Assembly: GCA_043760135.1 (NCBI GenBank)
Contig: JAYUPL010000007.1
Coordinates: 64,106 to 128,105 of the forward strand
Length of the DNA: 64,000 bases
DNA from: Candidatus Parcubacteria bacterium
Lineage (GTDB): Bacteria > Patescibacteriota > Minisyncoccia > Phycocordibacterales > CAIZLB01
Direction: 5' to 3'
The notes beneath the pieces were generated by a model. That model saw nothing but the letters and a program-made list of their open reading frames with translations, was not told where the DNA came from and ran no database searches. The position numbers were made by a program, and so were the translations under genes. Of the stretch, positions 1-64,000 are shown piece after piece; positions within the stretch are counted from its first letter, which is position 1, and each line of letters begins with the position of its first letter.

Positions 1-361
1 ACCTATCAGATGGATATTGGACGATGCTTTTGCATTCGTAAAAAAAGAATTACGAAGAGGAAATACCTATCAAGGAATTATTATGGACCCTCCAGCCTTC
101 GGCCGTGGGGCAGCAGGGCAGGTGTGGAAGCTTGAAGAACAGTTTGTGGACTTTGTACAAGAAACAGCAAAGCTATTGGCTGACGATGCCTTATTTTTCG
201 TTGTAAACGGGTATGCGAGCGGATACTCTCACATTGCCTATAAACAAAACCTAGAAGCGATATTTTCCAAAGGAAAGGTGGAAAGTAAGGAGCTAACCAT
301 CGAGGACTCTACTGGAAAATTATTACCTTGTGGAATCGTAGCTAGATGGAAGTCTGAATAA
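1..361 (+). CDS. 3' fragment of a class I SAM-dependent RNA methyltransferase (RlmI/RlmK-like); 5' end lies outside the window
   Basis: ORF is open to the window edge; DPPAF motif (IMDPPAFGRG) typical of RlmI-type rRNA methyltransferases. Confidence 0.5.
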   Translation, partial: PIRWILDDAFAFVKKELRRGNTYQGIIMDPPAFGRGAAGQVWKLEEQFVDFVQETAKLLADDALFFVVNGYASGYSHIAYKQNLEAIFSKGKVESKELTIEDSTGKLLPCGIVARWKSE

Positions 362-457
362 CTTGACTTGGTTTTAGTATTTGTTATTATAACTATATTC
401 CTACATTCGATTCCGAAAGCGAATCAATGATCCAGATATCAAAATCTGGTGACTACA

Positions 458-850
458 TTAAGAAAGCTCTAATAGAGATATTAGTTGCTTTTTTATTTTA
501 GCGAAGTCTCCAATATTTATATATCCAATATAATAATAGAATCGATTAATAGAAATTAATCTGATTTGATTTAACATAATCCAATTCTTTTTATTATTAA
601 TATTATTTAATTCATAAAACCAAGATCCTGAATTTTTCTGTGTTGTTAAGGGTAATATTATACAGGTTTTACTATCTAATTTTTTAAGAATTAGCACAGG
701 ACGAGAAAAATTATCGCCAACTCCATCTTGTTCTTGCCCAATATTTTTACCAATTTTGCACCACCAAATATCCCTTTCTCTAACAAGGATATCCATATCT
801 TTTATAGCTTTCTTTTTTTCATTCCATTCGTCATATATGTTTATATTCAT
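458..850 (-). CDS. MazF/PemK-family endoribonuclease toxin-like protein (solitary)
   Basis: Motifs DIWWCKIG..GQEQDG...RPVLIL and ILPLTTQK...ILNQIRLI align with E. coli MazF (GDLIWVDF..GSEQAGHRPAVVLS; CVPCTTQSKG); paralog of 18412..18774. Confidence 0.6.
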   Translation of the reverse strand: MNINIYDEWNEKKKAIKDMDILVRERDIWWCKIGKNIGQEQDGVGDNFSRPVLILKKLDSKTCIILPLTTQKNSGSWFYELNNINNKKNWIMLNQIRLISINRFYYYIGYINIGDFAKIKKQLISLLELS

Positions 851-862
851 CTAAATATAATA

Positions 863-893
863 CAAAAATTACAATAAAGTATTCTTGAAGAAG
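863..893 (-). promoter_or_regulatory. Conserved upstream element TTCTTCAAGAATACTTTAT (copy 1 of 5), ends 13 nt before the MazF-like start
   Basis: Same core as 18368..18399, 42309..42330, 53704..53734 and 60631..60662. Confidence 0.45.
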
Positions 894-953
894 CTATAAA
901 ATAATTAATATTAAATTACCTTATATTTAAATCGTATTAACAGAAATATAAAT

Positions 954-1889
954 TCATATAAGCAAATTTTTGATTTTATTTTCAAACTCTTCATCTTGTG
1001 TATTAAACCAAACAATCTTCTCCTTTAATTCTTTATTGTTCCTAAACCAGGTTTTTTGCCTTTTGGCATAATGGCAAATCGCAAAATATAATTTTTCTTT
1101 GAACTCGTTCATTGTCAATATGCCTGTCAGTAGATCTGAAATAAATTTATATTCTAAACCTAGCTTTTGTAATTTTTCATGAGTAATTTTATTTTCTTTT
1201 AATAAATTCTCAACCTCCTGAATCATTCCTTGATCCAATCTTTTGTCTATTCTTGTTTGAATTCTTTTTTGTAAAATTTCATACTCAGTATCGAGTCCCA
1301 TAATAATGTTTTCATATTTATCATTAATTTTTATTTCAGGAATATATTTAAGTTCGGTAATAATCTCTATCGCTCGGATAACTCGTCTTTTATTTTTTAT
1401 GTCTATTTTTGAAATATTTGCATCATATTTTTCGGCGAGATTTTTTAATTCATTTTGTAAATATTCTAAACTTTCTTTTTCTAATATTTCTCTCAATTCT
1501 GGATTTTGTTTTGCAGGTGCTCCAGCTATTTCAAAGAGAAGGGCGTTGATATATAAACCTGTACCTCCGCAGACTATAGGGGTAATATTTTTTGATAATA
1601 AATCGTCTATAATTTTATTTGCATCTTGAGCATATTGAAAAACAGAATACTCCTGATCTGGGTTTAGTATGTCCAACATGTGATGAGGTACACCTTTCAT
1701 TTCATCTTTCGTTATTTTTCCAGTGCCGATATCCAAGTGTTTATAAATCTGTCGTGAGTCAGCAGAAATTATCTCGGAATCAAGGTTATATTTTTCTTTT
1801 AACCATAGAGAAATAGACACAGCAAGATCTGATTTACCGATGGCTGTGGGTCCTATTATGCTTATAATTTGAGGTTTTTTTCTGGACAT
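954..1889 (-). CDS. miaA: tRNA dimethylallyltransferase
   Basis: P-loop GPTAIGKS and full-length MiaA-like sequence (QIYKHLDIGTGK, CGGTGLY). Confidence 0.9.
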   Translation of the reverse strand: MSRKKPQIISIIGPTAIGKSDLAVSISLWLKEKYNLDSEIISADSRQIYKHLDIGTGKITKDEMKGVPHHMLDILNPDQEYSVFQYAQDANKIIDDLLSKNITPIVCGGTGLYINALLFEIAGAPAKQNPELREILEKESLEYLQNELKNLAEKYDANISKIDIKNKRRVIRAIEIITELKYIPEIKINDKYENIIMGLDTEYEILQKRIQTRIDKRLDQGMIQEVENLLKENKITHEKLQKLGLEYKFISDLLTGILTMNEFKEKLYFAICHYAKRQKTWFRNNKELKEKIVWFNTQDEEFENKIKNLLI

Positions 1890-1932
1890 GTATCTTATTT
1901 TTATACTATATTTCTGCTATAATTCAAACTAT

Positions 1933-4686
1933 ATGAAAAAATTCCTAAAAATCTCAATCCTTGCGATTTCATTATTTATTTTCAACAGAGCCGAGGCCAC
2001 TGATGCCATTGTTGGAAATATTGAGCTACAAACAACCATTTTCCAAGGTATTGGAAATACTCCGAGGCAATCTGTTGTGGTGGGGACCAAACTGTATGTT
2101 ATGAATGCAGGTTCTCACAATGTGTCTGTTGTTGACACAACTACGAATGAGGCAGTTGCGATGATTACTATCCCTGGTTTTACCCCTACTCCTGGATTTA
2201 TTATTGCTGTTGGTACAAAAGTGTATGTGCTTAATACTTCAACTAGTGATGTGAGTATTATAGACACAGTAACTGATACTGTCACTCAAACTATCACCAT
2301 TGGAGGTCTTCCTGCGCATGCAACTCTTGTTGGATCAAAATTGTACATTACGAATAATGGATCTGACAATGTCAGTGTGCTTGACACGGCTACGGACACC
2401 ATAACAGACACAGTATCTGTTGGATCAAATCCTCTATCTTCAACATTGGTTGGCACCTCAACTTTGTATGTAAATAATTACGGCGGTTTTAGTGTGTCCG
2501 TAATAAATACAAACACTAATACTGTAACTGATACTATTACTGTAGGGGATTCTCCTATTAGTTCAACACTTGTGGGCACAAAACTATATGTAAATAATCA
2601 GAACAGTGGAGGTTCTGTTTCCGTGATCAATACAACAACGAACACAGTTACTTCTACGTTAACAGGAACCGTGATAGGGCCTATTTCTTCAACACTGGTT
2701 GGTACCTCAACTTTGTATGTAAATAACCACGGTAGTTCGACTGTCTCTGTAATCAATACAAATACTGATACAATAAGTCAAACAATAAATATTGTTCGTT
2801 CCGCACCCACATTTTCCACACTAGTTGGTACCAAGCTCTACGTGGGCACTCAAGAATTAGATGTTAATAGTTCAAGTACTGTGGTTATTATTAATACAAC
2901 AAACAATACAGTGGTAGAAAATGTGTCTGTTGGAGGAGGTCCTTTGAGTCAAACCTTGGTGGGTACAAAGCTGTATACAAACAATGCTAACAGCGGTGTT
3001 CACAATGTCAGTGTACTCGACACAGTTACTGACACTGTTATTGCTACAATACCTTCATACAGAGCACTTGCACCAGAAGCTCAGTTTTCAACCGTAATAG
3101 GTACAAAGCTGTACGTGAATAACTCAGGTTCAACTGTGGTAACTGTTGTTGATACATTGACGGATACTATTTTGCAAAATATAACGGTTGGTACTGGACC
3201 ACTAAACTCTTTACTGGTGGGTACGAGACTATATGTCAATAATTATCTCTCCAACAATGTTTCAGTTGTTGATGTAAATACAAATACGGTCATAGCAACT
3301 ATTCCAGTTGGTGGTAATCCAAATGATCTAGTACTGTCTGGTACGAAATTGTATATAAATAATTCTGATTCTGGAACTATAACTGTGATTGATACAACAA
3401 ATAATACAGTTCTCACAACTGTTACAGTTGGTACGTATCCATCGCACCCAACCCTACTTGGCACCAAACTGTATGTTCACAATTTTTATTCGAACACTGT
3501 TTCTGTGATTGATACTGCAACTGATACAGTTGTGCAAACTATAGCTGGTTTCAGTTACCCTCGTTCTTCAACATATGTAAATGGAAAATTATATGTAAGT
3601 AATGGTGGTGGTAATAATTTAAAAATTATTGATCCTAATACAAATACGATTGTTCAAACTATTGCAGTAGGTGAGAGTCCAATGAAATCAACATTATTGA
3701 ATGGAATGTTGTATGTAAATAACTTTGATTCAAACTATATTTCTGTTGTAAATCCTATAACAAATACTGTAACTCAAATCATTCCAAGTGTGGGTGTAAA
3801 CTCTGTGTATATAAACTCTTCTAATAGTAAGCTCTATGTTGCTGGTGCAGATTCGAATCTTGTTATTATAGATTTATCAAATAATGCAATTGTTCAGACT
3901 ATTCTTATTGATGGATATCCTGCATCGGCAAATATTATGGGTACAAAAATGTATGTGAATAAGTATGACTCAGAACTTACTATAATCCAGTTAGATGCAC
4001 CTGATGTTATTTCAACAGTAAATGGCTCAGCTCTGACTATTATTTATCCTCAAACTTTATCTACTTCATCGATTCCTAGTTTATCAAATTTTACCTTTGG
4101 GAGTCATGGTATTCAGGCTATTGCCATAGGGGGTAATCAGGTTAATCTAACATTGTCATCTCCAGTTACTCCTACAGAGGATTTCTCAGTTACTTATACT
4201 GTTCCTGTCGTTAATCCGTTACAAGATGTACTTGGAAATAACCTTGCGCCGATAATTGCAAAACCTGTTATTAATCTTACACCATCTACTGTCTCAAGTT
4301 CCGCGTCAGGAGGCTCAAGTGGTGGTGGAAGTGGTGGTGGAAGTGGTGGTGGATATGTCGCAGCTAATTTACCAAAAATAGTAAATGCTACATCAACCAA
4401 TGTTATAGCAAGTTCTTCGCTCGCTTGTCCTTACTTTACACAGAATTCAAAACAAGGAAGTAAAAATTTAGAAGTGATTAAAATAAAAAAATTCTTGAAT
4501 GAATTTTCAAAAGAAAAACTAAATATAAATTCAAATGTGTATGACCTAGCCCTACTTAATGCAGTGAAAAGATTTCAAGTAAAATATAAAGCCCAAATAT
4601 TGACTCCTTTAAAACTTAAATATGGTACAGGTTTATGGTATGCATCTACGAAAGCTCAGGCTAATAAGGTGGTGGGTTGTAGGTAA
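1933..4686 (+). CDS. Secreted/cell-surface protein with about 20 YVTN-type beta-propeller repeats, a Gly/Ser linker and a C-terminal peptidoglycan-binding-like domain
   Basis: Signal peptide MKKFLKISILAISLFIFNRAEA; reiterated about 40-aa units (LYV.N.GS..VSVIDT.T.TV..TI.VG..P..TLVGTK); linker SGGSSGGGSGGGSGGG; C-terminus (VYDLALLNAVKRFQVKYK...TGLWY) resembles PG_binding_1. The track ORF starts at 1888, but MKKFL at 1933 is the likely start. Confidence 0.7.
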   Translation: MKKFLKISILAISLFIFNRAEATDAIVGNIELQTTIFQGIGNTPRQSVVVGTKLYVMNAGSHNVSVVDTTTNEAVAMITIPGFTPTPGFIIAVGTKVYVLNTSTSDVSIIDTVTDTVTQTITIGGLPAHATLVGSKLYITNNGSDNVSVLDTATDTITDTVSVGSNPLSSTLVGTSTLYVNNYGGFSVSVINTNTNTVTDTITVGDSPISSTLVGTKLYVNNQNSGGSVSVINTTTNTVTSTLTGTVIGPISSTLVGTSTLYVNNHGSSTVSVINTNTDTISQTINIVRSAPTFSTLVGTKLYVGTQELDVNSSSTVVIINTTNNTVVENVSVGGGPLSQTLVGTKLYTNNANSGVHNVSVLDTVTDTVIATIPSYRALAPEAQFSTVIGTKLYVNNSGSTVVTVVDTLTDTILQNITVGTGPLNSLLVGTRLYVNNYLSNNVSVVDVNTNTVIATIPVGGNPNDLVLSGTKLYINNSDSGTITVIDTTNNTVLTTVTVGTYPSHPTLLGTKLYVHNFYSNTVSVIDTATDTVVQTIAGFSYPRSSTYVNGKLYVSNGGGNNLKIIDPNTNTIVQTIAVGESPMKSTLLNGMLYVNNFDSNYISVVNPITNTVTQIIPSVGVNSVYINSSNSKLYVAGADSNLVIIDLSNNAIVQTILIDGYPASANIMGTKMYVNKYDSELTIIQLDAPDVISTVNGSALTIIYPQTLSTSSIPSLSNFTFGSHGIQAIAIGGNQVNLTLSSPVTPTEDFSVTYTVPVVNPLQDVLGNNLAPIIAKPVINLTPSTVSSSASGGSSGGGSGGGSGGGYVAANLPKIVNATSTNVIASSSLACPYFTQNSKQGSKNLEVIKIKKFLNEFSKEKLNINSNVYDLALLNAVKRFQVKYKAQILTPLKLKYGTGLWYASTKAQANKVVGCR

Positions 4687-4867
4687 AATGGCAGGACTTG
4701 ATCTCTACGAGATCAGTATGGATATTTTGATTATTTAGGTCTGGACATATCGTTAATGTAGTTCCCTAGAAAGGGACTTGGTCCTTACAGGACCATTATA
4801 CCTTTGCAATTTTTTCAAATTTTACAAATTCTCAAAAATATAGCAAAGCTTTTTCAAGTCCCTCCCG

Positions 4868-4927
4868 AAACTGCCATTGGGCAGTTTCTTCCATCCCAAA
4901 AGAAAACTGTCCCTAAAGGACAGTTTT
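4868..4927. terminator. Two tandem hairpins (AAACTGCC-attg-GGCAGTTT and AAAACTGTCC-ctaaa-GGACAGTTTT) with T/A runs on both sides; bidirectional termination zone between the YVTN gene and tRNA-Leu
   Basis: Perfect inverted repeats read directly from the sequence. Confidence 0.5.
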
Positions 4928-4973
4928 CTGTTTGTGCGACTTGCTTTGATTTATCAAAGCAGAAGTACTCTTG

Positions 4974-5058
4974 TGGTGCTGAGAGAGGGACTTGAACCCT
5001 CACTAGGTTGCCCTGCGCGATTTTGAGTCGCGTGCGTCTACCATTCCGCCATCTCAGC
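4974..5058 (-). tRNA. tRNA-Leu(CAA), type II with long variable arm, CCA encoded
   Basis: Reverse complement: GCTGAGA TG GCGG AATGGTAGACGC...anticodon loop CTCAAAA...long arm...GGGTTCAAGTCCC...TCTCAGC ACCA. Confidence 0.85.
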
Positions 5059-5079
5059 CTATGTGCTATACTATAATAC

Positions 5080-5679
5080 ATGAAAAGAATAATAATAACA
5101 ATAATACTATTTGTAGTCATAGCTCTAGGGGTAATCCTATATAGAGGTATGTCTGATAACACATTTAAGGATGTATCAGGAGAAACTGATGCAGCCCTTA
5201 TAGCTAAGAGCTTTATAGATAAAATGATTCCTCACCATGAAGGGGCTGTTGCTTCGTCTTTGATTGTTATGAACGATTTGGGCATAACAGAATCTAAGGT
5301 TAGAGTGCTTGCTGCGAATATAGTTGACTCACAAACTTTTGAAATAGCAAAAATGAAAAGTATGTACGCGGAATATCTTGGTAGTGAATATCCTGCATCA
5401 ACAACTCATCATACTATGTCTGCAATTGATGGTTTGAAAGGAGATGTACTGGGTCGAGCATATGCAACTGCAATGATTACTCATCATGAAGATGCTATTA
5501 AGATGTCTAAAGATTATATAAAATTGGTTGATAAGTTTAAAAAAGATAGTGAGGTAAAAGAGGAAGGTTTAACTGTTTCAAACAATCACCCTGCTCTAGA
5601 GTTAACTTATGAGTTGGCAAAACAAATCATCGATACACAAGAAAAGGAGATTGAACAAATGAAAACTTGGTATAAGTAA
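5080..5679 (+). CDS. DUF305-family (ferritin-like, His-rich) membrane-anchored protein
   Basis: N-terminal TM; duplicated MIPHHEGA / MITHHEDAI motifs characteristic of DUF305. Confidence 0.7.
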   Translation: MKRIIITIILFVVIALGVILYRGMSDNTFKDVSGETDAALIAKSFIDKMIPHHEGAVASSLIVMNDLGITESKVRVLAANIVDSQTFEIAKMKSMYAEYLGSEYPASTTHHTMSAIDGLKGDVLGRAYATAMITHHEDAIKMSKDYIKLVDKFKKDSEVKEEGLTVSNNHPALELTYELAKQIIDTQEKEIEQMKTWYK

Positions 5680-5703
5680 AACCCTCGTAAAAAATAAAAA
5701 AGT

Positions 5704-5738
5704 CGCGGTCCCTGTAAGGGTCCGCGCTTTTGTTTATT
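5704..5738. terminator. Rho-independent bidirectional terminator (CGCGGTCCC-tgtaa-GGGTCCGCG followed by TTTTGTTTATT, A-run upstream)
   Basis: GC-rich hairpin between convergent genes. Confidence 0.6.
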
Positions 5739-5745
5739 ATATCGA

Positions 5746-6174
5746 CTACATCTGAACTGCTTGTTGAATGCCAATTCTTTCACGATCACAAATCATAATC
5801 AAGACATGTCGTTCAAAGTCGCTTAAGCGATGGTGAAGGATCTCATCTTGCTGGTGCCACAGGGAATTGATTGAAGGCGTAAGGTCGTTTGTTGCGAATT
5901 CTTCTGCGGTGTAGATGAAAACAACTTTGCCTCCGTTGTGTAGGATCCCTTGATGCTTCAAACATTCAGGGGAGGTTAGGATGTCGCACCTGTACAATTC
6001 ATCGCACACCATTTGACGAATATTAACACTACCTGTATCAACATCGCAAGTTGTGTTAAATCGGAATGTTCCCCATTTACCTTCATTATTGGTATTGAGA
6101 AGAATTCTCCCAGCCTTGTCGATAACAAAGACCATCATGGAGGTTGTCCATGGAAAATGATTGATTGGTTCCAT
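5746..6174 (-). CDS. Hypothetical protein (possibly a degenerate NUDIX-like fold)
   Basis: ORF only; weak GKWG..F motif; no clear NUDIX box. Confidence 0.35.
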   Translation of the reverse strand: MEPINHFPWTTSMMVFVIDKAGRILLNTNNEGKWGTFRFNTTCDVDTGSVNIRQMVCDELYRCDILTSPECLKHQGILHNGGKVVFIYTAEEFATNDLTPSINSLWHQQDEILHHRLSDFERHVLIMICDRERIGIQQAVQM

Positions 6175-6263
6175 CAGTTTTTGTGTTTATGTTTTTCAAA
6201 ATTGCTAACTGTACACAAAATACCATTTTTATTTTATGTTAGCAATGAGTGTCTTGTACAAAA

Positions 6264-6788
6264 CTAGTCAGTCGATACAGTACCTATTCTTACAATTTTA
6301 TCTCCCTCCAGTCTATATTCTATCGTCTTCTCAATATTCCATTTTTGTTCTGTGCAATCTTCACCACAATCTAAACCTTTCCCAGTCAAGGAAATTACAC
6401 CATCTTTGATTGTAACTAAACTCAAGTCACTTTTTGTGGCTGAAGATGATTTGTATCCATCAAAAGAAACATTGTCTAAAGATTGAGTTGATCTATTTTC
6501 AACATTCAATATAACTTCTAAACTCAATGAACACGATGCTCCACAAAATACCACAGCCATGATGGCATCTTCGTATGTGTCATTATTTAAATCTCCTTTA
6601 GCTAAAATGTTTGCATCAGCATCCTGAGTCGCAGCAATAAACATATTGTCACCAAGGATAACAGGTGTGGTTGTTGCAAGTATAGTTTCCTCCATTGGAG
6701 TAGGAGGGTTAAATGCTTTGTTTAGATAATAATAGGCAATACCCCCAATGATAAGTATTGCGAGTGTGATTTGGATACCTTTTTTCAT
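6264..6788 (-). CDS. Hypothetical membrane-anchored protein
   Basis: N-terminal TM helix (ITLAILIIGGIAYYYL); Cys-containing extracytoplasmic region. Confidence 0.45.
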   Translation of the reverse strand: MKKGIQITLAILIIGGIAYYYLNKAFNPPTPMEETILATTTPVILGDNMFIAATQDADANILAKGDLNNDTYEDAIMAVVFCGASCSLSLEVILNVENRSTQSLDNVSFDGYKSSSATKSDLSLVTIKDGVISLTGKGLDCGEDCTEQKWNIEKTIEYRLEGDKIVRIGTVSTD

Positions 6789-6874
6789 AGGGTTAATTAT
6801 ACCAGAATAATAGGGAGTTTTTTATATTTGACAAAACCTTTTACATAATTTGTAATCTATGTTATACTTCAAAT

Positions 6875-7210
6875 ATGAAAACAGAGAGACCAACTACTAT
6901 ATATAAAACAATATGTGACACCTGTCACCAGGCTTGCGAAGTGCCTTTTAAACCAAACGGCAAGAAGCCTGTATTTTGTGATGCGTGTTTTAAACATATG
7001 AGAGAACCTTCAGTTGTTGAAGGTGCATATGTGAGAAGAAAAGATAAAACTATATTTGATACACCTGAAAACTTTGTTCAACCAACAAACCCTATGACAT
7101 CAACCTATGCTCCATCACAAGAAGTGAGAATTGCTGAGTTAAAAAGAGAGTTGTCGTCTGCAAATGCAAAACTCGATAAGTTGATTGATATGTTCAATAA
7201 GTTGAAATAG
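6875..7210 (+). CDS. Zinc-ribbon (C-x2-C-x3-C...C-x2-C) protein with C-terminal coiled coil
   Basis: CDTCHQAC...FCDACFKH cysteine cluster; terminator follows. Confidence 0.45.
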   Translation: MKTERPTTIYKTICDTCHQACEVPFKPNGKKPVFCDACFKHMREPSVVEGAYVRRKDKTIFDTPENFVQPTNPMTSTYAPSQEVRIAELKRELSSANAKLDKLIDMFNKLK

Positions 7211-7232
7211 AAATCTTAACCCTCATAAAAAG

Positions 7233-7266
7233 CCGTCGTCCAAGAAATGACGACTCTTTTTTATTC
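7233..7266 (+). terminator. Rho-independent terminator (GTCGTC-caagaaat-GACGAC followed by TCTTTTTTATT)
   Basis: Hairpin plus T-run directly after the stop codon. Confidence 0.6.
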
Positions 7267-7295
7267 AGGTTCAGAGGCTAAGACAAAATAAAAAA

Positions 7296-7327
7296 ATTCC
7301 TCAAGGTTGTAAATCTTGAGGTTTTTG
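7296..7327 (-). terminator. Hairpin (CCTCAAG-gttgtaaat-CTTGAGG) with T-runs on both strands; terminator for the minus-strand small membrane protein gene
   Basis: Read from the sequence. Confidence 0.45.
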
Positions 7328-7344
7328 GTTTTTTTGAAATTGGT

Positions 7345-7620
7345 TCAGTCAGCGACCTTGCTAGAATTTTCAGGTTTAATGGCGGACGCAAGAAGGATAA
7401 AGAATCCAAAAGGTAGAAAAAGGATTAGAAAATACACCATTCCCATAAAACTCGATTTTTTAAGACGGAGTAATTTGTTGCTGTATAGGAAAAAAGAAGC
7501 TATACCGGCTAAACCATATGTAATGATGGTAGCAAGTAAAATTCCTAAGCCAAAGCCAAGGATGAGAGAAAAGATGAGAAGGAAACTGAGGATCATTCGG
7601 GATATGTGGTTTGTGCTCAT
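7345..7620 (-). CDS. Small multi-pass membrane protein (hypothetical)
   Basis: Strongly hydrophobic helices and a terminator just downstream; the overlapping plus-strand ORF is K/R-rich antisense noise. Confidence 0.35.
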   Translation of the reverse strand: MSTNHISRMILSFLLIFSLILGFGLGILLATIITYGLAGIASFFLYSNKLLRLKKSSFMGMVYFLILFLPFGFFILLASAIKPENSSKVAD

Positions 7621-7675
7621 AGGTGCGTTTTTTGGTACTCGGATATTATACTACTTATTAGACTAAAAGTCAAAA

Positions 7676-8056
7676 TTATATACTACTTTTCACTCTAAAG
7701 AGTACAATTTTTGTGATGAGATCATATGGAATCAATTTATCATCAATAGGAAATTGGACTGCACCTTTTGATGTTTTGTATTTTGATAATTTTTTTTTGA
7801 ATTTAGTCATAGCTGATGGAGTGGGGTAGAATCCAATATGATTTTGGTACGCAGTGAAATGAACAAGATTTTCATTTAAGTAGTATGTTGGCATTCCGTA
7901 TGATATTTTTTCTATTGCTTTAGGTGCAGCTTTTTTTATGGTGGTCCGGATTTTCTTGAGAATTTTTTGTGTTGAGGTGGGGAAGGTGGAGATGTATTCA
8001 GGGATTGTTGAATATGTTTGCATACAAAAATTATACCACATAATATATTTTGCCAT
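7676..8056 (-). CDS. DUF1801 (YdhG/YdeI-like) domain protein
   Basis: Pattern PEYISTFP...ISYGMPTY...LVHFTAYQNHIGFYP...KGAVQFP; true start may be the internal MQTYS (8023). Confidence 0.55.
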   Translation of the reverse strand: MAKYIMWYNFCMQTYSTIPEYISTFPTSTQKILKKIRTTIKKAAPKAIEKISYGMPTYYLNENLVHFTAYQNHIGFYPTPSAMTKFKKKLSKYKTSKGAVQFPIDDKLIPYDLITKIVLFRVKSSI

Positions 8057-8061
8057 CTGGT

Positions 8062-8078
8062 GAACTAAGGTTTACAAT
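8062..8078 (+). promoter_or_regulatory. Candidate Cheo/SOS-type box GAAC-taag-GTTT overlapping a TACAAT -10, 8 nt upstream of the umuD ATG
   Basis: Near-palindrome GAACnnnnGTTY adjacent to a -10 hexamer. Confidence 0.3.
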
Positions 8079-8085
8079 ATACTCA

Positions 8086-8517
8086 ATGCGCGTTATTGAT
8101 TATAAAAAAACAACATATAAACCCATCCCTTTGGTATCCTCATACGTCAAAGCTGGTTTTGCTTCGCCTGCAGATGATTACACAGAGCGAGTGATTGATA
8201 TCAATGATTTATTCCAAGTTGATGAATCAACATCTTTTTATGTTCGGGCTGAAGGTCAGTCTATGAAAAATTCAGGTATTATCCCAGAAGACATTTTATG
8301 TGTTCGAAAAGACCTTGAACCTATCGATGGAGATATTGTCATCGCCGCCATTGATAATGAGTTCACGGTAAAAACATTTCGTCGTAAGGAAAACAGTATT
8401 TTCTTCGAAGCATCGAACGAAGATTTTCCAAACATTATTCCGGTTGAAGGACAGGAGGTGCAAGTGTGGGGAGTTGTGACAGGATTAGCGCGAGTATTAA
8501 AGAGAAACAAAAAATGA
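8086..8517 (+). CDS. umuD: Translesion polymerase V accessory subunit UmuD (S24 LexA-like peptidase)
   Basis: GFASPADDY...RVIDINDL...YFVRAEGQSMKNSGI..DIL.V......GDIVIAAIDNEFTVK aligns with UmuD; stop overlaps the umuC start (ATGA). Confidence 0.75.
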   Translation: MRVIDYKKTTYKPIPLVSSYVKAGFASPADDYTERVIDINDLFQVDESTSFYVRAEGQSMKNSGIIPEDILCVRKDLEPIDGDIVIAAIDNEFTVKTFRRKENSIFFEASNEDFPNIIPVEGQEVQVWGVVTGLARVLKRNKK

Positions 8518-9866
8518 AAATAAAACTTTTTGCACCCATCGATTGTTCATCTTTTTATTGCTCATGCGAGCGCGTCTTTCGTCCTGAACTGAAAGATAGA
8601 TCTATTTGTGTGTTATCCAACAATGATGGTTGTGTTATTTCTTTAACGCCCGAAGTAAAAAGTTTAGGCATACGCATCGGTACGCCATTTTTCAAAGTAC
8701 GCGATATGTTGGCGAAAAATAAAGTTGTTGTATTTTCATCTAATTATTGTCTGTACGGAGACATGAGTCGAAGGGTGATGCAGGTGATAAAACAATTTAG
8801 CGACAAGGTGGAAGTGTATTCTATCGATGAGGCGTTTATAGAAATAGAAGCAGAGGATGAGGATATTGAGAATGAAAGAATCAGATTACAAAAGATAGCA
8901 GAGGAAATTCATCATACTGTTATGAGAGGAACGGGTATTCCTGTTCGTGTATCTATTGCAGAAACAAAAACATTGGCCAAGGTAGGGAGTGATGTCACAA
9001 AGAAATTATTGAAGGAGAAAAAGATTCCTACCGTATGCTTTTGGAATCATCCTGATAAAATTGTTTCCATGAAAACTACATCTATAGGTGATGTCTGGGG
9101 TGTAGGGCGCGGTTGGGCAGATAAGTTGCAGGATATTGGAATATACACAGCCTATAATTTATTTGAAGCAGATAATATGATGATTGGTAAAAAATATAGT
9201 GTAATTCTTCAAAGAACTACATTCGAACTACAGGGTGTTATTTGTAATCCTATCGAGTCAGAAAATTCACAAAGAAAGAGCTTGATACGAAGTCGAATGT
9301 TTGGGTATAAGTTAACTGATCCAAAATTGATACTACAGGCTGTCTCAACTCATGTTGCTCGAGGTGCAGAAAAATTAAGAGAGGAGAAGCTGGTAACAGG
9401 AGTTCTCTCTGTTGCTATAACCACAGGGCGGCATTCTACAAATAAAAATCTAGGACGTGCATCAATAGAATTATCAAAGCCAACAAATGATACACTTGTC
9501 TTAAGCAAGATTGCTGCTGATTTGTTTAAGAAATGTTATGCAGAAAAAAATGAAAAAGGGGAAGTATATCAATATGTAAAAGCTGGAGTTGTGTTTTATG
9601 ACTTGAAAAGAGATGATACGCAAACACATTCTTTCTTTGAATTTATAAATACCGAGAAAAATGAAATAATGGATACGTTGGATAAGATAAATAAAAAATT
9701 TGGTACCAATGCGATCGTGGTGGCGTCCCAAGGAACTCCGGATAAGTTGAGAGGGAATAGTGCAGCCAATAAGAAAGAGTCGACGGAGTGGTCCATGAAG
9801 AGAAATCATATGAGTCCAAGGTATACGACAGTGTGGAGGGAGTTGATGAAGGTGAAGATTGGGTAA
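8514..9866 (+). CDS. umuC: Y-family DNA polymerase V catalytic subunit UmuC
   Basis: N-terminus MKIKLFAPIDCSSFYCSCERVFRPELKDRSICVLSNNDGCVIS matches the UmuC signature (DCNSFYASCE..VLSNNDGCVIA); SIDEAF. Confidence 0.85.
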   Translation: MKIKLFAPIDCSSFYCSCERVFRPELKDRSICVLSNNDGCVISLTPEVKSLGIRIGTPFFKVRDMLAKNKVVVFSSNYCLYGDMSRRVMQVIKQFSDKVEVYSIDEAFIEIEAEDEDIENERIRLQKIAEEIHHTVMRGTGIPVRVSIAETKTLAKVGSDVTKKLLKEKKIPTVCFWNHPDKIVSMKTTSIGDVWGVGRGWADKLQDIGIYTAYNLFEADNMMIGKKYSVILQRTTFELQGVICNPIESENSQRKSLIRSRMFGYKLTDPKLILQAVSTHVARGAEKLREEKLVTGVLSVAITTGRHSTNKNLGRASIELSKPTNDTLVLSKIAADLFKKCYAEKNEKGEVYQYVKAGVVFYDLKRDDTQTHSFFEFINTEKNEIMDTLDKINKKFGTNAIVVASQGTPDKLRGNSAANKKESTEWSMKRNHMSPRYTTVWRELMKVKIG

Positions 9867-9882
9867 GTAAAATAGAGGTTTT

Positions 9883-10434
9883 TTACAACCCAAAAAACTC
9901 AGCCGACTTTCTATATTCGGCATCAAACAAATTATCCAAAACAGAACTTACTCCCTTACATTGATCGCCAACCATCTTCGTACCTTTTGTATATTCTTTT
10001 CTAATATCTACACTCCAATTTTCTTTTGGATCATTTCTCACACCTCGCATGTTAGATGTTTGATCGCATATTTTTATTCTCTTGATACTATCGCTTTTTG
10101 TTTTTACACGTTCAGCCTGGATAGGTTTTCTTTTGGCTAGTGGCAAATCTTTAATATCATCTTTATCAGTTAATCCATCAACCATGTCAGCCACCTCATT
10201 TCCAAACATGTTTCTAATATCTTCGATTGTGTTAGGTGTATCTTCAACAACATCGTGTAACCAAGCAGCAGCTATTTCAACGTCCGTTCCTCCTGAACAC
10301 CAAACAAGATCAGCCACTTCTTGGAGATGGTGTGATTGTGGTCTTTCAAAACCCCAGATACTTAGACGTTTTCTTTCTTTGTGGGCTTCGAGGGCAAAAT
10401 GCTTAGCTTTCATGATGATGTTTATTTCTTGCAC
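9883..10434 (-). CDS. RelA/SpoT-type HD-domain protein, small alarmone ((p)ppGpp) hydrolase-like
   Basis: HHLQEVA...GG.DVEIAAAWLHDVVEDT; start may be the internal MKAKHF. Confidence 0.65.
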   Translation of the reverse strand: MQEINIIMKAKHFALEAHKERKRLSIWGFERPQSHHLQEVADLVWCSGGTDVEIAAAWLHDVVEDTPNTIEDIRNMFGNEVADMVDGLTDKDDIKDLPLAKRKPIQAERVKTKSDSIKRIKICDQTSNMRGVRNDPKENWSVDIRKEYTKGTKMVGDQCKGVSSVLDNLFDAEYRKSAEFFGL

Positions 10435-10517
10435 TGGTTGATTATATCATTAATGATATATTTTGACTATATATTACAAATATGCTATAATATATACATA
10501 AGTTTTACAGTCAAAAC

Positions 10518-11024
10518 TTGCAACCAAACCACCAACTGCACCTTATCATGAGCTTATTCTATACTGACCCATCCGTTGTCGATGAGCAAGAAGTCCTCGC
10601 GACCGCCGCTGAGCGCAAATTCATTCCTCCTGATGTGTTCTCCGAAGTCCTCAAATGGCTTCCGATTGCAACATCGGATTTCGTCCTCACTCGTTTTTTT
10701 GGTGGTCGCCGGGAATTCCTCCTTGGCTACCGTGCTGAAGCACCGTTTCAAAACACATGGTTCGTTCCGGGTGGACGGATCAATTGGAGTGAATCTCCAG
10801 ATGTTGCCTGCAAGCGCCATATCAAGCGCGAGCTCGGCATCGAAGACGTGTCACCGGAATTTATTGGACACATAAACGTGATCAATCCGGCAAGCGAAAC
10901 TCGGCCTCTCTGGCATTCAATTTGGCATCTCTATGAAGTTTCAGCCCCGGCCAACATCGAAGTCAAACCGAACAATGAGAATGCGAAAGTTCGGTGGTTC
11001 ACTGGGATTGACCGGACCCTGTAA
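10518..11024 (+). CDS. NUDIX hydrolase
   Basis: NUDIX box GGRINWSESPDVACKRHIKRELGI (GX5EX7REUXEEXGU); visibly higher G+C than flanks; alternative start at 10548. Confidence 0.7.
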   Translation: MQPNHQLHLIMSLFYTDPSVVDEQEVLATAAERKFIPPDVFSEVLKWLPIATSDFVLTRFFGGRREFLLGYRAEAPFQNTWFVPGGRINWSESPDVACKRHIKRELGIEDVSPEFIGHINVINPASETRPLWHSIWHLYEVSAPANIEVKPNNENAKVRWFTGIDRTL

Positions 11025-11081
11025 GAGAAGCACTTTTTATGCTCGGCTTCGAATAAGAACCTGAGGGTTCGAAAAACAAAA

Positions 11082-11119
11082 ACGTCTGCACCAATTACTT
11101 GGTGCAGACGTTTTATTTG
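11082..11119. terminator. Bidirectional rho-independent terminator (ACGTCTGCACC-aattactt-GGTGCAGACGT followed by TTTATTTG; A-run upstream)
   Basis: 11-bp perfect stem between the NUDIX gene and tRNA-Glu. Confidence 0.7.
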
Positions 11120-11191
11120 TGACCCCACGGAGAGTCGAACTCCGCTTAACAGATTGAAAACCTGCTGTCCTAACCGATAGACGATGGGGCC
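11120..11191 (-). tRNA. tRNA-Glu(UUC)
   Basis: Reverse complement GGCCCCATCGTCTATCGGTTAGGACAGCAGGTTTTCAATCTG...GTTCGACTCTCCGTGGGGTCA; close match to the E. coli tRNA-Glu pattern; no encoded CCA. Confidence 0.85.
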
Positions 11192-11236
11192 TTATTTATT
11201 TGTTGTATTATAACAACAAATAAAAGATAAAGCAAA

Positions 11237-11602
11237 CTATGATGTTGGCATAGTTTCAATTCCTAATTCTCTTAGATCATTTTCAATTTTAGCTATTTCT
11301 AAATCATATCCAGCAACTATTTTTTCATAGGTTGCTTTGCCTAATTCGTCTTCAGGAGTACCATCCATTTCTAGTTGAAATTTTCTATTCATTGCTTTTT
11401 CTCGAGCAATTTGAAGATCTTTAATTAATAATTCTTGAGACTGTTCAAGGCTCAAGTTTTTTGTGTTTTCCTCACTTGAGTGTAATTTACCTTCAAATGT
11501 TTCAGGATCTGCCCAAACGTCCTGTGGACCTTCATTATTGTTAAAATTTATCATACCCTCCATAATACCCCAGAAAACCCCTAAATCCCATTTGCCTCGC
11601 AC
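11237..11602 (-). CDS. Hypothetical protein
   Basis: ORF only; acidic, coiled-coil-like C-terminus. Confidence 0.35.
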   Translation of the reverse strand: MRGKWDLGVFWGIMEGMINFNNNEGPQDVWADPETFEGKLHSSEENTKNLSLEQSQELLIKDLQIAREKAMNRKFQLEMDGTPEDELGKATYEKIVAGYDLEIAKIENDLRELGIETMPTS

Positions 11603-11627
11603 AAAACTTTATGCTATATTATGGACC

Positions 11628-11936
11628 ATGTTAAACATAAGACTACAAAGAGTTGGAAGAAAAAACGACTCATCATTCAGACTTGTATTGATCAATTCAA
11701 AGTATGCTGCGAGAAGTGGTAAGGCTATTGAGGTGCTTGGATCTGTTGATTTTCGTAAGAAAACTATAGACAAAGAATCATTCAAAGCTGACAAGATCAA
11801 GGCTTTTATCAAAGATGGTGCTCAAGTATCACCAACAGTATTCAACCTATTTGTTGACGCAGGGATCATGGAGGGTAAAAAGAAAAATGTGTTACCTAAA
11901 AAAACACCTCAAAAGAAAGAAGAATCTAAGAAATAA
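11628..11936 (+). CDS. rpsP: 30S ribosomal protein bS16
   Basis: MLNIRLQRVGRKNDSSFRLVL matches the S16 N-terminus (MLKIRLARFGRKKRPFYRIVV); K-rich tail. Confidence 0.85.
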   Translation: MLNIRLQRVGRKNDSSFRLVLINSKYAARSGKAIEVLGSVDFRKKTIDKESFKADKIKAFIKDGAQVSPTVFNLFVDAGIMEGKKKNVLPKKTPQKKEESKK

Positions 11937-12027
11937 TCCTAAGGTATAAAAAACGACACTACTATACATTGTGTTGTTTTTTGTTATAATAGAGTTATTA
12001 CCAATAATCAGTAACCAATACAAACAT

Positions 12028-12288
12028 ATGACACAAATAGACGACACACAATTCCTCCTAAATATAATAAAACCTCTTGTTGAAGATCAAGAGAATATTA
12101 AGGTTATCAGGACAGTAGACGAAATGGGTGTTTTGCTAACTCTTGAAGTTAATAAGAACGACATGGGTAAAATCATAGGCCGCGAAGGTTCTACAGCCAA
12201 AGCTATCAGAACACTACTTAGAGTTTTCGGGATGAAAAACAATTCTAGACTAAACCTAAAGATTAACGAGCCTACTGAGACAGCCTAA
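12028..12288 (+). CDS. KH-domain RNA-binding protein (YlqC/UPF0109 family)
   Basis: GKIIGREGSTAKAIRTLL KH motif; conserved position after rpsP. Confidence 0.65.
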   Translation: MTQIDDTQFLLNIIKPLVEDQENIKVIRTVDEMGVLLTLEVNKNDMGKIIGREGSTAKAIRTLLRVFGMKNNSRLNLKINEPTETA

Positions 12289-12389
12289 ATAGCCATTTTC
12301 TACTCATTGAATAAATTAAAAACAACTCTTTCTTTTCTTGGAAGATGTTGTTTTTATTTGGGGTAGATTATGCTATAGTAACGGGAAAT

Positions 12390-13469
12390 ATGGCATTTAA
12401 TTTCCTCAAATCATTCTCAAAAAATAAGATCTCAAGCGCAAAGGGTCAGGGTATAGGGATAGATCTTGGCACTGCCAACACACTCGTGTACGTTGAAGGA
12501 AAGGGGGTTATTATCAATGAACCTTCAGTTGTTGCTATTAACCAAAAAACGAATCAAGTTGTGGCTGTAGGAAATCAGGCTAAGATCATGCTTGGAAAAA
12601 CACCAAGTCATATTGCAGCTATTAGGCCTTTGGTTGATGGGGTGATTTCTGACTTCGAAGTAACAGAAGAAATGTTGGCTTATTTTATAAAAAAGACTAT
12701 TGAAGTTTTGAAAACATCATCACTGCAATCTGTTGTGATTGGTGTACCATACGGTGTTACAAACGTTGAGAGACGTGCTGTTCGTGATGCTGCCTACAAT
12801 GCTGGAGCTCGATATGTATTTATTATTGAAGAACCGATTGCAGCAGCGATTGGTATTGGTTTACCGATAAAAGAGGCGCAAGGAAATATGGTAATTGATA
12901 TTGGTGGAGGAACTACTGATATTGCTATTATCTCTTTGAGTGGAATCGTTCGTGGTAAAAATATAAAGATTGCCGGTGACAGATTTAATACTGATATCAT
13001 TTCATACATCAGAAATGAGTTTAAGGTTTTGGTAGGTGAGAAGTCTGCCGAACAATTAAAGATGGAATTATCAAACATTATTCCATCTGACCCGGTAAGG
13101 GAGTCGACTATTCGAGGAAGAGATTTAATAACTGGTTTGCCAAAAGAGATTGTTGTTACAGAAGAAGATATACACGATGCTATACATCTATCAGCTGATT
13201 CACTTTTTGAATCAGTGAAAGAGGTTTTAGAATCAACACCACCAGAAGTTCTGTCAGATATTATGGAACATGGTATTTATTTAACAGGGGGAGGTGCCCT
13301 TATCAAAGGATTAGATGAAGCATTGTCAGAATACCTTGGTATTAAAGTTGCCATTGCAGAGGATCCATTAACGGCAGTTGTGCGTGGAACAGGTATGATC
13401 GCATCGAACATAGAATACTATCGTGATATAATTATAGAAAATGAAGATGAATTATCAATCAGGAGATAA
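12390..13469 (+). CDS. mreB: Rod shape-determining actin homolog MreB
   Basis: IGIDLGTANTLVYV...INEPSVVAI...full actin/MreB fold motifs; start set at MAFNF. Confidence 0.9.
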   Translation: MAFNFLKSFSKNKISSAKGQGIGIDLGTANTLVYVEGKGVIINEPSVVAINQKTNQVVAVGNQAKIMLGKTPSHIAAIRPLVDGVISDFEVTEEMLAYFIKKTIEVLKTSSLQSVVIGVPYGVTNVERRAVRDAAYNAGARYVFIIEEPIAAAIGIGLPIKEAQGNMVIDIGGGTTDIAIISLSGIVRGKNIKIAGDRFNTDIISYIRNEFKVLVGEKSAEQLKMELSNIIPSDPVRESTIRGRDLITGLPKEIVVTEEDIHDAIHLSADSLFESVKEVLESTPPEVLSDIMEHGIYLTGGGALIKGLDEALSEYLGIKVAIAEDPLTAVVRGTGMIASNIEYYRDIIIENEDELSIRR

Positions 13470-14385
13470 ACTAAAAAACAGATATTTATCAAACGATGCA
13501 TTTACAAGCTTAACTAATAAGTTAGGTGGTAGAAGTATTATAAGTTTAGGAAATAGAAGAAAGCAAAGTGCCTACAAGGTCGCTAATCAAGGGATGAATC
13601 TTTTTGATTACAAGTCTATTATTTATAGAACTTTCGTACTATTATTTTTGTTTATTGTTTGTGTGTATGTAATTCCTCAAACAAGATATTTTGTGCACGG
13701 ACATATTTCACAAAAAATCAGTGCAAATACTGAAAATGTATCTACATATAAAAGTGTTTCAACAGACGTATATGATGTGGCACCAGTATTTTTGAAAACA
13801 GATGAATTCATTGCAAAGCAAAAAGATACACCTGTGGGTGATGGTATTTCTGTATATGATTTTTTCTCTGACTATGTTATGGGTGTGACTGTTGGAAATT
13901 CATCCTCAACAATACATATAAAACTATTTTCTGATGCTGGTTTTAAAAATAATTTTTTGATTGAACAAGATGGTCCGGTACAACCTGCCGCCACAACTCC
14001 ACTGCAAATAGTGGTTGATGACCTAAGCACTACGACTTCAACAACGACTGACAATGTACAAGTACAACCTGAAGTTGTACAAGAAGAAAATCGTACCTAT
14101 CAATCGTATGTTTTTGAAGGTCTTGGGTATGGACAGTTGATTGCCAAGGTACCACCAAAAACTGTAGTTAAAAAAGACTCATATGTGTATATTAGAACTG
14201 TGAGTGGACTAAAGCCGTTTGCTAAAATTATTAACGTTGATGAGGACAACAAATCAACATTTACCATTGTCTACGCTCAGCTTATTGTTTCTCCACAGAA
14301 TATATATAAGGTTACTTTCACCACAAAAGGTACTTCTGTTTTGATAAATCAAAACAAGTCGCAAATAAAATTAAGTCATAAATGA
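13441..14385 (+). CDS. mreC: Putative MreC (divergent), membrane-anchored
   Basis: Position between mreB and PBP2; single TM; overlaps the mreB end; sequence divergent. Confidence 0.45.
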   Translation: MKMNYQSGDKLKNRYLSNDAFTSLTNKLGGRSIISLGNRRKQSAYKVANQGMNLFDYKSIIYRTFVLLFLFIVCVYVIPQTRYFVHGHISQKISANTENVSTYKSVSTDVYDVAPVFLKTDEFIAKQKDTPVGDGISVYDFFSDYVMGVTVGNSSSTIHIKLFSDAGFKNNFLIEQDGPVQPAATTPLQIVVDDLSTTTSTTTDNVQVQPEVVQEENRTYQSYVFEGLGYGQLIAKVPPKTVVKKDSYVYIRTVSGLKPFAKIINVDEDNKSTFTIVYAQLIVSPQNIYKVTFTTKGTSVLINQNKSQIKLSHK

Positions 14386-16160
14386 ACAAACATATATCTC
14401 CAGAAGACATATTAATTGATCAGTTAAATTTACCCTCATTCGATCACAGTCAATTAGAAGGTCGCATCATAAAACCAATCTCAAATTATATTTTTTATAT
14501 AATTATTTTCGGAGTGTTTGTAGTTTTTGCCTGGTTCTTTTTTAATTCCTACAAATTACAAATAGTGAAGGGTGATTATTATAAAAATAAAGCTGAAAAT
14601 AATCGTTTTGAAACCACGCCAATTTTCTCAGCTCGTGGTGTGATTTACGACAGAAACAAGATTCCTCTTGCATGGAATGAAGAAACCGCGACAACAACAG
14701 AGGCGACGAGTACAGATAATACACAGATCAGAAAATATAAAGAATCAAACGGAATTGGAAATTTGTTAGGTTATATAAAATTTCCCAAAAGAGATAAGAA
14801 TGGATTTTATATCAATAAAGAAGTTGAGACTGTCGGTGGTATAGAAAAATTTTATAATGAGACGCTAAATGGTAAGGCGGGATACTTTTATTCTGAAATA
14901 GATTCTGCTGGTAATTTAATTTCTCAAAATACGGTTGATCTTCCAGAAAATGGAACAGATGTGCACTTAACTGTTGATTATGACATCCAAAAATCTTTAT
15001 TTGAAACATTCAAAAAAGCCGCTCAGGAAAGTGGGTATAACGGAGGCGTGGCACTTATTGCTGATGTTACAAATGGATCTATTTTGGCGGCTGTAACATA
15101 TCCTGATTTTGATTCAAATGTGATGTTTGATGGAACAGATGTTGAAAAAATTACAAAGTATATAAATGATCCGAGAAGTATTTTCTTAAATCGATATGTG
15201 GATGGGTTGTATGCACCTGGATCTGTTGTAAAGCCGATGTTCGCTTTGGCCGGGCTACATGAAGGAGTTGTGACACCAAGGGAGAAAATCCTATCTACAG
15301 GATCACTGATTGTACCGAACCCATACAATCCAGGTCAAAATACAATCTTTAAAGACTGGAAGGCTCATGGTTATACTGATGTACGCGAGGCTATTGCAGT
15401 ATCATCAGATGTGTATTTCTATACTATTGGTGGAGGTGTGCCAGGAAAGAAAGGTTTAGGTATTTCTAAACTTGAAGAATATTCAAAATATTTTGGTTTA
15501 GACAATAGACATACAGATACATTTTTTAATACAAAACAATCGGTTATCCCTACACCTGAATGGAAATTAAAAGCTTTCAATGGCGACATATGGAGACTCG
15601 GAGATACGTACCACTCATCTATTGGACAATACGGATTTTCAGTTTCTCCTATTCAAATCTTAGGGATGACAACAATACTTGCACGTGATGCAAAGGATGT
15701 TCCAGAGTTTAGGGTAAATACTGCGGAACCTGTGAAGTATGTTGAAATTGCTGACAAGTTAAAGAAAATTGATCAAAATTATTTTAACGAAATTTCTGAA
15801 GGTATGAGATTGACGGTTACAGCCGGAACTGCAAAATCTTTGGATTTTGAAGGATTAAAACTGGCTGGTAAAACTGGTACAGCTCAAACAGGAAATCGCA
15901 ACCAGTTTATAAACTCCTGGTTTGTTGGATTTTGGCCGTACACTAACCCAAAATATGCCATAGTGTATATGTTAGAAAAAGGTCCATCGACAAACACAAG
16001 AGGTGCAGCATCTTACTTAAGAGAGTTCTTGCAAGCTTGTTCTGTGTACCAATGTGATTTTGATCATAAGGATAAAAAAGATATCGCAGTACCGGTAACT
16101 GTACCAGTGCCGGGGTTACTTGAAGAAAACGAAGTACTAACAGCTAGTTCAACAGAATAA
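14382..16160 (+). CDS. mrdA: Penicillin-binding protein 2 (peptidoglycan D,D-transpeptidase)
   Basis: N-terminal TM; SxxK (GSVVKP), SSD and KTGTA motifs; ATGA overlap with the upstream gene. Confidence 0.85.
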   Translation: MNKHISPEDILIDQLNLPSFDHSQLEGRIIKPISNYIFYIIIFGVFVVFAWFFFNSYKLQIVKGDYYKNKAENNRFETTPIFSARGVIYDRNKIPLAWNEETATTTEATSTDNTQIRKYKESNGIGNLLGYIKFPKRDKNGFYINKEVETVGGIEKFYNETLNGKAGYFYSEIDSAGNLISQNTVDLPENGTDVHLTVDYDIQKSLFETFKKAAQESGYNGGVALIADVTNGSILAAVTYPDFDSNVMFDGTDVEKITKYINDPRSIFLNRYVDGLYAPGSVVKPMFALAGLHEGVVTPREKILSTGSLIVPNPYNPGQNTIFKDWKAHGYTDVREAIAVSSDVYFYTIGGGVPGKKGLGISKLEEYSKYFGLDNRHTDTFFNTKQSVIPTPEWKLKAFNGDIWRLGDTYHSSIGQYGFSVSPIQILGMTTILARDAKDVPEFRVNTAEPVKYVEIADKLKKIDQNYFNEISEGMRLTVTAGTAKSLDFEGLKLAGKTGTAQTGNRNQFINSWFVGFWPYTNPKYAIVYMLEKGPSTNTRGAASYLREFLQACSVYQCDFDHKDKKDIAVPVTVPVPGLLEENEVLTASSTE

Positions 16161-16164
16161 ATAT

Positions 16165-17352
16165 ATGACAATAGATCAATTTAAAAAAATAAAAATTGAA
16201 GATAGTCCCGGTGTTTATTTTTTTCAAAAAGGAAAAGATATTTTATATATTGGGAAAGCGACTTCGCTCAAAGAAAGAGCGAAAAGTTATTTTTCTAATG
16301 ACCTGATTAAAACTCGAGGTATGCTTTTGGTTGATATGGTTACCAAGGCTGATACGATCAAATTTCAAAAAACAAACTCTGTGTTGGAGGCATTGCTTTT
16401 GGAAACAGAATTGATTAAAAAAAATCATCCACACTACAACACCAAAGAAAAAGATGATAAAAGTTATTCGTACATCGAGATTACTGAAGAGGAATTTCCT
16501 GCTGTAAGAATTGTGCGCGGGCGTAATGTAGAAAATTTAAAAACTGATAATTATTATGGTCCATTTTTATCAACGGTACAGCTCCGTGCCGCTCTGAAAA
16601 TTGTCAGACGCCTCTTTCCTTATCGAGATGAAAAATGTGTGATGGGCAAAAATAGACCATGCTTTAACTACAGTATAGGACTGTGTCCAGGAACTTGTGT
16701 TGATAAGATTTCTGCCAAAGACTATAAAAAACAGATTGAAAAAATAAAATTATTCTTATCTGGAAATACTGACAAAGTTTTAAAAATTCTTTCCAAGGAA
16801 ATGGGGGATTTGGCGAAGAAAAAAGAGTTTGAACAAGCTGCGCTTATTCGAAATAAAATATATGCACTTAATCATATTAACGATATATCTTTGATCAATA
16901 GAGAGTCCACTGAAAATGATGTGCGAATCGAAGCCTATGACATCGCACATATGTCCGGAAAGAATATGATTGGTGTGATGGTTGTGATGGTCAATGGGCA
17001 ATTTCGAAAACATGAGTATAAAAAATTTATTATCCGAGGTCAGGAAACAGCTGATGATGGTCGTGCATTGTATGAAGTACTGACACGTCGCTTTAAACAT
17101 ACGGAATGGGGAATGCCGGATCTTGTAGTAACTGATGGTAATCAAGTTCAACTTGGTATCGCTCAAAAATTTTTTAAAGATTCAGTTTCTATTGTGAAAG
17201 ATAAAAAACATAAAGCCAGGGAAGTGCTCAATGGTGAAATTTTAAAAGAAAAGAATGTTAAGCAGGATGATATCATAAAAATAAATGCAGAAGCACACAG
17301 ATTTGCGATAGGATTTTTTAGAGAGAAATTACGAAAGAGTGCTTTTAAGTAA
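16165..17352 (+). CDS. uvrC: Excinuclease ABC subunit C, compact form (GIY-YIG + Cys motif + UVR + RNase H-like endonuclease domain; no C-terminal HhH pair)
   Basis: PGVYFF..ILYIGKA..LK.R..SYF; RPCFNYSIGLCPGTC; FEQAALIRNKIYAL; RIEAYDIAHMSG...DDGRAL.EVL.RRF...PDLVVTDG. Confidence 0.75.
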   Translation: MTIDQFKKIKIEDSPGVYFFQKGKDILYIGKATSLKERAKSYFSNDLIKTRGMLLVDMVTKADTIKFQKTNSVLEALLLETELIKKNHPHYNTKEKDDKSYSYIEITEEEFPAVRIVRGRNVENLKTDNYYGPFLSTVQLRAALKIVRRLFPYRDEKCVMGKNRPCFNYSIGLCPGTCVDKISAKDYKKQIEKIKLFLSGNTDKVLKILSKEMGDLAKKKEFEQAALIRNKIYALNHINDISLINRESTENDVRIEAYDIAHMSGKNMIGVMVVMVNGQFRKHEYKKFIIRGQETADDGRALYEVLTRRFKHTEWGMPDLVVTDGNQVQLGIAQKFFKDSVSIVKDKKHKAREVLNGEILKEKNVKQDDIIKINAEAHRFAIGFFREKLRKSAFK

Positions 17353-17375
17353 TAAAAATTATATAATAAAAATAT

Positions 17376-18344
17376 ATGCAAAAGTTTTTATTTATTAAAC
17401 CCGCTCACATAGATGATGAAGCAACTCGTTACAACGTGCAGGAAGATATTGTATCGCTCGAACAAACTCTCATAAAGGCGTATAAGGATATTGATATAGA
17501 AATATGTGCAGTAACAGCTGACTCTGAATGGTTAATGCACGGTAGAAAAATTACTCCTGAAATTAAATTAAAAAAATATGACAAGGTGTTTGTGTTTGTA
17601 CACAACATTGACAAGGCTGTTGACAATATAAAAGAAAATACAAAATTGTTTGCAAAGCAGGCTACTTTTCTATACAAGGCTGAGGATGAGATTTTTCATA
17701 ATGCAGAAAAGCTGGAGGAGTTGGTAAGAATAAATAATACTGAAAACTTTAAGATAAAATTCCCCCACCAGATTCATGTGAGCACCAAAGAATATAATGA
17801 AAATGCAACAACCACCAATCAAATAGTTGCTAAGTTCATGAGGCATTTATTTTTACCAATTCACACACTCGAGACAAAACATTCAAAGCATAAGAATCAT
17901 AAAAATATAAACCTTTCGTACAACGCTCAAGAGTTTGTGGAAAACATCGATAGTCTGCGTCACAAATTTGACGAATTAACTTTTCGTGAATATATCGAAG
18001 GGTACCAAGTGTATGTGGCTGTTATTCCTGATTTTAAAGGGGAAGAATTTTATACATTTATTCCACTTATAGAAAAAGATGTAAACGGTATTCCAATGTT
18101 TGAGGTTGCACCACTTTCAATGCTTGAAAAAGAAGGGGTTAGAAATATTGTTAAAAACATTTCTAAAATATCATTTCAGCGCCAACCTGTTGTGTACAAG
18201 CTTTCGGTTCATAAAAAGAGAGGAATCTTTGTTCAACATTCTTCATCATTGTTAACGTATTTGTTGTATTACCCTGACTTTGTATTTGAGTCCGTGGGGT
18301 CTTTAGGGTTGGATATAGAGCAATTTTTGGCGAAGATTTTTTAG
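17376..18344 (+). CDS. Hypothetical protein with weak ATP-grasp (D-Ala-D-Ala-ligase-like) C-terminal similarity
   Basis: REYIEGYQVYVAVIPDFKGEEFYTF and a C-terminal segment reminiscent of Ddl; no Gly-rich ATP loop. Confidence 0.3.
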   Translation: MQKFLFIKPAHIDDEATRYNVQEDIVSLEQTLIKAYKDIDIEICAVTADSEWLMHGRKITPEIKLKKYDKVFVFVHNIDKAVDNIKENTKLFAKQATFLYKAEDEIFHNAEKLEELVRINNTENFKIKFPHQIHVSTKEYNENATTTNQIVAKFMRHLFLPIHTLETKHSKHKNHKNINLSYNAQEFVENIDSLRHKFDELTFREYIEGYQVYVAVIPDFKGEEFYTFIPLIEKDVNGIPMFEVAPLSMLEKEGVRNIVKNISKISFQRQPVVYKLSVHKKRGIFVQHSSSLLTYLLYYPDFVFESVGSLGLDIEQFLAKIF

Positions 18345-18367
18345 AAATAATTAATCTTTTCTTTCAG

Positions 18368-18399
18368 ATTTCTTTATGAGAACTTTATAAGGTGTTTGG
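18368..18399 (+). promoter_or_regulatory. Conserved upstream element ATTTCTTTATGAGAACTTTATAAGGTGTTTGG (copy 2 of 5), ends 13 nt before the MazF-like start
   Basis: Near-identical to 53704..53734. Confidence 0.45.
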
Positions 18400-18411
18400 T
18401 AGGATTATTGG

Positions 18412-18774
18412 ATGAATGAAAATAACACAGACAAAGAAAAAGATTTAATTGTAAAACTAGGTGAAATATTTTGGTGCTATTTGGGTGTAAACGTTGGTTC
18501 AGAACAAAACGGAAGTGGAACTGATAAAACTAGGCCAGTATTAATTATTAATAAGTTTTCAGAGAAATTTTTTCTCGGAGCACCATTGACTAGTAAAAAA
18601 CATAAAGGCGATTGGTATGTAAAAATATCCTTTAATGATTCCTGTGTAATATTAAATCAAGTTAGGCCTATTGATATAAAAAGATTAATAGATAAAGTTG
18701 GGCAAATATCCGAAGAAGATCTAGAAAATATTTTATATAAATATGTTGATCTTATAAAACACAAAAAACACTAA
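18412..18774 (+). CDS. MazF/PemK-family endoribonuclease toxin-like protein (solitary)
   Basis: GEIFWCYLGVNVGSEQNGSG...RPVLIIN; APLTSKKHKGDWYVKI; ILNQVRPIDIKRL; paralog of 458..850. Confidence 0.6.
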   Translation: MNENNTDKEKDLIVKLGEIFWCYLGVNVGSEQNGSGTDKTRPVLIINKFSEKFFLGAPLTSKKHKGDWYVKISFNDSCVILNQVRPIDIKRLIDKVGQISEEDLENILYKYVDLIKHKKH

Positions 18775-19017
18775 ATAAATAGTGTTTTTTGAGCTAAACA
18801 AAAGTATTTTCATACTTTCGGCTGGGTAGTCGACCCCGAAACTGTAGCTTCATTTTAGCAAATAAGTTTAACTTGTCAAATTTATATAAATCGTCACTCG
18901 ACCAAAGTCGAAAGGATTGATAAAACTTCAACCCTCAAAGGTGATATTATTGTACCAAAAATATAATCTCTGTCAAACCTCGAAAAACCAATAAATCTAT
19001 GCTAAAATATTGTCTAT

Positions 19018-19569
19018 ATGTCATACAATTTTTCAAATTTCCTTACAAAAGCTAAATCCATAGAAGCTTGGCTACAAAACGAATATCAAAACATCAGAAC
19101 AGGTAGAGCATCAACAGCTTTTCTTGATCAAGTTCGTGTAGAATCATATGGAGAGATGGTTCCATTATCAAACGTGGCCTCGATAGGTATAGAAGATGCA
19201 AAATGTATCCGTGTATCTCCGTGGGATGGTGGGCTTATTAAAGCGATAGAAAAAGCTGTGATCGTAGCTGATCTTGGTGTTTCTACAGCCGTTGATGAAA
19301 AGGGTCTTCGTATCATTTTTCCTGATCTAACGGGAGAAAGAAGGATTCAACTTGCTAAACAAGCAAAAGAAAAACTGGAAGATGCTCGTGTATCTCTTCG
19401 TCAAGAAAGAAATGGAGTAAATGATGATTTGAATAATCAAAAGAAAGAAGGAGAGATGTCAGAAGACGACGTTGCAAGAGCTAAAAAAGAATTCGATAAA
19501 CATATGGAAACAGCCATGTCGTCACTCGACACATTATTCGCTAAAAAAGAAAAAGAAATTATAAACTAA
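19018..19569 (+). CDS. frr: Ribosome recycling factor
   Basis: Full-length Frr-like sequence (NIRTGRASTAFLD.V.VE.YG...L...A). Confidence 0.9.
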   Translation: MSYNFSNFLTKAKSIEAWLQNEYQNIRTGRASTAFLDQVRVESYGEMVPLSNVASIGIEDAKCIRVSPWDGGLIKAIEKAVIVADLGVSTAVDEKGLRIIFPDLTGERRIQLAKQAKEKLEDARVSLRQERNGVNDDLNNQKKEGEMSEDDVARAKKEFDKHMETAMSSLDTLFAKKEKEIIN

Positions 19570-20625
19570 ATGATCACTACACTTTTATTTTTACTCGTTT
19601 TATCAATCCTAGTTTTTGTTCACGAACTTGGACACTTTCTTTTTTCAAAACTTTTCAAAGTTCGTGTAGATGAATTTGCACTTGGATTTCCTCCGAGAGT
19701 TTTCTCATTTAAAAAAGGTGAAACTACTTACGCTCTAAACGCTCTACCACTTGGTGGATATGTGAAGATTCACGGTGAAAATCCAGAGGACGGTGATGAT
19801 AAAGGGGATAAAAGGAACTTCCAAAATATATCAGCATGGAAACAGATTGTTATATTGTGTGCTGGGGTTGTTTTTAATCTTTTGTTTGCATGGTTGTTAA
19901 TGTCACTCACTCTGCTGATAGGAACATCAAAAGTTGCACTTGATGGAGTGGATGATAAATACATCGAAGGACCACGTCAGGTGTTGATTCATCAAATATT
20001 AAAGGATAGTCCGGCAGATCTTGCAGGTATTAAAGCTGGGGACTATGTGGTGTCAGTAAATGGTTCAAGTACAACTGATATTAAACAAGTACAAGAAAGT
20101 ATTAAAAACGCTCCATCACCTTTCACTGTTGTATTATCTAAGGCTAATGCAACTTCATCTGTGGAAGTTGAGAAATCGGCAAATAACACTATTGGTGTTG
20201 GTTTGGCTGAAACTGCAAAAGTTCGTATGGGATTTTTTGCAAGTATCTACTATGGAGCTCAAGGAACATACAATCTTACAACTCAAGTTTTCACAGGTGT
20301 GGCTGGGTTTTTTGGAAAATTGTTTACAGGACAGGGCTCATGGTCCGAGGTTTCTGGTCCAGTTGGAATCGCTAAAGTTGTAGGAACATCATCACAAGAA
20401 GGATTTGTTTCTCTTTTGTTTATCACTATCATCATATCTATATCTTTGGCTGCGATGAACATATTACCGTTTCCGGCTCTTGATGGAGGACGTGTGGTGA
20501 TTGCTGTGATAGAGGGGGTGTTAAAAAGAAAATTACCTATCAAATTTGTGAATGCTTTAAATGGAATAGGGTTTATATTATTATTAACATTAATGCTAGT
20601 TGTTACTGTGAAAGATATATTATAA
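19570..20625 (+). CDS. rseP: RIP zinc metalloprotease RseP (site-2 protease with PDZ domain)
   Basis: HELGHF motif, PLGGYVKIHGE, PDZ segment, C-terminal TM with LDGG. Confidence 0.85.
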   Translation: MITTLLFLLVLSILVFVHELGHFLFSKLFKVRVDEFALGFPPRVFSFKKGETTYALNALPLGGYVKIHGENPEDGDDKGDKRNFQNISAWKQIVILCAGVVFNLLFAWLLMSLTLLIGTSKVALDGVDDKYIEGPRQVLIHQILKDSPADLAGIKAGDYVVSVNGSSTTDIKQVQESIKNAPSPFTVVLSKANATSSVEVEKSANNTIGVGLAETAKVRMGFFASIYYGAQGTYNLTTQVFTGVAGFFGKLFTGQGSWSEVSGPVGIAKVVGTSSQEGFVSLLFITIIISISLAAMNILPFPALDGGRVVIAVIEGVLKRKLPIKFVNALNGIGFILLLTLMLVVTVKDIL

Positions 20626-20637
20626 TTAATAAGAACA

Positions 20638-21981
20638 ATGGAAAATAACCCCTACAACAGTGATTATCATAAATATCTAGAAAATCTGAAAGCAAATTTA
20701 GATCAATCTAATGGGTATGTTAATTCTGGTCATCACACTGAAGGGGAAGTTTCCGCTCCATTAAAGCCTACCAATAGTTTGTGGAAGTTTGGTTTAGGGG
20801 CTGTTGGCGTTGCTGTTGTCGGTGTGTCAGTTGTTTCGTTTTTGACGCAGGGTGTATTATTGTTTTTTGATAAAAATGAAAAATCTCAAACAATTACAGT
20901 TGTGAAATCAGATCAAGAAAAAGTGAATGATGAATTAAAAAAAATGTATGTAAGAGCTGATTTGGATAGAGGTGTTTTTGCTACAACAACAGAGGCGACA
21001 ACTACAGAAATAAAAAAAGTTGAAGTTGCTGTAAAAGAACCTTTCGATATAACAAAATACTTCGATATAGATATTCCTGGTGTCTCTCGCATTGGATTTG
21101 ATGAGAGTATGGGTAATCAGTATTTAACTGATAATATAAATAAATACAGTGATAAAACTTTGGTTATAGGAACAAGGGAAAATCCAAATGAAATTTATCC
21201 TGGTGGAGACGATATGCTGGAAGATAAGTATGATCTTATTGCAAAGGCTACATTCCCGACCTTATCTTCGAGATCGTATCTTATGGCAGATTTGGATAGT
21301 GGTGAAATAATTCTAGAAAAAAACTCTGATGACATATATCCCATCGCTTCTATTAGTAAGATTATGACCGCAGTTATAGCAACAGAAAAAATGAATCTTC
21401 AAGATGTGGCTATTGTCTCAAGAGATGCAACCAATGCCTATGGTGGGCAAGGTGGTCTTTTGCTTGGTGAAAAAATAAGATTATCCGATCTTGTGTTTCC
21501 TCTTTTGATGGAATCAAGTAATGATGCTGCAGAGGTTTTTGCTGATCATTTTGGTCATCAAGAATTTATGGATGAGATGAATATTAAAGCAGCTTCACTC
21601 GGGATGAGTGATACGTATTATAATGACCCATCCGGATTAGATCCAAAAAATAGTTCAACTCCAAAAGATTTATTAAAATTAGTTCGTTATATTTGGAAAC
21701 ATGACCCAACAATATTTGACACTACTCGTGTAAAACAATTTTCTATCAAAGGTCACACATGGTTAAATAGAAATGCACAGCTTCCATTAGCAGGATATGT
21801 AGGAGGAAAAAATGGGTATATCGATCAAGCATTGCAAACAACAGCATCTATATTTGAAATTCCAACATTGAAGGGTGGAACTCGAAAAGTTGTGATCGTT
21901 GTACTCAAAAGTAACGATAAAAATGGAGATGTGGTAAAACTTATTAATTTCCTTAAGAAGAGCACGGTGTATACTCCATAA
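20638..21981 (+). CDS. dacA: D-alanyl-D-alanine carboxypeptidase (S11, PBP5-like) with N-terminal extension and TM anchor
   Basis: ASISKIMT (SxxK), MESSNDAAE (SxN), GGKNG (KTG-like). Confidence 0.7.
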   Translation: MENNPYNSDYHKYLENLKANLDQSNGYVNSGHHTEGEVSAPLKPTNSLWKFGLGAVGVAVVGVSVVSFLTQGVLLFFDKNEKSQTITVVKSDQEKVNDELKKMYVRADLDRGVFATTTEATTTEIKKVEVAVKEPFDITKYFDIDIPGVSRIGFDESMGNQYLTDNINKYSDKTLVIGTRENPNEIYPGGDDMLEDKYDLIAKATFPTLSSRSYLMADLDSGEIILEKNSDDIYPIASISKIMTAVIATEKMNLQDVAIVSRDATNAYGGQGGLLLGEKIRLSDLVFPLLMESSNDAAEVFADHFGHQEFMDEMNIKAASLGMSDTYYNDPSGLDPKNSSTPKDLLKLVRYIWKHDPTIFDTTRVKQFSIKGHTWLNRNAQLPLAGYVGGKNGYIDQALQTTASIFEIPTLKGGTRKVVIVVLKSNDKNGDVVKLINFLKKSTVYTP

Positions 21982-21995
21982 TAAATTTATTTATT

Positions 21996-22073
21996 TCATT
22001 CTGTTTCAGTCCTCGACTCTTGTCTAGGACAAAAGGTCTGCGAAGCGCTTTGCCTAGGGTAAAGTGACATTCC
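21996..22073 (+). repeat. Intergenic structured repeat, copy A (shorter copy of the 40593..40688 element, opposite orientation)
   Basis: Shares GTTTCAGTCCTCGAC...GTCTGCGAAGCGCTTTGCC(C)TAGG..AAAGTG.CATTCC with the reverse complement of copy B. Confidence 0.7.
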
Positions 22074-22092
22074 ATAAATAAATGTAAGAGAA

Positions 22093-23847
22093 ATGACCAA
22101 CCTAAATTTTTGTGGTAAAATCAGGGATATGCAAGACGAAAAGAAACAAAACGACATAACCTATTTTGGTGTTACTGATGCCCGTGGAAAACAAGTAAAA
22201 TTCGGTATCAGAAAAGAGGACCGTCTTCGTCATATGTATGCTATTGGTAAAACTGGTATGGGTAAATCAACTTTACTTGAAAATATGGCCATTCAAGACA
22301 TTCAAAATGGTGAAGGAATGGCTTTCCTCGACCCACACGGTAAAACCGCTGAATTGCTCTTAGAATTCGTTCCAGAGCATCGTATAAAGGACGTTATATA
22401 CTTTGCACCTTTTGATCTAGAGCACCCCGTAGCATTGAACGTGCTCGAAGATACAGCACTGGGAGATGAATCATCATCAAGTATTCGATCACAATTTATA
22501 GTGTCAGGTCTGATGTCAACCTTTAAGAAAATTTGGAAAGATCAATGGTCAGCTCGTATGGAGTATATTTTGAACTATACACTTTTAGCTTTATTGGAAA
22601 TTCCAGAAGCGACACTTTTGGACGTTAACCGTATGCTCTCAGATAAGACATTTCGTAAAGACGTGATTGATCGACTGAAAGAGCCAACTGTAAAAGCCTA
22701 TTGGGAAAAAGAATTTGCATCGATGACCGACAAGATGGTAGCCGAAGCTGTACCAGCTATTCAAAACAAAGTAGGACAATTTATTTCAAATGCTTTGATT
22801 AGAAATATTATAGGTCAAACAAAATCCTCATTCGATTTTAGACAAGCGATGGATGAGAAAAAAATAATTATTTTTAATCTTTCTATTGGACGTATAGGAG
22901 AAGATGCAGTAAACCTATTGGGATCTCTCTTTGTTACAAAAATATACCTTGCAGCCATGAGTCGTGCTGATATGACTGATAGAGAAATGAAGGACGTTCC
23001 AAACTTCTACTTGTACGTGGATGAGTTCCAAAATTTTATCAATGATTCATTTGCTCAGATTTTGTCTCAAGCTCGTAAGTACAAACTCGGACTTATTGTT
23101 GCGCACCAATATGTAAAGCAAATGTCTGAAATAGTTCATGATGCTATCTTTGGAAACGTCGGGACAATGATTGCGTATCGTATTGGTGCTGACGATGCCG
23201 ATGCATTTGAAAAAGAATTTAAACCAACTTTTTTACCTGAAGATTTTACAAACATTGGTCGTTTTCAAATGTATCTTAAACTTATGATTGATGGAGTAAC
23301 TTCGCCAGCTTTTTCTGCAACGGGTATGGGTCCATGGCCAGAACCAGAGCAAAGTTTTGTGAAAGAGATTATTGAATCATCACGTGCTCTTTATTCACAT
23401 CCAAGAAAAGATGTAGAGGCTCATATTTTAAAGTGGACATTGGGTGGAGATAGGGGCGGTAAAGCTGAGGGTTCTCAACCTAAACCAACAATAGATCAAC
23501 CAAGAAGAATGGAACAACCTCGAACTGAGCCAAGACGTGATGAAAGGCCACGAGAAATAAGTCGCGATCAAAATCGAGAGCCTCGAAGGGAACCTGTTCG
23601 AAATGAAATACGAAATGATAGACCAAGAACAGAATCAAGACCTCCTATGGATCGTCCTGTGCCATTGCATAACCCATTCAAAGTAGCTTTTAAAGAGATA
23701 GAAAAAGTTGATGAACCTGTTAAACAAAAAGAACCTGAAATCATTGATGTGACAAAAGTTCCAGAAATAACATTTGAACCAAAACTTGTAGAAAGAAAAG
23801 AGGTTGATGAGGATACTCTTAAAGACGTTTTAGGTTTGAAGGAGTAA
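22093..23847 (+). CDS. VirD4/TraG/TraD-like type IV coupling-protein ATPase (soluble) with R/E/P-rich low-complexity C-terminal tail
   Basis: Walker A GKTGMGKST; FLDPHG (DPKG-like); YVDEFQNF Walker B; tail RRDERPREISRDQNREPRREP. Confidence 0.5.
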   Translation: MTNLNFCGKIRDMQDEKKQNDITYFGVTDARGKQVKFGIRKEDRLRHMYAIGKTGMGKSTLLENMAIQDIQNGEGMAFLDPHGKTAELLLEFVPEHRIKDVIYFAPFDLEHPVALNVLEDTALGDESSSSIRSQFIVSGLMSTFKKIWKDQWSARMEYILNYTLLALLEIPEATLLDVNRMLSDKTFRKDVIDRLKEPTVKAYWEKEFASMTDKMVAEAVPAIQNKVGQFISNALIRNIIGQTKSSFDFRQAMDEKKIIIFNLSIGRIGEDAVNLLGSLFVTKIYLAAMSRADMTDREMKDVPNFYLYVDEFQNFINDSFAQILSQARKYKLGLIVAHQYVKQMSEIVHDAIFGNVGTMIAYRIGADDADAFEKEFKPTFLPEDFTNIGRFQMYLKLMIDGVTSPAFSATGMGPWPEPEQSFVKEIIESSRALYSHPRKDVEAHILKWTLGGDRGGKAEGSQPKPTIDQPRRMEQPRTEPRRDERPREISRDQNREPRREPVRNEIRNDRPRTESRPPMDRPVPLHNPFKVAFKEIEKVDEPVKQKEPEIIDVTKVPEITFEPKLVERKEVDEDTLKDVLGLKE

Positions 23848-24877
23848 TTTTGTCAAGAGTTTTGTCAAGAATTATTTTTCCACGACGCTCAAATAGCTTG
23901 TGCACAAGATAGGATAGACCAAGTATAAAAATAATCATGGCTGGAAATGATACATATAAAGGTATATTTTTTATACCTGCATAGGTAAATAATATTTTTC
24001 CAATTTGATGATGAAGAAGATATACGGGGTATGTTAAAAGTCCTAGTGTGTTTATATATGTATTATTTGGAATTTTGAATTTATTTAAAGAAATTAACAA
24101 AAAGATGATATAGAAAGATAAGAAATAAAGTGTAATAGTTGTTGGGTTAAATGGTACTCCATAACCTTCACTTAGATATGGGATTCTCCTTAAGGTGAAA
24201 ATAAGAGATGCAATAAGTGTGTTACACAATGCAAATATTCTCCAATTTGTTAAACCTTCTTTATAGACTTTATAAAATATGACTCCAGCGATAAAGTTTG
24301 GAATCCAAACTATTTCAGAGTCGACCACAATCGGGAAGATCAACATTAAAACTGATAAGATGATTGCCATAACTTCAATGTCTTTAAATTTTTTAAAGAG
24401 GAGTGATAAGAAAATAACAAAATAAAATTTCATCTCAACAGTCAGTGTCCAATATGTTCCATCAAGTGGATCAATATTGAAAAAATATGGAAGCATGGTC
24501 ATGCTGGCCCAAAATCGAGGCCATGACATATATGAAGATATTAAATGTCCGCCAAACAATAAAAACAAAGTGGTAATGAGAGCACAAACCCAAAATACAG
24601 GATATAGTCGCCCAACTCTAGATTTGAAAAACCCATAGGCATTTCTACCTTCGGCAGACAGGGAAATGACAAAACCTGAAATGATAAAAAATAAATCTAC
24701 TCCTAAGTATCCATACTGAAATAACTGTCGTAATACTGGGATATCTATATAAGGTATTTCCTTATAATAAAATGAGAATGCATAATGATATACAACCACA
24801 AAAGCCGCTGCAATAAAACGTAATGTGTTTATTGCACCAATCTTTTTAGTGTTTGAGGATTGTGATTCTAATGTCAT
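23819..24877 (-). CDS. Acyltransferase family 3 (OafA/OatA-like) integral membrane O-acyltransferase
   Basis: LRFIAAAFVVVYH...GYLGVDLFFIISGF; about 10 TM helices. Confidence 0.75.
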   Translation of the reverse strand: MTLESQSSNTKKIGAINTLRFIAAAFVVVYHYAFSFYYKEIPYIDIPVLRQLFQYGYLGVDLFFIISGFVISLSAEGRNAYGFFKSRVGRLYPVFWVCALITTLFLLFGGHLISSYMSWPRFWASMTMLPYFFNIDPLDGTYWTLTVEMKFYFVIFLSLLFKKFKDIEVMAIILSVLMLIFPIVVDSEIVWIPNFIAGVIFYKVYKEGLTNWRIFALCNTLIASLIFTLRRIPYLSEGYGVPFNPTTITLYFLSFYIIFLLISLNKFKIPNNTYINTLGLLTYPVYLLHHQIGKILFTYAGIKNIPLYVSFPAMIIFILGLSYLVHKLFERRGKIILDKTLDKITPSNLKRL

Positions 24878-24878
24878 A

Positions 24879-25655
24879 TTATAATTGTACCCAAGTTTTT
24901 GGTAGGATTTCAAGTCTATCAGACGACTCCGTATTAGTCCATTGTTTTGGGGCTATAACTATTTTATGAGGATTCTTGTTGAGATATGCAGCCCACCAAG
25001 AAAATGTTGAGTTGGCAATAATATTATGTGAACACTGACTCATCAACATAAGTTCTTCAGCTTCAGATATGTCCCCATTTGAAACGAAAGTCTCAGCACC
25101 TATCTGTATATTTTTTTTTGCCCATTCGATGTCGTCTGAAAATATAAAAAAATGAGGAGTGTTGAGTTGCGATTTAATATGATGCAAGGCTTTGTAATAA
25201 TACTCTAGATCACATAGTCCGTGGTGACTGTTGTTTACATAATCACCACGACGTATATGAATTGAGACAGAATCAGTTTGTATATTTTTAGCCACTTCTT
25301 GTGCAGCCTGACTTAGGGGATTTTTTAAAGTAAATTCTTTTAGGACTTGATTTTTGATGTCGATAAAATATTTTTCACTTTGATAATAGCTGTAGTTTCT
25401 AGTTATTTTTTGCACAACTTTTTTGAAAATTTTTATAAGCGGATTTACGGGTATTTGTTTAAAATTTTCAGATAAACTAATGTTGAACTTATCTAGAAGG
25501 AAAGGGCGGTGGATATCTTTTCTGGTATTGTTAAAAAATGATGTATCAAATATAATGTGCTTTTTATCAATCAGGGATAATTTTAATCCATATGCATATT
25601 GAAAAAGTTGGTTACCGAGACCGCCTTTGATTGTGATTATTTTTGTTTGTGTCAT
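24879..25655 (-). CDS. GT11 alpha-1,2-fucosyltransferase
   Basis: GGLGNQLFQYA; HIRRGDY; ANSTFSWWAAYL. Confidence 0.85.
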   Translation of the reverse strand: MTQTKIITIKGGLGNQLFQYAYGLKLSLIDKKHIIFDTSFFNNTRKDIHRPFLLDKFNISLSENFKQIPVNPLIKIFKKVVQKITRNYSYYQSEKYFIDIKNQVLKEFTLKNPLSQAAQEVAKNIQTDSVSIHIRRGDYVNNSHHGLCDLEYYYKALHHIKSQLNTPHFFIFSDDIEWAKKNIQIGAETFVSNGDISEAEELMLMSQCSHNIIANSTFSWWAAYLNKNPHKIVIAPKQWTNTESSDRLEILPKTWVQL

Positions 25656-26411
25656 TTATTTTAGTATACTCCTTAGTTTGTCTATGGTTTTGGCGAGTAT
25701 GTATCCATTATACGATTTTTTATATTTTTCTATAATAAGTGCCTGAGTATCTTTCCCTACTTTTATTTTCATGGCATTGCTCTGACTATTATGTTTTCTG
25801 TAGGCAGTTGTGTATTGGTGTAGATTGGCGAACTTATATTTCAGGCCTATTTTAAGCCACAGGTCATAATCTTCCCAGATAGCAAGTCCAACATCATACC
25901 CACCCAAGTTTAATATATCTTCTTTACGATACAATACGCTTGAGTGGCAAAATAGATTTTTCATCAATAGAAGATTCTTAATTATAAAGTTACTTGAAGG
26001 GTATTTTACTTTTTTGATGGTGTGACCTTGTTCATCGACAATAATCATATTTGATCCTATAAGGGTGTGATCTTTGTGCAGGTCCAAGAACTCGTTTTGA
26101 AGAGAAAGTTTGTTGGTATCAATCCAATAATCGTCACTATCGAGCACTGCAACATATTCACCGGTCGACAGAGAAAGACCTTTGTTTCGATTTTTGGTTA
26201 TCCCTAAATTTTCAGAATTTTTAATGTATCTAATTCGAGAGTCTGTGTATGAAGAAATTATCTCCTCTGTATTATCAGTTGAACAATCGTCTACTATAAT
26301 CAATTCCCAATCTTGAAAAGTTTGAAAAAGAACAGAGTCGATGGCTTGTTTTATAAAATGTGCTCGGTTGTACGTACACATTTGTATGCTTATTTTTGGA
26401 GTGTGTGTCAT
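25656..26411 (-). CDS. Glycosyltransferase family 2
   Basis: ISIQMCTYNRAHFIKQAIDSVLFQTFQDWELIIVDDCSTDNT; LDSDD. Confidence 0.8.
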   Translation of the reverse strand: MTHTPKISIQMCTYNRAHFIKQAIDSVLFQTFQDWELIIVDDCSTDNTEEIISSYTDSRIRYIKNSENLGITKNRNKGLSLSTGEYVAVLDSDDYWIDTNKLSLQNEFLDLHKDHTLIGSNMIIVDEQGHTIKKVKYPSSNFIIKNLLLMKNLFCHSSVLYRKEDILNLGGYDVGLAIWEDYDLWLKIGLKYKFANLHQYTTAYRKHNSQSNAMKIKVGKDTQALIIEKYKKSYNGYILAKTIDKLRSILK

Positions 26412-26427
26412 GTGAATTTATTTTAAT

Positions 26428-27156
26428 CTATTTTTTAATAAACCAAAAACATCCACAGCCGTATGTTTCATTTTTTACGAGGGCAGGATTGGCATTCGCT
26501 ATAATTCCGCCTTTTTCTCCAGACTCTGGGATAAGAGAAAATTCTTTTAATTCAAATCCATCAAAGTAGGAAATAATCTGCTCATATGAATAGATGCGGT
26601 GGGCGTTGAACTCAATTTTTGGTTTTCCTACCGGTGTTACGAACAAAAGGTTACCTCCAAGTTGAACTACTCTTTTAAGCTCGTCTATGGCTTTGATATC
26701 ACCTTCAGCATCTATTGGGTCGCCATACCTACCAAGTCCAATATGCTCGATCGTATGCATGCAAGAAATTGACAGAACACTATTATTATCAAATGGGAGA
26801 GAGTGAAGGTTTCCTTCAAGGCTTCGTAGTCCACTTAATTTAAGGTCGGCTGGTCTGTAGTCATAAAAATCCACATCAGTAAAAGCTGAGACGATTCCAC
26901 AGAAATATAAACTCGATGAGATATCAATGTGCTTGATCGGATTTATCTCTTTTACTTTTCGGGCGGCCCATGAAGTGTGATAGACATAATGTCGATCAAA
27001 TCCAGTCTTAATAGTCTTATCTTTTACTTGGGGATAAAAGTCTTTGAAGCTCAGGGAAAAACGATCTGATTTTGCGGCTTTTTTGAAGGCGAAATAATCC
27101 TTCAAGACAAAAGGAGAGAGAATTATTCTGATTGCTTTTTTAATGATTTTTTTCAT
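26428..27156 (-). CDS. SAM-dependent methyltransferase-like protein (DUF268-like)
   Basis: DISCMHTIEHIGLGRYGDPID...LKRVVQLGGNLLF. Confidence 0.45.
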   Translation of the reverse strand: MKKIIKKAIRIILSPFVLKDYFAFKKAAKSDRFSLSFKDFYPQVKDKTIKTGFDRHYVYHTSWAARKVKEINPIKHIDISSSLYFCGIVSAFTDVDFYDYRPADLKLSGLRSLEGNLHSLPFDNNSVLSISCMHTIEHIGLGRYGDPIDAEGDIKAIDELKRVVQLGGNLLFVTPVGKPKIEFNAHRIYSYEQIISYFDGFELKEFSLIPESGEKGGIIANANPALVKNETYGCGCFWFIKK

Positions 27157-27773
27157 TATAAAATATGAATTATGTCTTTGTCGGTAAATACCTTAAGTTT
27201 GAGATTTTTTGATTGCACAAACTCTACCAAATCTTTCATGTGAGGATAATTATCTGTTCCATTAAAAAGTCGAGCATCATCAATCAGTACAACACTCTCA
27301 TCAACCCAATGATTTAAGACAATTTCCAACTCTTTTGATATAGGTGTATGTCCAAAATCTGCACTAGCCTCTGTTATACCTGCTGAATAGTGCGCATCAA
27401 GCCAAAATAATTTTTTAGAAGTGTTGTTTTGCACTATTTTTTCAATCAATAGTCCACTATCTCCTTGAAGGATTTCGACCTGCTTTTTATTTTTAAAATA
27501 TTTTTTAGCTTCATTAGCCAAAGTCTCACTCAATTCGATTGAATAAAGTTTTTTAAAATATTTCTTAACGTAATTTGTCGTAACTCCCAAATAGGTTCCG
27601 GTTTCAATAAAAGTGTCTATGTTGAATAGTTCCTTGGCTGCCAGTATCTTTTCGATTTTATTAATATGAAAAAGCTTGTCTTTGTGTACCGATCGTTTTA
27701 TTTTTTGTATTAAAAATTCTGACTTGATGACAGCTATGTTTCTTTTAATATTGCGTTTTATGTTTTGTATCAT
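27156..27773 (-). CDS. Putative class I SAM-dependent (sugar O-)methyltransferase
   Basis: FIETGTYLGVTT...WLDAHY...VVLIDDA pattern (TylF/CmcI-like). Confidence 0.4.
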   Translation of the reverse strand: MIQNIKRNIKRNIAVIKSEFLIQKIKRSVHKDKLFHINKIEKILAAKELFNIDTFIETGTYLGVTTNYVKKYFKKLYSIELSETLANEAKKYFKNKKQVEILQGDSGLLIEKIVQNNTSKKLFWLDAHYSAGITEASADFGHTPISKELEIVLNHWVDESVVLIDDARLFNGTDNYPHMKDLVEFVQSKNLKLKVFTDKDIIHIL

Positions 27774-28678
27774 TGTTGTGTATTAATTATTTCTAAATAG
27801 TTTTGCACCGAAACTTTGTCTGACAAATTTTCTATACAATACTTTCTGGGATTATAAGCTGAGGCGTTATTCAAAATTGAATCCAGTTGTACATCCAAGG
27901 TCTCTGCGGTGAAGAATCTTCCTGAATCATTTGTTTGATATGGCGCCGCGATCTTTTCGTTAGACCATGCGTATGTGTCATATTGCCAGTCCTTATTTTG
28001 CCAAACCAGCGTTGGGATATTGTATGCCCAAGCCTCTTGAAGGGCTAAGCCTTGACTCTCTGTTTTTTGAAGATAAATTAATACAGATGCGGATAATAGC
28101 TTTTGAAGATAATCCTTTCTAGCATATGTACCATAGGTTATTATATCATATTGTATCTTTTTATCATCTAGCTTTTTAAGGACTTTTTGGTATATTTCTT
28201 CAGGGACATTTTTTTTAAATACTAGGACTTTTTCCCGACTTGAAGTTTCTTCAGGAATTTGAACGCCCGCTGGCCATATTTTTATCTTGTCATTCAGGCT
28301 TGGCTCTAGGTTGATAAACCAGTCTTTGGTCCATTTTGATGGGAAGAGAAGAATGTCTATGTTTTTATCCTGGATGAGGTTTTTGTAATCATATGGGGTT
28401 TGAACGGTTGATGGTCCAACTATCAATTTCTTTATTTTTCCTGCAGATTTTTTATGGACCATCTCCTTTAATATTTCTATACCTGAGAGGACATGAATGG
28501 TGTCATATTTTGGCTTAACCGGATTCACTTCAAATTGGATGTTCAATTCACTCAGTCCTCGAACCAAACTATCCAATACGGCATCAGGTCCAGAATATTT
28601 TCCCAGCATTTTTTTGATAGAATATTTCCAGAATTCTTTTTTGAATATGTTATTTGTTCTTGTGTAGATGGATATCAT
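27770..28678 (-). CDS. Putative glycosyltransferase (GT-B-like C-terminal half)
   Basis: ESQGLALQEAWAYNIPTL resembles the GT1/GT4 E-X7-E region. Confidence 0.4.
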   Translation of the reverse strand: MISIYTRTNNIFKKEFWKYSIKKMLGKYSGPDAVLDSLVRGLSELNIQFEVNPVKPKYDTIHVLSGIEILKEMVHKKSAGKIKKLIVGPSTVQTPYDYKNLIQDKNIDILLFPSKWTKDWFINLEPSLNDKIKIWPAGVQIPEETSSREKVLVFKKNVPEEIYQKVLKKLDDKKIQYDIITYGTYARKDYLQKLLSASVLIYLQKTESQGLALQEAWAYNIPTLVWQNKDWQYDTYAWSNEKIAAPYQTNDSGRFFTAETLDVQLDSILNNASAYNPRKYCIENLSDKVSVQNYLEIINTQQ

Positions 28679-28679
28679 A

Positions 28680-29909
28680 TTACTTTACGGATTCATTGAT
28701 TATGTTTTCATACTTATTGATTATATTTTCAATCAAAAATAATTTCTCACCTTTTTCTTTGGCTTTTTGTCCCATTTCTTTTAACTTTCCTGATTTATGA
28801 AATTCTATAAACTCAATCATGTTTTTTGCGTATTGTTCATAATCACCTTTTTCGGAATATCGACTAAATGAGTCATCAAGGTATTCGAGGTGTGCATTCC
28901 AGATATGTGACTTGTGGGTTAGGATTGGATTTCCAACGAGCATTGATTCCGCAATGTTTAAGCCGAATGATTCACCATCTCTTCTGAAATGAGCCAGTAC
29001 ATCGACAGCTTGGTGAAATACCCAGACATCTTCTTCGAGATAGCTTGGTTCAAGCCAATGCACATTTGGTATCTTGCGTTCGATAACTAGCTTTTTGGCT
29101 GCATCAGCAGGGGACATGATGAGATAATGAATATCCGGATTTGTTTTTATGACAATCTCAAAGGCCAATAGTCCAATAGAATCAAAGATGGAGTCATCCG
29201 CTCTGCCGATTCGCCCAAAGACTAAGTCTGTATCTATGATATTAAATCTTTCTCGCAATGCCTGTGCTTTTTCTGGATTTAAGATAGGTCGCTCAGAAGG
29301 AATATATTGAACAGTAAGTCTATCTTCGCTAACTACTCTTTTTGCTAATTTTTTAACTTCTTCTGATATACAGATGTGTTTTACAATATTATCCTGTACT
29401 GTAAATGAACCAAAAATATTTATAAGAATTATTGGAATATTTCTTATATTGATAAGTGGGTAAATTGTTTGTCCGGGAGTTGCGGTTATTATGCAATGTA
29501 TTTTATTATCATTGATAATATTTTCCATCTGTGGATTCATGTCATTGACTATGTATGGCCAGTTTGGTACAACGGAGGCATATGTAAAAGGAATAATCTT
29601 TACATTTGTATGTTGAAGGTAGGCAAGTCGGCTTTTCTCATTTTCCGTTGCATGCATAATAAAAACATTATATTTAGTTGGATCTAGATATTTAGCAATC
29701 ATTTGCAGATTCTTTTCAGTGCCTCCAAAGCTGAGTGCAGTTTTGTGATAGATTAATACATTTGTCTTACTATTTGAACCTTTTTTATTTTGAAATATTC
29801 TATCGTTTTTGTTTGTTTCAGTAAATCTTACATAGAAAAAAGCTGATAATTCAATCGTCTTTATGATTAAATGTCTTACAGGATTTGGTAATATGTAAAA
29901 AAATTTCTT
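28680..29909 (-). CDS. Glycosyltransferase family 4-like
   Basis: GESFGLNIAESMLVGNPIL (EX7E); start set at MKKFFYIL. Confidence 0.55.
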   Translation of the reverse strand, partial: KKFFYILPNPVRHLIIKTIELSAFFYVRFTETNKNDRIFQNKKGSNSKTNVLIYHKTALSFGGTEKNLQMIAKYLDPTKYNVFIMHATENEKSRLAYLQHTNVKIIPFTYASVVPNWPYIVNDMNPQMENIINDNKIHCIITATPGQTIYPLINIRNIPIILINIFGSFTVQDNIVKHICISEEVKKLAKRVVSEDRLTVQYIPSERPILNPEKAQALRERFNIIDTDLVFGRIGRADDSIFDSIGLLAFEIVIKTNPDIHYLIMSPADAAKKLVIERKIPNVHWLEPSYLEEDVWVFHQAVDVLAHFRRDGESFGLNIAESMLVGNPILTHKSHIWNAHLEYLDDSFSRYSEKGDYEQYAKNMIEFIEFHKSGKLKEMGQKAKEKGEKLFLIENIINKYENIINESVK

Positions 29910-29913
29910 CATT

Positions 29914-30774
29914 TTATAAAATAATATTCTTATGGTTATCTTTATGCATAAACAAGAACATCCGTACACCTTTAGCTGGTGGATTATCTAGATCAAATTT
30001 CTTTAAGGTGCCATACTCGAGTATTTGAGTGCTGTATTCCAACGATTCGAGTAGTCTAATTGTTTCAGAAAAATTTTGGTTTTTGTATAGTCCATCACGC
30101 CCATCTTTTGTGTGACAAATTTCAACGAATAGTATTGGTTTATGTGTCTTTATGGAATCTAAGGCTCCTTTTAATACATCAAACTCAAATCCTTCAACGT
30201 CAATTTTAATAAAATTAATATGAGAAATCCCTTTTTCTTTTACAACATCATCCAGTCTTTTGATGGGGATGTTTAACTTATTCTCTGTATTCGTTGTGAA
30301 CTCTTTGATGAGAGTTGTGCCTGAACCAGCTGTATATATATCTATATTTCCGCTAGTTTCGCCTAATGCACATTCATTAATATCGACATTAGACAATCTA
30401 TTTAAATATACACTTTCTTTTATTGAATCGAAGTGAAGACTGATAGGCTCAAAGCTGTATGTTTTTGAATTTGGAAACATATAGGCTGACATTATTCCAT
30501 AATATCCGGTATTGGCACCTATATCTAGTAAGACAAAGTCAGATGAAAGTTGTGTCAGTATTTTTTGAACCAAAATGGTTTCTTCTTGCTCAACTACTCC
30601 GTTTGCTGCGATTCCATAAGCTATGTCGTTGATATCATACAGATTGCCACAATACCAAAAACCATCTTTTGATTTTACTGCGTGCGGATAGCTCAGGTTT
30701 GCTGTTGATATGAGTAGTATTTTTCTTTTTATTAAAATTCCTACAGCATTGATTAGTTTGTGTATTATTTTCAT
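29914..30774 (-). CDS. FkbM-family methyltransferase
   Basis: DIGANTGYY...FEP...IDFIKIDVEGFEFDVLKGA. Confidence 0.8.
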   Translation of the reverse strand: MKIIHKLINAVGILIKRKILLISTANLSYPHAVKSKDGFWYCGNLYDINDIAYGIAANGVVEQEETILVQKILTQLSSDFVLLDIGANTGYYGIMSAYMFPNSKTYSFEPISLHFDSIKESVYLNRLSNVDINECALGETSGNIDIYTAGSGTTLIKEFTTNTENKLNIPIKRLDDVVKEKGISHINFIKIDVEGFEFDVLKGALDSIKTHKPILFVEICHTKDGRDGLYKNQNFSETIRLLESLEYSTQILEYGTLKKFDLDNPPAKGVRMFLFMHKDNHKNIIL

Positions 30775-31512
30775 TTATTTTAATTTATTCTTTACAAATC
30801 TAATCACCCTGTTTGTTTTATTTTTCAAGCCGTCCAGTATCCACAGTGTTTTTTCTTTTGTAGTGGGTGTAAAATAGTTTATTTTTGAACCTGCTTTAAC
30901 TTTTCTACCAAAGACACCACTTTGATAACCTGTATTTTCGAGGCTAAAAAACTCCAATTGCCAGTCAGGTAAATTTTTGGCCCACCAGTTTTTACTTCTG
31001 ATATGCCACATGCTTTGCTGAATGTTTCTATCATATCTTTCGTCAAAAAAGAGTGCTGATCCTTCAGGTAGGATATTTACCTCCTTTAAAAAATCCTTTA
31101 CATAAAAATCCTTGATGTGTGACAAAACAGTTGAGGTAGTAATGAAAGCTGGTTCGTTGAGTTTTAACATTTTCATTCCATCAACCATATCCATGTTTAC
31201 AAACTCAAGATTTGAGAAATTTCCCCGTTCGGTGATAATTTGCTTATTTATTTCGATTATTTCTTTCACAGGCTCTATTCCAATAACTCTTTTAAATAGG
31301 GGTGATGTCTTGTGCATGAGCCATGCAGAACCGCACCCGATGTCTACGTGCGTGTGAATATTATTGAGCATACTTATTGCTTTTTCAAAGCCTAGTTTTT
31401 CGAACATCTTACCATCTTCCTGCTTTTTTAAAATATTTTGCACGTATTCGGGCGTATGTAGTTTCAAATAGTCTTGTTCATGTTCTTTAAAGCTTTGCAA
31501 ATCTTTCTTCAT
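30775..31512 (-). CDS. Class I SAM-dependent methyltransferase
   Basis: Motif I VDIGCGSAWL. Confidence 0.65.
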   Translation of the reverse strand: MKKDLQSFKEHEQDYLKLHTPEYVQNILKKQEDGKMFEKLGFEKAISMLNNIHTHVDIGCGSAWLMHKTSPLFKRVIGIEPVKEIIEINKQIITERGNFSNLEFVNMDMVDGMKMLKLNEPAFITTSTVLSHIKDFYVKDFLKEVNILPEGSALFFDERYDRNIQQSMWHIRSKNWWAKNLPDWQLEFFSLENTGYQSGVFGRKVKAGSKINYFTPTTKEKTLWILDGLKNKTNRVIRFVKNKLK

Positions 31513-31516
31513 GTTT

Positions 31517-32422
31517 TTATTTTATTTTTTTTATTTGGTTTTTAATGGTGTTTAATGTTACAAGCCATTTCGGAAATTTTTTTGGCTCAGGCTTTCTTCC
31601 TGTTTCTTGTATGAATAATTCCTCAAGTTCTGATAAATGCCATATGTCTAAGGGTTCAAAGTAGAGTGCTCCATGTTCCTTAAGTTTTGATACTATCTCA
31701 TCTCTTTGCCAGATATTATCTTGTTGTATTAACGGCATTGTTTTCGGCTGTTTCTCAGAATTGTTTATCTCCCTACAAGTAAATTCCTTTGTGTGTCCGT
31801 ACATGTTGTTGATTCGCTTGGCTGATTTTTCTTTTTTTAAAAATTCAGAGATCATGTACCATACTTGCTTATACTGACAGCGTTTTTGGTCAATAAATTG
31901 ATAATGGAATATGAGATTATTACCTTCAATCCTTTTTGCCTCGATTCCAGTTGTTGGTACTCTTGGTATGCCAATGAACCCTGGTGCAAATACTGAAACT
32001 CCGTCATCGCAAAATGCAAAAGTTTTGAAAATCTGCGGTTTCTTAAATGTAGTTTTTGAACAGAGATTAAGCCATTCAAGTTCTAGTGATTGTCCAGGCT
32101 TTAAGGACTGCAGAATTTCTCTTGCGTTTTTTTGAAATTCTTCTGAGCAGGCCTCATCCGCATCAAGTGCTATGATGTGAGTGGCACCTTGCTCTCGTGC
32201 AGCCTGCAATAGTCGGGTACGAATCTCGTATTCTTTCCACCCTACGTTTGTAGAAGTTTCAAAGGGAATAATTGTACAATTATATTTTTTTAAAATTTCT
32301 AAAGTAGAGTCGGTTGAGTTGTCGTCAATAGTGATAATGCTATCAGCAAATGATAGGGATGTGAGACAATGTTCTAAACACCACTCTTCATTTTTAACAG
32401 GTAATAGTGCAATAATTTTCAT
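31517..32422 (-). CDS. Glycosyltransferase family 2
   Basis: IIALLPVKNEE...IITIDDNSTDST; DxD ALDADE. Confidence 0.7.
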   Translation of the reverse strand: MKIIALLPVKNEEWCLEHCLTSLSFADSIITIDDNSTDSTLEILKKYNCTIIPFETSTNVGWKEYEIRTRLLQAAREQGATHIIALDADEACSEEFQKNAREILQSLKPGQSLELEWLNLCSKTTFKKPQIFKTFAFCDDGVSVFAPGFIGIPRVPTTGIEAKRIEGNNLIFHYQFIDQKRCQYKQVWYMISEFLKKEKSAKRINNMYGHTKEFTCREINNSEKQPKTMPLIQQDNIWQRDEIVSKLKEHGALYFEPLDIWHLSELEELFIQETGRKPEPKKFPKWLVTLNTIKNQIKKIK

Positions 32423-33352
32423 TTATTTAATAAGTAATTTTTTAATATATGTTTTAAGTACATATATTAATTTATTATATCCAGTTGTTGATTTGAGTAA
32501 GGTTTTAAAGATACTTTTGTGTATTTCGTTTTCAGTGTTTTGAATAATAAGTACATAGTTGGGTACGAATTTTTTAACAGGGAAGGATTCATTAAAGAAA
32601 GTTATGTATGGGATCGAATATTCTACAGTTCGTGGCAAGAAGGTTAGGTCTATTTTATCAAAAATTCCGTACCGCAACTCGATAACTGTTCGTTCTGCAG
32701 GTTGCTTTGAGTTTGGTCTCGTACTGGCTCCTTTGCCTTCGTTTAAGTAATATCCTAAAAGTTCTTTGGCAATTGCTACTTTTCCGTTATATGCCAGTCT
32801 GATAGAGAGGTCAAAATCTGCTCCTGATTTTAATTGTTCATCAAAGTATCCAGCTTTTTCACATAGACTTTTCTTAAACATAAGAAAAGGACCAAAGACC
32901 ATTGATCTCTTGTATTCCTCCGGGTCAATATTTCCATGTTTAACAACTGAACCTTCAGTGGCTCCAAATTTTCTTACAATAGTGTAATCGCCAATAGCAA
33001 TATCAGCATCATTTCCGATAATCGCATTTACTTGGGATTCGATTGAGTTAGGTGTTCGTAAATCATCAACATTCCAGATAGTAACCAGCTCTCCTGAAGC
33101 CTCTTTGATACATCTATTCATCGATGTTCCAATAGGATCAACTTTTTCAATAATAATGTGTTTTATTTTATTTGGGTATTTTGCATCAAATTCTTTCACC
33201 CAGTTTATCTCTTCCTGATCAGGCTCATTATGGTCAAGAACCACTTCTAAATTATCAAAATACGTTTGCTGAGGTAACTCATCAAGGAATTTTTTTAAAT
33301 ATGGCTTCATTCTGAAGCATGGAGTGATGGTGCTGACTTTTAGTTTTGACAT
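32423..33352 (-). CDS. Glycosyltransferase family 2
   Basis: VSTITPCFRMKPYLKKFLDEL.QQTY..LEVVLDHNEPD; NVDD. Confidence 0.65.
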   Translation of the reverse strand: MSKLKVSTITPCFRMKPYLKKFLDELPQQTYFDNLEVVLDHNEPDQEEINWVKEFDAKYPNKIKHIIIEKVDPIGTSMNRCIKEASGELVTIWNVDDLRTPNSIESQVNAIIGNDADIAIGDYTIVRKFGATEGSVVKHGNIDPEEYKRSMVFGPFLMFKKSLCEKAGYFDEQLKSGADFDLSIRLAYNGKVAIAKELLGYYLNEGKGASTRPNSKQPAERTVIELRYGIFDKIDLTFLPRTVEYSIPYITFFNESFPVKKFVPNYVLIIQNTENEIHKSIFKTLLKSTTGYNKLIYVLKTYIKKLLIK

Positions 33353-33360
33353 TATAGGTA

Positions 33361-34161
33361 TTATAGATTTTTATGTTTTTTCATATCTTCTACCATTTTT
33401 GCAAGGCCTTTTTGTAAATCTACTCTCGGAGACCATCCTGGAATCTTTCCTTTGATAGGTGTGTCAGGGGTTGATCCCAGTTTTTCACCTGGAATAACTT
33501 TTGCGCCGGTGAGTTCTGCAATGATATTGGCCAAATCTATTACCCTAACCCACTCAAAACTGGTAACATCGTGAATTCCTTTAAGGTTATCTTCCATGGC
33601 TTTGTACCAAGCTTCGGTTACGTCATCAATATGTATAAAATGTCTTTTTTCCTCGCCAGAAGTCAACATACGGATCTCCCCGGTAGTCAGAGCTTGTGAT
33701 ACAAAGTCGGAAACAACGTGACTTCTGATTGATTCTTCTTCGATTGGACCATATACGTTCCACTGTCTAATAAATACACCTCCTAAAAGGCGTGTCCACA
33801 CCTCTCCAAGTCTTTTTGTAACACCATATACGGTGTCATATTCTTCGGCAAGTTGAGATGAAATAAAGAGAAATGGTTTCTTGCTTTTTTCCAATTGCCC
33901 CATTACGTTGTGTAATAGCTTTAAGTTTCCGCTTAGTTGACCCAATTGCAGGTCTTGGTGATATAAAAACTTGGCACCACCAACGTCCCAGGCCAAGAAA
34001 TAAACTCTATCTATTTCGTCAAAATTTATTTGTGCAATTCGAGCATCTTCGTGCTCACCGTTTTTTATATCAAATACAACAACTTCCTCACCTTTAGATT
34101 TTAAGAAGTGTACAAAAGGTTTTCCTATAAAGCCTTCTCCTCCAATTACTAGATTTCTCAT
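33361..34161 (-). CDS. NAD-dependent epimerase/dehydratase (SDR)
   Basis: GGEGFIG Rossmann motif; YGVTK catalytic YxxxK. Confidence 0.85.
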   Translation of the reverse strand: MRNLVIGGEGFIGKPFVHFLKSKGEEVVVFDIKNGEHEDARIAQINFDEIDRVYFLAWDVGGAKFLYHQDLQLGQLSGNLKLLHNVMGQLEKSKKPFLFISSQLAEEYDTVYGVTKRLGEVWTRLLGGVFIRQWNVYGPIEEESIRSHVVSDFVSQALTTGEIRMLTSGEEKRHFIHIDDVTEAWYKAMEDNLKGIHDVTSFEWVRVIDLANIIAELTGAKVIPGEKLGSTPDTPIKGKIPGWSPRVDLQKGLAKMVEDMKKHKNL

Positions 34162-34258
34162 GATATAGATATATAATTTTAGTTAGTTAATTTGATAAAT
34201 TTTACCACACTATTTGGTTTTAAGAAAATTGTTTAATTATGCGTTTTATTGGATATTA

Positions 34259-35554
34259 TTATGACCGAATCATTGCTATGATCCTGTTTCGAGGTACTTT
34301 AAACAGCATTACACTCAATGGTCCAAGAGTGTAAGAGGTGAGGGTGGCGAATGCTGAGCCGTTTATTCCATATTCAGGTATGAGTAGGATGTTTAATACA
34401 ACATTCAACACCATCCCAATTATTGACATATATAGAATAATAGAAGAAAGCTTTTCTGCTACTAAATACTGCATAATAACCATTCCAAGACTTATACCTA
34501 CTCCTGACCATATATAGAGTTGTAATACTTGGTATCCCGCAATAAAATTTACACCGAAGACTAAGTGTAAAATTGGTTTGGCATAAATACTTCCAATTAT
34601 TGCAATAATCGAAGAAGTTAGAATTAAAAAACCTGTTAATTTTAAAACTCTTTTTGTATAGATATATGTGTCAGTCATTTGAGCATTCAATATAGAAGGA
34701 AATAAAGTTGATACAATAATTGCCGGTATAAAATACCAAGCTTCAGATAACGTAACTGCTGCACTATATAAGCCAACAGCCTCGGCATTTATGTAGTTTT
34801 TGAGTAAAACTTGATCAACTCTGGAGTATATGAGGATAAAAATACTTGAAAACATAAGTGGTAACGATGCTTTTATTATTTCCTTGGCGATGGATAGTTT
34901 AAAATTCCATTTTTTTAATTTTCCATAAAATTTAGAATAATATATCAGAAAAAAAGTTCCATATAATAGTGGTTCTATTATTAAAACAAAGCCTAAAAAT
35001 AGGACCCCTTTATTCATGAACACGATGCTAAGTTTTAATAATGCTAAAATTATGCTCACTGATATTGTTATAAGTGAAAGTTTTTTGTTTTCAAGTCGTG
35101 CCTGAAAGGTATAAGTGATAACACTGAAAGCTTGAAAAATATATGAAATTGAGATAATGAATATTAATTTTCCTTCTAAGGGGTTTGTGGTAAAAAATAA
35201 TGAAACTAAAAAAGTTGTAACCAAAGCTAAAAAACCACCACTCATTTTCAATATAAAAGAAGTTCCAAGAATATCAGCCTCTTTCTCTGGATTCTTAATG
35301 ATCTCTCTGTATAAGATTTGGTCTATACCCAAAGTTGCAATAAAAGAAAATAATCCGACAAAGCTAATTGCATAGCTCAGCGTTCCGTATTTTTCAGGTC
35401 CTAGGTATCGGGCGACTATGGCTATTACAAAAAAGGATATACCCAAGCTTATTACTCGAGAAAAGAAAAGCCATCCAATGTTTTGGAAATACTTCTGGAA
35501 GCCTGCATGCTCCCATTTTTCTGTGAGGTATTTTTTTAAATCAACTATTTTCAT
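34259..35554 (-). CDS. Wzx-type oligosaccharide flippase (MOP superfamily polysaccharide biosynthesis protein)
   Basis: About 12-14 TM helices; typical Wzx/PST organisation; start set at MKIVDLKK. Confidence 0.8.
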   Translation of the reverse strand: MKIVDLKKYLTEKWEHAGFQKYFQNIGWLFFSRVISLGISFFVIAIVARYLGPEKYGTLSYAISFVGLFSFIATLGIDQILYREIIKNPEKEADILGTSFILKMSGGFLALVTTFLVSLFFTTNPLEGKLIFIISISYIFQAFSVITYTFQARLENKKLSLITISVSIILALLKLSIVFMNKGVLFLGFVLIIEPLLYGTFFLIYYSKFYGKLKKWNFKLSIAKEIIKASLPLMFSSIFILIYSRVDQVLLKNYINAEAVGLYSAAVTLSEAWYFIPAIIVSTLFPSILNAQMTDTYIYTKRVLKLTGFLILTSSIIAIIGSIYAKPILHLVFGVNFIAGYQVLQLYIWSGVGISLGMVIMQYLVAEKLSSIILYMSIIGMVLNVVLNILLIPEYGINGSAFATLTSYTLGPLSVMLFKVPRNRIIAMIRS

Positions 35555-35590
35555 ATAACTTTCTTTAAAATACATGTTATAATACTCCGC

Positions 35591-37744
35591 ATGAATACAC
35601 AAATACAAGACATTAAAAAAGCTCTAAGATTCATTACTATTATATTGATCGGAGCGACATTATTAACCCCTTTTATCTTCTCCGGCGAATTATTCTTTCC
35701 ATATATCACGAGCAAAGCATTTTTTATGAGATTGATGATCGTATTGTCTACAGTATCTTATATAGGTTTGGCATTAATTGATAAAAATTCACGTCCTAAA
35801 AAATCAGCCATGCTCTATGCAATGGGTGCTTTTATGGTCGTACTTCTGTTGGCAACATTAAATAGTGTGAATCCTACACGAAGTCTCTGGTCAAATTTTG
35901 AAAGAATGGAAGGTTTGGTAACTATGTTATATATGGCTGCATTATTTGTTATGTCTGCCTCAACACTCAGAAAGAAAGAGTGGACGCATATGATGCATTT
36001 TTCTCTCCTGATATCCGTTGTTACAGGTTTGCATGCGTTGGGTGATGCGAGTCCTCGTATATCTGGTCACCTCGGTAACTCTTCGTATCTTGGGGTGTAT
36101 GCTTTAATGCATGTATTTTTTGGCCTATTGGGTGCCGCGATGGTATTTAGAGGTAATAGAGAAAGGGAATTATTAGAATCAGGCGAACATAAGGCTGCCC
36201 ATAGATTAACAACAAATAATTACATGTCTATCGCACTATATATAGCGTTAGCTGTATTTAACCTATTTATCTTATTTAAAACAGGAACAAGAGGAGCTTT
36301 TGTTGGACTGGTTGTTGGTTTGATATTGTCGTCTATCTATTTGGTCTGGAAAGAGAAGAATAAGATCATCCGCTTCGGGGCTATGGGTTTTTTGATTGCT
36401 GTTGTGATGTCTGTTTCTTTTTTAGGTATTTTTAAGCATTCATCTTTCGTTGAGAATAATGTCTTGCTGTCTCGTTTTGCAGCTTTGGTTACAACAGACT
36501 ATAAAGCAGTATTGAACAACCAAGGTGAAAGTCGTACAATGATCTGGAAAATGGCATTTGAAGGGGTGAAAGAAAGACCTCTACTTGGTTGGGGGCAAGA
36601 TAATTTTGGGTATGTGTTTGCAAAATACTATAACCCTCACATGTATGCACAAGAGCAGTGGTTTGATAGATCTCACAATGTGTTTATGGATTGGTTGATT
36701 GCTGCGGGTATATTAGGTCTCGCAGGATACTTGTCTCTGTTTGTTATCGCACTGTATTTTATATTTTCTAAAAAATCTAAATTTACCATTATTGAAAAAT
36801 CAATATGGCTTGGATTGCTAGCATCATATTTTATACATAATATATTCGTATTTGATAACCTTTCAAGTTATGTACTATTCTTCCTGATATTGGGTTATAT
36901 AAATGATAGGTATACACACGATAGGAATGAAAAGGTAGATAGATCTTTATCTGAAAATGAAATGAATAAAATTATTCTTATAAGTATAATTTCACTTGGA
37001 GCGTTGTCTTATATTTCTTATCACACAATCTTAAGACCATATTCTCAAAATATTGCCTTGATAGAAGTTCTGAGAAATACACAAACTGTGGGAGTTTCTA
37101 AAACTATTGATAAAGATTTTGAAAATGTTTTACAAAAAGGTCCGACTGGAAAGTTTGAAATATTTGAACAAATATCAACTGCATTCCCAAAGATTGCAAA
37201 TGAACCTACACTATCTACTACAACGAAACAAAATCTATTTAATGTGTATAGAAAAATTGTTGCTGAATATGATAAAGAAATAAGTAATGATGCTCGATAT
37301 AATTATTTTGTATCTAATACATATAAAACTATCGGTATGAACGATCAAGCGTTGGTGTATATAAATAAGGCATATGATTTATCACCAACAAAGCAAACCT
37401 TCGCATACAGTAAAGCTATTTTATTGATAGATACAGGTGATATAAATGGTGCCATAGCGTTGCTAAAAAAAGCATATGAAGATGCACCAGAGAATATTAC
37501 TGCTTACGGATATTATGTTGGGACACTTTCTGAATTGGCGAAGAAGAATAATTATGCTTCAGCCGACATGGATAAGATCGCACAAGTATTAGCTGAAGGG
37601 TATACTAAAAATGGTTATGACTTAATTATTAAAAAAGAATTCTGGGATTTATTTACAAATCAAAAAGTAAAAACTGTGTTAGTAAATAAAATTTCCGAGT
37701 TAGTACCAGAATTAAAGTTAGGAATTATGAACGCATCGAGATAA
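35591..37744 (+). CDS. O-antigen ligase/polymerase (Wzy_C) family membrane protein fused to a C-terminal TPR-like domain
   Basis: Multi-TM N-terminal half with RSHNVFMDWLIAAGILG (Wzy_C-like); C-terminal about 250 aa soluble repeat region. Confidence 0.7.
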   Translation: MNTQIQDIKKALRFITIILIGATLLTPFIFSGELFFPYITSKAFFMRLMIVLSTVSYIGLALIDKNSRPKKSAMLYAMGAFMVVLLLATLNSVNPTRSLWSNFERMEGLVTMLYMAALFVMSASTLRKKEWTHMMHFSLLISVVTGLHALGDASPRISGHLGNSSYLGVYALMHVFFGLLGAAMVFRGNRERELLESGEHKAAHRLTTNNYMSIALYIALAVFNLFILFKTGTRGAFVGLVVGLILSSIYLVWKEKNKIIRFGAMGFLIAVVMSVSFLGIFKHSSFVENNVLLSRFAALVTTDYKAVLNNQGESRTMIWKMAFEGVKERPLLGWGQDNFGYVFAKYYNPHMYAQEQWFDRSHNVFMDWLIAAGILGLAGYLSLFVIALYFIFSKKSKFTIIEKSIWLGLLASYFIHNIFVFDNLSSYVLFFLILGYINDRYTHDRNEKVDRSLSENEMNKIILISIISLGALSYISYHTILRPYSQNIALIEVLRNTQTVGVSKTIDKDFENVLQKGPTGKFEIFEQISTAFPKIANEPTLSTTTKQNLFNVYRKIVAEYDKEISNDARYNYFVSNTYKTIGMNDQALVYINKAYDLSPTKQTFAYSKAILLIDTGDINGAIALLKKAYEDAPENITAYGYYVGTLSELAKKNNYASADMDKIAQVLAEGYTKNGYDLIIKKEFWDLFTNQKVKTVLVNKISELVPELKLGIMNASR

Positions 37745-37756
37745 AAACCTTTGATA

Positions 37757-37792
37757 AAAAAATCCCATTCAAGGAAAGAATGGGATTTTTTC
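37757..37792 (+). terminator. Rho-independent terminator (ATCCCATTC-aaggaaa-GAATGGGAT followed by TTTTTTC)
   Basis: Hairpin plus T-run after the ligase-like gene. Confidence 0.65.
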
Positions 37793-37952
37793 TATCTCAG
37801 GTTTAGAAGAGGTAATCATACAGATAAAGGTTCTTTTCAAACTTTGAAATACAAATTTTAATTTTTTTAAAAATATTTTCACAAAGAAAAAAATAAAAAT
37901 AAAAAAAATATTTAAAAAATAATTATCCACAAAATATTTTCATAAAAAATGT

Positions 37953-37982
37953 TTGCATTGTAAAAAATAATTAGTGTATAAT
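37953..37982 (+). promoter_or_regulatory. Sigma-70-like promoter TTGCAT-18 nt-TATAAT in an AT-rich tract
   Basis: Near-consensus hexamers about 85 nt upstream of the small KA-rich ORF. Confidence 0.45.
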
Positions 37983-38069
37983 AAAGACACGTGAGAAGAA
38001 AATGTTTGTCGAACATAAAGCTTCACACGCGATAATCATTTCTAAATAATTTTTAAATAAAATAAATAT

Positions 38070-38204
38070 ATGGCAGTAAAAAAAGCAGCAAAAAAAGTTG
38101 TAAAAAAAGCAGTTAAAAAAGCAGCTCCTAAAAAAGTTGTAAAAAAAGCAGCTCCTAAAAAAGCAGTTAAAAAAACTGTAAAAAAAACAGCAAAAAAAAG
38201 ATAG
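38070..38204 (+). CDS. Small (44 aa) Lys/Ala-rich histone H1/Hc1-like basic protein; not in the ORF track
   Basis: MAVKKAAKKVVKKAVKKAAPKKVVKKAAPKKAVKKTVKKTAKKR; promoter upstream, strong terminator downstream. Confidence 0.5.
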   Translation: MAVKKAAKKVVKKAVKKAAPKKVVKKAAPKKAVKKTVKKTAKKR

Positions 38205-38223
38205 TTCACTCTATCCCACAAAC

Positions 38224-38266
38224 AAAAGTACGTAAGATGTAAAAATCCTACGTACTTTTGTTTTAC
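38224..38266 (+). terminator. Rho-independent terminator (AAAAGTACGTA...TACGTACTTTT followed by GTTTT)
   Basis: 8-11 bp stem plus T-run. Confidence 0.6.
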
Positions 38267-38302
38267 TTACTGTTTTTAACGTTTTGTGATATAAATATAC
38301 AC

Positions 38303-40579
38303 ATGTCATTTTTAAATTTATTAGGTTCTCCTATAAAAAAATATCAAAAAAAGGTTGCTATTATTAACGATTTAGAGGCTTCTGTTTCTGCCTTGACTTC
38401 CACAGAATTAAAAGAAAAATCATTAACCTTAAAATCTGTTTTAATCGGCGCTGATAAAACAAAACTGGATGAGAATCTTCCTGAGGCTTTTGCACTCGTT
38501 CGTGAGTCAGCAAAAAGAACTCTAAATCAGCGTCACTATGATGTACAACTTATTGGTGGAATGATCTTACACGATAACAATGTTGCAGAAATGAAAACCG
38601 GTGAAGGAAAAACACAGATGGCAACATTACCAACCTATCTGAATGCACTTGTTGGGAAAGGTGTGCACGTAGTAACGGTGAACGATTATCTTTCAGGGCG
38701 TGATGCGGTATGGATGGGGCAAATATATTATGCACTTGGTTTATCAACTGCTGTAATCATGCAAGACAAATCTTTTATCTATGATCCAACACATACAACA
38801 AAGGAAGACGATAAAGGTGTGGATGAGACAGGTTCATTCAAAGTTGAATATGAATTCTTGAGACCAGTCACACGAAAAGAAGCATACGAGGCTGATATTA
38901 CATATGGAACAAATTCAGTGTTTGGTTTTGACTATCTGTTTGACAACATTGCTAACTCAAAAGAAGAATTAAGACAACGAGGACATTATTTTGCAATTAT
39001 CGATGAGGCTGACTCTATTCTTATAGATGAATCACGAAGTCCTTTGATTGTATCTCAACCAGCTGAAGAGTCGGATGATGTCTACAAGACATTCGCAGCC
39101 ATTGTTCGTGATTTTAAAAGAGATGAGCATTATATATATGATGAGAAGTTTAAATCAATTCAAGTTACAGATGCAGGTATTGATTTGGCTGAGAAAAAAC
39201 TAAATATAACTGATTTATATAATAATGAAAATATTAAACTTGTTCACCATCTAGAGACAGCTATTAAAGCCAAAGCGGTTTATCATAAAGAGGTTGATTA
39301 TCTTATTAAAGAAGGGGAGGTTCTTATTGTTGATACTTCAACAGGAAGAGTTCAGCCAGGTAGACGTTGGTCAGATGGTATTCATCAAGCTATTGAGGCT
39401 AAAGAAGGGGTTAAGATTCAAAGAGAAAGTAAGACTGCTGCGTCTATTACATATCAAAACTTGTTTAGATTGTATGAAAGACTTTCAGGTATGACAGGAA
39501 CAGGTATGACTTCTCGCGAAGAGTTTATTAAAGTATACGGTTTGGATGTGGTTGCTGTACCAACTCATAAACCAGTTACTCGTGTTGATAAAGATGATCT
39601 TATTTTCATGACCGAACTTGGAAAATTTAAAGCCATCGCAAAAAAGATAAAAGAGTTAAATCAAAAAGGACAACCTGTGCTTGTTGGTACAATTTCTATT
39701 GAGAAAAATGAATTATTGTCACAATATTTAAAAATTGCTGGCGTTAAGCATAATCTATTGAATGCTAAACCTGAACTTGCAGAACGTGAAGGAGAGACTA
39801 TTGCACAAGCAGGAAAAAAGGGTGCGGTAACTATTGCAACTAACATGGCGGGTCGTGGAGTTGATATTAAACTTGGAGGTATTCCTTGTACACCAGAAGA
39901 AAATCAAGAAATAAAAGATCTTGGTGGTTTATATGTGATTGGAACAGAGAGACATGATTCACGACGTGTTGATAATCAGCTACGTGGCCGCTCAGGACGT
40001 CAAGGAGACGCCGGTGAGACGCAGTTCTATGTATCACTTGAAGATGAACTTATGCGTGTGTTTGCAAACAATGCAATCAAAGGTTTGATGGCTCGTATGC
40101 AATTACCAGAAGATGAGGCGATACAACACAAACTTGTTTCAAGATCATTAGAGTCTGCACAAAAGAAAATCGAAGGCTTTCATTTTGATTCAAGAAAAAG
40201 AGTGTTGGAGTTTGATGATGTATTAAATCAACAAAGACAAAACATTTATTCTAGAAGAAGAGCTATCTTGCTTGCTGAGGGTGAGGAGTTAAAAAACTTG
40301 GTTGATGATATGTTGGTAAACCTTGAAATTCCTGAACATAAAAAGACAGATGATTTCTATAAAATCTGCAAACAAGTCTTGCTTCAAATCAATGATTATT
40401 ACTGGATGAATCACCTTGATAATATGGGTCATCTACAAACTTCCGTAAACTTCAGAGCGATCGGACAACATGATCCAATCGTAGAGTATAAGAGGGAAGG
40501 GTTAATTGCCTTTAAACAGCTTAACGAAAAGATAAAGTCTGATTTTGTTGGTAATGCTTCAAGGTTGGCATCTTCATAG
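38303..40579 (+). CDS. secA: Preprotein translocase ATPase SecA (short form without C-terminal zinc-binding tail)
   Basis: LIGGMILHDNNVAEMKTGEGKTQMATLP...; DEAD-like motifs; start set at MSFLNLL. Confidence 0.9.
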   Translation: MSFLNLLGSPIKKYQKKVAIINDLEASVSALTSTELKEKSLTLKSVLIGADKTKLDENLPEAFALVRESAKRTLNQRHYDVQLIGGMILHDNNVAEMKTGEGKTQMATLPTYLNALVGKGVHVVTVNDYLSGRDAVWMGQIYYALGLSTAVIMQDKSFIYDPTHTTKEDDKGVDETGSFKVEYEFLRPVTRKEAYEADITYGTNSVFGFDYLFDNIANSKEELRQRGHYFAIIDEADSILIDESRSPLIVSQPAEESDDVYKTFAAIVRDFKRDEHYIYDEKFKSIQVTDAGIDLAEKKLNITDLYNNENIKLVHHLETAIKAKAVYHKEVDYLIKEGEVLIVDTSTGRVQPGRRWSDGIHQAIEAKEGVKIQRESKTAASITYQNLFRLYERLSGMTGTGMTSREEFIKVYGLDVVAVPTHKPVTRVDKDDLIFMTELGKFKAIAKKIKELNQKGQPVLVGTISIEKNELLSQYLKIAGVKHNLLNAKPELAEREGETIAQAGKKGAVTIATNMAGRGVDIKLGGIPCTPEENQEIKDLGGLYVIGTERHDSRRVDNQLRGRSGRQGDAGETQFYVSLEDELMRVFANNAIKGLMARMQLPEDEAIQHKLVSRSLESAQKKIEGFHFDSRKRVLEFDDVLNQQRQNIYSRRRAILLAEGEELKNLVDDMLVNLEIPEHKKTDDFYKICKQVLLQINDYYWMNHLDNMGHLQTSVNFRAIGQHDPIVEYKREGLIAFKQLNEKIKSDFVGNASRLASS

Positions 40580-40592
40580 CAAACTTATTTAC

Positions 40593-40688
40593 GGAATGAC
40601 ACTTTGCCCTAGGCAAAGCGCTTCGCAGACCCGCCTACCCTGAGGGTAGGTGTTCCTAGAAAATGGGTCGAGGACTGAAACGGAATGG
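40593..40688 (-). repeat. Intergenic structured repeat, copy B (contains the perfect hairpin CCTACCC-tga-GGGTAGG absent from copy A)
   Basis: Reverse complement matches 21996..22073; bracketed by the inverted 11-mers CAAACTTATTT / AAATAAGTTTG. Confidence 0.7.
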
Positions 40689-40739
40689 AGCAAATAAGTT
40701 TGATTGATAAATCAATAGAATTTTGGTACTATACTAAAC

Positions 40740-40982
40740 ATGAATGAAGAGTATAAGGCGATTTCAGATCGTCTAGACAATATAGAAGAAGACCTTAGAC
40801 AATCTAATCAAGTGCTACACCGCATTGAAAGAAGATCTCGTTGGGCTTTACTTTTTTCATCTCTAAAATGGTTTATTATTATAGGACTCTCTTTGGGAAC
40901 GTTCTACTATACAAAACCATACTTGGAGCAGTTGATGGAAACATACAGTCAACTTTCAAATATTGGATCATTCATGAGATAG
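40740..40982 (+). CDS. Small membrane protein (hypothetical)
   Basis: Coiled-coil N-terminus plus one TM. Confidence 0.35.
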   Translation: MNEEYKAISDRLDNIEEDLRQSNQVLHRIERRSRWALLFSSLKWFIIIGLSLGTFYYTKPYLEQLMETYSQLSNIGSFMR

Positions 40983-40990
40983 TATAAAAC

Positions 40991-41066
40991 GCCAAGGTAG
41001 CTCAGTTGGTAGAGCATATCCCTGAAGAGGATGGGGTCGCCGGTTCGAGCCCGGCCCTTGGCACCA
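40991..41066 (+). tRNA. tRNA-Phe(GAA), CCA encoded
   Basis: GCCAAGGTAGCTCAGTTGGTAGAGC...anticodon loop CTGAAGA...GGTTCGAGCCCGG...CTTGGCACCA. Confidence 0.9.
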
Positions 41067-41071
41067 AAAAT

Positions 41072-41113
41072 AAAAATTCAGCAAAATTTAACAATTGCTG
41101 AATTTTTATTTTT
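41072..41113. terminator. Bidirectional rho-independent terminator (AAAAATTCAGCAA...TTGCTGAATTTTT)
   Basis: Perfect 10-bp stem flanked by A- and T-runs. Confidence 0.7.
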
Positions 41114-41290
41114 GGTGTAGGGAAGAAATCTGAAAGATTTTTAGGGCGAGAAAAGCTTTGTGATGTTTTCGAAAACTCGTAGAGTTTAAGAAAACCACAA
41201 AGGTCTACTGGTCCTGTAACCTCAAGGGTCATAATATAAGGACCGAGATCCCGGCCTGTAAAACAAAAAAATTTATGCTAAAATTACTAC

Positions 41291-41659
41291 ATGAAATCAC
41301 AAAAAGCATCAATCATAATCTTATCTTTCTTTGCGGCACTGTACTTAATTTTAGGTGCAGTGCTCATCTTTGGCTCAGAATATGTTATCCCAGGTATTAT
41401 TTATGTAGTAGCAGGTCTTGTTTCTGTATTATCAATCACAGCCATTAAGAAACAAAACAAAGTATTATTATGGATCGGAATAATATTGGGGGCTATTCAA
41501 ATTCTGGATGGATTATCAGCAATTGTAAACATGTTTGCGTATGGGGATACAAATATTATATCTACAATGCTTCATGTGATTATATCAATACTATTTTTCT
41601 TCCCAGTCAGATTGATGTATAAAATGACAAAGTACAAAAAACTACCTAAGAGTCTGTAG
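41291..41659 (+). CDS. Small 4-TM membrane protein (hypothetical)
   Basis: Four hydrophobic helices; TGCTAAAAT extended -10 upstream. Confidence 0.45.
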   Translation: MKSQKASIIILSFFAALYLILGAVLIFGSEYVIPGIIYVVAGLVSVLSITAIKKQNKVLLWIGIILGAIQILDGLSAIVNMFAYGDTNIISTMLHVIISILFFFPVRLMYKMTKYKKLPKSL

Positions 41660-41684
41660 GCTGTCTCTGCTGAACCTGAAAAGT

Positions 41685-41722
41685 AAAATAACTTATACTT
41701 TTTCGTATAAGTTATTTTCTTT
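41685..41722. terminator. Bidirectional terminator (AAAATAACTTATAC-tttttc-GTATAAGTTATTTT)
   Basis: 14-bp stem between convergent genes. Confidence 0.65.
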
Positions 41723-41730
41723 GAGGGTTC

Positions 41731-42255
41731 CTACATATTCTTCACCTTCAAACTGGCCTTTCTCTCTCTGTCGATTCTCGGAAGTCTCAATGTGAGCATT
41801 CCTTGTGATTCTGTAGCTTCAGCTCTATCAATATCAACTTCATGTGGTAGTTTTACTGTTCTTGAAAATGCTCCCCAATACAGTTCTCTATAATGATAGT
41901 CATCTTCAGCAATAGTTTTCTCATCTTTTCTCTCACCTCTAATGGTTAACATATCTCTTGATAGAGAAATATCAATATCTTCTTTTCGCACTCCTGGAAT
42001 CATAGTTTTAACTATAACCTCAACAGCCGTCTCAAAAAGATCTATGCCAAGTTGTCCTTCAATTGCAATTGGAATGTCCATATCATCCTCATTGTCATCT
42101 GTATCGTCATCTCTATCATCCTCGTCGATGTCTCTTGTGTTTAGACTATTAAAAGATTTTCGGTTTACTTGGCTCATTTTTTCTATAGCCTCATCATCAT
42201 CTTCTTTAAAGCTACCAGTCAATCTTTGTAAAAATGATTTGCGTGTATTGTTCAT
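41731..42255 (-). CDS. Hsp20/alpha-crystallin small heat-shock protein with acidic N-terminal extension
   Basis: DLFETAVEVIVKTMIPGVRKEDIDISL..DMLTIRGERK...G.F.R...LP..VD...A....GMLTLRLPR. Confidence 0.8.
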   Translation of the reverse strand: MNNTRKSFLQRLTGSFKEDDDEAIEKMSQVNRKSFNSLNTRDIDEDDRDDDTDDNEDDMDIPIAIEGQLGIDLFETAVEVIVKTMIPGVRKEDIDISLSRDMLTIRGERKDEKTIAEDDYHYRELYWGAFSRTVKLPHEVDIDRAEATESQGMLTLRLPRIDRERKASLKVKNM

Positions 42256-42308
42256 ATATCTATTTTAAATGTTTAGAGGCCGATGTGCAAGTGCTTTGGC
42301 TTCTTTAG

Positions 42309-42330
42309 ACTTTCTTTATTAGAACTTCAT
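42309..42330 (+). promoter_or_regulatory. Conserved upstream element ACTTTCTTTATTAGAACTTCAT (copy 3 of 5), upstream of the DUF3800 gene
   Basis: Same core as the other four copies. Confidence 0.4.
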
Positions 42331-42353
42331 CTCACTATTGTTATTATTTTTTG

Positions 42354-42911
42354 ATGACCAAAATCATATACATCGATGAATCAGGAATAAGCTCTAAGAT
42401 GGGGCATAGTGTACACGTGTCTTTATATATTGAGTTTAACAACCGTTTAGATTTATCAAACGAAATTACAAAGATAGAAAAACAACTTAAAATATCATAT
42501 ACACAATGGACCGAAATGCCCTGGAAGTTAAGATTAAAATTTGCTGAAAAGATAAAAGACTTAGACTTTGAGGTAAAAGCACTTGTTTACAGTAATCCTA
42601 TTTTACCGGAAGCAGGTTTAAGGATATCGTTGTTTGAGTTTGCTAAAGATAGTGGTATAGCAAGTATTTTTATTGATGGAAAAAAGAATAAGGGTTATGA
42701 GAAAGAATTAAAGGCCTTATTACGAAATAGGGGGATAAAAGTGTATGATCTAAGAATAATTGATGATAAAAAGGAGTCGTTAATACGAATTGCAGACTTT
42801 ATGGCTGGATTAATAAGGTCTTATACAGATTTTTCAAATAAGTACAGTATATTCATCTTTAATCTGTTAAAAGACAAAATTGAAATAGATAAAGCAAAAA
42901 TGCCCGATTAA
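42354..42911 (+). CDS. DUF3800-family protein
   Basis: IYIDESG N-terminal motif...LIRIADFMAG; the track ORF starts at 42351 (TTG), ATG at 42354. Confidence 0.5.
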   Translation: MTKIIYIDESGISSKMGHSVHVSLYIEFNNRLDLSNEITKIEKQLKISYTQWTEMPWKLRLKFAEKIKDLDFEVKALVYSNPILPEAGLRISLFEFAKDSGIASIFIDGKKNKGYEKELKALLRNRGIKVYDLRIIDDKKESLIRIADFMAGLIRSYTDFSNKYSIFIFNLLKDKIEIDKAKMPD

Positions 42912-43042
42912 GGGCATTTTCACTCCATGCGACAGGGCGCCGGCGCAGAGGATAAGGACTTTTACATCCACGGTCTAACGGACCTTTTTCGCCTCCTGCC
43001 TGTTACTCTTACTATTTTATCAAATCTGTAAAACCTGTCAAG

Positions 43043-43813
43043 CTAGATCCTACATTTTATTTGTTTAAGATTTTCAAGGCTTAAAATTATAAAAATAATT
43101 ACAATCCAAGTTGCTAAAAATACGAATATTATTGAATTTACAGATGTCAGTAAGAATATATTAAAGAACCAGTGAGCTAAAGTTGCTACGAGTAACCCCA
43201 GCCAGATATATATTTCACGAACAAGTGGTCGTTTACAAAATGAATAGCCGATACACAGTGCTAATAATCCACTTGAGGCAACGTGCAATAGATTTGCTCC
43301 AATAAATCTAATGTTAGAATTTATTATTAAATCTATTGTCTGTCCTGCCAATAGAGGGTTTATCAAATAAAATATGTTTTCCATAGCTGCAAATCCAATA
43401 GCTGCTGTCATTAGGTATAAAAAGGCATCTATTGGCTCATTAAAGAGCTTTGTTCTAAAGAAAATAACATAGGCACAAGCGAATTTTACAAATTCTTCAA
43501 TAATAACAAAGATTAAATTAACAGTTTTGTAGTTTGTAATATCTATTGTATACCAATTAAAATACCAATTAAACACGTGTTGAAAAAATAGGGAGACAAA
43601 AGCCCCCGCCATACCGAGTAGAAAAGTAATCAGGATGATTTTTCGAGGCTCCTTGTGTTTATTATCTTCATGCATCCAGAACCAGAGCCATATAAGAGAA
43701 GGAATAAGACCTCCAATAAGCGCGTAAAAGAAAACCGTTAAACTGCTGTGGAGTACAGATGCCATTTCATTATATAAGACCATGGAAGTTATTATACAGT
43801 ATCCAAAGACCAA
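43043..43813 (-). CDS. PrsW-family intramembrane protease
   Basis: IIEEFVKF (EExxK) and GFAAMENIFY (FxxxEN) motifs in a multi-TM protein; start may be the internal MASVL. Confidence 0.65.
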   Translation of the reverse strand: MVFGYCIITSMVLYNEMASVLHSSLTVFFYALIGGLIPSLIWLWFWMHEDNKHKEPRKIILITFLLGMAGAFVSLFFQHVFNWYFNWYTIDITNYKTVNLIFVIIEEFVKFACAYVIFFRTKLFNEPIDAFLYLMTAAIGFAAMENIFYLINPLLAGQTIDLIINSNIRFIGANLLHVASSGLLALCIGYSFCKRPLVREIYIWLGLLVATLAHWFFNIFLLTSVNSIIFVFLATWIVIIFIILSLENLKQIKCRI

Positions 43814-45027
43814 TCTCCATCAGGCTTAAGTTCTACAAACTCTTTATCTGTTGGGTATATAATTTGCACATATTCATTTTTCAACCCAATAATCGCAGCC
43901 AAAGCAATCATGACTGCATTGTCGGTCGCTAAAGATTTTTCAGGTTTAAGAAAATTAACAGAGTTTATTGTGCACCATGTTTGTATGTTTTCTTTTAAAA
44001 ACTCATTGGCTATAACACCACCTGCAACAATTAGGTTTTTATATTTTTGACGATGAACCTTGTGGGCAAAACTTAACTTGCTAATTAAAACCTCGGAAAC
44101 TGAATTTTCAAATTCATGACAGATAAGATCAATTGTTTCTTCAGGTAATTTTTCTATATTTTCTTTTTTCTTTAAATCACGCACCATATACAGTACAGCT
44201 GTTTTGAGTCCAGAAAAAGATAAATCTAAATCCTTACTGTGGATCATAGGGCGAGGAAGTTTGATGTTGTGTATCCTTTTGAGTGCTTGTATATGGCTTT
44301 CATTGTATAAATCTCTCAATTTTTGAGCTTTTCCTGCTACCAGTGGTCCACCCGGGTACGAAAGATCAAGTATTCGGGCTACCTTGTCGTACGCTTCACC
44401 AACAGCATCGTCGCGAGTTTTGCCAATGATACTGTATTTTCCCCAATTTTCCACATCAACCAACTCGGTATGTCCGCCTGAGATAAGGAGAGCAAGGGTT
44501 GGAAATTCTATGTGACCTGAGTCTATTAAGATAGAAGAAATGTGTCCTTCCATGTGGTTTATTGGAAGCATAGGCTTTTGCCATAGTTGGGATAAAAACT
44601 TTACAAAACTCAAACCGACCCAAAGGGCTGGTTCAAGCCCAGGACCTCTTGTTACTGCAATATAATCTATATTTGGAATTTTATGCAGTGGGGAATTCGT
44701 ATTTTCTAGCTCGATTCTTAATTTTTCCGTTAGTTCTTTTTCACGATTTATTAAGTCAAAGTCTATATTTTCTTTATTAATATTTGATTCGTCACCCTGT
44801 ATAATTTTATCTAGACAAGATGTCAAGAGTTCTGTCAAGTTATTACCGTGCTCACGTTTGGCTAGCATAGGGAACACACCACCAAATTCTTTGTGGATTT
44901 CTATTTGACTATTAAGAGAATCAGCTAAAACAGTATATTTATTTGTATCTTTGTTGTATTCAACGATAGAAATACCTGTCTCGTCACAGCTTGTTTCTAT
45001 GCTTAGGATTCTAGTTGTACTATTCAT
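43792..45027 (-). CDS. tsaD: tRNA N6-adenosine threonylcarbamoyltransferase TsaD (Kae1/Gcp)
   Basis: ILSIETSCDETGISIV...HMEGH...ISGGHTEL. Confidence 0.9.
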   Translation of the reverse strand: MNSTTRILSIETSCDETGISIVEYNKDTNKYTVLADSLNSQIEIHKEFGGVFPMLAKREHGNNLTELLTSCLDKIIQGDESNINKENIDFDLINREKELTEKLRIELENTNSPLHKIPNIDYIAVTRGPGLEPALWVGLSFVKFLSQLWQKPMLPINHMEGHISSILIDSGHIEFPTLALLISGGHTELVDVENWGKYSIIGKTRDDAVGEAYDKVARILDLSYPGGPLVAGKAQKLRDLYNESHIQALKRIHNIKLPRPMIHSKDLDLSFSGLKTAVLYMVRDLKKKENIEKLPEETIDLICHEFENSVSEVLISKLSFAHKVHRQKYKNLIVAGGVIANEFLKENIQTWCTINSVNFLKPEKSLATDNAVMIALAAIIGLKNEYVQIIYPTDKEFVELKPDGDWSLDTV

Positions 45028-45095
45028 ATTATGTAACGCTATAATCTCATATTATTATGGAAAGATAAAGCCGAATATGTTACAATTCTCCTCAT

Positions 45096-47585
45096 ATGCC
45101 AAAGTCGCGAATAAACCAAAATGACAACGAAAATACAGAGGAAGTTGAAATTATACCCCATCAGAACGTGATCCAGAGAAATATAGTAGACGAAATGGAG
45201 GAGTCATATATCGATTATGCCATGAGTGTTATTACCGACCGTGCTCTACCCGATATTCGCGACGGTCTAAAACCTGTACAAAGACGTATTTTGTTTGCTA
45301 TGAGTAGGTTAGGTCTTTTACCAACTGCTAAATTTCAAAAGTCAGCCAAAGTGGTCGGAGAAACTATGGGTAACTACCACCCTCACGGTGATGCTGCCAT
45401 CTATCAAACTATGGTGAATATGGTGCAAGATTTTAACATGAGATATCCTTTGATCTGGGGACAAGGAAACTTTGGTAACGTTGATGGATATCCTGCAGCG
45501 GCTTCTCGTTATACTGAAAGTAAATTAAATAAAATCACTCTAAACATTTTAGCCGATCTTGATAAAGACACAGTGGATTTTCGTCCAAACTATGACGGAA
45601 CAAGAAAAGAACCTTCTGTATTACCAACACAGATTCCAAACTTCCTATTAAATGGTACTTTAGGTATTGCTGTGGGTATGGCCACAAACATTCCTCCTCA
45701 CAACCTAAATGAAGTGATGGATGCAGTGAACCATCTTGTTGATAATCCTGACGCAACCGTTCTTGATTTGATGCAATTTATCAAAGGACCAGATTTTCCT
45801 ACAGGCGCCATTGCATTTAACCAAAAAGATATAGAACATGCATGTACCCATGGTCGTGGTGGTGTTGTTGTGCGTGGTGAAGCTGAAATAGTTGAGGAAA
45901 AAGCTGGACAATCAAAGATTGTGATCAACTCTATTCCTTATAGAGTAAATAAATCATCGCTTATAGAGGCTATAGCCGACCTTGTGCGTGATAAAAAGCT
46001 TGAGGGTATCAAAGATATCAGAGATGAGTCTACAAGTGATATACGTATCGTTATAGAGCTTAAGAACGGAATGTACCCACAAAACATCCTAAACTATTTG
46101 TATAAACATACTCAATTGGAATCAACATTTCACTATAACTTAGTTGCATTAGTTGATGGTGTGCCTCAAACTTTGTCTATTAAGTCAGCTCTTGAAAATT
46201 TTGTTGGACATAGAAAAACAGTTATCAGACGTAGAACTGAGTTTGATCTTAGAAAAGCTGAAGATCGCGAGCATATCTTGCTTGGATTGAAAAAAGCTCT
46301 GGACCATATCGATGAAATCATTGCTATTATCAAGAAAAGTAAAGATACACCAGCTGCTCATATTGCCTTGATGAAAGAGTTTAAGTTCTCTGATCGTCAA
46401 ACTACAGCTATTTTGGAAATGAAACTGGCTCGTCTTGCGTCTCTCGAAAGAAAGAAAATTGAAGATGAATTAAAAGCACTGCAAGAAATTATCAAAGACT
46501 TGAAAGATATTCTAAAGAATACTTCAAGAATCTTGACTATTATTAAAGATGAATCAAATGCGATCAAAGAAAAATTTGGTGATGAAAGACGAACTCGTAT
46601 TGTAAAAGGTGGTGTAGCCAACGTTGGTGTAGAAGATGTGATTCCAGATCAAGAGTCTGTGCTTGTATTAACTGCCGGCGGATACATCAAACGTACAAAT
46701 CCAGATGAATACAAAAAACAACGAAGAGGAGGTGTGGGTGTTGTTGATGTTGATGTAAAGGAGGAGGATTTCATAACTCATCTTGTATCAGCTACGATGC
46801 ATAACGAGCTATTATTCTTCACTGATAAAGGTAAAGCATATCAAATCAAAATGTATGATATTCCAGAAGGAAAACGTGCAACTCGTGGTAAATCAATCAT
46901 GAACTTCTTATCTCTAGCACAAGATGAAAAAGTTACATCAATTCTTCCAATGCCAAAAGAAGTTAAAAAAGTTGATGATATATCTTTGATGTTGATCACT
47001 AAACTTGGTACAGGAAAGCGTGTAAACTTGTCTTCTTTCCGTGATGTAAGACGAAGTGGGATTATTGCTATCTCACTTGATGACAGTGATAGTTTGATTT
47101 CAGCTTCTTTTGTAAATGAAAAAGATTCTATGATTTTAGTTGCAACTGATGCACAATCAATCAGATTCTCTATCAATGAAATACGTGAAATGGGTAGATC
47201 GGCCGGTGGTGTTCGTGCAATGAAGCTCGATAAAAATGTTTCTATTATTGGTGCTATTCCGGTTAAATTTGGTTCTAAAGATGATGCTGAACTCTTAACC
47301 GTTTCTGCAAATGGATATGGTAAAAAAACCTCACTTTCAGAATACAAGATCCAAGGACGTGGTGGATCAGGAATAAAAACTTTTAAAGTTACAAGTAAAA
47401 CCGGAGACCTTATTGCTTCACAAGTTGTAACTCCAGAGCTCGATGAGATTGTTGCAATCAGTAAAAAGAGTCAGGTGATTAGATGTGAATTGAAAGAGAT
47501 TCCAAATCTTGGACGCGATACACAAGGCGTAAGAGTTATGAAATTACGTGAAGGGGATAGTCTCGCATCAGTTATAGGGGTATAA
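45096..47585 (+). CDS. gyrA: DNA gyrase subunit A
   Basis: [21 protein letters not shown]...[13 protein letters not shown]...; C-terminal beta-pinwheel repeats. Confidence 0.9.
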
Positions 47586-47690
47586 TATTAATACCTCTAC
47601 GCAGAGCTCCGAGGTATTAATATTGTTAACTCCTCGGTTCGGAAATACATATGGTACATATGTATTTCGCTCACTCTACGTCGTTAATAA
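47586..47690 (+). repeat. Structured repeat X: hairpin 1 (TATTAATACCTC...GAGGTATTAATA), GTTAACTCCTCGGTTCGG, hairpin 2 (GAAATACATATG-gta-CATATGTATTTC), CGCTCACTCTACGTCGTTAATAA
   Basis: Same architecture and arm sequences as reverse-complemented 50961..51073; the hairpin sequences differ but the pairing is preserved. Confidence 0.7.
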
Positions 47691-47712
47691 ATAATAAACA
47701 AAACAAAATAAA

Positions 47713-49029
47713 ATGAGCTCATCCAAAGATTTAAATATATTTCAGGTTCTAACAATAATCGTATTTCTTATCGTTGGTATTATAGGTATAGCAATGTTTG
47801 CTACCGGAAAAGCTGGTATAGGTGGATCAAGTTATAAAGCGACTATTTGGGGAGTGTTGCCAAAAGCAAATATTGATGCAGGTTTAGAACCTTTTAGAAT
47901 CAGGGGACAAGATCCAAGTTTTACCTACATAGAATTTCCAGAACAGGGGTTTGAGCAGGCGATATTAAAAGCTATTGCTGAGGGTAATGGACCAGATGCA
48001 ATCATTTTCCCTGACTACATGTATTATGGTCAGATAAATAAGCTACTCACTATTCCAAATTCAACTGTAACTGCTGAGACTTTTGCGAATACGTATTTGG
48101 ATATAGCTCAAAAATTTACTGTTCAAGGCGGTATAAAAGCCTTTCCGATTCTGATTGATCCTTTGGTGATGTATTACAATGTTGATTTATTAAAATCTGA
48201 AGGAATTTTGATACCACCAAAAGATTGGGTTGAATTTGCAAACCTTACAGAAAAAGTGGTGCGTAAACAAGACAACGGTATTATAGATAGAGCATACACT
48301 GCTCTAGGTGAGTATGATAATATTGATCACGCTAAAGATATATTGTTTGCCATGCTTGCTCAAGTTGGTGTAAATCTATCTTTTTATGATGTTGGAATAG
48401 GGTCATATGCATCAGGTTTAGTAAGTCAAGAATCATCAAGTCGTCTATCTCGTGAAGTTATGATTTATTATACAGAATTCGCCAATCCGACAAAAACATC
48501 ATATACCTGGAACAAATCTTTTAAGTCATCAAGAGAAGCATTTTTGGCTGGAGATTTGGCGATTTATTTTGGTCCTGGATCTGAAGTTGAATACATGAGA
48601 ACTCGTAACCCAAATCTAAATTTTGCAATTGCTGCAATACCTCAAGCATATTCAGATAAAAAAGTTACCCAAGCTAAGATATATTCTTTAGGATTCATGG
48701 TTACTTCAAGAGATCCTAACGCAACCTATCAAAATGTGATGAGTTTTTTCAACACGTTTGAGATGAATAAATCACTTTCTGATTCTGTACGTCTTGCTTC
48801 AGCTCGTCGTGATGTATTATTAAAATCAGAATTAGCAAAAACTAATGCTGATGTGGCAGTGATAAATAATTCAGCGATATATGCCGAATCTTGGATCGAT
48901 CCTGATGCCTATGAAAGTGATGATGTGTTTTCTAAGATGATAAATTCAATAGTCACTGGTACTCAAAATATTTCTGATGCGATCAATGATGCTGCTGAAA
49001 GGTTAGATAGATTATATTTAATAAGATAA
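47713..49029 (+). CDS. Membrane-anchored extracellular solute-binding-protein-like protein (SBP_bac_1-like), orphan
   Basis: N-terminal TM; DPLVMYYNVDLLKSEGILIPPKDWVEF resembles MalE-type SBPs; no permease/ATPase nearby. Confidence 0.5.
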   Translation: MSSSKDLNIFQVLTIIVFLIVGIIGIAMFATGKAGIGGSSYKATIWGVLPKANIDAGLEPFRIRGQDPSFTYIEFPEQGFEQAILKAIAEGNGPDAIIFPDYMYYGQINKLLTIPNSTVTAETFANTYLDIAQKFTVQGGIKAFPILIDPLVMYYNVDLLKSEGILIPPKDWVEFANLTEKVVRKQDNGIIDRAYTALGEYDNIDHAKDILFAMLAQVGVNLSFYDVGIGSYASGLVSQESSSRLSREVMIYYTEFANPTKTSYTWNKSFKSSREAFLAGDLAIYFGPGSEVEYMRTRNPNLNFAIAAIPQAYSDKKVTQAKIYSLGFMVTSRDPNATYQNVMSFFNTFEMNKSLSDSVRLASARRDVLLKSELAKTNADVAVINNSAIYAESWIDPDAYESDDVFSKMINSIVTGTQNISDAINDAAERLDRLYLIR

Positions 49030-49046
49030 TATGATAATATAAACCT

Positions 49047-49391
49047 ATGGAATTATTTTCAAAACTAAATGCTTGTATGGGGACAAGTATACAGGCTCGA
49101 CAGAAAGGTGGTTGTGGATGGGCAGAGTTAGGTCCGATTATAAATGAGTTACTATCCAACATTTTACTTCTTGGTATTTTTATTGCAGTGATAATGATAA
49201 TGTATGCTGGTTATATACTAGTTAACGGTCAAGGTTCACCAGACTCTCGTAGTCGTGCTAAAAAAATATTTATAGGAATAGTGATTGGTATGATTTTACT
49301 TGTTGGATCATATTACATAGTTGAATTTGTATTGGATACATTGGGTGTAAGTAATGACTATAGAAACAATTCACTCATTAAAAGAAATTAA
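49047..49391 (+). CDS. Small two-helix membrane protein, TrbC/VirB2-pilin-like topology (paralog 1 of 5)
   Basis: TM1-loop(NGQGSPDSRSRAKK)-TM2 hairpin shared with the four following ORFs. Confidence 0.45.
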   Translation: MELFSKLNACMGTSIQARQKGGCGWAELGPIINELLSNILLLGIFIAVIMIMYAGYILVNGQGSPDSRSRAKKIFIGIVIGMILLVGSYYIVEFVLDTLGVSNDYRNNSLIKRN

Positions 49392-49406
49392 TATATAATT
49401 ATACAT

Positions 49407-49874
49407 ATGAAAAACATCAAGAAAATAGTAATCATGGTTATAATATCGGTAGTATCGTTTGGTTCTGTTAGTGTTTCGGCTCTAAGTCCCGACAGGCAGG
49501 CAGAGGTTGATGCTGCGGCTGCAAGAAATAATCCTACTACCAATAATCCATCAAATAATACATCAAACACAAACACCCCTGCTCGTCCACTATTGAATCC
49601 TCCTCTTGGAAATGGAACTGCTGGAGGATCTGATCTAAAAACAATCTTCTTAAATGTGCTCGATGTTACTCAAGTTATTATCATCATGGTTACAACTCTA
49701 TATCTTATATTGGCTGGTTTTATGTTTGTGACGGCAAAAGGAGATCCAGGAAAACTCAAAAAAGCCAGAGATGCATTACTTTGGGGTCTTATCGGTGCTG
49801 CTTTGATATTGTGTGCTGAGGTGTTGGCTTACGGTATAGGTGACACGGTTAAAGAAGTCTTTAAAGGAAAATAA
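49407..49874 (+). CDS. Small two-helix membrane protein, pilin-like (paralog 2 of 5), signal peptide plus N/T/P-rich region
   Basis: TAKGDPGKLKKARDALLWGLIGAALIL conserved hairpin. Confidence 0.45.
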   Translation: MKNIKKIVIMVIISVVSFGSVSVSALSPDRQAEVDAAAARNNPTTNNPSNNTSNTNTPARPLLNPPLGNGTAGGSDLKTIFLNVLDVTQVIIIMVTTLYLILAGFMFVTAKGDPGKLKKARDALLWGLIGAALILCAEVLAYGIGDTVKEVFKGK

Positions 49875-49904
49875 TTAAAATCATAAACTAATCAAAAAAA
49901 ATAT

Positions 49905-50459
49905 ATGAAAAAATTGGTAATACTAATAATGATGCTGATACTGAGTGTAGGAGTGAGTGCGGATACGACAAATTCAAACGGAGTAGGCGATGATACAAAT
50001 TCGAATGGAGTAGGTGATACAACCAACTCAAATGGTTTAGGAGATGACACTCCAAATGACTATGATCCAAAAGTAGATCCAAATTTCTATAAGGACGGGA
50101 CTCCAAAAAGTACAAGTAAGGCAGGTTTTGATCCATCAAATTTAAATAAAAATCCTTTTTCATCTGGATCTGAAGGGGTTCCAAAGCTTTCTTTGTTAGG
50201 TATAGTGTACTGGCTCGCAGGTTTGATGAATCAGTTGGTCTATTTGATTATTGGAGCATCACTTGTTTGTTTTTTATATGGAATATTTAAACTATCATTT
50301 GTAGATGGACAAAAACCAGAAGCTCGAGAGCAAGCACGAAAATTTATGTTCTGGGGAATCGTTTCTCTGTTTGTAATGATGTCAGTTTGGGGATTGGTTA
50401 ATATACTAAAACTTTCACTCTTCGGTCCTGGAGACTTGATTATACCAAGACTTAAGTAG
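49905..50459 (+). CDS. Small two-helix membrane protein, pilin-like (paralog 3 of 5), signal peptide plus TNSNGVGDD repeats
   Basis: VDGQKPEAREQARKFMFWGIVSLFVMMSVWGLVNIL. Confidence 0.45.
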   Translation: MKKLVILIMMLILSVGVSADTTNSNGVGDDTNSNGVGDTTNSNGLGDDTPNDYDPKVDPNFYKDGTPKSTSKAGFDPSNLNKNPFSSGSEGVPKLSLLGIVYWLAGLMNQLVYLIIGASLVCFLYGIFKLSFVDGQKPEAREQARKFMFWGIVSLFVMMSVWGLVNILKLSLFGPGDLIIPRLK

Positions 50460-50513
50460 TATAATATGTGCATCATTATAAATAATAAAAAATATTAAAA
50501 AACACTAAACAAA

Positions 50514-50906
50514 ATGAAAAAAATACTATCATTACTCATCACACTGTCACCAACAGTTTTACTGGCTAACGACGACCAAGCACCTATCGCAAGAACTGTT
50601 GATGGACTGCTTAACTGGCTTATATACATAGCTGGACGAGCACTACCTCTTCTTATTCTAGCTGCTCTTGTACTATTTTTGTTCGGTATAGTAAAAAGAT
50701 TCTTCTGGGCAAAAGATACAGCAGATAAAGGTGAAGCTGGAAGATATATATTGTGGGGTGTGGTTGCTTTGTTTGTTATGGTATCAGTTTGGGGACTTGT
50801 AAACGTTTTAAGAGGTTCATTTAATCTAGATAACAACAACGTGCCTCTCGCACCTGCTGTTCCTGTACAAAATGCTCCATATGCAGCTCCTACAACAAGA
50901 CCATAG
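50514..50906 (+). CDS. Small two-helix membrane protein, pilin-like (paralog 4 of 5)
   Basis: AKDTADKGEAGRYILWGVVALFVMVSVWGLVNVL. Confidence 0.45.
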   Translation: MKKILSLLITLSPTVLLANDDQAPIARTVDGLLNWLIYIAGRALPLLILAALVLFLFGIVKRFFWAKDTADKGEAGRYILWGVVALFVMVSVWGLVNVLRGSFNLDNNNVPLAPAVPVQNAPYAAPTTRP

Positions 50907-50960
50907 GTCTCTCTAATGTTAGTTATAAAAAGATTTGCGGTTCATAGCCTCAAGTCTTTT

Positions 50961-51073
50961 TTTGTTATTAACGACCGTTGGGTGAGTGAAATGAACGTGT
51001 TAGCACTTTCATTTCCGAACTGAGGAGTTAACATGATTACCACCTGGATGCTTTGCGTCGAGAAGGTAATCAT
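50961..51073 (-). repeat. Structured repeat Y (inverted copy of X): TTATTAACGACCGTTGGGTGAGTG, hairpin (GAAATGAA...TTCATTTC), CCGAACTGAGGAGTTAAC, hairpin (ATGATTACC...GGTAATCAT)
   Basis: Arms match the reverse complement of 47625..47690. Confidence 0.7.
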
Positions 51074-51080
51074 TATATAA

Positions 51081-51386
51081 TTGTTCTATATGCAAAAAGT
51101 CTATTCAATAATATCTAAGATCAATGATATTATTATTAATCCTATTATCCTCCTTTTGTTTTCAGTAGCGCTACTTTATTTTATGTTTGGAGTGTTTGAG
51201 TACATATGGAAATCGAGATCAGATCCAGGAAAAATTAAAGAAGGTAGATCTCATATGGGTTGGGGATTGTTCGGGATGTTTATTATGATTTCAGTTTTTG
51301 GTTTATTTAAAATTTTGCTGAATACTGTACCGGTGAGTGAGAGAACTAAAACAAATGTGAATAGGGTAATGGATCTCGATAAATAA
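51081..51386 (+). CDS. Small two-helix membrane protein, pilin-like (paralog 5 of 5), outside the X/Y-bracketed segment
   Basis: WKSRSDPGKIKEGRSHMGWGLFGMFIMISVFGLFKIL. Confidence 0.45.
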   Translation: MFYMQKVYSIISKINDIIINPIILLLFSVALLYFMFGVFEYIWKSRSDPGKIKEGRSHMGWGLFGMFIMISVFGLFKILLNTVPVSERTKTNVNRVMDLDK

Positions 51387-51396
51387 AAAGAAAGAA

Positions 51397-51430
51397 CGCT
51401 CGCCTGATGAACAGGCGGGCGCTTTTTTGA
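51397..51430. terminator. Bidirectional rho-independent terminator (CGCTCGCCTG-atgaa-CAGGCGGGCG followed by CTTTTTTGA)
   Basis: GC-rich hairpin plus T-run. Confidence 0.7.
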
Positions 51431-51439
51431 TGGTTGATT

Positions 51440-51985
51440 TTATTCTTTCCGTCCCATCATGACGGCCAGGGTTTTGTCTGGGGCTGCTGGGACGAAACGA
51501 ACACGGGAAGCATTCATCCGGATTGCGAGGAATTGTTTTGGGTCGATGACGACCTTGGAAAACTCACTATTATCTAACCGGAGGTAGGACTCGTTGGTAT
51601 CGCTGTCTTTCCAGACAGCTGTGACTTTGTTCGGGTCGTCCTTGGATTGGAATTCGATGACACAGTCTTTTTTGACACGGTATGTTGTGTTGAATGTGTT
51701 TACTGGTCCACGCATTACGAACCATTCGGTCGTATTGGTGGCAGCTGTGGTTGGGGTGAACCAATCGTAGCCGTGACTGTCGACCCCCTTATGGTCAAAG
51801 TTCCAGCCGGTTGGGCTTTCAGGTTGACGAGGGGTTGGAAGTGGACGTTCGGCGGGGAGTGGGGTGATGACGGTTTTTTTAATGGTCTGAACAGTGTTGT
51901 AACTGTTTTTCCGGAAGAATATTTCATCCCGGAAAAAATAGAACATAGCTCCGATGAATACGAGGATCAGGATTATTGCTTTCAT
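51440..51985 (-). CDS. Hypothetical N-terminally anchored secreted protein, higher-GC gene
   Basis: N-terminal TM; Pro-rich linker; visibly G+C-richer codons than the genome background. Confidence 0.45.
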   Translation of the reverse strand: MKAIILILVFIGAMFYFFRDEIFFRKNSYNTVQTIKKTVITPLPAERPLPTPRQPESPTGWNFDHKGVDSHGYDWFTPTTAATNTTEWFVMRGPVNTFNTTYRVKKDCVIEFQSKDDPNKVTAVWKDSDTNESYLRLDNSEFSKVVIDPKQFLAIRMNASRVRFVPAAPDKTLAVMMGRKE

Positions 51986-52016
51986 GATTGGTGTTTGTTG
52001 AATGTTTTACCTATAT

Positions 52017-52046
52017 ATTATAGCATACTTTATAGGTAAAAGTCAA
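52017..52046 (-). promoter_or_regulatory. Near-consensus sigma-70 promoter on the minus strand (TTGACT-18 nt-TATAAT), overlapped by the palindrome TTACCTATA-n15-TATAGGTAA
   Basis: Reverse complement reads catacTTGACTtttacctataaagtatgcTATAATatataggtaa, about 35 nt before the ATG of 51440..51985. Confidence 0.5.
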
Positions 52047-52062
52047 GTATGTATATAATAAA

Positions 52063-52092
52063 AACCCTAGAACCGGTGAGGGTCCTAGGGTT
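52063..52092 (-). terminator. Rho-independent terminator for 52116..53192 (AACCCTAG...CTAGGGTT; T-run on the minus strand)
   Basis: 8-bp stem followed by TTTTTATTA on the minus strand. Confidence 0.55.
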
Positions 52093-52115
52093 GGAGGACT
52101 GAGTAGGCTTCTCAA

Positions 52116-53192
52116 TCAAATATCAAGGATTGTACGTCCTGCACCTCTGCCTGTCAGGATTTTCTTCTGGATGATTCCACGCTGAGTCATGACAATTGCC
52201 TGTGCCTCTTTATAGCTTAGAGGCTTGGTAGGATCCACTTCCTTGGACTTGTCGATCACCATCTGGATCTGATCGTTTAGTGCCGCTGTATCGACTTTCT
52301 CACGAGCATCCAGTGCTGCTTGAGCTCTGGCTGCTGATGCATCGTCAATTTGCTGTTTAATCTGCGCGGCCGGTTCTTGGATGTCCACAAGGTTGAAGTT
52401 GCTGATTTGATCGCCGTATCTTCCTTCAACAGGTGCCATTGCTTCACCCAAATGGGTTTCAATGTCATTCTTATCTATCTTCAAGGCTTTGACATCCTTG
52501 TACTTGTGGGCAGAGTCGTTGGTCCAATCGGTCAGTGCCTCAGTCAGAACATTAATTAGATCTTCATCCTTGTGAGGATTAGTGATATAAAGATATGTGT
52601 CTACTGTTGTTGCTGCAAAGTTTACATCAAAGTCCGCCTGAAACTTTTTCCCCTCCGAGTCACCATCTATCTCGATCTGGATGGATATAGTCTTTTTGAT
52701 CACTCGAGCTGTATTGTCCAGTGCATGAATCTTGACTAAAAATGCTGGGAGTCCTGTAAACAGGCCGATTGCAGAATTTTTCTGATTCTTGAATGCTATA
52801 GGCATCCAGCCATTGATTGACAGCTGCCCGATCTGGGTTTCTGACAACCTCTTCTTGTCCCAGCACGATAATATTGAAGCAACTGCCAAGGTGGCGAGAA
52901 TGGCTTTGAAGGTTGCCCGTAAGCCAATCCGTAACCATTCAGCGAGTGGGTGCCACTCAACATTAAATGCCGGTCCAAGCACATAGAGGATGAAGAAGTA
53001 GGCTATCGTGAAGATCATCGCATGGTATGCAACGAACATCAAGACTTTCGACAACATCAGCCAGCTAATGTAGGCTACCAAAGCAACCAGGATGCATACT
53101 GAAATTTTCCATTCGAAGGGTGAGATTATCAATGCAATCAGAATTGCAAATCCTCCCACCCAATTAAGCATTTGCCTTTGTTTTACTGTCAT
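52116..53192 (-). CDS. Multi-TM protein with C-terminal SPFH/band-7-like domain (tentative), higher-GC gene
   Basis: Four N-terminal TM helices; C-terminal Ala/Gln-rich coiled segment and a core reminiscent of stomatin/HflK. Confidence 0.4.
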   Translation of the reverse strand: MTVKQRQMLNWVGGFAILIALIISPFEWKISVCILVALVAYISWLMLSKVLMFVAYHAMIFTIAYFFILYVLGPAFNVEWHPLAEWLRIGLRATFKAILATLAVASILSCWDKKRLSETQIGQLSINGWMPIAFKNQKNSAIGLFTGLPAFLVKIHALDNTARVIKKTISIQIEIDGDSEGKKFQADFDVNFAATTVDTYLYITNPHKDEDLINVLTEALTDWTNDSAHKYKDVKALKIDKNDIETHLGEAMAPVEGRYGDQISNFNLVDIQEPAAQIKQQIDDASAARAQAALDAREKVDTAALNDQIQMVIDKSKEVDPTKPLSYKEAQAIVMTQRGIIQKKILTGRGAGRTILDI

Positions 53193-53367
53193 TTTCGTGT
53201 CTTTCTTCGTGTGTTATTGTTTTGAAATTTCATCCTGGACCTACATAGGTTTCAGGTAATGATGTGTATATTATAGCATGTTTTAATTAAAAAATCAAGG
53301 TATCCACTAATAGGCCTTAAAATCAGTATCTGGTAAAAAACTCGCTATACTATATAAGGTTGTTTTA

Positions 53368-53452
53368 TGGTGGGCAAGGAGGGACTCGAACCCTCAATCC
53401 GTGAAGAACTAGTTCCTAAGACTAGCGCGTATACCAATTCCGCCACTTGCCC
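53368..53452 (-). tRNA. tRNA-Leu(UAG), type II, CCA encoded
   Basis: Reverse complement GGGCAAG TG GCGG AATTGGTATACGC...loop CTTAGGA...long arm...GGTTCGAGTCCC..CTTGCCC ACCA. Confidence 0.85.
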
Positions 53453-53466
53453 AACTTCCTAACTTG

Positions 53467-53539
53467 TCCGCCTAATAGGATTTGAACCTATGACCGTTCG
53501 CTTAAGAGGCGACTGCTCTACCAACTGAGCTATAGGCGG
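53467..53539 (-). tRNA. tRNA-Lys(CUU) with C1:G72 acceptor pair
   Basis: Reverse complement CCGCCTA TA GCTCAGTTGGTAGAGC AGTCGCCTCTTAAGCGAAC GGTC ATAGGTTCAAATCCTAT TAGGCGG A; parallels E. coli tRNA-Lys. Confidence 0.8.
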
Positions 53540-53566
53540 TTATATGTATTCAATTCTAATAAGCTG

Positions 53567-53639
53567 TGGACCCGAGGGGATTCGAACTCCTGACCTCCTC
53601 AGTGCAAATGAGGCGCTCTACCAACTAAGCTACGGGCCC
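53567..53639 (-). tRNA. tRNA-Ala(UGC) with G3:U70
   Basis: Reverse complement GGGCCCG TA GCTTAGTTGGTAGAGC GCCTCATTTGCACTGAGG AGGTC AGGAGTTCGAATCCCCT CGGGTCC A. Confidence 0.85.
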
Positions 53640-53703
53640 AATGGAGATAATATACTATTTTTTAAGCCAGAAAGCAATACTTTTATTCGAAGTTTCTTTA
53701 TTA

Positions 53704-53734
53704 TTTCTTTATGAGAACTTTATTGAGGTTTTTC
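53704..53734 (+). promoter_or_regulatory. Conserved upstream element ATTTCTTTATGAGAACTTTATTGAGGTTTTT (copy 4 of 5)
   Basis: Near-identical to 18368..18399; partially duplicated just upstream (GTTTCTTTATTA). Confidence 0.45.
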
Positions 53735-53770
53735 TATGATATATGAATAACAACCAGAAATTTACAAAAA

Positions 53771-54154
53771 ATGAAAAATCTTATTAAAGTCTATTATTCA
53801 CTAGATCAAGGTATTCCTATTGACCATCATTTAGAATTAATCAGGATTCATGATAGTTGCGATATTTATATTTCCAGAAAGGCATTGAAACATTTTGTTG
53901 AAAGCCGAAAAAAAGAGATGATTGAAACCCGTAATCAGAAAGAGATCTGTGATAAGTTATGTTTTGCTGTTAAAAATGTAATTTTTACATATATAAAGTA
54001 TGACAGAATTGAACAATCATCACTAAATAGGTTGATATATATAAAATATTTTAAAAAATTGCGAAATTCCAGTTTAGGTATTGTGGTAGAACGAGTTGAA
54101 GACAGGAGTGAAATTTGTTCAATACATTTCAAGAAACACAAAAAACCACCTTAA
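53771..54154 (+). CDS. Hypothetical small protein, 'ISRKALKHFVESR' family (paralog 1)
   Basis: Paralog of 60741..61085 (HLELIRI...ISRKALKHFVESRKKEM vs FLELVFV...ISRRALKHFVESRSSEM); stop codon lies in a terminator loop. Confidence 0.5.
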   Translation: MKNLIKVYYSLDQGIPIDHHLELIRIHDSCDIYISRKALKHFVESRKKEMIETRNQKEICDKLCFAVKNVIFTYIKYDRIEQSSLNRLIYIKYFKKLRNSSLGIVVERVEDRSEICSIHFKKHKKPP

Positions 54155-54166
54155 AGTGGTTTTTTG
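54139..54166 (+). terminator. Rho-independent terminator (AAAAAACCACC-ttaaa-GTGGTTTTTT), stop codon in the loop
   Basis: Read from the sequence. Confidence 0.7.
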
Positions 54167-54175
54167 TGAGACTTA

Positions 54176-54283
54176 GGATGACGGCAAGGACAAATAATTA
54201 CTTACTTGTGTTTTCATCCATGAGTACGTTGATATTTCTACCAAGTCCGCAGCACAGCCGATTGTTAATTTTCTGTCGTTAAG
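54176..54283 (+). other. Conserved about 110-nt 3' tail (copy 1): GGATGACGGCAA...TTTCATCCATGAGTACGTT...CCAAGTCCGCAGCACAGCCGATTGTTAATTTTCTGTCGTTAAG; possible structured RNA
   Basis: Three conserved blocks shared with 61112..61214; GGATGA/TCATCC form a stem around a variable loop. Confidence 0.4.
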
Positions 54284-54316
54284 TCTTATGTAACAATATT
54301 ATCAAAAAAAATAACC

Positions 54317-54748
54317 TTGTCAATAAAAATGAAAAAAACAACAAATAATGAACAACATGGCTTTATAACCCTATTTTTTATATTGGGGGTATCATTTACT
54401 TTTCTAACCTGGATTTCGTTGAGTTCGGAAAGGGTATTTGGGTACATACGTATAAAGGATGATTTTATTGCATCCAGATCTGTACTACATGATCATATTC
54501 TCTGTGCTGATGCTTTTATTAATATAGTGATTGAATCTCGACATAATTTGAGTTTTAATGGTGGCATCTATAATTTTAAGAGGAATTTGTATTTCGTGGA
54601 TGATTTTTCATGCAATATTAAATCTATAAGCTCAACCCATGAAGATAACACTATTAAGACTGTTTTCTTTACTATTGGTGAATTTCGCTTTGAGTATCAG
54701 TTTAAAAATGGTTTTGTAAACTCTATCAAATCTTTCAATTTATTTTAG
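54317..54748 (+). CDS. Putative minor pilin / pseudopilin-like protein (non-canonical prepilin N-terminus)
   Basis: QHGFITLFFILGVSFTFL hydrophobic N-terminal segment immediately upstream of a canonical type IV pilin. Confidence 0.3.
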   Translation: MSIKMKKTTNNEQHGFITLFFILGVSFTFLTWISLSSERVFGYIRIKDDFIASRSVLHDHILCADAFINIVIESRHNLSFNGGIYNFKRNLYFVDDFSCNIKSISSTHEDNTIKTVFFTIGEFRFEYQFKNGFVNSIKSFNLF

Positions 54749-54802
54749 GGGTGTTTGTCTACAATAAGTACATTATCAATTAATTAAATAAACAAAAAAA
54801 AT

Positions 54803-55309
54803 ATGAAAAACACAAAAAAATACCAAAAGGGCACTTCTTTTTTGCCAAGGCAAAACAAGTCGCAAAAAGGGTTTACCCTTATCGAAATATTAGTAGTGAT
54901 CGGTATTATCGGGATCCTGGCCACGGTGGTTTTGGTGGCAGTAAATCCGAGTCGTCAATTTAAACAAGCAAGAGATTCGCAACGGGTAGCGAACGTGAAT
55001 ACTATATTGAATGCTCTCGGTCAAAATATTGCTGACCACCAAGGTAACTTGTTTTGTGACGGGGCAATCACCCCTTTAGATTATAACTCTACACATGAGA
55101 TAAGTAGTACTGCCGGAGCCTTTGATGTCGCAAACTGCTTGATTCCTGAATATTTACCTAAGCTGCCATATGACCCTAAAAATGATACTTCCCACTATAC
55201 GAATGAAGATGAATACAATACTGGATATAACTTGTCTGTTGATGATGGAGGACGTCTCACAGTAACTGCTGCGGGGGAGATACAATCAGAAATTTCAGTA
55301 ACAAGGTAA
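54803..55309 (+). CDS. Type IV pilin (prepilin-type N-terminal cleavage/methylation domain)
   Basis: KGFTLIEILVVIGIIGILATVVLVAV class III signal peptide. Confidence 0.8.
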   Translation: MKNTKKYQKGTSFLPRQNKSQKGFTLIEILVVIGIIGILATVVLVAVNPSRQFKQARDSQRVANVNTILNALGQNIADHQGNLFCDGAITPLDYNSTHEISSTAGAFDVANCLIPEYLPKLPYDPKNDTSHYTNEDEYNTGYNLSVDDGGRLTVTAAGEIQSEISVTR

Positions 55310-55362
55310 TCTGAACGATATCACTTGAATTAATATTCTATTAATGTTATATTGTATGAATT

Positions 55363-55485
55363 ATGAAATTATTATCGTCACTCAAAAAAGCAGATCTTCG
55401 CCAAGGTGAATTTATTGTACGTCGTGGAAAGCATCTATATCGTATTAATAAGGCAAATCGTAAACGAAACGCAAAACAAGGCTAG
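55363..55485 (+). CDS. rpmJ: 50S ribosomal protein bL36, Cys-less (zinc-independent) type; not in the ORF track
   Basis: MKLLSSLKKADLRQGEFIVRRGKHLYRINKANRKRNAKQG versus [37 protein letters not shown]. Confidence 0.65.
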   Translation: MKLLSSLKKADLRQGEFIVRRGKHLYRINKANRKRNAKQG

Positions 55486-55500
55486 GCCTTGTTTTTGTTT
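55476..55500 (+). terminator. Terminator (CAAGGC-ta-GCCTTG followed by TTTTTGTTTT)
   Basis: Hairpin overlapping the rpmJ stop codon. Confidence 0.5.
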
Positions 55501-55726
55501 TCTATCGACCTTTCAGACCGGTCGGTGAGTCAGCCTGTGAATTGACTCTAGTGTAAAAGACATCATGATTTCTCGAGTTATGATGTCTTTTAGTATCCCC
55601 ATAATGTCCTATATGTCCTTGATAACAAAGGCTAAGCTAATTTAGACTTTATGCAGTTGTCCTTGACACAGCACTTGACTCTTATTTGACTTATATTAAC
55701 AAACATGATACAAATATGAAAACATT

Positions 55727-56779
55727 ATGGCAAATACTTCAACACCTACATTTTCATTTAAGGTGAAAAATGTAACTAAAAAATTATTATCAGCTATACC
55801 CGAACGCTCAAGGGTTATTATCTCACACCGCTTTGGACTTGATAAAAGTACTGAGAAAATGACTCTTGAAGCTATCGGTGAAAACTATGATATTACTCGT
55901 GAAAGAGTAAGACAGATAGAAGCTAACTCTATAGTGACTATTAGAAAGTCTCAAGTGTTCAAAGAAGAGTCTAAGGTCTTTGAAGAGTTGGCTTTATATA
56001 TCAAAAAAATAGGAGGTATTATCGCTGAGCATGATTTGCTGAACCATCTATCAAAAGATGAGTCAACTCAAAATCATTATCATTTCCTATTGATCATCGG
56101 AGATCAATTTAAGAAAGAGAAGGAAACTGAAGAATTCCACCACCGATGGCATGTTGATTCAGAGCTATCTAAGAAGATTCACGATGCTTTGAAAAAACTA
56201 TATACAAACTTAGATGACAACTCATTGATCCCTGAAAACGAGATGATCAAATCTTTCATGGATAATGTGAAGGATATATCAGATGAATTGAAAAATGACG
56301 AAATCTCAAAGAGATGGTTGCGTATTTCAAAACATATCGATAAGAACCCTCTTGGTGAATGGGGTAAATCAGCTTCAACTAATGTAAAGGTGAAAGGTAT
56401 TAGAGATTATGCTTACCTTGCAATGAGAAAACATGGATCTCCTGTTCACTTTAAAGAAATCGCTAAATTGATCCAAAATGTGTTCGGTAAAAGAGCACAT
56501 GAAGCTACAACTCACAATGAGCTTATAAAAGATAATCGATTCGTTCTTGTAGGACGTGGTCTATATGCCTTGGCTGAATGGGGATATGTGTCAGGTGTGG
56601 TAAAAGACGTTATAGTTAAGGTTTTGGGTAAATATGGTCCTATGACAAGAGAAGAGATATTCGATAAGGTGATGAAGGAGAGGTATGTTAAAGAAAACAC
56701 TATATTGGTCAACTTGCAAAACTCATCGGCTTTCAAAAAGGATTCTTCAGGCAAATATCACGTAATAGCTGAAAAATAA
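55727..56779 (+). CDS. DNA-binding protein: N-terminal sigma-70 region-4-like HTH plus C-terminal HARE-HTH (RNAP delta-subunit-like) domain
   Basis: ERSRVIISHRFGLDKSTEKMTLEAIGENYDITRERVRQIEANSI (sigma region 4); GSPVHFKEIAKLIQ...HNELIKDNRFVLVGRGLYALAEWGY (HARE-HTH). Confidence 0.55.
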   Translation: MANTSTPTFSFKVKNVTKKLLSAIPERSRVIISHRFGLDKSTEKMTLEAIGENYDITRERVRQIEANSIVTIRKSQVFKEESKVFEELALYIKKIGGIIAEHDLLNHLSKDESTQNHYHFLLIIGDQFKKEKETEEFHHRWHVDSELSKKIHDALKKLYTNLDDNSLIPENEMIKSFMDNVKDISDELKNDEISKRWLRISKHIDKNPLGEWGKSASTNVKVKGIRDYAYLAMRKHGSPVHFKEIAKLIQNVFGKRAHEATTHNELIKDNRFVLVGRGLYALAEWGYVSGVVKDVIVKVLGKYGPMTREEIFDKVMKERYVKENTILVNLQNSSAFKKDSSGKYHVIAEK

Positions 56780-56859
56780 ACTTGATTCACAATATTATTT
56801 GTGCTATGCTTTTCTTACTATTTATTAATCAAACAAATCATTCAAATTAAACAAATTAC

Positions 56860-57237
56860 ATGCGTATATTAGGTATCAATCTTAACGATAATCAAAGAAT
56901 AGAGATGGCATTAACAGCTGTCTTTGGAATTGGACGTTCACGTGCACACACTATATTAGATAAAGCTGGCATCGAGTATGGAGCAAAAGCAAAAGATCTT
57001 TCTGTTGATGACGAAAATAAGATTCGTTCAGAGATCGAGGATTTCAAACTAGAAGCTGATCTAAAAAGAGAGATCGGTACAAACATTAAAAGATTGAAAG
57101 ATATCAAATCTTATAGAGGTACAAGACATGCGAAAAGATTACCTGTACGTGGACAACGAACAAAATCAAATGCTCGTACTCTTAAAGGTGTTAAAAAGAC
57201 TATGGGATCTGGTAAAAAGAAAGAGACTAAGAAATAA
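56860..57237 (+). CDS. rpsM: 30S ribosomal protein uS13
   Basis: MRILGINL..NQRIEMALTAVFGIG; basic C-terminus. Confidence 0.9.
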   Translation: MRILGINLNDNQRIEMALTAVFGIGRSRAHTILDKAGIEYGAKAKDLSVDDENKIRSEIEDFKLEADLKREIGTNIKRLKDIKSYRGTRHAKRLPVRGQRTKSNARTLKGVKKTMGSGKKKETKK

Positions 57238-57268
57238 AATAAATTAAACTAAATCAACATTCATTATT

Positions 57269-57685
57269 ATGGCAAAAACAATAGTTAAAAAAACAGCTAA
57301 AGATGCAAAAGCTTCATCTAACAAGCTAAGTAAAAGAAAAATGGCATATGCTATTTTGAATATTCAATCTACATATAACAACACAAAAGTTGTATTAACA
57401 GATGAAAAAGGAAATCCAGTAGCATCTTCATCATCAGGATCACTTGGATTCAATGGTGCTAAAAAAGGTACACCTTTTGCTGCTGCTAAGATCGGTGAAG
57501 TACTGGCTGATAAAGCTATCATGATGGGAGTTAAGGAAGTTGGTGTTGTTATTAAAGGGACAGGTTCAGGTCGTGAGTCAGTGGTGAGATCATTTATATC
57601 AAAAGGTATTTCAATCGATACTATAAAAGATAGAACTCCTGTGCCACACAATGGTCCAAAACCTAAAAAGCCTAGAAGAATATAG
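57269..57685 (+). CDS. rpsK: 30S ribosomal protein uS11
   Basis: GSLGFNGAKKGTPFAAAKIGEVLADKAIMMGVKEVGVVIKGTGSGRES. Confidence 0.9.
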   Translation: MAKTIVKKTAKDAKASSNKLSKRKMAYAILNIQSTYNNTKVVLTDEKGNPVASSSSGSLGFNGAKKGTPFAAAKIGEVLADKAIMMGVKEVGVVIKGTGSGRESVVRSFISKGISIDTIKDRTPVPHNGPKPKKPRRI

Positions 57686-57744
57686 CAATAGAATCTAGTT
57701 GAGAATCTAATAATTAAAAGTATTTAAATAATAAATCAAACAAT

Positions 57745-58350
57745 ATGAAAATCGGTCCAAAATTTAAAATAGCAAAACGCCTAGGTGCTCCAATCTTTGA
57801 GAAAACTCAAACTCAAAAATTTAGAGTAAAAATGGAAAATGCTCCAAAGAAAAAAGGTAAGAAGAATGTATCTTCATACGGTCTTCAGTTGATTGAAAAA
57901 CAAAAAGCTCGTTTTACATATGGTATTACAGCCGGACAATTTGGAAGATATATCAAAGAAGTTATTGATTCTAAAACTGTTTACGGTCCAGAAGAACTAT
58001 ATAAAAAATTAGAAACAAGATTGGATAATGTTGTATATCGTATGGGACTATCTAACACAAGACGTTTTGCAAGACAAATCGTATCTCACGGTCATATCTT
58101 GATCAACGGTGTTAAAAACACTATTCCATCAGCCGTAGTGAGAGCTGGAGATATTATTTCAGTACGTGAGGGAAGTAAGAAAACAAAAACTTTCCACGAT
58201 TATTCAGAAAGATCTAAGAGTTTGACTATTCAAGACTGGTTATCATTTGACGGAGACAAGATGACAGGAAAAGTTGTTAAACTACCGACACTAACAGGAC
58301 AAGATGTATTATTTGATTTAGGTCAAGTGATAGAGTTCTCAAAGAGATAA
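57745..58350 (+). CDS. rpsD: 30S ribosomal protein uS4
   Basis: LETRLDNVVYRMGLSNTRRFARQIVSHGHILINGV (S4 domain). Confidence 0.9.
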   Translation: MKIGPKFKIAKRLGAPIFEKTQTQKFRVKMENAPKKKGKKNVSSYGLQLIEKQKARFTYGITAGQFGRYIKEVIDSKTVYGPEELYKKLETRLDNVVYRMGLSNTRRFARQIVSHGHILINGVKNTIPSAVVRAGDIISVREGSKKTKTFHDYSERSKSLTIQDWLSFDGDKMTGKVVKLPTLTGQDVLFDLGQVIEFSKR

Positions 58351-58389
58351 GATACATTAATAATTTATTAAATAAAAATAAACAAAATT

Positions 58390-59367
58390 ATGAACACATC
58401 AATAGTATCACCATCAAAACCAAAAATTATCAAAGAAACTGATAATAAGGGTTCTTATGAAATAGGTGGATTGTATCCAGGATATGGACATACACTTGGA
58501 AACTCTCTAAGAAGAATCATCCTATCATCACTTCCAGGTGCTGCGATAACTTCTATCAAGATTGCAGGTATTCCTCATGAATTTTCTACTATCAAAGGTA
58601 TAAAAGAAGATGTTATTTCAATGATCTTAAACCTAAAGAAGATCAAATTTTCTATAGTGGCAGGTGAAGAAATCGTTCTCACTCTTAAGAAAAAAGGTAT
58701 AGGTACGGTTACTGCAGCTGACATCGATGTTGCCGGTCAAGTTGAAGTTTTGACTCCAGATCAGCATATTGCAACTATCACAGAATCAGATGCTGTTTTA
58801 CAAATGGAAATCACTCTATCAAACGGTATTGGCTATGTTTCTAAAGAAGTATTGCAAAAAGAAAGAGTACCAGTTGAGTCTATTGCGCTTGATGCAGCTT
58901 TCTCACCTATTGTAAACGTGTCATATGATGTAGATCAAATGCGTGTTGGTGATAGAACTGACTTCAACAGACTTATTATAAACATCGAAACTGATGGTTC
59001 AGTCACCCCAAAAGCCGCGCTTGAGAAATCAATAGAAATAATGATTTACCAACTAAAAGCTATTATCGACTTCCAAGATGTTGAAGTTGTTAAAGAAGAA
59101 GTTGAAAGTAAAAAAGAGGAATTTAAAGATGACGATGAAAGTAAGCTAGATAAAGACGTTCTTGACGATGTTTTGAAAACTAGAATCGAGTCACTTGAAA
59201 TAAGTCAAAGAACTATCAATGCACTTATCGAAGCCAATATCAGAACTATCGGTGGATTGATCAGGAAGAAAGAGAAAGATCTACTCGATGTTGATGGAAT
59301 GGGCAAGAAAGGGCTAGATGAATTGAAAGAAATATTAGCTAAATTTGATTTAACAATTAAAGAATAA
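58390..59367 (+). CDS. rpoA: DNA-directed RNA polymerase subunit alpha
   Basis: GHTLGNSLRRIILSSLPGAAITSIKIAGIPHEFSTIKGIKEDV; C-terminal HhH domain. Confidence 0.9.
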   Translation: MNTSIVSPSKPKIIKETDNKGSYEIGGLYPGYGHTLGNSLRRIILSSLPGAAITSIKIAGIPHEFSTIKGIKEDVISMILNLKKIKFSIVAGEEIVLTLKKKGIGTVTAADIDVAGQVEVLTPDQHIATITESDAVLQMEITLSNGIGYVSKEVLQKERVPVESIALDAAFSPIVNVSYDVDQMRVGDRTDFNRLIINIETDGSVTPKAALEKSIEIMIYQLKAIIDFQDVEVVKEEVESKKEEFKDDDESKLDKDVLDDVLKTRIESLEISQRTINALIEANIRTIGGLIRKKEKDLLDVDGMGKKGLDELKEILAKFDLTIKE

Positions 59368-59408
59368 TACTTGATTTTTAACAGTATTTAAGATATATTT
59401 ACAAGACT

Positions 59409-59759
59409 ATGAGACATCACAATGCAAACAGAAAATTTAATAGAGGCAGAAATCAGAGAAAAGCTTTGATCAGATCTTTGGTGCGTGAACTTTTTGTACA
59501 CGGAAAAATAGAGACAACTTTAGCTAAAGCTAAAGAGTCAGCTCCATATGCAGAAGATTTTATCACAAAAGCTCGAATCGATACTGTTGCATCTCGTCGT
59601 GATGTTGCAAGAAGAATGGCCAATAACGACATAGTTGGAAAATTGTTCTCAGAAATTGCTCCAAAATATATCGGAAGAAATGGTGGCTATACAAGAATTA
59701 TCAAGAAAGGACCAAGACAGGCTGATGGCGCTCTTATGGCTATCATAGAATTAGTATAA
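59409..59759 (+). CDS. rplQ: 50S ribosomal protein bL17
   Basis: MRHHNANRKFNRGRNQRKALIRSLVRELFVHGKIETTLAKAKE. Confidence 0.9.
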   Translation: MRHHNANRKFNRGRNQRKALIRSLVRELFVHGKIETTLAKAKESAPYAEDFITKARIDTVASRRDVARRMANNDIVGKLFSEIAPKYIGRNGGYTRIIKKGPRQADGALMAIIELV

Positions 59760-59770
59760 TAAATAACACA

Positions 59771-60115
59771 ATGAAATACACAATCGACGCAACAAATAAA
59801 AGATTAGGTAATTTGGCACAAGACGTGGCTAAACACCTTATGGGTAAAAACTCAGTAGACTTCGCCAAAAACGTAGTTGCTGATGTTCAGGTTTTGGTTA
59901 TCAACGCTGATAAGCTTGATATCACAGATAAGAAAAAAGATGAGAAATATTATCTAACATACTCAGGATATCCAGGTGGACAAAAGAAAGAGTTCCTAGG
60001 ACACTTACTTGAAAGAAAAGGAGTGGAGGAAGTTATTGTTCGTGCTGTATCAAGAATGTTACCAAAAAACAAACTAAGAGATAGAATGCTTTTAAATATA
60101 GAAATAACTAAATAA
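59771..60115 (+). CDS. rplM: 50S ribosomal protein uL13
   Basis: L13-like sequence ([21 protein letters not shown]...). Confidence 0.85.
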
Positions 60116-60120
60116 TAATT

Positions 60121-60528
60121 ATGGCAACAAAATCAACATCAAAATATTATGAAGCAGTAGGAAGAAGAAAAACATCTTCTGCACGCGTTCGTATTACACC
60201 AGCTGCAAAAACAAGTATGGTTATAAACGATAAAGATCACACAGAATATTTTAAAACTAAAGAATTACAAAATCTTTCAATCGAGTCTTTGGTAAAAACT
60301 CTTCCTGAAAAAGGCTTTGAGATTACTGTTAAAGTTACAGGTGGTGGTATCAATGGTCAAGCCGAGTCAGTAAGACTTGGTATCGCAAGAGCACTTGAGG
60401 CTTTTGATGCAGAACTAAGAGCTCCTCTTAAAAAAGAAGGATTTCTAACGAGAGATGGAAGAGCTAAAGAAAGAAGAAAATTCGGTTTGAAGAAAGCGAG
60501 AAAGAGTAAGCAATGGTCAAAGCGTTAA
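60121..60528 (+). CDS. rpsI: 30S ribosomal protein uS9
   Basis: [19 protein letters not shown]...[25 protein letters not shown]. Confidence 0.9.
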
Positions 60529-60538
60529 TATACAGAGA

Positions 60539-60562
60539 CTTCATCAAAAGATGGAGTTTTTT
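60539..60562 (+). terminator. Terminator (CTTCATC-aaaa-GATGGAG followed by TTTTTTG)
   Basis: 7-bp stem (one G·U) plus T-run after rpsI. Confidence 0.5.
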
Positions 60563-60630
60563 GTTTGGAAAGTTTATAACTACGAAAGTACAATACTGAT
60601 TAAGGATAATTCCAAAGCCATTTTTTTATC

Positions 60631-60662
60631 AATTCTTCAAGAGAACTTTATGTGGTCTTTGG
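60631..60662 (+). promoter_or_regulatory. Conserved upstream element AATTCTTCAAGAGAACTTTATGTGGTCTTTGG (copy 5 of 5)
   Basis: Same core; about 80 nt upstream of paralog 2. Confidence 0.4.
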
Positions 60663-60740
60663 TAAAATTCTTAAATCACTATAAATACAAGCACAATTAA
60701 AAAATTAATAAATGAATATTTTCATTTAAAAACAGGCGAA

Positions 60741-61085
60741 TTGATTGCCGATTTTTTAGAATTGGTATTTGTTTGTAAACTGAACAGTAAAGACGTATCT
60801 ATCTCTAGGAGGGCATTAAAGCACTTTGTGGAGAGTAGGTCTAGCGAAATGGCAGATAGTTACGAAAACAACAGTATCTTGGAAAAGATGTATTACATAA
60901 TAGATAATGTCGAAGATGTGCTCAATATGTATGATGTCTTTCAAACTATGAATGGCAGGTATTATTTTACTAAGCATTATTGGAAACTAGATAAACCCTC
61001 AATAAGAATAGTTTTAGAATTGGTAGATAATCACTTTGAAATAGTTACGATGTATTATAAGAAAACTAAAAACACCACCGAATGA
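60741..61085 (+). CDS. Hypothetical small protein, 'ISRRALKHFVESR' family (paralog 2; TTG start, lacks the N-terminal ~17 aa of paralog 1; possibly degenerate)
   Basis: Paralog of 53771..54154; the frame has no ATG; stop codon in a terminator loop. Confidence 0.4.
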   Translation: MIADFLELVFVCKLNSKDVSISRRALKHFVESRSSEMADSYENNSILEKMYYIIDNVEDVLNMYDVFQTMNGRYYFTKHYWKLDKPSIRIVLELVDNHFEIVTMYYKKTKNTTE

Positions 61086-61099
61086 ACGGTGGTGTTTTT
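61068..61099 (+). terminator. Rho-independent terminator (AAAAACACCACCG-aatgaa-CGGTGGTGTTTTT)
   Basis: Read from the sequence. Confidence 0.7.
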
Positions 61100-61111
61100 A
61101 GTTGTAGTCTG

Positions 61112-61214
61112 GGATGACGGCAACGCCTATTTTTCAATAGACACTTTCATCCATAAGTACTTTGTCTTTCAACAAAGTCCGCAGCAAGCCGATTGGTTAT
61201 TTTCTGTCCTTCAG
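61112..61214 (+). other. Conserved about 105-nt 3' tail (copy 2): GGATGACGGCAA...TTTCATCCATAAGTACTTT...CAAAGTCCGCAGCAAGCCGATTGGTTATTTTCTGTCCTTCAG
   Basis: Block-wise identical to 54176..54283 with variable spacers. Confidence 0.4.
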
Positions 61215-61429
61215 ATTACGTTGTTTATTTTAGCAAAATATATTTTATTGTCAAATTTTGTAAAAATAGCACCCTATAAAAGCGAAAAAGTGCCTGACAC
61301 CGCTTAGGGCACAGGACCTTTTTCTTCTGTGTTTTTATAATATCAAATCTCTGATTGTTGTCAAATTTTACCCCATAAAAAACAAAATCCGACAATGGAG
61401 TTCTTACATTTTTAGTATATAATAGACGC

Positions 61430-62068
61430 ATGAATAATGACGCAAATGACGAAATCAAAATAGATCTTGACACCGAACTTGACACTGACTTAGATATAAA
61501 ACTAGAGCCTTTAGTGCATGATATAGAGCCAGAAATTGTCCATGATGAAGATGACATTGTATCGGAAGATGAGTCAGAAAACCCAAAAGCAGCCATTAAA
61601 AAGCTTAAAGACGAACTTAAACAAGCTAAGCAGGATAAGATGGATATGCTGACAAACTGGCAAAAGGATAAAGCAGAATTCATCAATGCTAGAAAGCGAG
61701 ATGAAGATGCAAAGCAAGAGATCATCAAATATTCTAATCAAATGCTTATTGGAGACCTTCTTCCAATAATCGATGGCTATGAACAAGCTAAAGCACAACC
61801 AACCTGGAGTACTGTTGACGAAGCCTGGAGAAAAGGCATTGAAGCTATCATCGACAAAGTATACAGTGCACTTAAAAAAGTTGGCGTTGAATCATACGGA
61901 ACAGTTGGTGATCAATTCGATCCAAATATTTACGAAGCATTAGGGCAAGATATTACAACAGAAAAAGAAAAAGACCACACAGTTTCAATGATTATGCAAA
62001 AGGGATACAAACTTCATGACAAAGTCATACGAGTGGCACTGGTAAAAGTATTCCACTTCGAGCTATAA
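61430..62068 (+). CDS. grpE: Nucleotide exchange factor GrpE
   Basis: Acidic N-terminus; ...ARKRDEDAKQEIIKYSNQMLIGDLLPIIDGYEQA...GTVGDQFDPNIYEALGQ...V.MQKGYKL.DKVIR.ALV.V. Confidence 0.85.
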   Translation: MNNDANDEIKIDLDTELDTDLDIKLEPLVHDIEPEIVHDEDDIVSEDESENPKAAIKKLKDELKQAKQDKMDMLTNWQKDKAEFINARKRDEDAKQEIIKYSNQMLIGDLLPIIDGYEQAKAQPTWSTVDEAWRKGIEAIIDKVYSALKKVGVESYGTVGDQFDPNIYEALGQDITTEKEKDHTVSMIMQKGYKLHDKVIRVALVKVFHFEL

Positions 62069-62164
62069 ACCTTATTGACTTGACAGCTAGTGTATAATAG
62101 AGAGTACAAACAATTATTAATCATTATCAATTATTAATAAATAACGAAAAAATATATATAAATT

Positions 62165-64000
62165 ATGGCAAAAATACTAGGAATCGATTTAGGAACAACA
62201 AACTCAGCTGTCGCCATTATGGAGGTAGGTGAGCCAAAAATATTAGAAAATGCAGAGGGTGCTCGTACAACACCGTCAATTGTTGCGATATCTAAAACAG
62301 GCGAAAGACTTGTTGGACTATTGGCAAAGAGACAAGGTGTAACAAACCCTAAAAATACTGTTTTTGGTATTAAAAGATTTATCGGCCACTCATTTGACGA
62401 AAACAATGTGCAAAAAGATAAAGGTACTGTTCCTTTCGAGATCACTAAAACTGATACAAATGGTGTTGGTATTACAATGGCTGAAAAGACATATACTCCA
62501 GAGGAAGTATCAGCGATGATTTTAACAAAACTTAAAAATGATGCAGAGGCAAGAATCGGTGAGAAGATTACAGAAGCAGTTATCACTGTTCCTGCTTACT
62601 TTAACGATGCACAAAGACAAGCAACAAAAGATGCTGGCCGTATTGCAGGTCTTGATGTAAAAAGAATTATCAACGAGCCAACGGCTGCAGCTCTCGCATA
62701 TGGGTTTAATAAAAAAGCAGATGAAAAAATCGCAGTGTTTGACTTTGGAGGTGGAACATTTGATATTTCTATTCTTGAGGTTGGAGCAGACATTGTTGAG
62801 GTAAAATCAACAGATGGAGATGCACACCTTGGAGGAAAAGATATCGATCAAAAAATCATTCACTGGATTGCTGATGAATTTAAAAAGGAATCAGGTATCG
62901 ATGTTCGAAGTGATGCTTTGGCACTACAAAGACTTGATGAAGCAGCAGAAAAAGCAAAAATAGAATTATCTTCTGCAATCGATACTGAGATCAATATTCC
63001 ATTTATCACATCAGACGCTACAGGACCAAAACATTTGGTACTAAAAATGACTCGTGCAAAACTTGAAGAGATTGCCGATGAATTTATTACACGTGCTATT
63101 CAAATTACAAAAAGAGCAATCGAAGCATCACCTTATAAGATTGCTGATATTCAAGAAGTTATTCTTGTTGGAGGACAAACTCGTATGCCTAAGATTAAGG
63201 AGGCTGTAAAAGCATTGTTTGGTCGTGAACCAAATCAATCAATCAACCCAGATGAAGTGGTGGCCTTAGGAGCTGCAGTACAAGGAGGTATTCTAGGTGG
63301 TGACGTGAAAGATATTCTTCTGCTTGATGTTATTCCACTATCTCTTGGTATTGAAACTATGGGAGGGGTCGCAACTCATCTTATAGAAAGAAATACAACT
63401 ATTCCAACATCTCGTTCACAAGTATTCTCCACAGCGGCCGACAATCAAACATCGACTGAGATCCATATCGTGCAAGGAGAAAGAGCGATGGCAGGAGATA
63501 ATAAGTCTCTTGGACGTTTCGTTCTTGACGGTATTCCACCGGCACCACGAGGTATTCCTCAAGTTGAAGTTACCTTTGATGTTGATGCCAATGGTATCTT
63601 AAATGTGAAGGCTAAAGATAAAGCTTCAGGAAAAGAAAATACTATTAGAATCGAAGCTTCAACAGGTTTATCAAAAGATGATATCGAGCGTATGAAAAAA
63701 GAGGCTGAAGCTCATGAGGGTGAGGATAAGAAAAAGAAAGAATTGATAGAGGTGAGAAACACTGCAGATCAGGCTATTTACACAGCTGAGAAGAGTTTGA
63801 GAGAAAGCAAAGATAAGTTGTCAGCAGAGCTTGTGGCAGCTGTAGAGACAAAAATAGGTGCTTTAAGACTATCAAAAGATAAAGATGATATGAATGTTAT
63901 TAAGACTGATACCGATGCATTGTCGATGGAATTGGCTAAGGTGCATGATGAGATTGCGAAGGCAAATCCTGAGAATGCAGCGGGACAAGGTGGGGAAGGT
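62165..64000 (+). CDS. dnaK: Chaperone DnaK (Hsp70), 3' end beyond the window
   Basis: [41 protein letters not shown]...; open to the window end, which is why it is absent from the ORF track. Confidence 0.9.

Follow-up and report, generated by a model that had tools for sequence, protein, structure and literature searches.

A pho-box-like direct-repeat operator at predicted leaderless promoters and a putative regulon of toxin and small-RNA modules in Parcubacteria-type CPR bacteria

Five small genes in the window, as we call the whole stretch of 64,000 nucleotides analysed here, are preceded by a common sequence element that is best read as a pho-box-like direct-repeat operator fused to a predicted leaderless promoter without a -35 box. 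We regard it as highly probable that this is a cis-regulatory promoter element, and the comparisons presented here support the view that it would define a regulon of toxin plus small-RNA modules in Parcubacteria-type bacteria of the Candidate Phyla Radiation (CPR). In the literature that we searched there is no description of a CPR promoter motif, regulon or lone-toxin system like this one. The window is a chromosome segment of 35% GC from such a bacterium, with a housekeeping content that includes miaA, mreB, PBP2, uvrC, S16, gyrA, frr, the rpsM-rpoA operon and tRNAs. The CPR bacteria have very few regulators and are not cultivable alone, and to our knowledge almost nothing is known about transcriptional regulation among them; the element offers a concrete regulon, with one operator sequence, one candidate regulator and defined families of target genes.

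The element (TTCTTYAWKARWACTTYAT) is present in five copies in the window, all of them intergenic and all co-oriented with the downstream gene, as a previous sequence-only reading of this DNA had maintained. Its 19-nt core starts at 892 on the minus strand and at 18370, 42312, 53705 and 60633 on the plus strand. Four of the five copies fit TTCTTYAWGARWACTTTAT exactly and the copy ahead of the DUF3800 gene has two mismatches. When up to three mismatches are allowed, TTCTTYAWGARWACTTTAT has eight matches in the window against 1.18 expected, a count that was reached in none of 100 shuffles; the extra matches at 18359 and 53694 are a further repeat located 11 nt upstream of the true sites. A weight matrix 48 nt long, with source sites that are mostly from other genomes, confirmed all five copies at the positions claimed, with scores of 40-52 bits, while the best other position in the 64 kb reaches 17 bits (a gap of 23 bits between the fifth site and this runner-up) and the maximum in shuffled windows is 6.5 bits.

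The motif originally recognised corresponds to the two promoter-proximal repeats of a longer array. The CTTTAT direct repeat with a period of one helical turn (11 nt) that had been pointed out is real, and the array also extends upstream: the element consists of two to five direct repeats of the form (T/A)(T/A)CTT(T/C)AT with a period of 11 nt, reaching from about -24 to -75 (taking the A of the ATG as +1). Among 59 non-redundant sites, CTT(T/C)A is found at +13 from the core start in 100%, at +2 in 98%, at -9 in 47% and at -31 in 25%, with a more degenerate TTCTT.AG at about -20. All sites contain CTTYAT-N5-CTTYAT, and hence the direct repeats of 6-7 bp, spaced 10-11 bp from centre to centre, by which an OmpR/PhoB box is recognised. 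When the five window sites are aligned on the core, each has a TAnnAT hexamer at a distance of exactly 11 nt, preceded in four of the five by the TGn of an extended -10; the same geometry of core, 11 nt and TAnnAT occurs at about 60 other sites. The spacer before the -10 is unconstrained except for a T-run ending in TG. Across MAGs, particular positions outside A/T tracts (C3, C14 and the AT ends) are nearly invariant whereas divergence is free in the flanks and in the 11-nt spacer, which argues for selection on a recognition sequence. The best-conserved triplet of the proximal half-site is AAC, which is similar to the -35 found in ECF-sigma promoters.

A consensus scan calls no -35/-10 pair at the motif promoters, which have no TTGACA-like hexamer, and the element thus occupies the place of the -35 box; only the -10 half of a general sigma-70 promoter is present. 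Lying in the -35 position and ending 11 nt before the inferred -10, the box is placed as a class II activator site would be. The general promoter of this organism is different. The housekeeping genes of the window have TTGACA-N17-TGnTATAAT, very often 6-7 nt ahead of the ATG and mostly leaderless, and in the upstream regions of about 60 window genes none of these promoters carries the element, so that we rejected the idea that it is simply the general promoter. The weight-matrix scan agrees with these upstream regions in upholding the statement that no housekeeping gene of the window has the element, and the 14 strong full promoter matches in the window are all located away from the motif promoters.

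The ATG lies 6 nt past the -10 in three of the five units (both MazF-like genes and the DUF3800 gene), and their mRNAs are consequently predicted to be leaderless. Among the matches listed, the start codon is 2-7 nt past the -10 in 39 of the 54 ORF-bearing sites and exactly 6 nt past it in 28. The 13-80 nt that had been given as the distance from motif to gene stand as spacings; what needs correcting is their interpretation, as the mRNAs of three units are predicted leaderless and the other two, those of a pair of paralogs, have leaders of 30-72 nt. The identical 13-nt spacing noticed at the two MazF-like genes is also real and reflects the same geometry of core, -10 and ATG, since at all five sites the core is followed after exactly 11 nt by TAnnAT. 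A transcribed leader or a riboswitch was considered and rejected, given that the start codon is mostly 6 nt past the -10 and that there is no Rfam match.

Unit 1, on the minus strand, has its operator at 874..903 (40.2 bits), made up of the core TTCTTCAAGAATACTTTAT (892..874) and a weak third repeat upstream; a TG-extended -10, TATTAT (857..862), follows the core after 11 nt and is separated by 6 nt from the ATG of MazF-like A (458..850; 130 aa, PemK_toxin in Pfam, predicted leaderless), which has no adjacent protein antitoxin gene. The other four units are on the plus strand. The operator of unit 2 at 18359..18388 (47.7 bits) has three 11-nt phased repeats, TTCTTTCAGAT/TTCTTTATGAG/AACTTTAT, and the TG-extended -10 TAGGAT (18400..18405) is 6 nt before the ATG of MazF-like B (18412..18774; 120 aa, likewise PemK_toxin and predicted leaderless). 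In unit 3 the repeats TTCTTTAGACT/TTCTTTATTAG/AACTTCAT (42301..42330, 41.4 bits) and a TG-extended TATTAT (42342..42347) stand ahead of a DUF3800 gene (42354..42911) with its ATG 6 nt past the -10, coding for 185 aa from that ATG and belonging to an RNase-H-like family. Units 4 and 5 carry the two 'ALKHFVESR' paralogs. Unit 4 has TTCTTTATTAT/TTCTTTATGAG/AACTTTAT at 53694..53723 (52.0 bits), the -10 TATGAT at 53735..53740 and a 30-nt leader ahead of paralog 1 (53771..54154, 127 aa); unit 5 has TTTTTTATCAA/TTCTTCAAGAG/AACTTTAT at 60622..60651 (45.4 bits), the TG-extended -10 TAAAAT at 60663..60668 and, ahead of paralog 2 (60741..61085, 114 aa from a TTG start), a 72-nt leader that is conserved in the orthologues.

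Pfam bears out the assignment of two of these genes as PemK/MazF and of one as DUF3800. It gives no match for either 'ALKHFVESR' paralog, and for these we predict a RelE/ParE/BrnT-like toxin fold from their similarity to solved RelE/ParE/BrnT proteins and from a predicted arrangement of N-terminal helices on an antiparallel sheet of 3-4 strands, as in the RelE/ParE (BECR) fold. The five genes had been called unrelated, and functionally this does not hold: all five are predicted to encode nuclease or toxin folds (MazF, RNase-H-like DUF3800, RelE/ParE-like) and to lack a protein antitoxin. Upstream of both MazF-like genes, where a type II mazE/pemI antitoxin gene would be expected, there is none; the upstream spacers of A and B (103 and 67 nt) contain the operator only, and an RNA gene lies downstream. 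A search for known defence systems (PADLOC) returned only weak DUF3800-type matches. Published work describes DUF3800 as RNase-H2-like and as the domain that serves type VII retrons as their effector (PMC7736814).

A motif search with a catalogue of the downstream genes, of the kind that the sequence-only reading had proposed, shows that the element recurs in related genomes before the same gene families. Among the matches listed there are about 60 further copies beyond the window, in Parcubacteria-type MAGs and in metagenomes, and at least 63 unique sites reach 30 bits; an ORF is recognisable at 54 of them. The cargo genes at these listed sites are most often DUF3800 (two subtypes and one singleton, 15 sites), lone MazF-like genes (7) and the 'ALKHFVESR' family (6), followed by an OmpR-family response regulator (4), a 160-aa family (4) and a 277-aa family (3), both without assigned function, and, with two sites each, ComM-like genes (ChlI N-domain), RelB followed by a toxin gene, UPF0102/YraN-like genes, a 140-aa membrane protein and the family of L050 and L091. 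A stricter pattern applied to metagenomes retrieved 43 stretches, about 28 of them high-scoring.

The previous suggestion that the element could be the conserved end of a family of small toxin-like cassettes is correct for the 5' end, and the units also have a characteristic 3' end, a convergent small-RNA gene that had escaped the first reading. In the 3' flanks of the cargo genes there is a GC-richer, structured stretch and then an opposite-strand promoter aimed back at the cargo, of the near-perfect form TTGACA-16-TGnTAnnAT. Such a reverse promoter is present in 31 of 47 units, most of them scoring 11-12 of 13. Half (7/14) of the strong promoter matches in the window have no ORF, and every one of these seven is in the 3' flank of one of the five motif units, five being cognate and two 'orphans' (at 18976 and 61364). 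The predicted RNAs are about 60-145 nt long and their bidirectional terminators overlap the cargo stop codons.

For unit 1 the small-RNA gene (363..470, plus strand) has a -35 TTGACT at 363-368 and a -10 TGnTATTAT at 385-390, and the predicted RNA runs from about 397 across the stop codon of MazF-like A, with two hairpins. The remaining small-RNA genes are on the minus strand. That of unit 2 (18765..18879; -35 TTGACA 18879-18874, -10 TAAAAT 18857-18852) would produce an RNA from about 18845 to a bidirectional terminator at the MazF-like B stop. Nearby, at 18885..18976, is one of the orphan ORF-less promoters (-35 18976-18971, -10 18954-18949); a short stretch behind it is structured, and the whole may be left over from an earlier module. 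The gene of unit 3 (42895..43041; -35 TTGACA 43041-43036, -10 TAAAAT 43019-43014) has a predicted GC-rich RNA of about 105 nt (43007..42900) with six compensatory pairs and a terminal hairpin that overlaps the DUF3800 stop. In unit 4 (54140..54323; -35 54323-54318, -10 54301-54296) the RNA would be ~145 nt (54289..54144), and in unit 5 (61064..61254; -35 61254-61249, -10 61232-61227) it would cover about 61220..61076, with a terminator stem of 17 bp (61103-61064) overlapping the stop of paralog 2. The other orphan gene (61262..61364; -35 61364-61359, -10 61342-61337) is of the type that accompanies a 264-aa DUF3800 protein in the same slot of the relative L095.

The RNA families are specific for the cargo and display compensatory base changes; the RNAs of DUF3800-A and of 'ALKHFVESR' occur nowhere but beside their own protein genes or a deleted copy (L033). 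The units with cargo that is not toxin-like (the response regulator, ComM-like, UPF0102, and RelB plus toxin) are without an RNA. At the gathering score, Rfam finds only tRNAs in the whole window, and at E<=1 the Rfam 15 models, including DUF3800-I to -XI, give nothing relevant on 42150-43150 or on L123, L121, L020 and L138. We also considered that the small RNA might be antisense to the 5' end of the toxin mRNA; no significant duplex with the toxin mRNA 5' ends was found (z +0.6 to -2.1), and a classic type I mechanism targeting the 5' end is therefore not supported. The RNAs could act instead by their 3' overlap or by binding the protein, and each convergent RNA probably counteracts its cargo. 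Lone MazF, RelE-fold and DUF3800 genes, which are usually annotated as orphan toxins or unknowns, may then be two-part protein-RNA modules.

Several known toxin-antitoxin (TA) systems resemble these units in part. The type III systems (ToxIN, CptIN, TenpIN) similarly combine an endoribonuclease toxin with a dedicated, toxin-specific RNA and no protein antitoxin, and ToxN has a Kid/MazF-like fold. However, in type III the RNA is an upstream array of short tandem repeats in the same operon, set off from the toxin gene by a terminator and processed by the toxin, while here it is a single structured copy, downstream and convergent, with its own consensus promoter, and RelE/ParE-like and RNase-H-like DUF3800 proteins are among the toxin folds; the likeness to type III lies only in the protein-plus-RNA pairing. 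The type I pairs txpA/RatA and bsrG/SR4 of B. subtilis have a convergent antitoxin RNA that overlaps the 3' end of the toxin mRNA. As predicted for our units, the convergent transcripts meet or overlap at a bidirectional terminator and the RNA has a strong constitutive promoter, but type I toxins are small membrane peptides, in contrast to the nuclease-fold proteins of 110-190 aa found here, and no significant pairing of our RNAs with the 5' ends of the mRNAs was found. If true, the module reading would bring toxin folds and a gene arrangement that are new to RNA-antitoxin systems. Structured ncRNAs beside DUF3800 genes, in either orientation, have been described as the motifs DUF3800-I to -XI (Weinberg et al. 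2017, PMC5737381). The window RNA is also structured and encoded beside a DUF3800 gene; it differs in matching no Rfam 15 model at E<=1, and analogous RNAs here also lie beside MazF-like and RelE-fold genes. The module reading would add a different RNA to these reported motifs of unassigned function.

What might read the operator? The most suggestive neighbours are OmpR-family response regulators (RR; Response_reg plus Trans_reg_C), one of which is directly downstream of the element at three loci. At L018 the element scores 43 bits and the RR is an orphan located between obg and rnc; at L013 and L022 it precedes an RR-HK pair, scores about 23 bits and has CTTCAT half-sites, for which reasons we assign these two to paralogous RR-HK systems with a related box and do not count them as the same operator. 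At a fourth locus (L074) the element has an RR gene on one side and, on the other, the ORF of a 35-aa peptide plus the HK. Overall, 5 of 26 CPR loci have an OmpR-family RR within 8 kb of the element. As an independent test, RR orthologues were chosen by their protein alone and the contigs of six L018-type groups were fetched. The obg-RR-rnc synteny is conserved in all six groups, and in five of them the element is present upstream of the RR, about 100 nt before its start: P0022 (L178-180, 48.5 bits), P0037 (L181-182, 46.6), P0047 (L196-197, 35.4), P0035 (L183-185, 32.6) and P0112 (L198-199, 26.1); P0020 (L176-177) has a degenerate copy below the threshold. No second match to the element was found in the loci of the five positive groups. 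One MAG, JBGSHK01, has the element both at its RR gene (L197, group P0047) and at a DUF3800 unit (L070). In the paralogous, more distant RR-HK operons, CTTCAT-N5-CTTCAT stands 10-11 nt ahead of the -10. None of the roughly 28 high-scoring metagenome sites has an RR downstream, so that the link to the RR is drawn from one orthologue family together with L013 and L022, both weaker sites.

The RR is an ordinary member of the OmpR/PhoB family that scores under every NCBIfam equivalog cut-off, and among solved structures it is closest to DrrD, M. tuberculosis PhoP and BasR/PmrA; we take the PhoP and BasR structure entries with multi-chain complexes to be transcription-activation complexes. In class II activation by PhoB and PmrA, 11-bp direct repeats cover the -35 region at 10-11 bp from the -10 and the box also occurs at the gene of the regulator. 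The repeats, their placement and the box at the RR gene of relatives reproduce this pattern, and for this reason we prefer activation of the PhoB/PmrA type. The Pho and PmrA boxes share with our element the hexamer or heptamer direct repeats of 11-bp period that replace the -35 and end ~10-11 bp before the -10, the possibility of stacking boxes upstream and, as far as the candidate regulator of the relatives goes, a box at the gene of the regulator itself. The PmrA (BasR) box has the consensus YTTAAK-N5-YTTAAK. The half-site CTT(T/C)AT is not that of the pho box, and the regulon differs too, since it would here consist of toxin-like nucleases and not of phosphate or envelope genes; our promoters are moreover predicted to be leaderless, and the candidate regulator is an orphan RR beneath the equivalog cut-offs. 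On balance we consider it rather likely that an orphan RR of the OmpR family, itself autoregulated, uses the element as a pho-box-like activator site.

According to this reading the operator would be part of an activator-dependent promoter without a -35 box, with transcription predicted to start 7 nt after the -10, mostly at the A of the start codon, to give a leaderless mRNA. A dimer or oligomer of an OmpR/PhoB-family RR, either the conserved orphan between obg and rnc in the relatives or a member of a paralogous RR-HK pair, would bind the repeats head to tail and supply RNA polymerase with the missing -35 contact, as PhoB and PmrA do at their own boxes; the RR would also activate its own gene. 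The regulon would comprise mainly toxin-like nucleases (DUF3800, lone MazF, RelE/ParE-fold), each facing a convergent small RNA that is specific for this cargo, has a constitutive promoter and is probably directed against it, so that the operator would decide when the toxin outruns the RNA. Tentatively, one may go a step further and imagine, in a lineage of ultra-small Patescibacteria, intracellular nuclease toxins of three unrelated folds (MazF, RelE/ParE-like and RNase-H-like DUF3800), each with its own convergent RNA antitoxin in what would be a new type of module, all under one two-component RR and swapped as cassettes in fixed slots of the chromosome, such that one signal fires many of them in programmed dormancy or abortive infection; this larger picture is possible, and we would not put it higher than that.

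The same operator architecture might have another reader: a repressor, an ECF-like or alternative sigma factor for which ..AACTTTAT would be the -35, or the Sigma70_r4 plus HARE-HTH protein that is encoded in the window at 55727-56779. An RR gene can be a member of a regulon without being its regulator, and were another reader at work the RR gene would be just another regulon member. The conserved AAC would suit a sigma factor, the TG-extended -10 could allow transcription independent of an activator, in which case the repeats could equally be the operator of a repressor, and a search of the window together with 10 kb of its left flank (74 kb of this genome) revealed no RR. A sigma factor, however, would leave the 3-5 phased upstream repeats unexplained, and the -10 is of the housekeeping TG-TAnnAT type and not of the ECF type. 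Nor is any sigma or repressor gene found downstream of the element among the approximately 60 sites listed, while the OmpR-type RR recurs there. The Sigma70_r4 plus HARE-HTH gene itself belongs to the ribosomal protein/rpoA operon, behind an ordinary promoter. Taken together, these observations make another reader rather unlikely, although it is the alternative that we take most seriously.

The proposal of a shared operator/promoter made by the sequence-only reading has thus gained in substance: the element differs from the general promoter, keeps a fixed distance to the -10 and recurs before the same families and the RR gene, which speaks for an unrecognised regulon. It could be argued that no dedicated regulator exists and that the element is a 'mobile promoter', or a curved-DNA, UP-like module, providing constitutive expression of acquired accessory genes. 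Phased T-rich repeats can indeed bend DNA, the cargo is swapped between close relatives and the homology can end exactly at the -10. Such a module would hardly keep the C3, C14 and AT ends near-invariant across MAGs labelled Parcubacteria, Nomurabacteria, Moraniibacteriota and Saccharibacteria (some of these labels are unreliable), and the element also precedes the syntenically stable, vertically inherited RR gene; we therefore judge this explanation improbable.

The comparison of syntenic loci, which had also been suggested, revealed relatives with other cargo behind the same promoter in the same slot, and it is on this account that the units can be said to behave like cassettes. After rpsI, where the window has paralog 2, L095 has the 264-aa DUF3800 gene; its homology to the window stops exactly at the end of the unit 5 -10 (60668) and resumes at 61262, and the window keeps an orphan RNA like those that go with DUF3800. 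In the slot behind the tRNA cluster, paralog 1 is present in the window, L141 and L077 have a membrane protein that corresponds to the second gene (54317-54748) of this slot in the window, and L033 has a remnant. The slot following 17376-18344 contains MazF-like B in the window and DUF3800 in L148; the slot at 21982-22092 is empty in the window and occupied by a DUF3800 unit in L151 and L158; and just beyond 63978, close to the end of the window at 64000, L138, L120, L081 and L110 have three different cargos among them. This exchange of cargo, slot by slot, behind a conserved promoter may illustrate how streamlined genomes plug acquired genes into an existing circuit.

Five hypervariable slots share the element but differ in their cargo, L123 has two units in tandem, and orphan RNA genes look like remnants. 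This could also mean that recombination is the primary role of the element, which would then mark one end of a mobile gene cassette, comparable to attC/attI or to a transposon end, and would look like a promoter only secondarily. Integron cassettes are likewise small, mostly single-gene, toxin-rich units in variable slots that are swapped between close relatives. Our repeats are nevertheless direct, located at the 5' end and fused to the -10, unlike the imperfect inverted repeats of attC (R''-L''/L'-R'), which stand at the 3' end of cassettes that have no promoter and are found beside an integrase and attI; each unit has its own (predicted) regulated promoter, and the units are scattered between housekeeping genes and not arrayed. 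The spacing to the -10 and the start codon is exact to the nucleotide, a non-mobile gene in conserved synteny (the RR between obg and rnc) also has the element, and none of the annotated neighbours scanned was an integrase, transposase or recombinase. Viral contigs yielded only low-scoring chance matches of at most 25 bits. A recombination site is thus very improbable, and the viral scan also led us to reject a phage origin.

A scan of one genome per species gave at least 115 loci, most of them low-scoring chance matches, and among the matches listed the low-scoring ones are mostly inside genes of AT-rich Bacteroidota or Firmicutes. That the window copies are a chance likeness of AT-rich intergenic DNA, or merely the general promoter, is practically impossible: the genome has only 35% GC and a loose pattern also matches many unrelated AT-rich genomes, but the matches in other phyla are with few exceptions at or below 30 bits and mostly inside ORFs, the motif is not equally common at random positions (as the shuffles and the 23-bit gap below the fifth site attest) and the general promoter is of another type. 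Among the matches listed, those of 39 bits or more come from Parcubacteria, Paceibacteria, Nomurabacteria, Saccharibacteria, Moraniibacteriota or unlabelled MAGs. The label 'Saccharibacteria' is unreliable for several MAGs, and L081 has 81% DNA identity to the window, so that the labels may overstate how widely the element is spread among lineages. Several MAGs, for example GFS_1662 and LF-bin-100, contain 3-6 copies of the element each.

Seven consensus promoters of the form TTGACA-16-TGnTAnnAT that lead into no ORF are found in the window, each ahead of what is predicted to be a short structured RNA. Such RNA genes converge on the motif-led genes, at 363-470 on the plus strand and at 18765-18879, 42895-43041, 54140-54323 and 61064-61254 on the minus strand; two orphan small-RNA genes, also on the minus strand, lie at 18885-18976 and 61262-61364. 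Each RNA family is tied to its own type of cargo gene and displays compensatory pairs, and the convergent RNA families of the motif units are not represented in Rfam. Possibly, these convergent RNAs are the RNA antitoxins or other partners of the genes that they face.

In the window a weak motif-like site of 17 bits at 44770-44805(+), TTCTTTATTAATATTTGAT followed after 11 nt by TATAAT, is antisense within a tsaD-like gene (43792-45027) and could be either a chance match or an antisense promoter. In locus L056 an unusually long array of about 15 phased CTTTA repeats of 11 nt (~5580-5790, minus strand), spanning some 180 nt, is positioned upstream of one element site. In L074 (5714-5925), from a Moraniibacteriota MAG, the element lies between a response-regulator gene and a 35-aa ORF (MKKVIKKVLMSKKARNASAVASLAVAVSVVNAPWG), after which comes a gene for a multi-TM histidine kinase; in gene layout this order resembles the peptide-autoinduced two-component systems. 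The response-regulator mRNAs of L018, L178-L185 and L196-L197 are predicted not to be leaderless and to have a 5' UTR of ~60 nt. About 10-35 nt 3' of the -10 these UTRs carry a conserved palindrome, TATTAAC-N7-9-GTTAATA, which might serve as a second operator or else fold into a hairpin in the RNA.

The window has other repeated non-coding elements. An intergenic element of ~100 nt, containing hairpins, is present in two inverted copies (21983-22081(+) and 40585-40701(-), 86-94% identity); part of it also precedes a motif unit in the relative L110, and in the relatives L151 and L158 a DUF3800 unit occupies the site matching 21983-22081. Shorter repeated or inverted elements lie at 4785-4853/41151-41219, 47595-47646/51011-51062 and 4935-4968/14330-14363/54826-54866, two of them adjoined by tRNA genes.

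Most housekeeping genes across the window appear to be leaderless, with TGnTATAAT 6-7 nt 5' of the ATG and no Shine-Dalgarno (for example 19000-19017, 41275-41290 and 35575-35590). Immediately 5' of rpsM-rpsK-rpsD-rpoA, and kept in relatives, a gene at 55727-56779(+) encodes a 350-aa protein that joins an N-terminal sigma-70 region 4 to a C-terminal HARE-HTH (RNAP delta-like) domain, an unusual transcription-factor architecture. The 64-kb window has no lexA gene; an operon at 8050-9866(+) encodes a umuD-like S24 peptidase, lacking an HTH domain, and a umuC-like polymerase, and its promoter contains the imperfect palindrome TTTGCATACAAA. Finally, a 12-nt-period repeat at 38066-38194, putatively coding and Lys/Ala-rich if translated, lies 5' of an ORF called at 38258 (TTG start), and 1888-4686 encodes a 932-aa beta-propeller repeat protein with 120-nt repeats.

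What the first reader, a model, noticed from the sequence alone, without database searches (positions are those of the whole stretch)
17376..18774. Solitary MazF/PemK-like toxin genes (two paralogs) without adjacent antitoxin; one follows a degenerate ATP-grasp-like gene
458..850 (minus strand) and 18412..18774 are clear paralogs with MazF signature blocks. Neither has a small upstream ORF in the antitoxin position (upstream spacers are about 65-100 nt and carry the conserved element instead). Either the antitoxins are tiny or RNA-based, or these are domesticated RNases. The upstream 322-aa protein at 17376..18344 has only vestigial Ddl-like features.
Basis: partly seen in the sequence, partly recalled or inferred. 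Interest (0 to 1): 0.55.

Follow-up and report, generated by a model that had tools for sequence, protein, structure and literature searches.

The report
MazF toxins paired with convergent small RNAs
The two "orphan" MazF toxin genes each sit in a small mobile cassette with a conserved small-RNA gene pointing back into the toxin's 3' end, so the missing antitoxin is most likely an RNA, which is unusual for a toxin family regarded as the textbook protein-antitoxin (type II) case.

Summary
Observation confirmed. 18412..18774(+) and 458..850(-) encode MazF/PemK-family proteins (Pfam E=3e-14 and 3e-12; 34% identical). The catalytic Arg/Thr are conserved. Neither gene has a protein antitoxin: the upstream spacers hold no ORF of 8 aa or more.

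Immediately downstream of each gene lies a convergent small-RNA gene. It has a near-consensus promoter (TTGAC[AT]-N16-TGnTAnnAT), a fixed start, two 5' hairpins, and a terminator straddling the MazF stop codon. For MazF-2 the RNA is 18845->18752 (94 nt); for MazF-1 it is about 397->500.

Promoter, MazF and sRNA move as one ~0.55-0.63 kb cassette, shown by four gene neighbourhoods and two empty sites. In 65 of 84 relatives' loci the convergent promoter is present (same-strand control: 7). Tetraloops, G·U pairs and stability place the structure on the antisense strand. A homolog on C. jejuni pVir has a published TSS at 31119 (my prediction: about 31118) and a 77-nt Northern-verified sRNA.

Best reading: an RNA antitoxin acting type I-like through the 3' overlap. 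A type III-like mechanism is not excluded.

The 322-aa neighbour has a D-Ala-D-Ala-ligase fold and is unrelated to the cassette. Three further window cassettes share the design.

The parts
18359..18405 (+). MazF-2 promoter region. Three direct repeats of (T/A)TCTTTAT spaced 11 bp (18359, 18370, 18381), then a -10 box TAGGAT at 18400..18405, exactly 6 nt before the ATG. There is no -35 consensus.
   Evidence: Motif is over-represented. It aligns across the 5 window copies and is conserved upstream of MazF relatives in other neighbourhoods. Sequence read.
18412..18774 (+). MazF-2, 120 aa, a PemK/MazF-family endoribonuclease toxin
   Evidence: Pfam PF02452 E=2.8e-14. PHROG 'MazF-like growth inhibitor' E=1e-17. 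Closest solved relative is B. subtilis YdcE/EndoA, E~1e-11, with invariant R41 and T60 aligned to R25 and T48.
18762..18791 (.). Bidirectional terminator hairpin straddling the MazF-2 stop codon. The last codons (KHKKH) form the 5' arm.
   Evidence: Terminator-like hit on the minus strand with 12 pairs. It forms helix 3 of the RNA consensus.
18752..18845 (-). Predicted convergent sRNA, short isoform (94 nt): 5'-ACAGUUU, hairpin 1 (GGG/CCC), hairpin 2 (AAAGUAU-GAAA-AUACUUU), terminator
   Evidence: RNAfold z=-5.3. Alifold gives 26 pairs, 6 with compensatory changes, across 7 sequences from 4 neighbourhoods. Covariance model scores 115.9 bits. No Rfam family matches.
18852..18879 (-). sRNA promoter P2: TTGACA-N16(..TTTGC)-TAAAAT
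   Evidence: 11 of 12 consensus positions plus TG. The hexamers and the spacing to ACAG are conserved while the spacer varies in 6 relatives.
18949..18976 (-). Second, distal sRNA promoter P1 (TTGACA-N16-TACAAT). It would give a ~190-nt isoform (18942->18752), homologous to the long form in L008/L019.
458..850 (-). MazF-1, 130 aa, a PemK/MazF-family toxin with the main-clade N-terminal motif (DEWNEKKKAI)
   Evidence: Pfam E=2.7e-12; alignment; relatives
857..892 (-). MazF-1 promoter region: element TTCTTCAAGAATACTTTAT (892..874) and -10 TATTAT (862..857), 6 nt before the ATG
363..500 (+). Convergent sRNA gene of MazF-1. Promoter TTGACT-N16-TGtTATTAT (363..390). Predicted RNA about 397..500, with two hairpins followed by a terminator antisense to the last MazF-1 codons.
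   Evidence: Promoter hit. Fold z=-4.1 with the main-clade plan.
17376..18344 (+). Neighbour gene, not part of the cassette: a 322-aa protein with a D-Ala-D-Ala ligase (ATP-grasp) fold, very divergent in sequence
   Evidence: empty-site comparison
42312..43041 (.). Analogous cassette: upstream element (42312), DUF3800 ORF 42354..42911(+), convergent sRNA about 43007->42885(-) from TTGACA-N16-TAAAAT (43041)
53694..54323 (.). Analogous cassette: upstream element (53705), p127 ORF 53771..54154(+), convergent sRNA about 54289->54140(-) from TTGACA-N16-TAATAT (54323)
60633..61364 (.). Analogous cassette: upstream element (60633), p114 ORF 60741..61085(+) (a paralog of p127), convergent sRNA about 61220->61058(-) from the promoter at 61254, and a second promoter at 61364

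Best explanation
Each MazF gene is the toxin half of a compact, horizontally mobile toxin/RNA-antitoxin cassette. The cassette has three parts. (1) A weak promoter without a -35 box, whose -10 box lies 6 nt before the ATG, so the mRNA may be leaderless. (2) The MazF endoribonuclease ORF. (3) A convergently transcribed, structured sRNA of about 85-95 nt, driven by a near-consensus extended -10 sigma-70 promoter and ending in a hairpin that straddles the MazF stop codon. The sRNA is made in large excess and is perfectly complementary to the 3' end of the toxin mRNA: the last ~20-30 nt of the ORF, the stop codon and the 3' UTR. I propose it acts type I-like. Loop-loop contact at the shared terminator hairpin would extend to a duplex, destabilising the mRNA (by RNase III or 3' exonucleases) or truncating it to a non-stop message, so little MazF is made. 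When transcription stops or the cassette is lost, the sRNA would decay first and MazF would cleave cellular RNA, giving addiction or abortive infection. Shown here: the gene geometry, the promoter, structure and strand conservation, the mobility as a unit, the absence of a protein partner, and expression of the homologous sRNA in C. jejuni. Inferred: that the RNA neutralises the toxin, and by which route.
For: No protein antitoxin: the spacers hold no ORF of 8 aa or more, and upstream neighbours in 78 relatives' loci are heterogeneous and not MazE-like. The toxin looks active: R41 and T60 are invariant and align with EndoA R25/T48. Convergent promoter: all 7 TTGAC[AT]/16-nt/TG-extended promoters in the 64-kb window point into the 3' ends of the 5 cassette genes and none drives a protein gene. 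65 of 84 relatives' loci have one, against 7 with a same-strand promoter. The RNA is structured and lies on the antisense strand: 75 of 186 loops are UUCG or GNRA against 3 of 183 on the sense strand; G·U pairs 161 vs 94; the fold is more stable in 50 of 61; paired z-score test p=0.001; 56 of 59 have a hairpin at the same position, with 50 different arm sequences. All 61 end in a terminator, with the 3' end a median of 29 nt inside the ORF and a median length of 85 nt. The cassette moves as a unit: four neighbourhoods and two empty sites with conserved flanks. Experimental anchor: for the pVir0047 homolog in C. jejuni 81-176, dRNA-seq gives a TSS at 31119(-), where I predicted about 31118. Its coverage is 16164 against 28 for the toxin mRNA TSS, and the 77-nt sRNA CJpv3 was seen on Northern blot (PMC3656092 Tables S5/S12). 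The same architecture surrounds unrelated proteins (DUF3800, p127/p114) in the same genome, which favours a generic antisense mechanism over protein-specific RNA binding.
Against: No transcript data exist for this organism, and toxicity and neutralisation are untested. The 5' two-hairpin part of the RNA (ACAAAU, UUCG hairpin, GNRA hairpin) is conserved across proteins only 35-45% identical, which pure antisense action does not require. In C. jejuni the mapped sRNA 3' end (31043) stops 5 nt short of the ORF, so the overlap there may be with the 3' UTR only. There is no cognate-specific complementarity to the mRNA 5' end. 19 of 84 loci lack a detectable convergent promoter. MAFFT/RNAalifold failed on the diverse set, so covariation there rests on alignment-free tests.
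Confidence: 0.5

Rival explanations
1. Type III-like: the structured sRNA binds the MazF protein directly and blocks its RNA-binding groove as a pseudo-substrate or decoy, as ToxI does for the MazF-fold toxin ToxN. The cis-overlap would be incidental.
For: The 5' single strand and the two tetraloop hairpins lie outside the ORF overlap yet are conserved across distant family members. The sRNA is in large excess over the toxin mRNA in C. jejuni, and its mapped 3' end does not enter the ORF. From my own knowledge: ToxN has a Kid/MazF-like fold and is inhibited by RNA.
Against: There is no tandem-repeat RNA array and no ToxN/AbiQ signature. The same cassette design surrounds unrelated proteins, which would require independent evolution of RNA-protein recognition each time. 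The 5' motif varies (ACA, AUA, CUA).
Confidence: 0.2
2. The sRNA is real but is not an antitoxin. MazF would be a regulated or domesticated RNase kept silent mainly at transcription, by the activator-dependent repeat promoter. The convergent RNA would only insulate or terminate transcription, or have a separate trans-acting role.
For: The toxin promoters lack a -35 box and carry 11-bp phased repeats shared by 5 genes, suggesting a common regulator. The toxin TSS is very weak in C. jejuni (28 reads).
Against: MazF and the sRNA are strictly linked across mobile insertions and across phyla. The cassette is carried on plasmids and prophages, which fits an addiction module better than a housekeeping RNase. 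The upstream repeats are confined to the window's close relatives, whereas the sRNA is family-wide.
Confidence: 0.15
3. A conventional protein antitoxin exists but is encoded elsewhere in the genome, or a host factor neutralises MazF.
For: Only 64 kb of the genome was examined. Orphan toxins with trans antitoxins are known.
Against: The cassette is found in at least 4 neighbourhoods, on plasmids and on prophages, always without a partner ORF. A mobile toxin that depends on an unlinked antitoxin would be hard to transfer.
Confidence: 0.07
4. The promoter-like and hairpin features are chance matches in AT-rich DNA plus ordinary terminators.
For: The genome is 34% GC, and promoter-like hexamers are common (13 found against ~10 expected in the local scans).
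Against: Orientation asymmetry of 65 vs 7. All 7 strict sites in the window fall at cassette 3' ends. The start position and hexamers are conserved while the spacer varies. Tetraloops show a strand bias. An experimental TSS lies at the predicted base in C. jejuni.
Confidence: 0.03

Closest known systems
Type II MazEF / PemIK (E. coli MazF, B. subtilis EndoA/YdcE with EndoAI)
   Same: Same toxin family (PF02452). The closest solved structures are YdcE/EndoA (1ne8, 4mdx). The catalytic Arg/Thr are conserved.
   Different: There is no MazE/PemI gene or any small ORF upstream, and no operon. A convergent sRNA gene is present instead. NCBI nevertheless annotates the cultured relatives as 'type II ... 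PemK/MazF family toxin'.
Type I TA modules with convergent 3'-overlapping antisense RNAs (B. subtilis txpA/RatA and bsrG/SR4; E. faecalis par RNA I/RNA II sharing a bidirectional terminator)
   Same: Convergent geometry, overlap at the 3' ends and shared terminator, a strong antitoxin promoter against a weak toxin promoter, small cassette size, and mobility.
   Different: Those toxins are membrane peptides under 60 aa, whereas here the toxin is a 120-130 aa RNase. Unlike par, there is no complementarity to the toxin mRNA 5' end.
Type I systems with enzyme toxins: SymE/SymR and RalR/RalA (reviewed in PMC8167048)
   Same: A nuclease protein toxin repressed by an antisense sRNA.
   Different: The toxin folds differ (AbrB-like SymE; the DNase RalR). 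SymR overlaps the 5' end, and RalA needs Hfq and pairs within the coding region.
Type III ToxIN / AbiQ / CptIN
   Same: An endoribonuclease toxin with a Kid/MazF-like fold, neutralised by RNA.
   Different: The type III antitoxin is a tandem array of ~36-nt repeats upstream on the same strand, processed by the toxin. No such array exists here, and PADLOC gave no significant match (only a chance-level AbiQ hit to the Ddl-like neighbour, E=0.014).
C. jejuni pVir: sRNA CJpv3 next to pVir0047 (Dugar 2013), and the validated type I pair cjrA/cjpT (Shen et al. 2016, Mol Microbiol 101:909)
   Same: pVir0047 is a member of this MazF subfamily (36% identity to MazF-1). It has the same convergent sRNA, with a TSS and Northern evidence.
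   Different: I could not read Shen et al., so whether CjpT is pVir0047 and CjrA is CJpv3 is unverified. The other candidate is CJpv2, which lies over small hydrophobic ORFs. If CjpT is pVir0047, one member of this kind is already experimentally established.
aMEF antisense RNA of E. coli mazEF (PMC8749433)
   Same: An antisense RNA at a mazF locus.
   Different: It acts on a canonical type II mazEF operon and stimulates expression. It is not a replacement for MazE.

Membership tests
PemK/MazF toxin family (Pfam PF02452) | Profile HMM score above the curated gathering cut-off | tested here: met
   53.7 and 47.3 bits against a cut-off of 23.1. The PHROG MazF-like family also matches.
PemK/MazF toxin family (Pfam PF02452) | Catalytic Arg and Thr/Ser equivalent to B. 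subtilis EndoA R25/T48 | tested here: met
   R41 and T60 are invariant in 14 sequences and align to R25/T48 of 1ne8/4mdx. The catalytic role of those residues is from my own knowledge of the EndoA structure papers.
PemK/MazF toxin family (Pfam PF02452) | Sequence-specific endoribonuclease activity and growth inhibition | not testable with these tools
   Needs expression and cleavage assays.
Type II MazEF/PemIK toxin-antitoxin system | Adjacent co-transcribed gene for a small protein antitoxin (MazE/PemI, AbrB- or RHH-type) | tested here: not met
   No ORF of 8 aa or more in either upstream spacer. The neighbours are the Ddl-like gene, frr, miaA and a methyltransferase fragment. Upstream ORFs in 78 relatives' loci are heterogeneous and not antitoxin-like.
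Type I toxin-antitoxin system | cis-encoded antisense RNA gene overlapping the toxin transcript | tested here: met
   This is predicted from the promoter, start site and terminator geometry. Transcription is demonstrated only for the C. jejuni homolog.
Type I toxin-antitoxin system | The RNA blocks translation or stability of the toxin mRNA rather than binding the protein | not testable with these tools
   Only the complementarity is shown. There is no 5'-end pairing signal.
Type III toxin-antitoxin system (ToxIN/AbiQ/CptIN/TenpIN) | Tandem-repeat RNA antitoxin array upstream of the toxin on the same strand | tested here: not met
   TRF finds no array of ~30-40-nt units near either gene. The upstream spacers are 67 and 103 nt.
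Type III toxin-antitoxin system (ToxIN/AbiQ/CptIN/TenpIN) | Toxin belongs to the ToxN/AbiQ-type families | tested here: not met
   No PADLOC hit for either MazF.
Any Rfam RNA family (including known antitoxin sRNAs and the pemK motif) | Covariance-model match | tested here: not met
   Nothing credible at E<=10 on window 18700..19050. Nothing at the sRNA positions in 20 diverse loci at E<=1. The gathering scan found tRNAs only.
D-alanine-D-alanine ligase (ATP-grasp), for the 322-aa neighbour | Three-domain Ddl fold | tested here: met
   The AF2 model has pLDDT 84.9. The top 50 Foldseek PDB hits are all Ddl/Van ligases, E~1e-13, TM~0.6.
D-alanine-D-alanine ligase (ATP-grasp), for the 322-aa neighbour | Sequence-profile membership and the Mg/ATP ligands (E. 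coli DdlB D257/E270/N272) | tested here: inconclusive
   No Pfam, NCBIfam or PDB-sequence hit. By eye, the topologically equivalent strands read YKLSVH and IFVQHSSS, suggesting the ligands are replaced, but no residue-level structural alignment was available.

The most novel reading that the evidence does not exclude
A large MazF subfamily (about 1,600 clusters at 50% identity), spanning candidate-phyla-radiation bacteria, Campylobacterota plasmids and prophages, is neutralised by a dedicated structured ~85-nt RNA instead of MazE, possibly by direct RNA-protein binding. That would be a new RNA-antitoxin class for the paradigm type II toxin. In this Parcubacteria lineage the same plug-in design (activator-type promoter, toxin, convergent sRNA) would govern at least three unrelated toxin-like families as one regulon, giving minimal-genome bacteria a family of RNA-guarded abortive-infection or addiction cassettes.
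Probability: 0.25. Interest if true: 0.85.

Novelty: new variant of a known kind. Interest (0 to 1): 0.68.

Why it matters
MazF is the model type II toxin, and databases label these genes "type II PemK/MazF family toxin" even though no antitoxin gene is present. If an RNA is the partner, three things follow. First, a sizeable fraction of "orphan" MazF genes is explained and is currently mis-typed. Second, type I-like control extends to a new toxin fold and to candidate-phyla-radiation bacteria; the PMC12390103 abstract places type I systems so far only in Proteobacteria, Firmicutes and Tenericutes. Third, the system is easy to test, because the cassette is only ~0.6 kb and a cultured homolog (C. 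jejuni pVir0047/CJpv3) already has transcript evidence. The recurrence of the design around DUF3800 and a RelE-like family suggests a general way for reduced genomes to keep toxins without protein antitoxins.

Tried and rejected
1. A tiny peptide antitoxin in the upstream spacers: rejected. There is no ORF of 8 aa or more. The 26-aa and 45-aa ORFs inside the sRNA region are not conserved: L008 stops after 6 codons, L015 lacks the AUG, and the distal segment is absent in L003/L004/L006.

2. The upstream element as an RNA antitoxin or operator specific to MazF: rejected. It also precedes DUF3800 and p127/p114, and it looks like a promoter.

3. The Ddl-like gene or the EVE-domain gene as a partner: rejected, because the neighbourhoods vary and empty sites exist.

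4. Rfam identity, including a remembered 'pemK motif': no match.

5. MAFFT plus RNAalifold on 33 diverse sRNAs predicted no pairs. This was an alignment failure, so I replaced it with alignment-free tests.

6. par-like pairing to the mRNA 5' end: no signal, p=0.31.

7. The single-protein genome-contig scan gave only 2 loci, and the viral-contig scan gave 6 weak loci.

8. 'Leaderless' as a special feature: only a modest enrichment, 53% against 31% of ordinary window genes, p=0.012.

9. Attempts to read Shen et al. 2016, or to find any text defining CjpT, failed.

10. p127/p114 fold: only weak RelE/BrnT-like hits, E>=0.046.
Full report
OBSERVATION. The two ORFs are real and are MazF/PemK-family proteins. 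18412..18774(+) (120 aa, "MazF-2") scores 53.7 bits (E=2.8e-14) and 458..850(-) (130 aa, "MazF-1") scores 47.3 bits (E=2.7e-12) against Pfam PemK_toxin, whose cut-off is 23.1. They are 34% identical (E=2e-22). A profile of the subfamily finds B. subtilis YdcE/EndoA as the closest solved structure (E~1e-11). The subfamily-invariant R41 and T60 align with EndoA R25 and T48, so the RNase site looks intact. The upstream spacers (67 and 103 nt) contain no ORF of 8 aa or more in any frame. The source is a low-GC Candidatus Parcubacteria genome.

THE UPSTREAM ELEMENT. TTCTTNANGANNACTTTAT occurs 7 times at 5 loci against 0.7 expected. It is not specific to MazF. It also precedes a DUF3800 gene (42354..42911) and two paralogous unknown genes (p127 at 53771..54154 and p114 at 60741..61085). 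It consists of three (T/A)TCTTTAT repeats spaced 11 bp, ending about 11 bp before a TAnnAT box. In both MazF genes that box lies exactly 6 nt before the ATG. I read it as a promoter architecture, either activator-dependent or a bent-DNA type, that possibly gives leaderless mRNAs. The leaderless signal is only modestly enriched relative to ordinary genes of this genome (53% vs 31%, p=0.012), and the genome hardly uses Shine-Dalgarno sequences (4 of 67 genes).

WHAT WAS MISSED: A CONVERGENT sRNA GENE. Relatives of MazF-2 at 57-76% identity sit in different neighbourhoods:
- Ddl-like | MazF | frr
- EVE | MazF | holB-like
- efp | MazF | recA
- TrwB-like | MazF | S11 peptidase
. In all of them a non-coding block downstream of the stop codon is conserved. 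On the strand opposite to mazF it reads TTGACA, then a variable 16-nt spacer ending in TTTGn, then TAnnAT, then 6 nt, then ACAGUUU. That is a textbook extended -10 sigma-70 promoter with a fixed start. It is followed by two hairpins and by a terminator hairpin whose 5' arm on the mazF strand is formed by the last MazF codons.

For MazF-2 the predicted RNA is 18845->18752 (94 nt; RNAfold z=-5.3). A second promoter at 18976 could give a ~190-nt isoform homologous to the long form in L008/L019. A 7-sequence alignment gives 26 consensus pairs, 6 of them with compensatory changes. MazF-1 has the equivalent gene: promoter 363..390(+), RNA about 397..500, z=-4.1. The small ORFs inside these RNAs are not conserved. 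Rfam has no matching family.

IS IT MORE THAN CHANCE? Several controls say yes.
- In the 64-kb window, all 7 promoters that combine TTGAC[AT], a 16-nt spacer and a TG-extended -10 point into the 3' ends of the five cassette genes. None drives a protein gene.
- Among 84 loci of family members (35-76% identity) with enough downstream sequence, 65 have a near-consensus convergent promoter, with a predicted start mostly 40-65 nt beyond the stop codon. Only 7 have a same-strand promoter in the same region.
- The predicted RNAs share one plan: 5'-ACAAAU, a GGC-UUCG-GCC hairpin, a second GC-rich hairpin, an A-rich linker containing the stop-codon complement, a terminator antisense to the last codons, and a U-tail. 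The window's clade is an AT-rich version of this plan.
- Strand assignment is clear. On the antisense strand, 75 of 186 predicted loops are UUCG or GNRA tetraloops, against 3 of 183 on the sense strand. G·U pairs number 161 vs 94. The fold is more stable on the antisense strand in 50 of 61 cases. The paired z-score test gives p=0.001.
- In 56 of 59 RNAs a hairpin occupies the same position, with 50 different arm sequences.
- All 61 end in a hairpin plus U-tract. The 3' end lies a median of 29 nt inside the ORF, and the median length is 85 nt.

MOBILITY AS A UNIT. Two relatives (L101, L102) have the Ddl-like gene followed directly by frr. Aligning these empty sites with the filled ones shows conserved flanks. 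The insertion, about 0.54 kb in L006 and 0.63 kb in the window, consists of exactly the promoter element, MazF and the sRNA gene up to its TTGACA box. The Ddl-like gene is therefore an accidental neighbour.

EXPERIMENTAL ANCHOR. The subfamily is large: about 1,600 representatives of 50%-identity clusters at E<=1e-10. It includes genes on Campylobacter, Helicobacter and Nitratiruptor plasmids and on CJIE4 prophages. All are annotated as "type II ... PemK/MazF family toxin" and none has a partner gene. These show the same convergent promoter and hairpins.

For pVir of C. jejuni 81-176 (gene pVir0047, 30634..31038) I predicted a minus-strand start near 31118. The published dRNA-seq tables list a TSS at 31119(-) with coverage 16164, against 28 for the pVir0047 mRNA TSS. 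They also list a 77-nt sRNA, "CJpv3" (31119->31043), detected on Northern blot (PMC3656092, Tables S5 and S12).

A type I pair, cjrA/cjpT, has been validated on pVir (Shen et al. 2016, cited in PMC10470494 and PMC7826846). I could not read that paper. The alternative candidate locus, CJpv2, lies over small hydrophobic ORFs. So whether CjpT is this MazF-family protein remains open.

MECHANISM. Best-supported reading (confidence ~0.5): an RNA antitoxin acting type I-like through the 3' cis-overlap and shared terminator, as in txpA/RatA, bsrG/SR4 or par, but with an RNase toxin. In favour:
- The overlap is universal.
- The promoters are asymmetric in strength, strong for the RNA and weak for the toxin.
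- The same design recurs around unrelated proteins in this genome. These are DUF3800 and the p127/p114 family, whose model weakly resembles RelE/BrnT toxins at E>=0.046.

Against, or in favour of a type III-like protein-binding RNA (~0.2):
- The non-overlapping 5' hairpins are conserved.
- The C. jejuni sRNA 3' end stops 5 nt before the ORF.
- The ToxN precedent shows a MazF-like fold inhibited by RNA.

There is no par-like pairing to the mRNA 5' end and no ToxI-like repeat array. Other rivals are a regulated RNase whose sRNA has another role (~0.15), a trans-encoded protein antitoxin (~0.07) and chance (~0.03).

THE 322-aa PROTEIN. It is strongly conserved in this lineage (62-87% identity in ~40 relatives) but invisible to sequence profiles. 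Its AlphaFold model (pLDDT 84.9, pTM 0.80) matches D-Ala-D-Ala and D-Ala-D-Lac ligases over the full length (E~1e-13, TM~0.6, 8-15% identity). I could not verify this at residue level. The gene lies among peptidoglycan genes (PBP2 upstream, an S11 carboxypeptidase downstream).

NOVELTY AND VERDICT. The components are all known: the MazF fold, convergent antisense antitoxins, and enzyme toxins under type I control such as SymE and RalR. I did not find the combination in Rfam or in the searchable literature. Current annotation calls these genes type II toxins. One member may already have been validated as cjrA/cjpT. I therefore rate it a new variant of a known kind, of good interest, and directly testable.

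Noticed in passing
window 42312..43041; 53694..54323; 60633..61364: Three more cassettes share both the upstream TTCTTTAT-repeat promoter and a convergent structured sRNA driven by TTGACA-N16-TGnTAnnAT. They surround a DUF3800 protein and two paralogs (p127, p114) of an uncharacterised family.
   Followed up: partly
window 53771..54154 and 60741..61085: The p127/p114 family has 39 homologs, no Pfam match, and the motifs ISRKALKHFVESRKKEM and EICSIHFQKRK. Its AlphaFold model (pLDDT 79) has only weak PDB matches, but the top ones are RelE-superfamily RNase toxins (BrnT E=0.046, HigB1, Cami1). It may be a new RelE-like toxin family.
   Followed up: partly
window 18756..18791, 54128..54165, 61058..61100, 42890..42925: In all five cassettes the terminator hairpin straddles the stop codon. 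The Lys-rich C-termini (KHKKH*, KKHKKPP*, KKTKNTTE*, DKAKMPD*) encode the A-tract that becomes the U-tail of the antisense RNA, so RNA function appears to shape the protein C-terminus.
   Followed up: partly
whole window: Only 4 of 67 ordinary genes have a Shine-Dalgarno-like sequence, and 21 of 67 have a -10-like box 5-8 nt before the start codon. This organism appears to rely little on SD-led initiation and may use many leaderless mRNAs.
   Followed up: no
L101:3470-3612, L102:3470-3607, L015:2990-3110: The empty Ddl-like/frr spacers carry a long imperfect palindrome (TCCGTTTCTGGTCCTCGGAGG...CCTGCGGAGAAACTCATTCC). A reverse-complement copy of the same kind of hairpin lies beside the MazF cassette in L015. 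It looks like a small dispersed palindromic repeat of this lineage.
   Followed up: no
window 61089..61307 (+): The 72-aa ORF here lies entirely inside the p114 sRNA/promoter region and is probably not a gene.
   Followed up: no
window 1888..4686 (+): A 932-aa protein is made of many ~40-residue repeats (…GTKLYV.N..S..VSVIDT.TNTV…), typical of a beta-propeller surface protein. It is divergently adjacent to miaA.
   Followed up: no
window 17..361 (+): A 114-aa ORF at the window edge is the C-terminal part of an RlmI-like 23S rRNA m5C methyltransferase (weak NCBIfam hit). The MazF-1 sRNA promoter starts 2 nt after its stop codon.
   Followed up: no
L100 (pVir 25228..25703): The region under the C. 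jejuni sRNA CJpv2 holds only small hydrophobic minus-strand ORFs (35-58 aa), which are classic type I toxin candidates. It is not annotated in the current RefSeq record.
   Followed up: partly

Follow-up and report, generated by a model that had tools for sequence, protein, structure and literature searches.

Among the small interspersed repeats described in bacteria, bcr1 and the REPINs are close to the element presented here. The bcr1 repeat of the Bacillus cereus group is about 155 bp long, is made of a closing stem and two stem-loops, and has 5-bp direct repeats on either side (PMC3184786). REPINs combine helices that change in a compensatory manner with short motifs that do not vary, can alternatively adopt a 'clover' fold in which two small hairpins form, and are proposed to move as folded single-stranded DNA through the HUH enzyme RAYT (TnpA-REP), encoded elsewhere (PMC3116915). 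The present element occurs twice in a 64,000-nucleotide stretch of Patescibacteria DNA, hereafter the window. It shares with bcr1 its small size, its lack of coding capacity, a 'cruciform-like' fold of closing stem plus two independent stem-loops, and compensatory changes, a further likeness lying in the fact that bcr1 is distributed differently among close relatives and is co-transcribed with its neighbours (PMC3184786). Unlike bcr1, to which it bears no sequence similarity, it belongs to another phylum, shows no target duplication, carries identical UAG triloops and has its junction strands as the most conserved part. In the same line, it resembles REP sequences and REPINs as an intergenic, hairpin-forming repeat with compensatory helix change (PMC3116915). 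However, a REPIN is an inverted REP doublet whereas the two hairpins of the present element form a direct doublet, since their UAG loops both lie on the same strand; besides, these hairpins are preceded by CCTC and GAAG instead of a GTAG-type 5' tetranucleotide, and there are few copies (2 per 64 kb). Of the about 25 window ORFs scanned against Pfam, none encodes a RAYT.

To our knowledge, the mobile DNA and structured non-coding elements of the Patescibacteria (candidate phyla radiation) are almost uncharted, and the genomes of these bacteria, of about 1 Mb, are thought to hold very little of either. A literature search on the element sequence and on MITE or REP elements in Patescibacteria returned nothing relevant. 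The repeat is probably an undescribed, non-coding, non-autonomous and structure-defined interspersed repeat of Patescibacteria, about 105 nt long and MITE/REPIN/bcr1-like, whose copies represent separate insertions.

The two copies in the window

The first-pass annotation had proposed that 21996..22073 and 40593..40688 are reverse-complement copies of one element of 80-95 bp, both lying directly after a stop codon. Their relationship is borne out by two exact shared blocks, GTTTCAGTCCTCGAC (15 nt; 22003-22017 on the + strand and 40667-40681 on the - strand) and GGTCTGCGAAGCGCTTTGCCTAGGG (25 nt; 22035-22059 on the + strand and 40607-40631 on the - strand); at up to 3 mismatches, the former has four matches and the latter two, and no shuffle gave as many for either. 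The location was right but the extent too small: with the closing helices included, of which that of copy A had been missed, the full elements measure 105 nt (A) and 123 nt (B). They start 0 nt from the stop codons TAA (21979-21981, copy A) and TAG (40577-40579, copy B). The inverted 11-mers seen to bracket copy B do exist and belong to its 13-bp closing helix, and the extra perfect hairpin noted there (CCTACCCtcaGGGTAGG, 40634-40650) is likewise confirmed, with one occurrence in the window. The interval between the copies does hold the T4CP-like ATPase, the glycan cluster and SecA. Overall, copies A and B are only about 80% identical, with a longest exact identity of 25 nt, so that they do not reflect a recent burst. 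The G+C content of the copies is 0.36-0.49, versus 0.34 in the surroundings. The features are as follows.

21982..22086, + strand: copy A, full element, 105 nt (covariance model 107.7 bits)
21982..21994, + strand: copy A, 5' arm of the closing helix P1, TAAATTTATTTAT (partner 22074-22086)
21995..22014, + strand: copy A, junction strand TTCATTCT, then the invariant GTTTCAGTCCTC
22015..22038, + strand: copy A, hairpin 1, GACTCTTGTC-TAG-GACAAAAGGTC
22039..22045, + strand: copy A, invariant linker TGCGAAG
22046..22066, + strand: copy A, hairpin 2, CGCTTTGCC-TAG-GGTAAAGTG
22067..22086, + strand: copy A, junction strand ACATTCC, then the P1 3' arm ATAAATAAATGTA
22093..22121, + strand: promoter-like site of the T4CP-like gene, downstream of copy A and outside the element (TG-extended -10, TAAAAT; counterparts in L001 and L002)
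40580..40702, - strand: copy B, full element, 123 nt (covariance model 98.8 bits)
40690..40702, - strand: copy B, P1 5' arm CAAACTTATTTGC (partner 40580-40592, GTAAATAAGTTTG)
40628..40669, - strand: copy B, remodelled hairpin 1 (outer GACCC/GGGTC, short TTC-TAG-GAA hairpin, inserted perfect hairpin)
40634..40650, - strand: extra hairpin CCTACCC-TCA-GGGTAGG, present only in copy B
40600..40620, - strand: copy B, hairpin 2, CGCTTTGCC-TAG-GGCAAAGTG
40704..40732, + strand: promoter-like site of the 80-aa gene, 1 nt past copy B and outside the element (TTGATA-17-TACTAT; conserved in L015)

A three-helix fold shared by six copies

Another uncultured-bacterium MAG yielded two further copies, and JGI metagenome contigs yielded two more. 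The six full copies (104-123 nt) occupy six unrelated loci in at least four genomes or metagenomes and adjoin housekeeping genes (S11 peptidase/T4CP, secA, DEAD helicase, iPGM, HAD hydrolase, thyA-folA), the carrier loci having no genes in common with the window. The covariance model recovers only the known copies in 278 kb (window and related loci), and neither nhmmer nor this model detected degenerate copies in the window and all loci. In addition, a Logan contig reaching 1.6 kb past the left edge of the window holds no copy, and IMG/VR, PLSDB and phage collections gave chance matches only. Logan contigs encoding an identical SecA stop inside the conserved hairpin-2 block, as expected if another copy has at least 30 nt in common with copy B, copy A having only 25.

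All six copies support a three-helix fold in which the closing helix P1, AT-rich and 12-14 bp long with complementary arms in each copy, encloses two consecutive hairpins, both capped C-UAG-G. The single-stranded joints are near-invariant (YCAYTCC-GTTTCAGTCCTC, TGCGAAG and WCAYTMC), YCAYTCC forms a direct repeat flanking the core in 6/6 copies, and the outer arms follow the consensus AAATTTATTTAY / RTAAATAAATTT. The invariance of the core is partly a matter of ascertainment, since four of the six copies were retrieved with patterns requiring parts of it. Covariance analysis, which had been suggested as a check along with RNA folding, backs the fold: standard pairs occupy 94.9% of the paired positions in the six-copy alignment, and both sides have changed in 15 of the 34 pairs, compared with 5.6+/-1.7 in shuffles (0/500 reaching 15) and 1-4 in slid controls. 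RNAalifold independently predicts the same fold, and hairpin 1 of copy B accommodates an entire additional hairpin. The element is defined by its fold more than by its sequence.

Regarding strandedness, the GTTTCAG strand displays RNA folding z-scores of -2.4 to -2.8 and is the only one on which an additional helix, GUUUCAGU/GCGAAGC, containing two G.U pairs, might form. Wobble counts amount to 9 G.T versus 5 A.C cells, and both strands fold as DNA; the GTTTCAG strand is the C-rich one in five of the six copies (GC skew), which is not significant. No conserved small ORF was found on either strand and, by inspection, the frames are not conserved between copies because a 1-nt indel in hairpin 1 shifts them. 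Scans of copies A, B and L006 yielded no match at the Rfam gathering threshold, the best permissive matches (E = 0.16-1.3) being to unrelated families and far below it. A hammerhead was considered and rejected, its core motifs being absent by eye from both strands, and the Rfam scans matched no small-ribozyme family.

Insertion sites, empty sites and the 18.6-kb segment

In syntenic relatives of 79-93% protein identity, both sites are found empty: site A in L001 (20-bp spacer) and L002 (46-bp spacer), and site B in L014, L015 and L019-L024, where SecA is 91-93% identical. Comparison of empty and filled site B reveals that the additional DNA starts and stops precisely at the P1 arms, with a boundary ambiguity of at most 1 nt. 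P1 is part of what moves, given that its arms are missing from the relatives' empty sites; the idea that these arms were a pre-existing palindromic target was discarded on the same ground, and because no solo hairpins were found in the window or the loci examined. Copies A and B are best read as separate insertion events.

The pair had also been taken for a recombination substrate that inverts the intervening T4CP-glycan-secA segment, a reading which accords with two inverted copies 18.5 kb apart and with one Logan contig breaking within copy B. Nevertheless, gene order and orientation over the 18.6 kb equal those of the element-free relatives, with the same S11|T4CP and SecA|80-aa junctions, so that no inversion is supported; the ancestral orientation is the only one observed, and an independent Logan contig is collinear from window position ~14334 through site A to site B. 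Moreover, the exact identity between the copies is limited to 25 nt at about 80% overall, the remaining copies are single, at unrelated loci of other genomes, and no recombinase gene was found nearby (about 25 window ORFs scanned against Pfam). Inversion through the pair is thus extremely unlikely, and the 'flanking' of the segment looks like a coincidence of two independent insertions.

Each of the six copies occupies a transcribed spacer, with a stop codon immediately before it and the next promoter beyond it; three are in sense and three in antisense orientation to the flanking transcription unit. Copy A follows the stop codon of a D-Ala-D-Ala carboxypeptidase gene and precedes the T4CP-like gene's promoter; copy B follows the stop codon of secA and precedes the 80-aa gene's -35 box (TTGATA, 40704). 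No intrinsic terminator is predicted at either window copy. The ordinary terminators of this genome look unlike the element.

The MITE/REP-like nature put forward in the first-pass annotation holds as far as dispersal, presence/absence polymorphism and a covarying fold are concerned, but not for target-site duplication, no consistent direct repeat being found outside the arms in any of the six copies, nor for conserved termini. The terminal nucleotides vary among copies (T..A, C..G, A..T), and the 5' flanks read ATAA, CAAT, TAAA, AGAA, ATGA and ATAA. Like classical MITEs (Correia/NEMIS, RUP, ERIC), the element is about 100 nt long, within the limit of ~400 bp, non-coding and intergenic in either orientation, has terminal inverted repeats, varies in presence between relatives and can form a long folded structure. 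Unlike them, it has termini that vary and covary, a core more conserved than its ends and no visible duplication, its unconserved terminal bases being atypical. The lack of target-site duplication and the differing terminal nucleotides make a classical DDE-transposase mechanism unlikely. No transposase, recombinase or reverse transcriptase gene adjoins any copy or occurs among the about 25 window ORFs scanned against Pfam, and no parent insertion sequence with the same ends was found in the window or in 29 loci. The neighbouring 511-aa ORFs of L006 and L008, considered as a common transposase, proved to be unrelated (a DEAD helicase and iPGM).

Two single-strand systems offer further parallels. 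With the IS200/IS605-derived PATEs, the element shares a pair of subterminal hairpins carried by one strand, the absence of target duplication and a single-strand logic; however, members of the IS200/IS605 family have no inverted repeats at their ends and integrate on the 3' side of a fixed tetra- or pentanucleotide, whereas here a 12-14-bp terminal helix moves with the element and the outer flanks are not conserved. Integron attC sites likewise favour a one-strand fold over sequence, combine an outer box that is paired with a central bubble that is not, have a variable terminal structure and lie directly behind an ORF stop, but the present element has neither cassette array nor integrase, and its conserved interior and variable outer box are the reverse of attC. 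Identity with attC was rejected, the R-box RYYYAAC/GTTRRRY being absent except by accident in copy B.

Possible modes of spread and function

An enzyme whose gene lies elsewhere would copy the element to new sites, recognising a folded single strand, most likely ssDNA as in HUH/REP-type elements, through the loops and junction strands, the helices needing only to pair. In such compact genomes, insertions may persist only where they are harmless, immediately past a stop codon and short of the following promoter, and would then be co-transcribed in either orientation as a stable 3'-UTR structure. We thus infer single-strand recognition, mobilisation in trans, and neutrality or benefit at the insertion sites. 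A variant of this scheme, which appears unlikely, is that the ends are specified by the helix itself, the folded strand, a three-way junction bearing two UAG-capped hairpins and twin CATTCC strands, being cut and pasted by a structure-specific enzyme, and that the landing at stop codons is targeted rather than selected; if true, this would amount to a category of mobile DNA defined by structure, perhaps a retro-mobile RNA, that is particular to tiny Patescibacteria genomes.

Alternatively, the compensatory changes could stem from selection at the host level for an RNA function, each copy being kept because the mRNA of the upstream gene benefits from a folded 3' end, with roles such as an exonuclease block, a processing site or protein binding via the two CAUUCC strands and the UAG loops. 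Such a role would suit compensatory changes between two old (~80% identical) copies of the same genome, strongly conserved junction strands, six of six copies in transcribed spacers between stop codon and promoter, and the z-scores and possible additional helix of the GTTTCAG strand. This cis-acting function is nonetheless rather doubtful, given that the conserved strand-specific sequences would be absent from the mRNAs at the three antisense copies, that close relatives lack the element at both sites, that the neighbouring genes share no common function and that no terminator-like feature is present. The well-supported fold, the sequence unlike any Rfam family and the G+C content above that of the surroundings could also suggest a family of small-RNA genes, each copy being a self-contained gene for a three-way-junction RNA of about 100 nt. 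Yet the inserted DNA, whose first base is that of the P1 5' arm, carries no upstream promoter, an internal one could not transcribe both P1 arms although P1 covaries, and neither a promoter-like site driving the element strand nor a terminator after the element is seen, which makes this possibility very improbable.

A nested origin would have an inner unit of about 72 nt (GTTTCAG...AAAGTG) enter CATTCC in the loop of an AT-rich hairpin, duplicating CATTCC before the composite spread, or an IS200/IS605-type unit cut after CATTCC at both ends. While the YCAYTCC direct repeat around the core of all six copies and the lack of a target-site duplication outside P1 would agree with it, neither the window nor the loci examined contain a solo AT-rich hairpin whose loop is CATTCC, and P1 moves with the element, its arms being absent from the relatives' empty sites. 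By inspection, complementarity to CATTCC on the 5' side of the hairpin feet does not exceed 3 nt, and no Y1 transposase was seen. Such an origin is quite improbable compared with the interspersed, structure-defined repeat favoured here.

For the annotation of this genome, the 18.6-kb T4CP-glycan-secA interval is neither a bounded island nor an invertible segment. As for the Patescibacteria, the repeat family supplies a clean, covariation-backed fold and a covariance model applicable to every one of their genomes, and the element is a natural marker of recent insertions among closely related populations. Its partner enzyme, if found, would reveal how a repeat with unconserved termini and no target duplication moves.

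Anatomy and fold of the element

The two stretches that the first-pass annotation had paired as reverse-complement copies of one element, 21996-22073 on the plus strand and 40593-40688 on the minus strand, proved to be exactly that when both sites were read and then aligned. GTTTCAGTCCTCGAC and GGTCTGCGAAGCGCTTTGCCTAGGG have exactly one exact occurrence per strand, at copies A and B, and elsewhere in the window only chance-level matches with up to three mismatches; none of the shuffles equalled their match counts. The extra hairpin of copy B (40634-40650) and the inverted 11-mers bracketing this copy are real, and copy A also carries its own closing inverted repeat, TAAATTTATTTAT / ATAAATAAATGTA, which had escaped that annotation. 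The full units are therefore as follows:

21982-22086, plus strand: copy A, 105 nt, after the TAA of a Peptidase_S11 gene and before the promoter-like site, with a TG-extended -10 box, of a T4CP-like ATPase gene
40580-40702, minus strand: copy B, 123 nt, after the TAG of secA and before the promoter-like site TTGATA-17-TACTAT of an 80-aa gene

The host genome is of the Patescibacteria/Paceibacterota type, with ~35% G+C. Between the copies lie genes for an acyltransferase, about ten glycosyl-/methyl-transferases, a flippase and a Wzy-like ligase, and beyond copy B a tRNA-Phe gene follows the 80-aa gene. For the T4CP-like gene, the ATG at 22131 is the most likely start, as in the related locus L001, with the -10 box of the gene at 22111-22121 upstream, and SecA is recorded publicly as 758 aa with a start at ~38303; the mechanical ORF starts of both genes are probably too far upstream (22093-22131 and 38258-38303, respectively).

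Four more copies were recovered by genome and metagenome scans, bringing the total to six. A scan of 185,579 species-representative genomes gave two true copies in the MAG Loc080925-6m_bin-0369 (CAIZLB01; loci L006 and L008), its remaining five matches being due to chance (four of them from G+C-rich genomes), and a pattern fixing only the linkers and loop gave two in JGI metagenomes (L010 and L011). Searching ~278 kb (the window and related loci) with nhmmer and with a covariance model derived from the six brought no further copy, and none was found in IMG/VR, PLSDB or phage collections; Rfam 15 holds no matching family, and a full-text literature search turned up neither the sequence nor such repeats in Patescibacteria. 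Besides, two Logan contigs with an identical SecA end inside the hairpin-2 block, at window positions 40622 and 40626, where we infer a branch point of the k=31 assembly graph, since another copy in those samples would share at least 30 nt with copy B (copy A shares only 25).

One common plan is seen in all six copies:

P1: AT-rich closing helix of 12-14 bp, consensus AAATTTATTTAY ... RTAAATAAATTT
5' junction: 8-nt strand YYCAYTCY, then GTTTCAGTCCTC
Hairpin 1: about 11 bp, top C-TAG-G
Linker: TGCGAAG
Hairpin 2: CRCTTTGYC-TAG-GRCAAAGTG
3' junction: 7-nt strand WCAYTMC, then the 3' arm of P1

As four of the six copies were recovered by patterns demanding core parts, the six-copy invariance of GTTTCAGTCCTC, CTAGG (hairpin 1) and TGCGAAGC is partly a matter of ascertainment; in copies A and B, found without any pattern, these three parts are 100% identical and the remainder ~60-80%.

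In the hand-drawn structure, standard pairs fill 94.9% of the cells over the six copies, and 15 of 34 pairs have changed on both sides (10 of 14 in P1, 4 of 11 in hairpin 1 and 1 of 9 in hairpin 2), compared to 5.6 +/- 1.7 in shuffles, none of 500 reaching 15, and to 1-4 in slid controls. RNAalifold independently gives the same fold, adding a helix GUUUCAGU/GCGAAGC which is invariant and hence beyond covariation testing. Within the linker is d(GCGAAGC), a DNA mini-hairpin of notable stability that may form in place of this pairing. In copy B, part of hairpin 1 is replaced by a branched version with the perfect extra hairpin, and tolerance of such an addition is typical for structure-constrained elements. 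As the arms are free to vary so long as they still pair, they are unlikely to be recognised by sequence as double-stranded DNA; most likely it is a folded single strand, one or the other and as RNA or DNA, that counts. Comparison of the strands over the six copies gives 9 G.T against 5 A.C cells, and both strands are predicted to fold well as DNA.

Insertion at the two sites and orientation of the segment

In syntenic relatives, gene content and gene order agree with the window but the element is missing. The spacer between S11 and T4CP at site A measures 20 bp in L001, whose T4CP is 85% identical, and 46 bp in L002 (79%). At site B, the spacer between SecA and the 80-aa gene measures 21-36 bp in L014, L015 and L020-L024 (SecA 91-93% identical), and in L019 the downstream gene call directly adjoins the SecA stop. 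The promoter downstream of site B aligns base for base with that of L015, and by comparison with L015 the extra DNA spans exactly CAAACTTATTT to AAATAAGTTTG, so that the P1 arms are part of the inserted unit. Copies A and B are two independent insertions.

No flanking direct repeat and no neighbouring transposase were found at any of the six copies, whose terminal nucleotides vary and whose neighbours are unrelated housekeeping genes. In five copies the distance to a stop codon is 0-1 nt, or the copy itself provides the stop (L010), and in the sixth it is 15 nt; all six are upstream of the next gene's start or promoter. Selection is the simplest explanation for finding the copies just after stop codons, because the relatives' spacers (20-46 bp) are filled by the next promoter and the only harmless slot adjoins the stop codon; targeted insertion at stop codons is a conceivable alternative.

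It had also been proposed that the pair could invert the 18.6-kb segment between the copies, a role that the observations do not support. Element-free relatives show both junctions, S11|T4CP|acyltransferase(-) and flippase(-)|Wzy|SecA|80-aa gene, in identical form, and the present orientation is therefore ancestral. Moreover, one of this organism's Logan contigs is collinear with the window from ~14334 across copy A as far as copy B, and the copies, ~80% identical overall, have no exact match longer than 25 nt. G+C is flat over the interval. That A and B bracket this segment is best taken as a coincidence.

Other repeats and genes in the vicinity

Another structured repeat, ~110 nt long, unrelated to the first and without an Rfam match, is present at 47590-47700 (+) and 50957-51062 (-), inverted around SBP and T4SS-pilin genes, and in L015 at 4987-5076 and 10994-11054. 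It has the plan …GAGCTCCGAGG…CTCCTCGGTTCGGAAAT-hairpin-ATTTCGCTCAC…, its internal hairpin covaries between copies (GAAATACATATG/CATATGTATTTC versus GAAATGAAAGTG/CACGTTCATTTC) and, in contrast to the main element, it is shared by a relative at the syntenic post-gyrA position. A three-copy hairpin repeat, GYACTTCTG(Y)TTTGAT-AA-ATCAAA(R)CAAGTCGCA, lies at 4935-4968 (-), 14325-14365 (+) and 54826-54866 (+), and in L015 at 3244-3283. Its stem covaries, (C)ACCA precedes each copy, the first copy is 6 nt past the CCA end of tRNA-Leu(CAA), and Logan contigs of the same organism start or stop near two copies; it may be a repeat derived from a tRNA 3' flank or an attachment-site-like sequence.

A 69-nt promoter-like block, …AAAGCTTTG…CAAAGGTATAATGGTCCTGTAAGGACC…, is found downstream of tRNA-Leu (4785-4853, -) and of tRNA-Phe (41151-41219, +), with similar blocks in L020-L022, L015 and L006. 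The former is directed into the 3' end of a 932-aa gene convergent with it and may therefore drive an unannotated small RNA. This 932-aa ORF (1888-4686) contains at least seven internal repeats of ~120 nt, 60-70% identical, a pattern consistent with a beta-propeller-type repeat surface protein. Just 5' of secA, a small ORF has a Lys/Ala-rich repeat (38066-38194; AKKAAKKVVKK…) resembling histone-H1-like DNA-binding proteins, and relatives have small ORFs at the same place. Within these 64 kb, from a very small genome, there are two PemK/MazF-type toxin genes, 458-850 and 18412-18774, and the latter keeps its position in L001 and L017. Finally, the gap from the 80-aa ORF and tRNA-Phe to HSP20 is a variable slot beside a tRNA gene, whose occupant differs in every relative:

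Window, 41291-41659: 122 aa
L014, 12709-13863: 384 aa
L015, 3407-4867: 486 aa
L020, 5897-6196: 99 aa

Nature of the element

The main rival explanation, that copies are retained for an RNA function at the 3' end of the upstream mRNA, is weakened by the even split of their orientation relative to the upstream gene (three sense, three antisense; n=6) and by the close relatives that lack the element. The copies are unlikely to be sRNA genes in their own right, for the inserted DNA begins at the first base of P1 and hence brings no promoter. Instead, dispersal, presence/absence polymorphism, compensatory changes, conserved loops and junctions, insertion in either orientation and the lack of an associated gene together favour a repeat that is mobile, non-autonomous and recognised through its folded strand.

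The initial description as MITE/REP-like accordingly stands as regards behaviour, the element being dispersed and polymorphic with its fold kept, but not in the strict sense. A strict MITE is rejected by the lack of target duplication and of conserved termini, and a REPIN by a hairpin doublet that is direct, not inverted, and by the absence of GTAG. Likewise, the terminal inverted repeats and the lack of a fixed 5' target do not fit an IS200/IS605 derivative, and attC is discarded for want of an R-box. In behaviour the element comes closest to bcr1 of the Bacillus cereus group, in which a closing stem is combined with two stem-loops and compensatory changes and whose distribution is not conserved (PMC3184786), and to REPINs, with their compensatory hairpin change, alternative 'clover' fold and proposed RAYT/IS200-like single-strand mechanism (PMC3116915). 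The element is real and well structured and its family is new; it belongs to a kind already known, with unusual ends.
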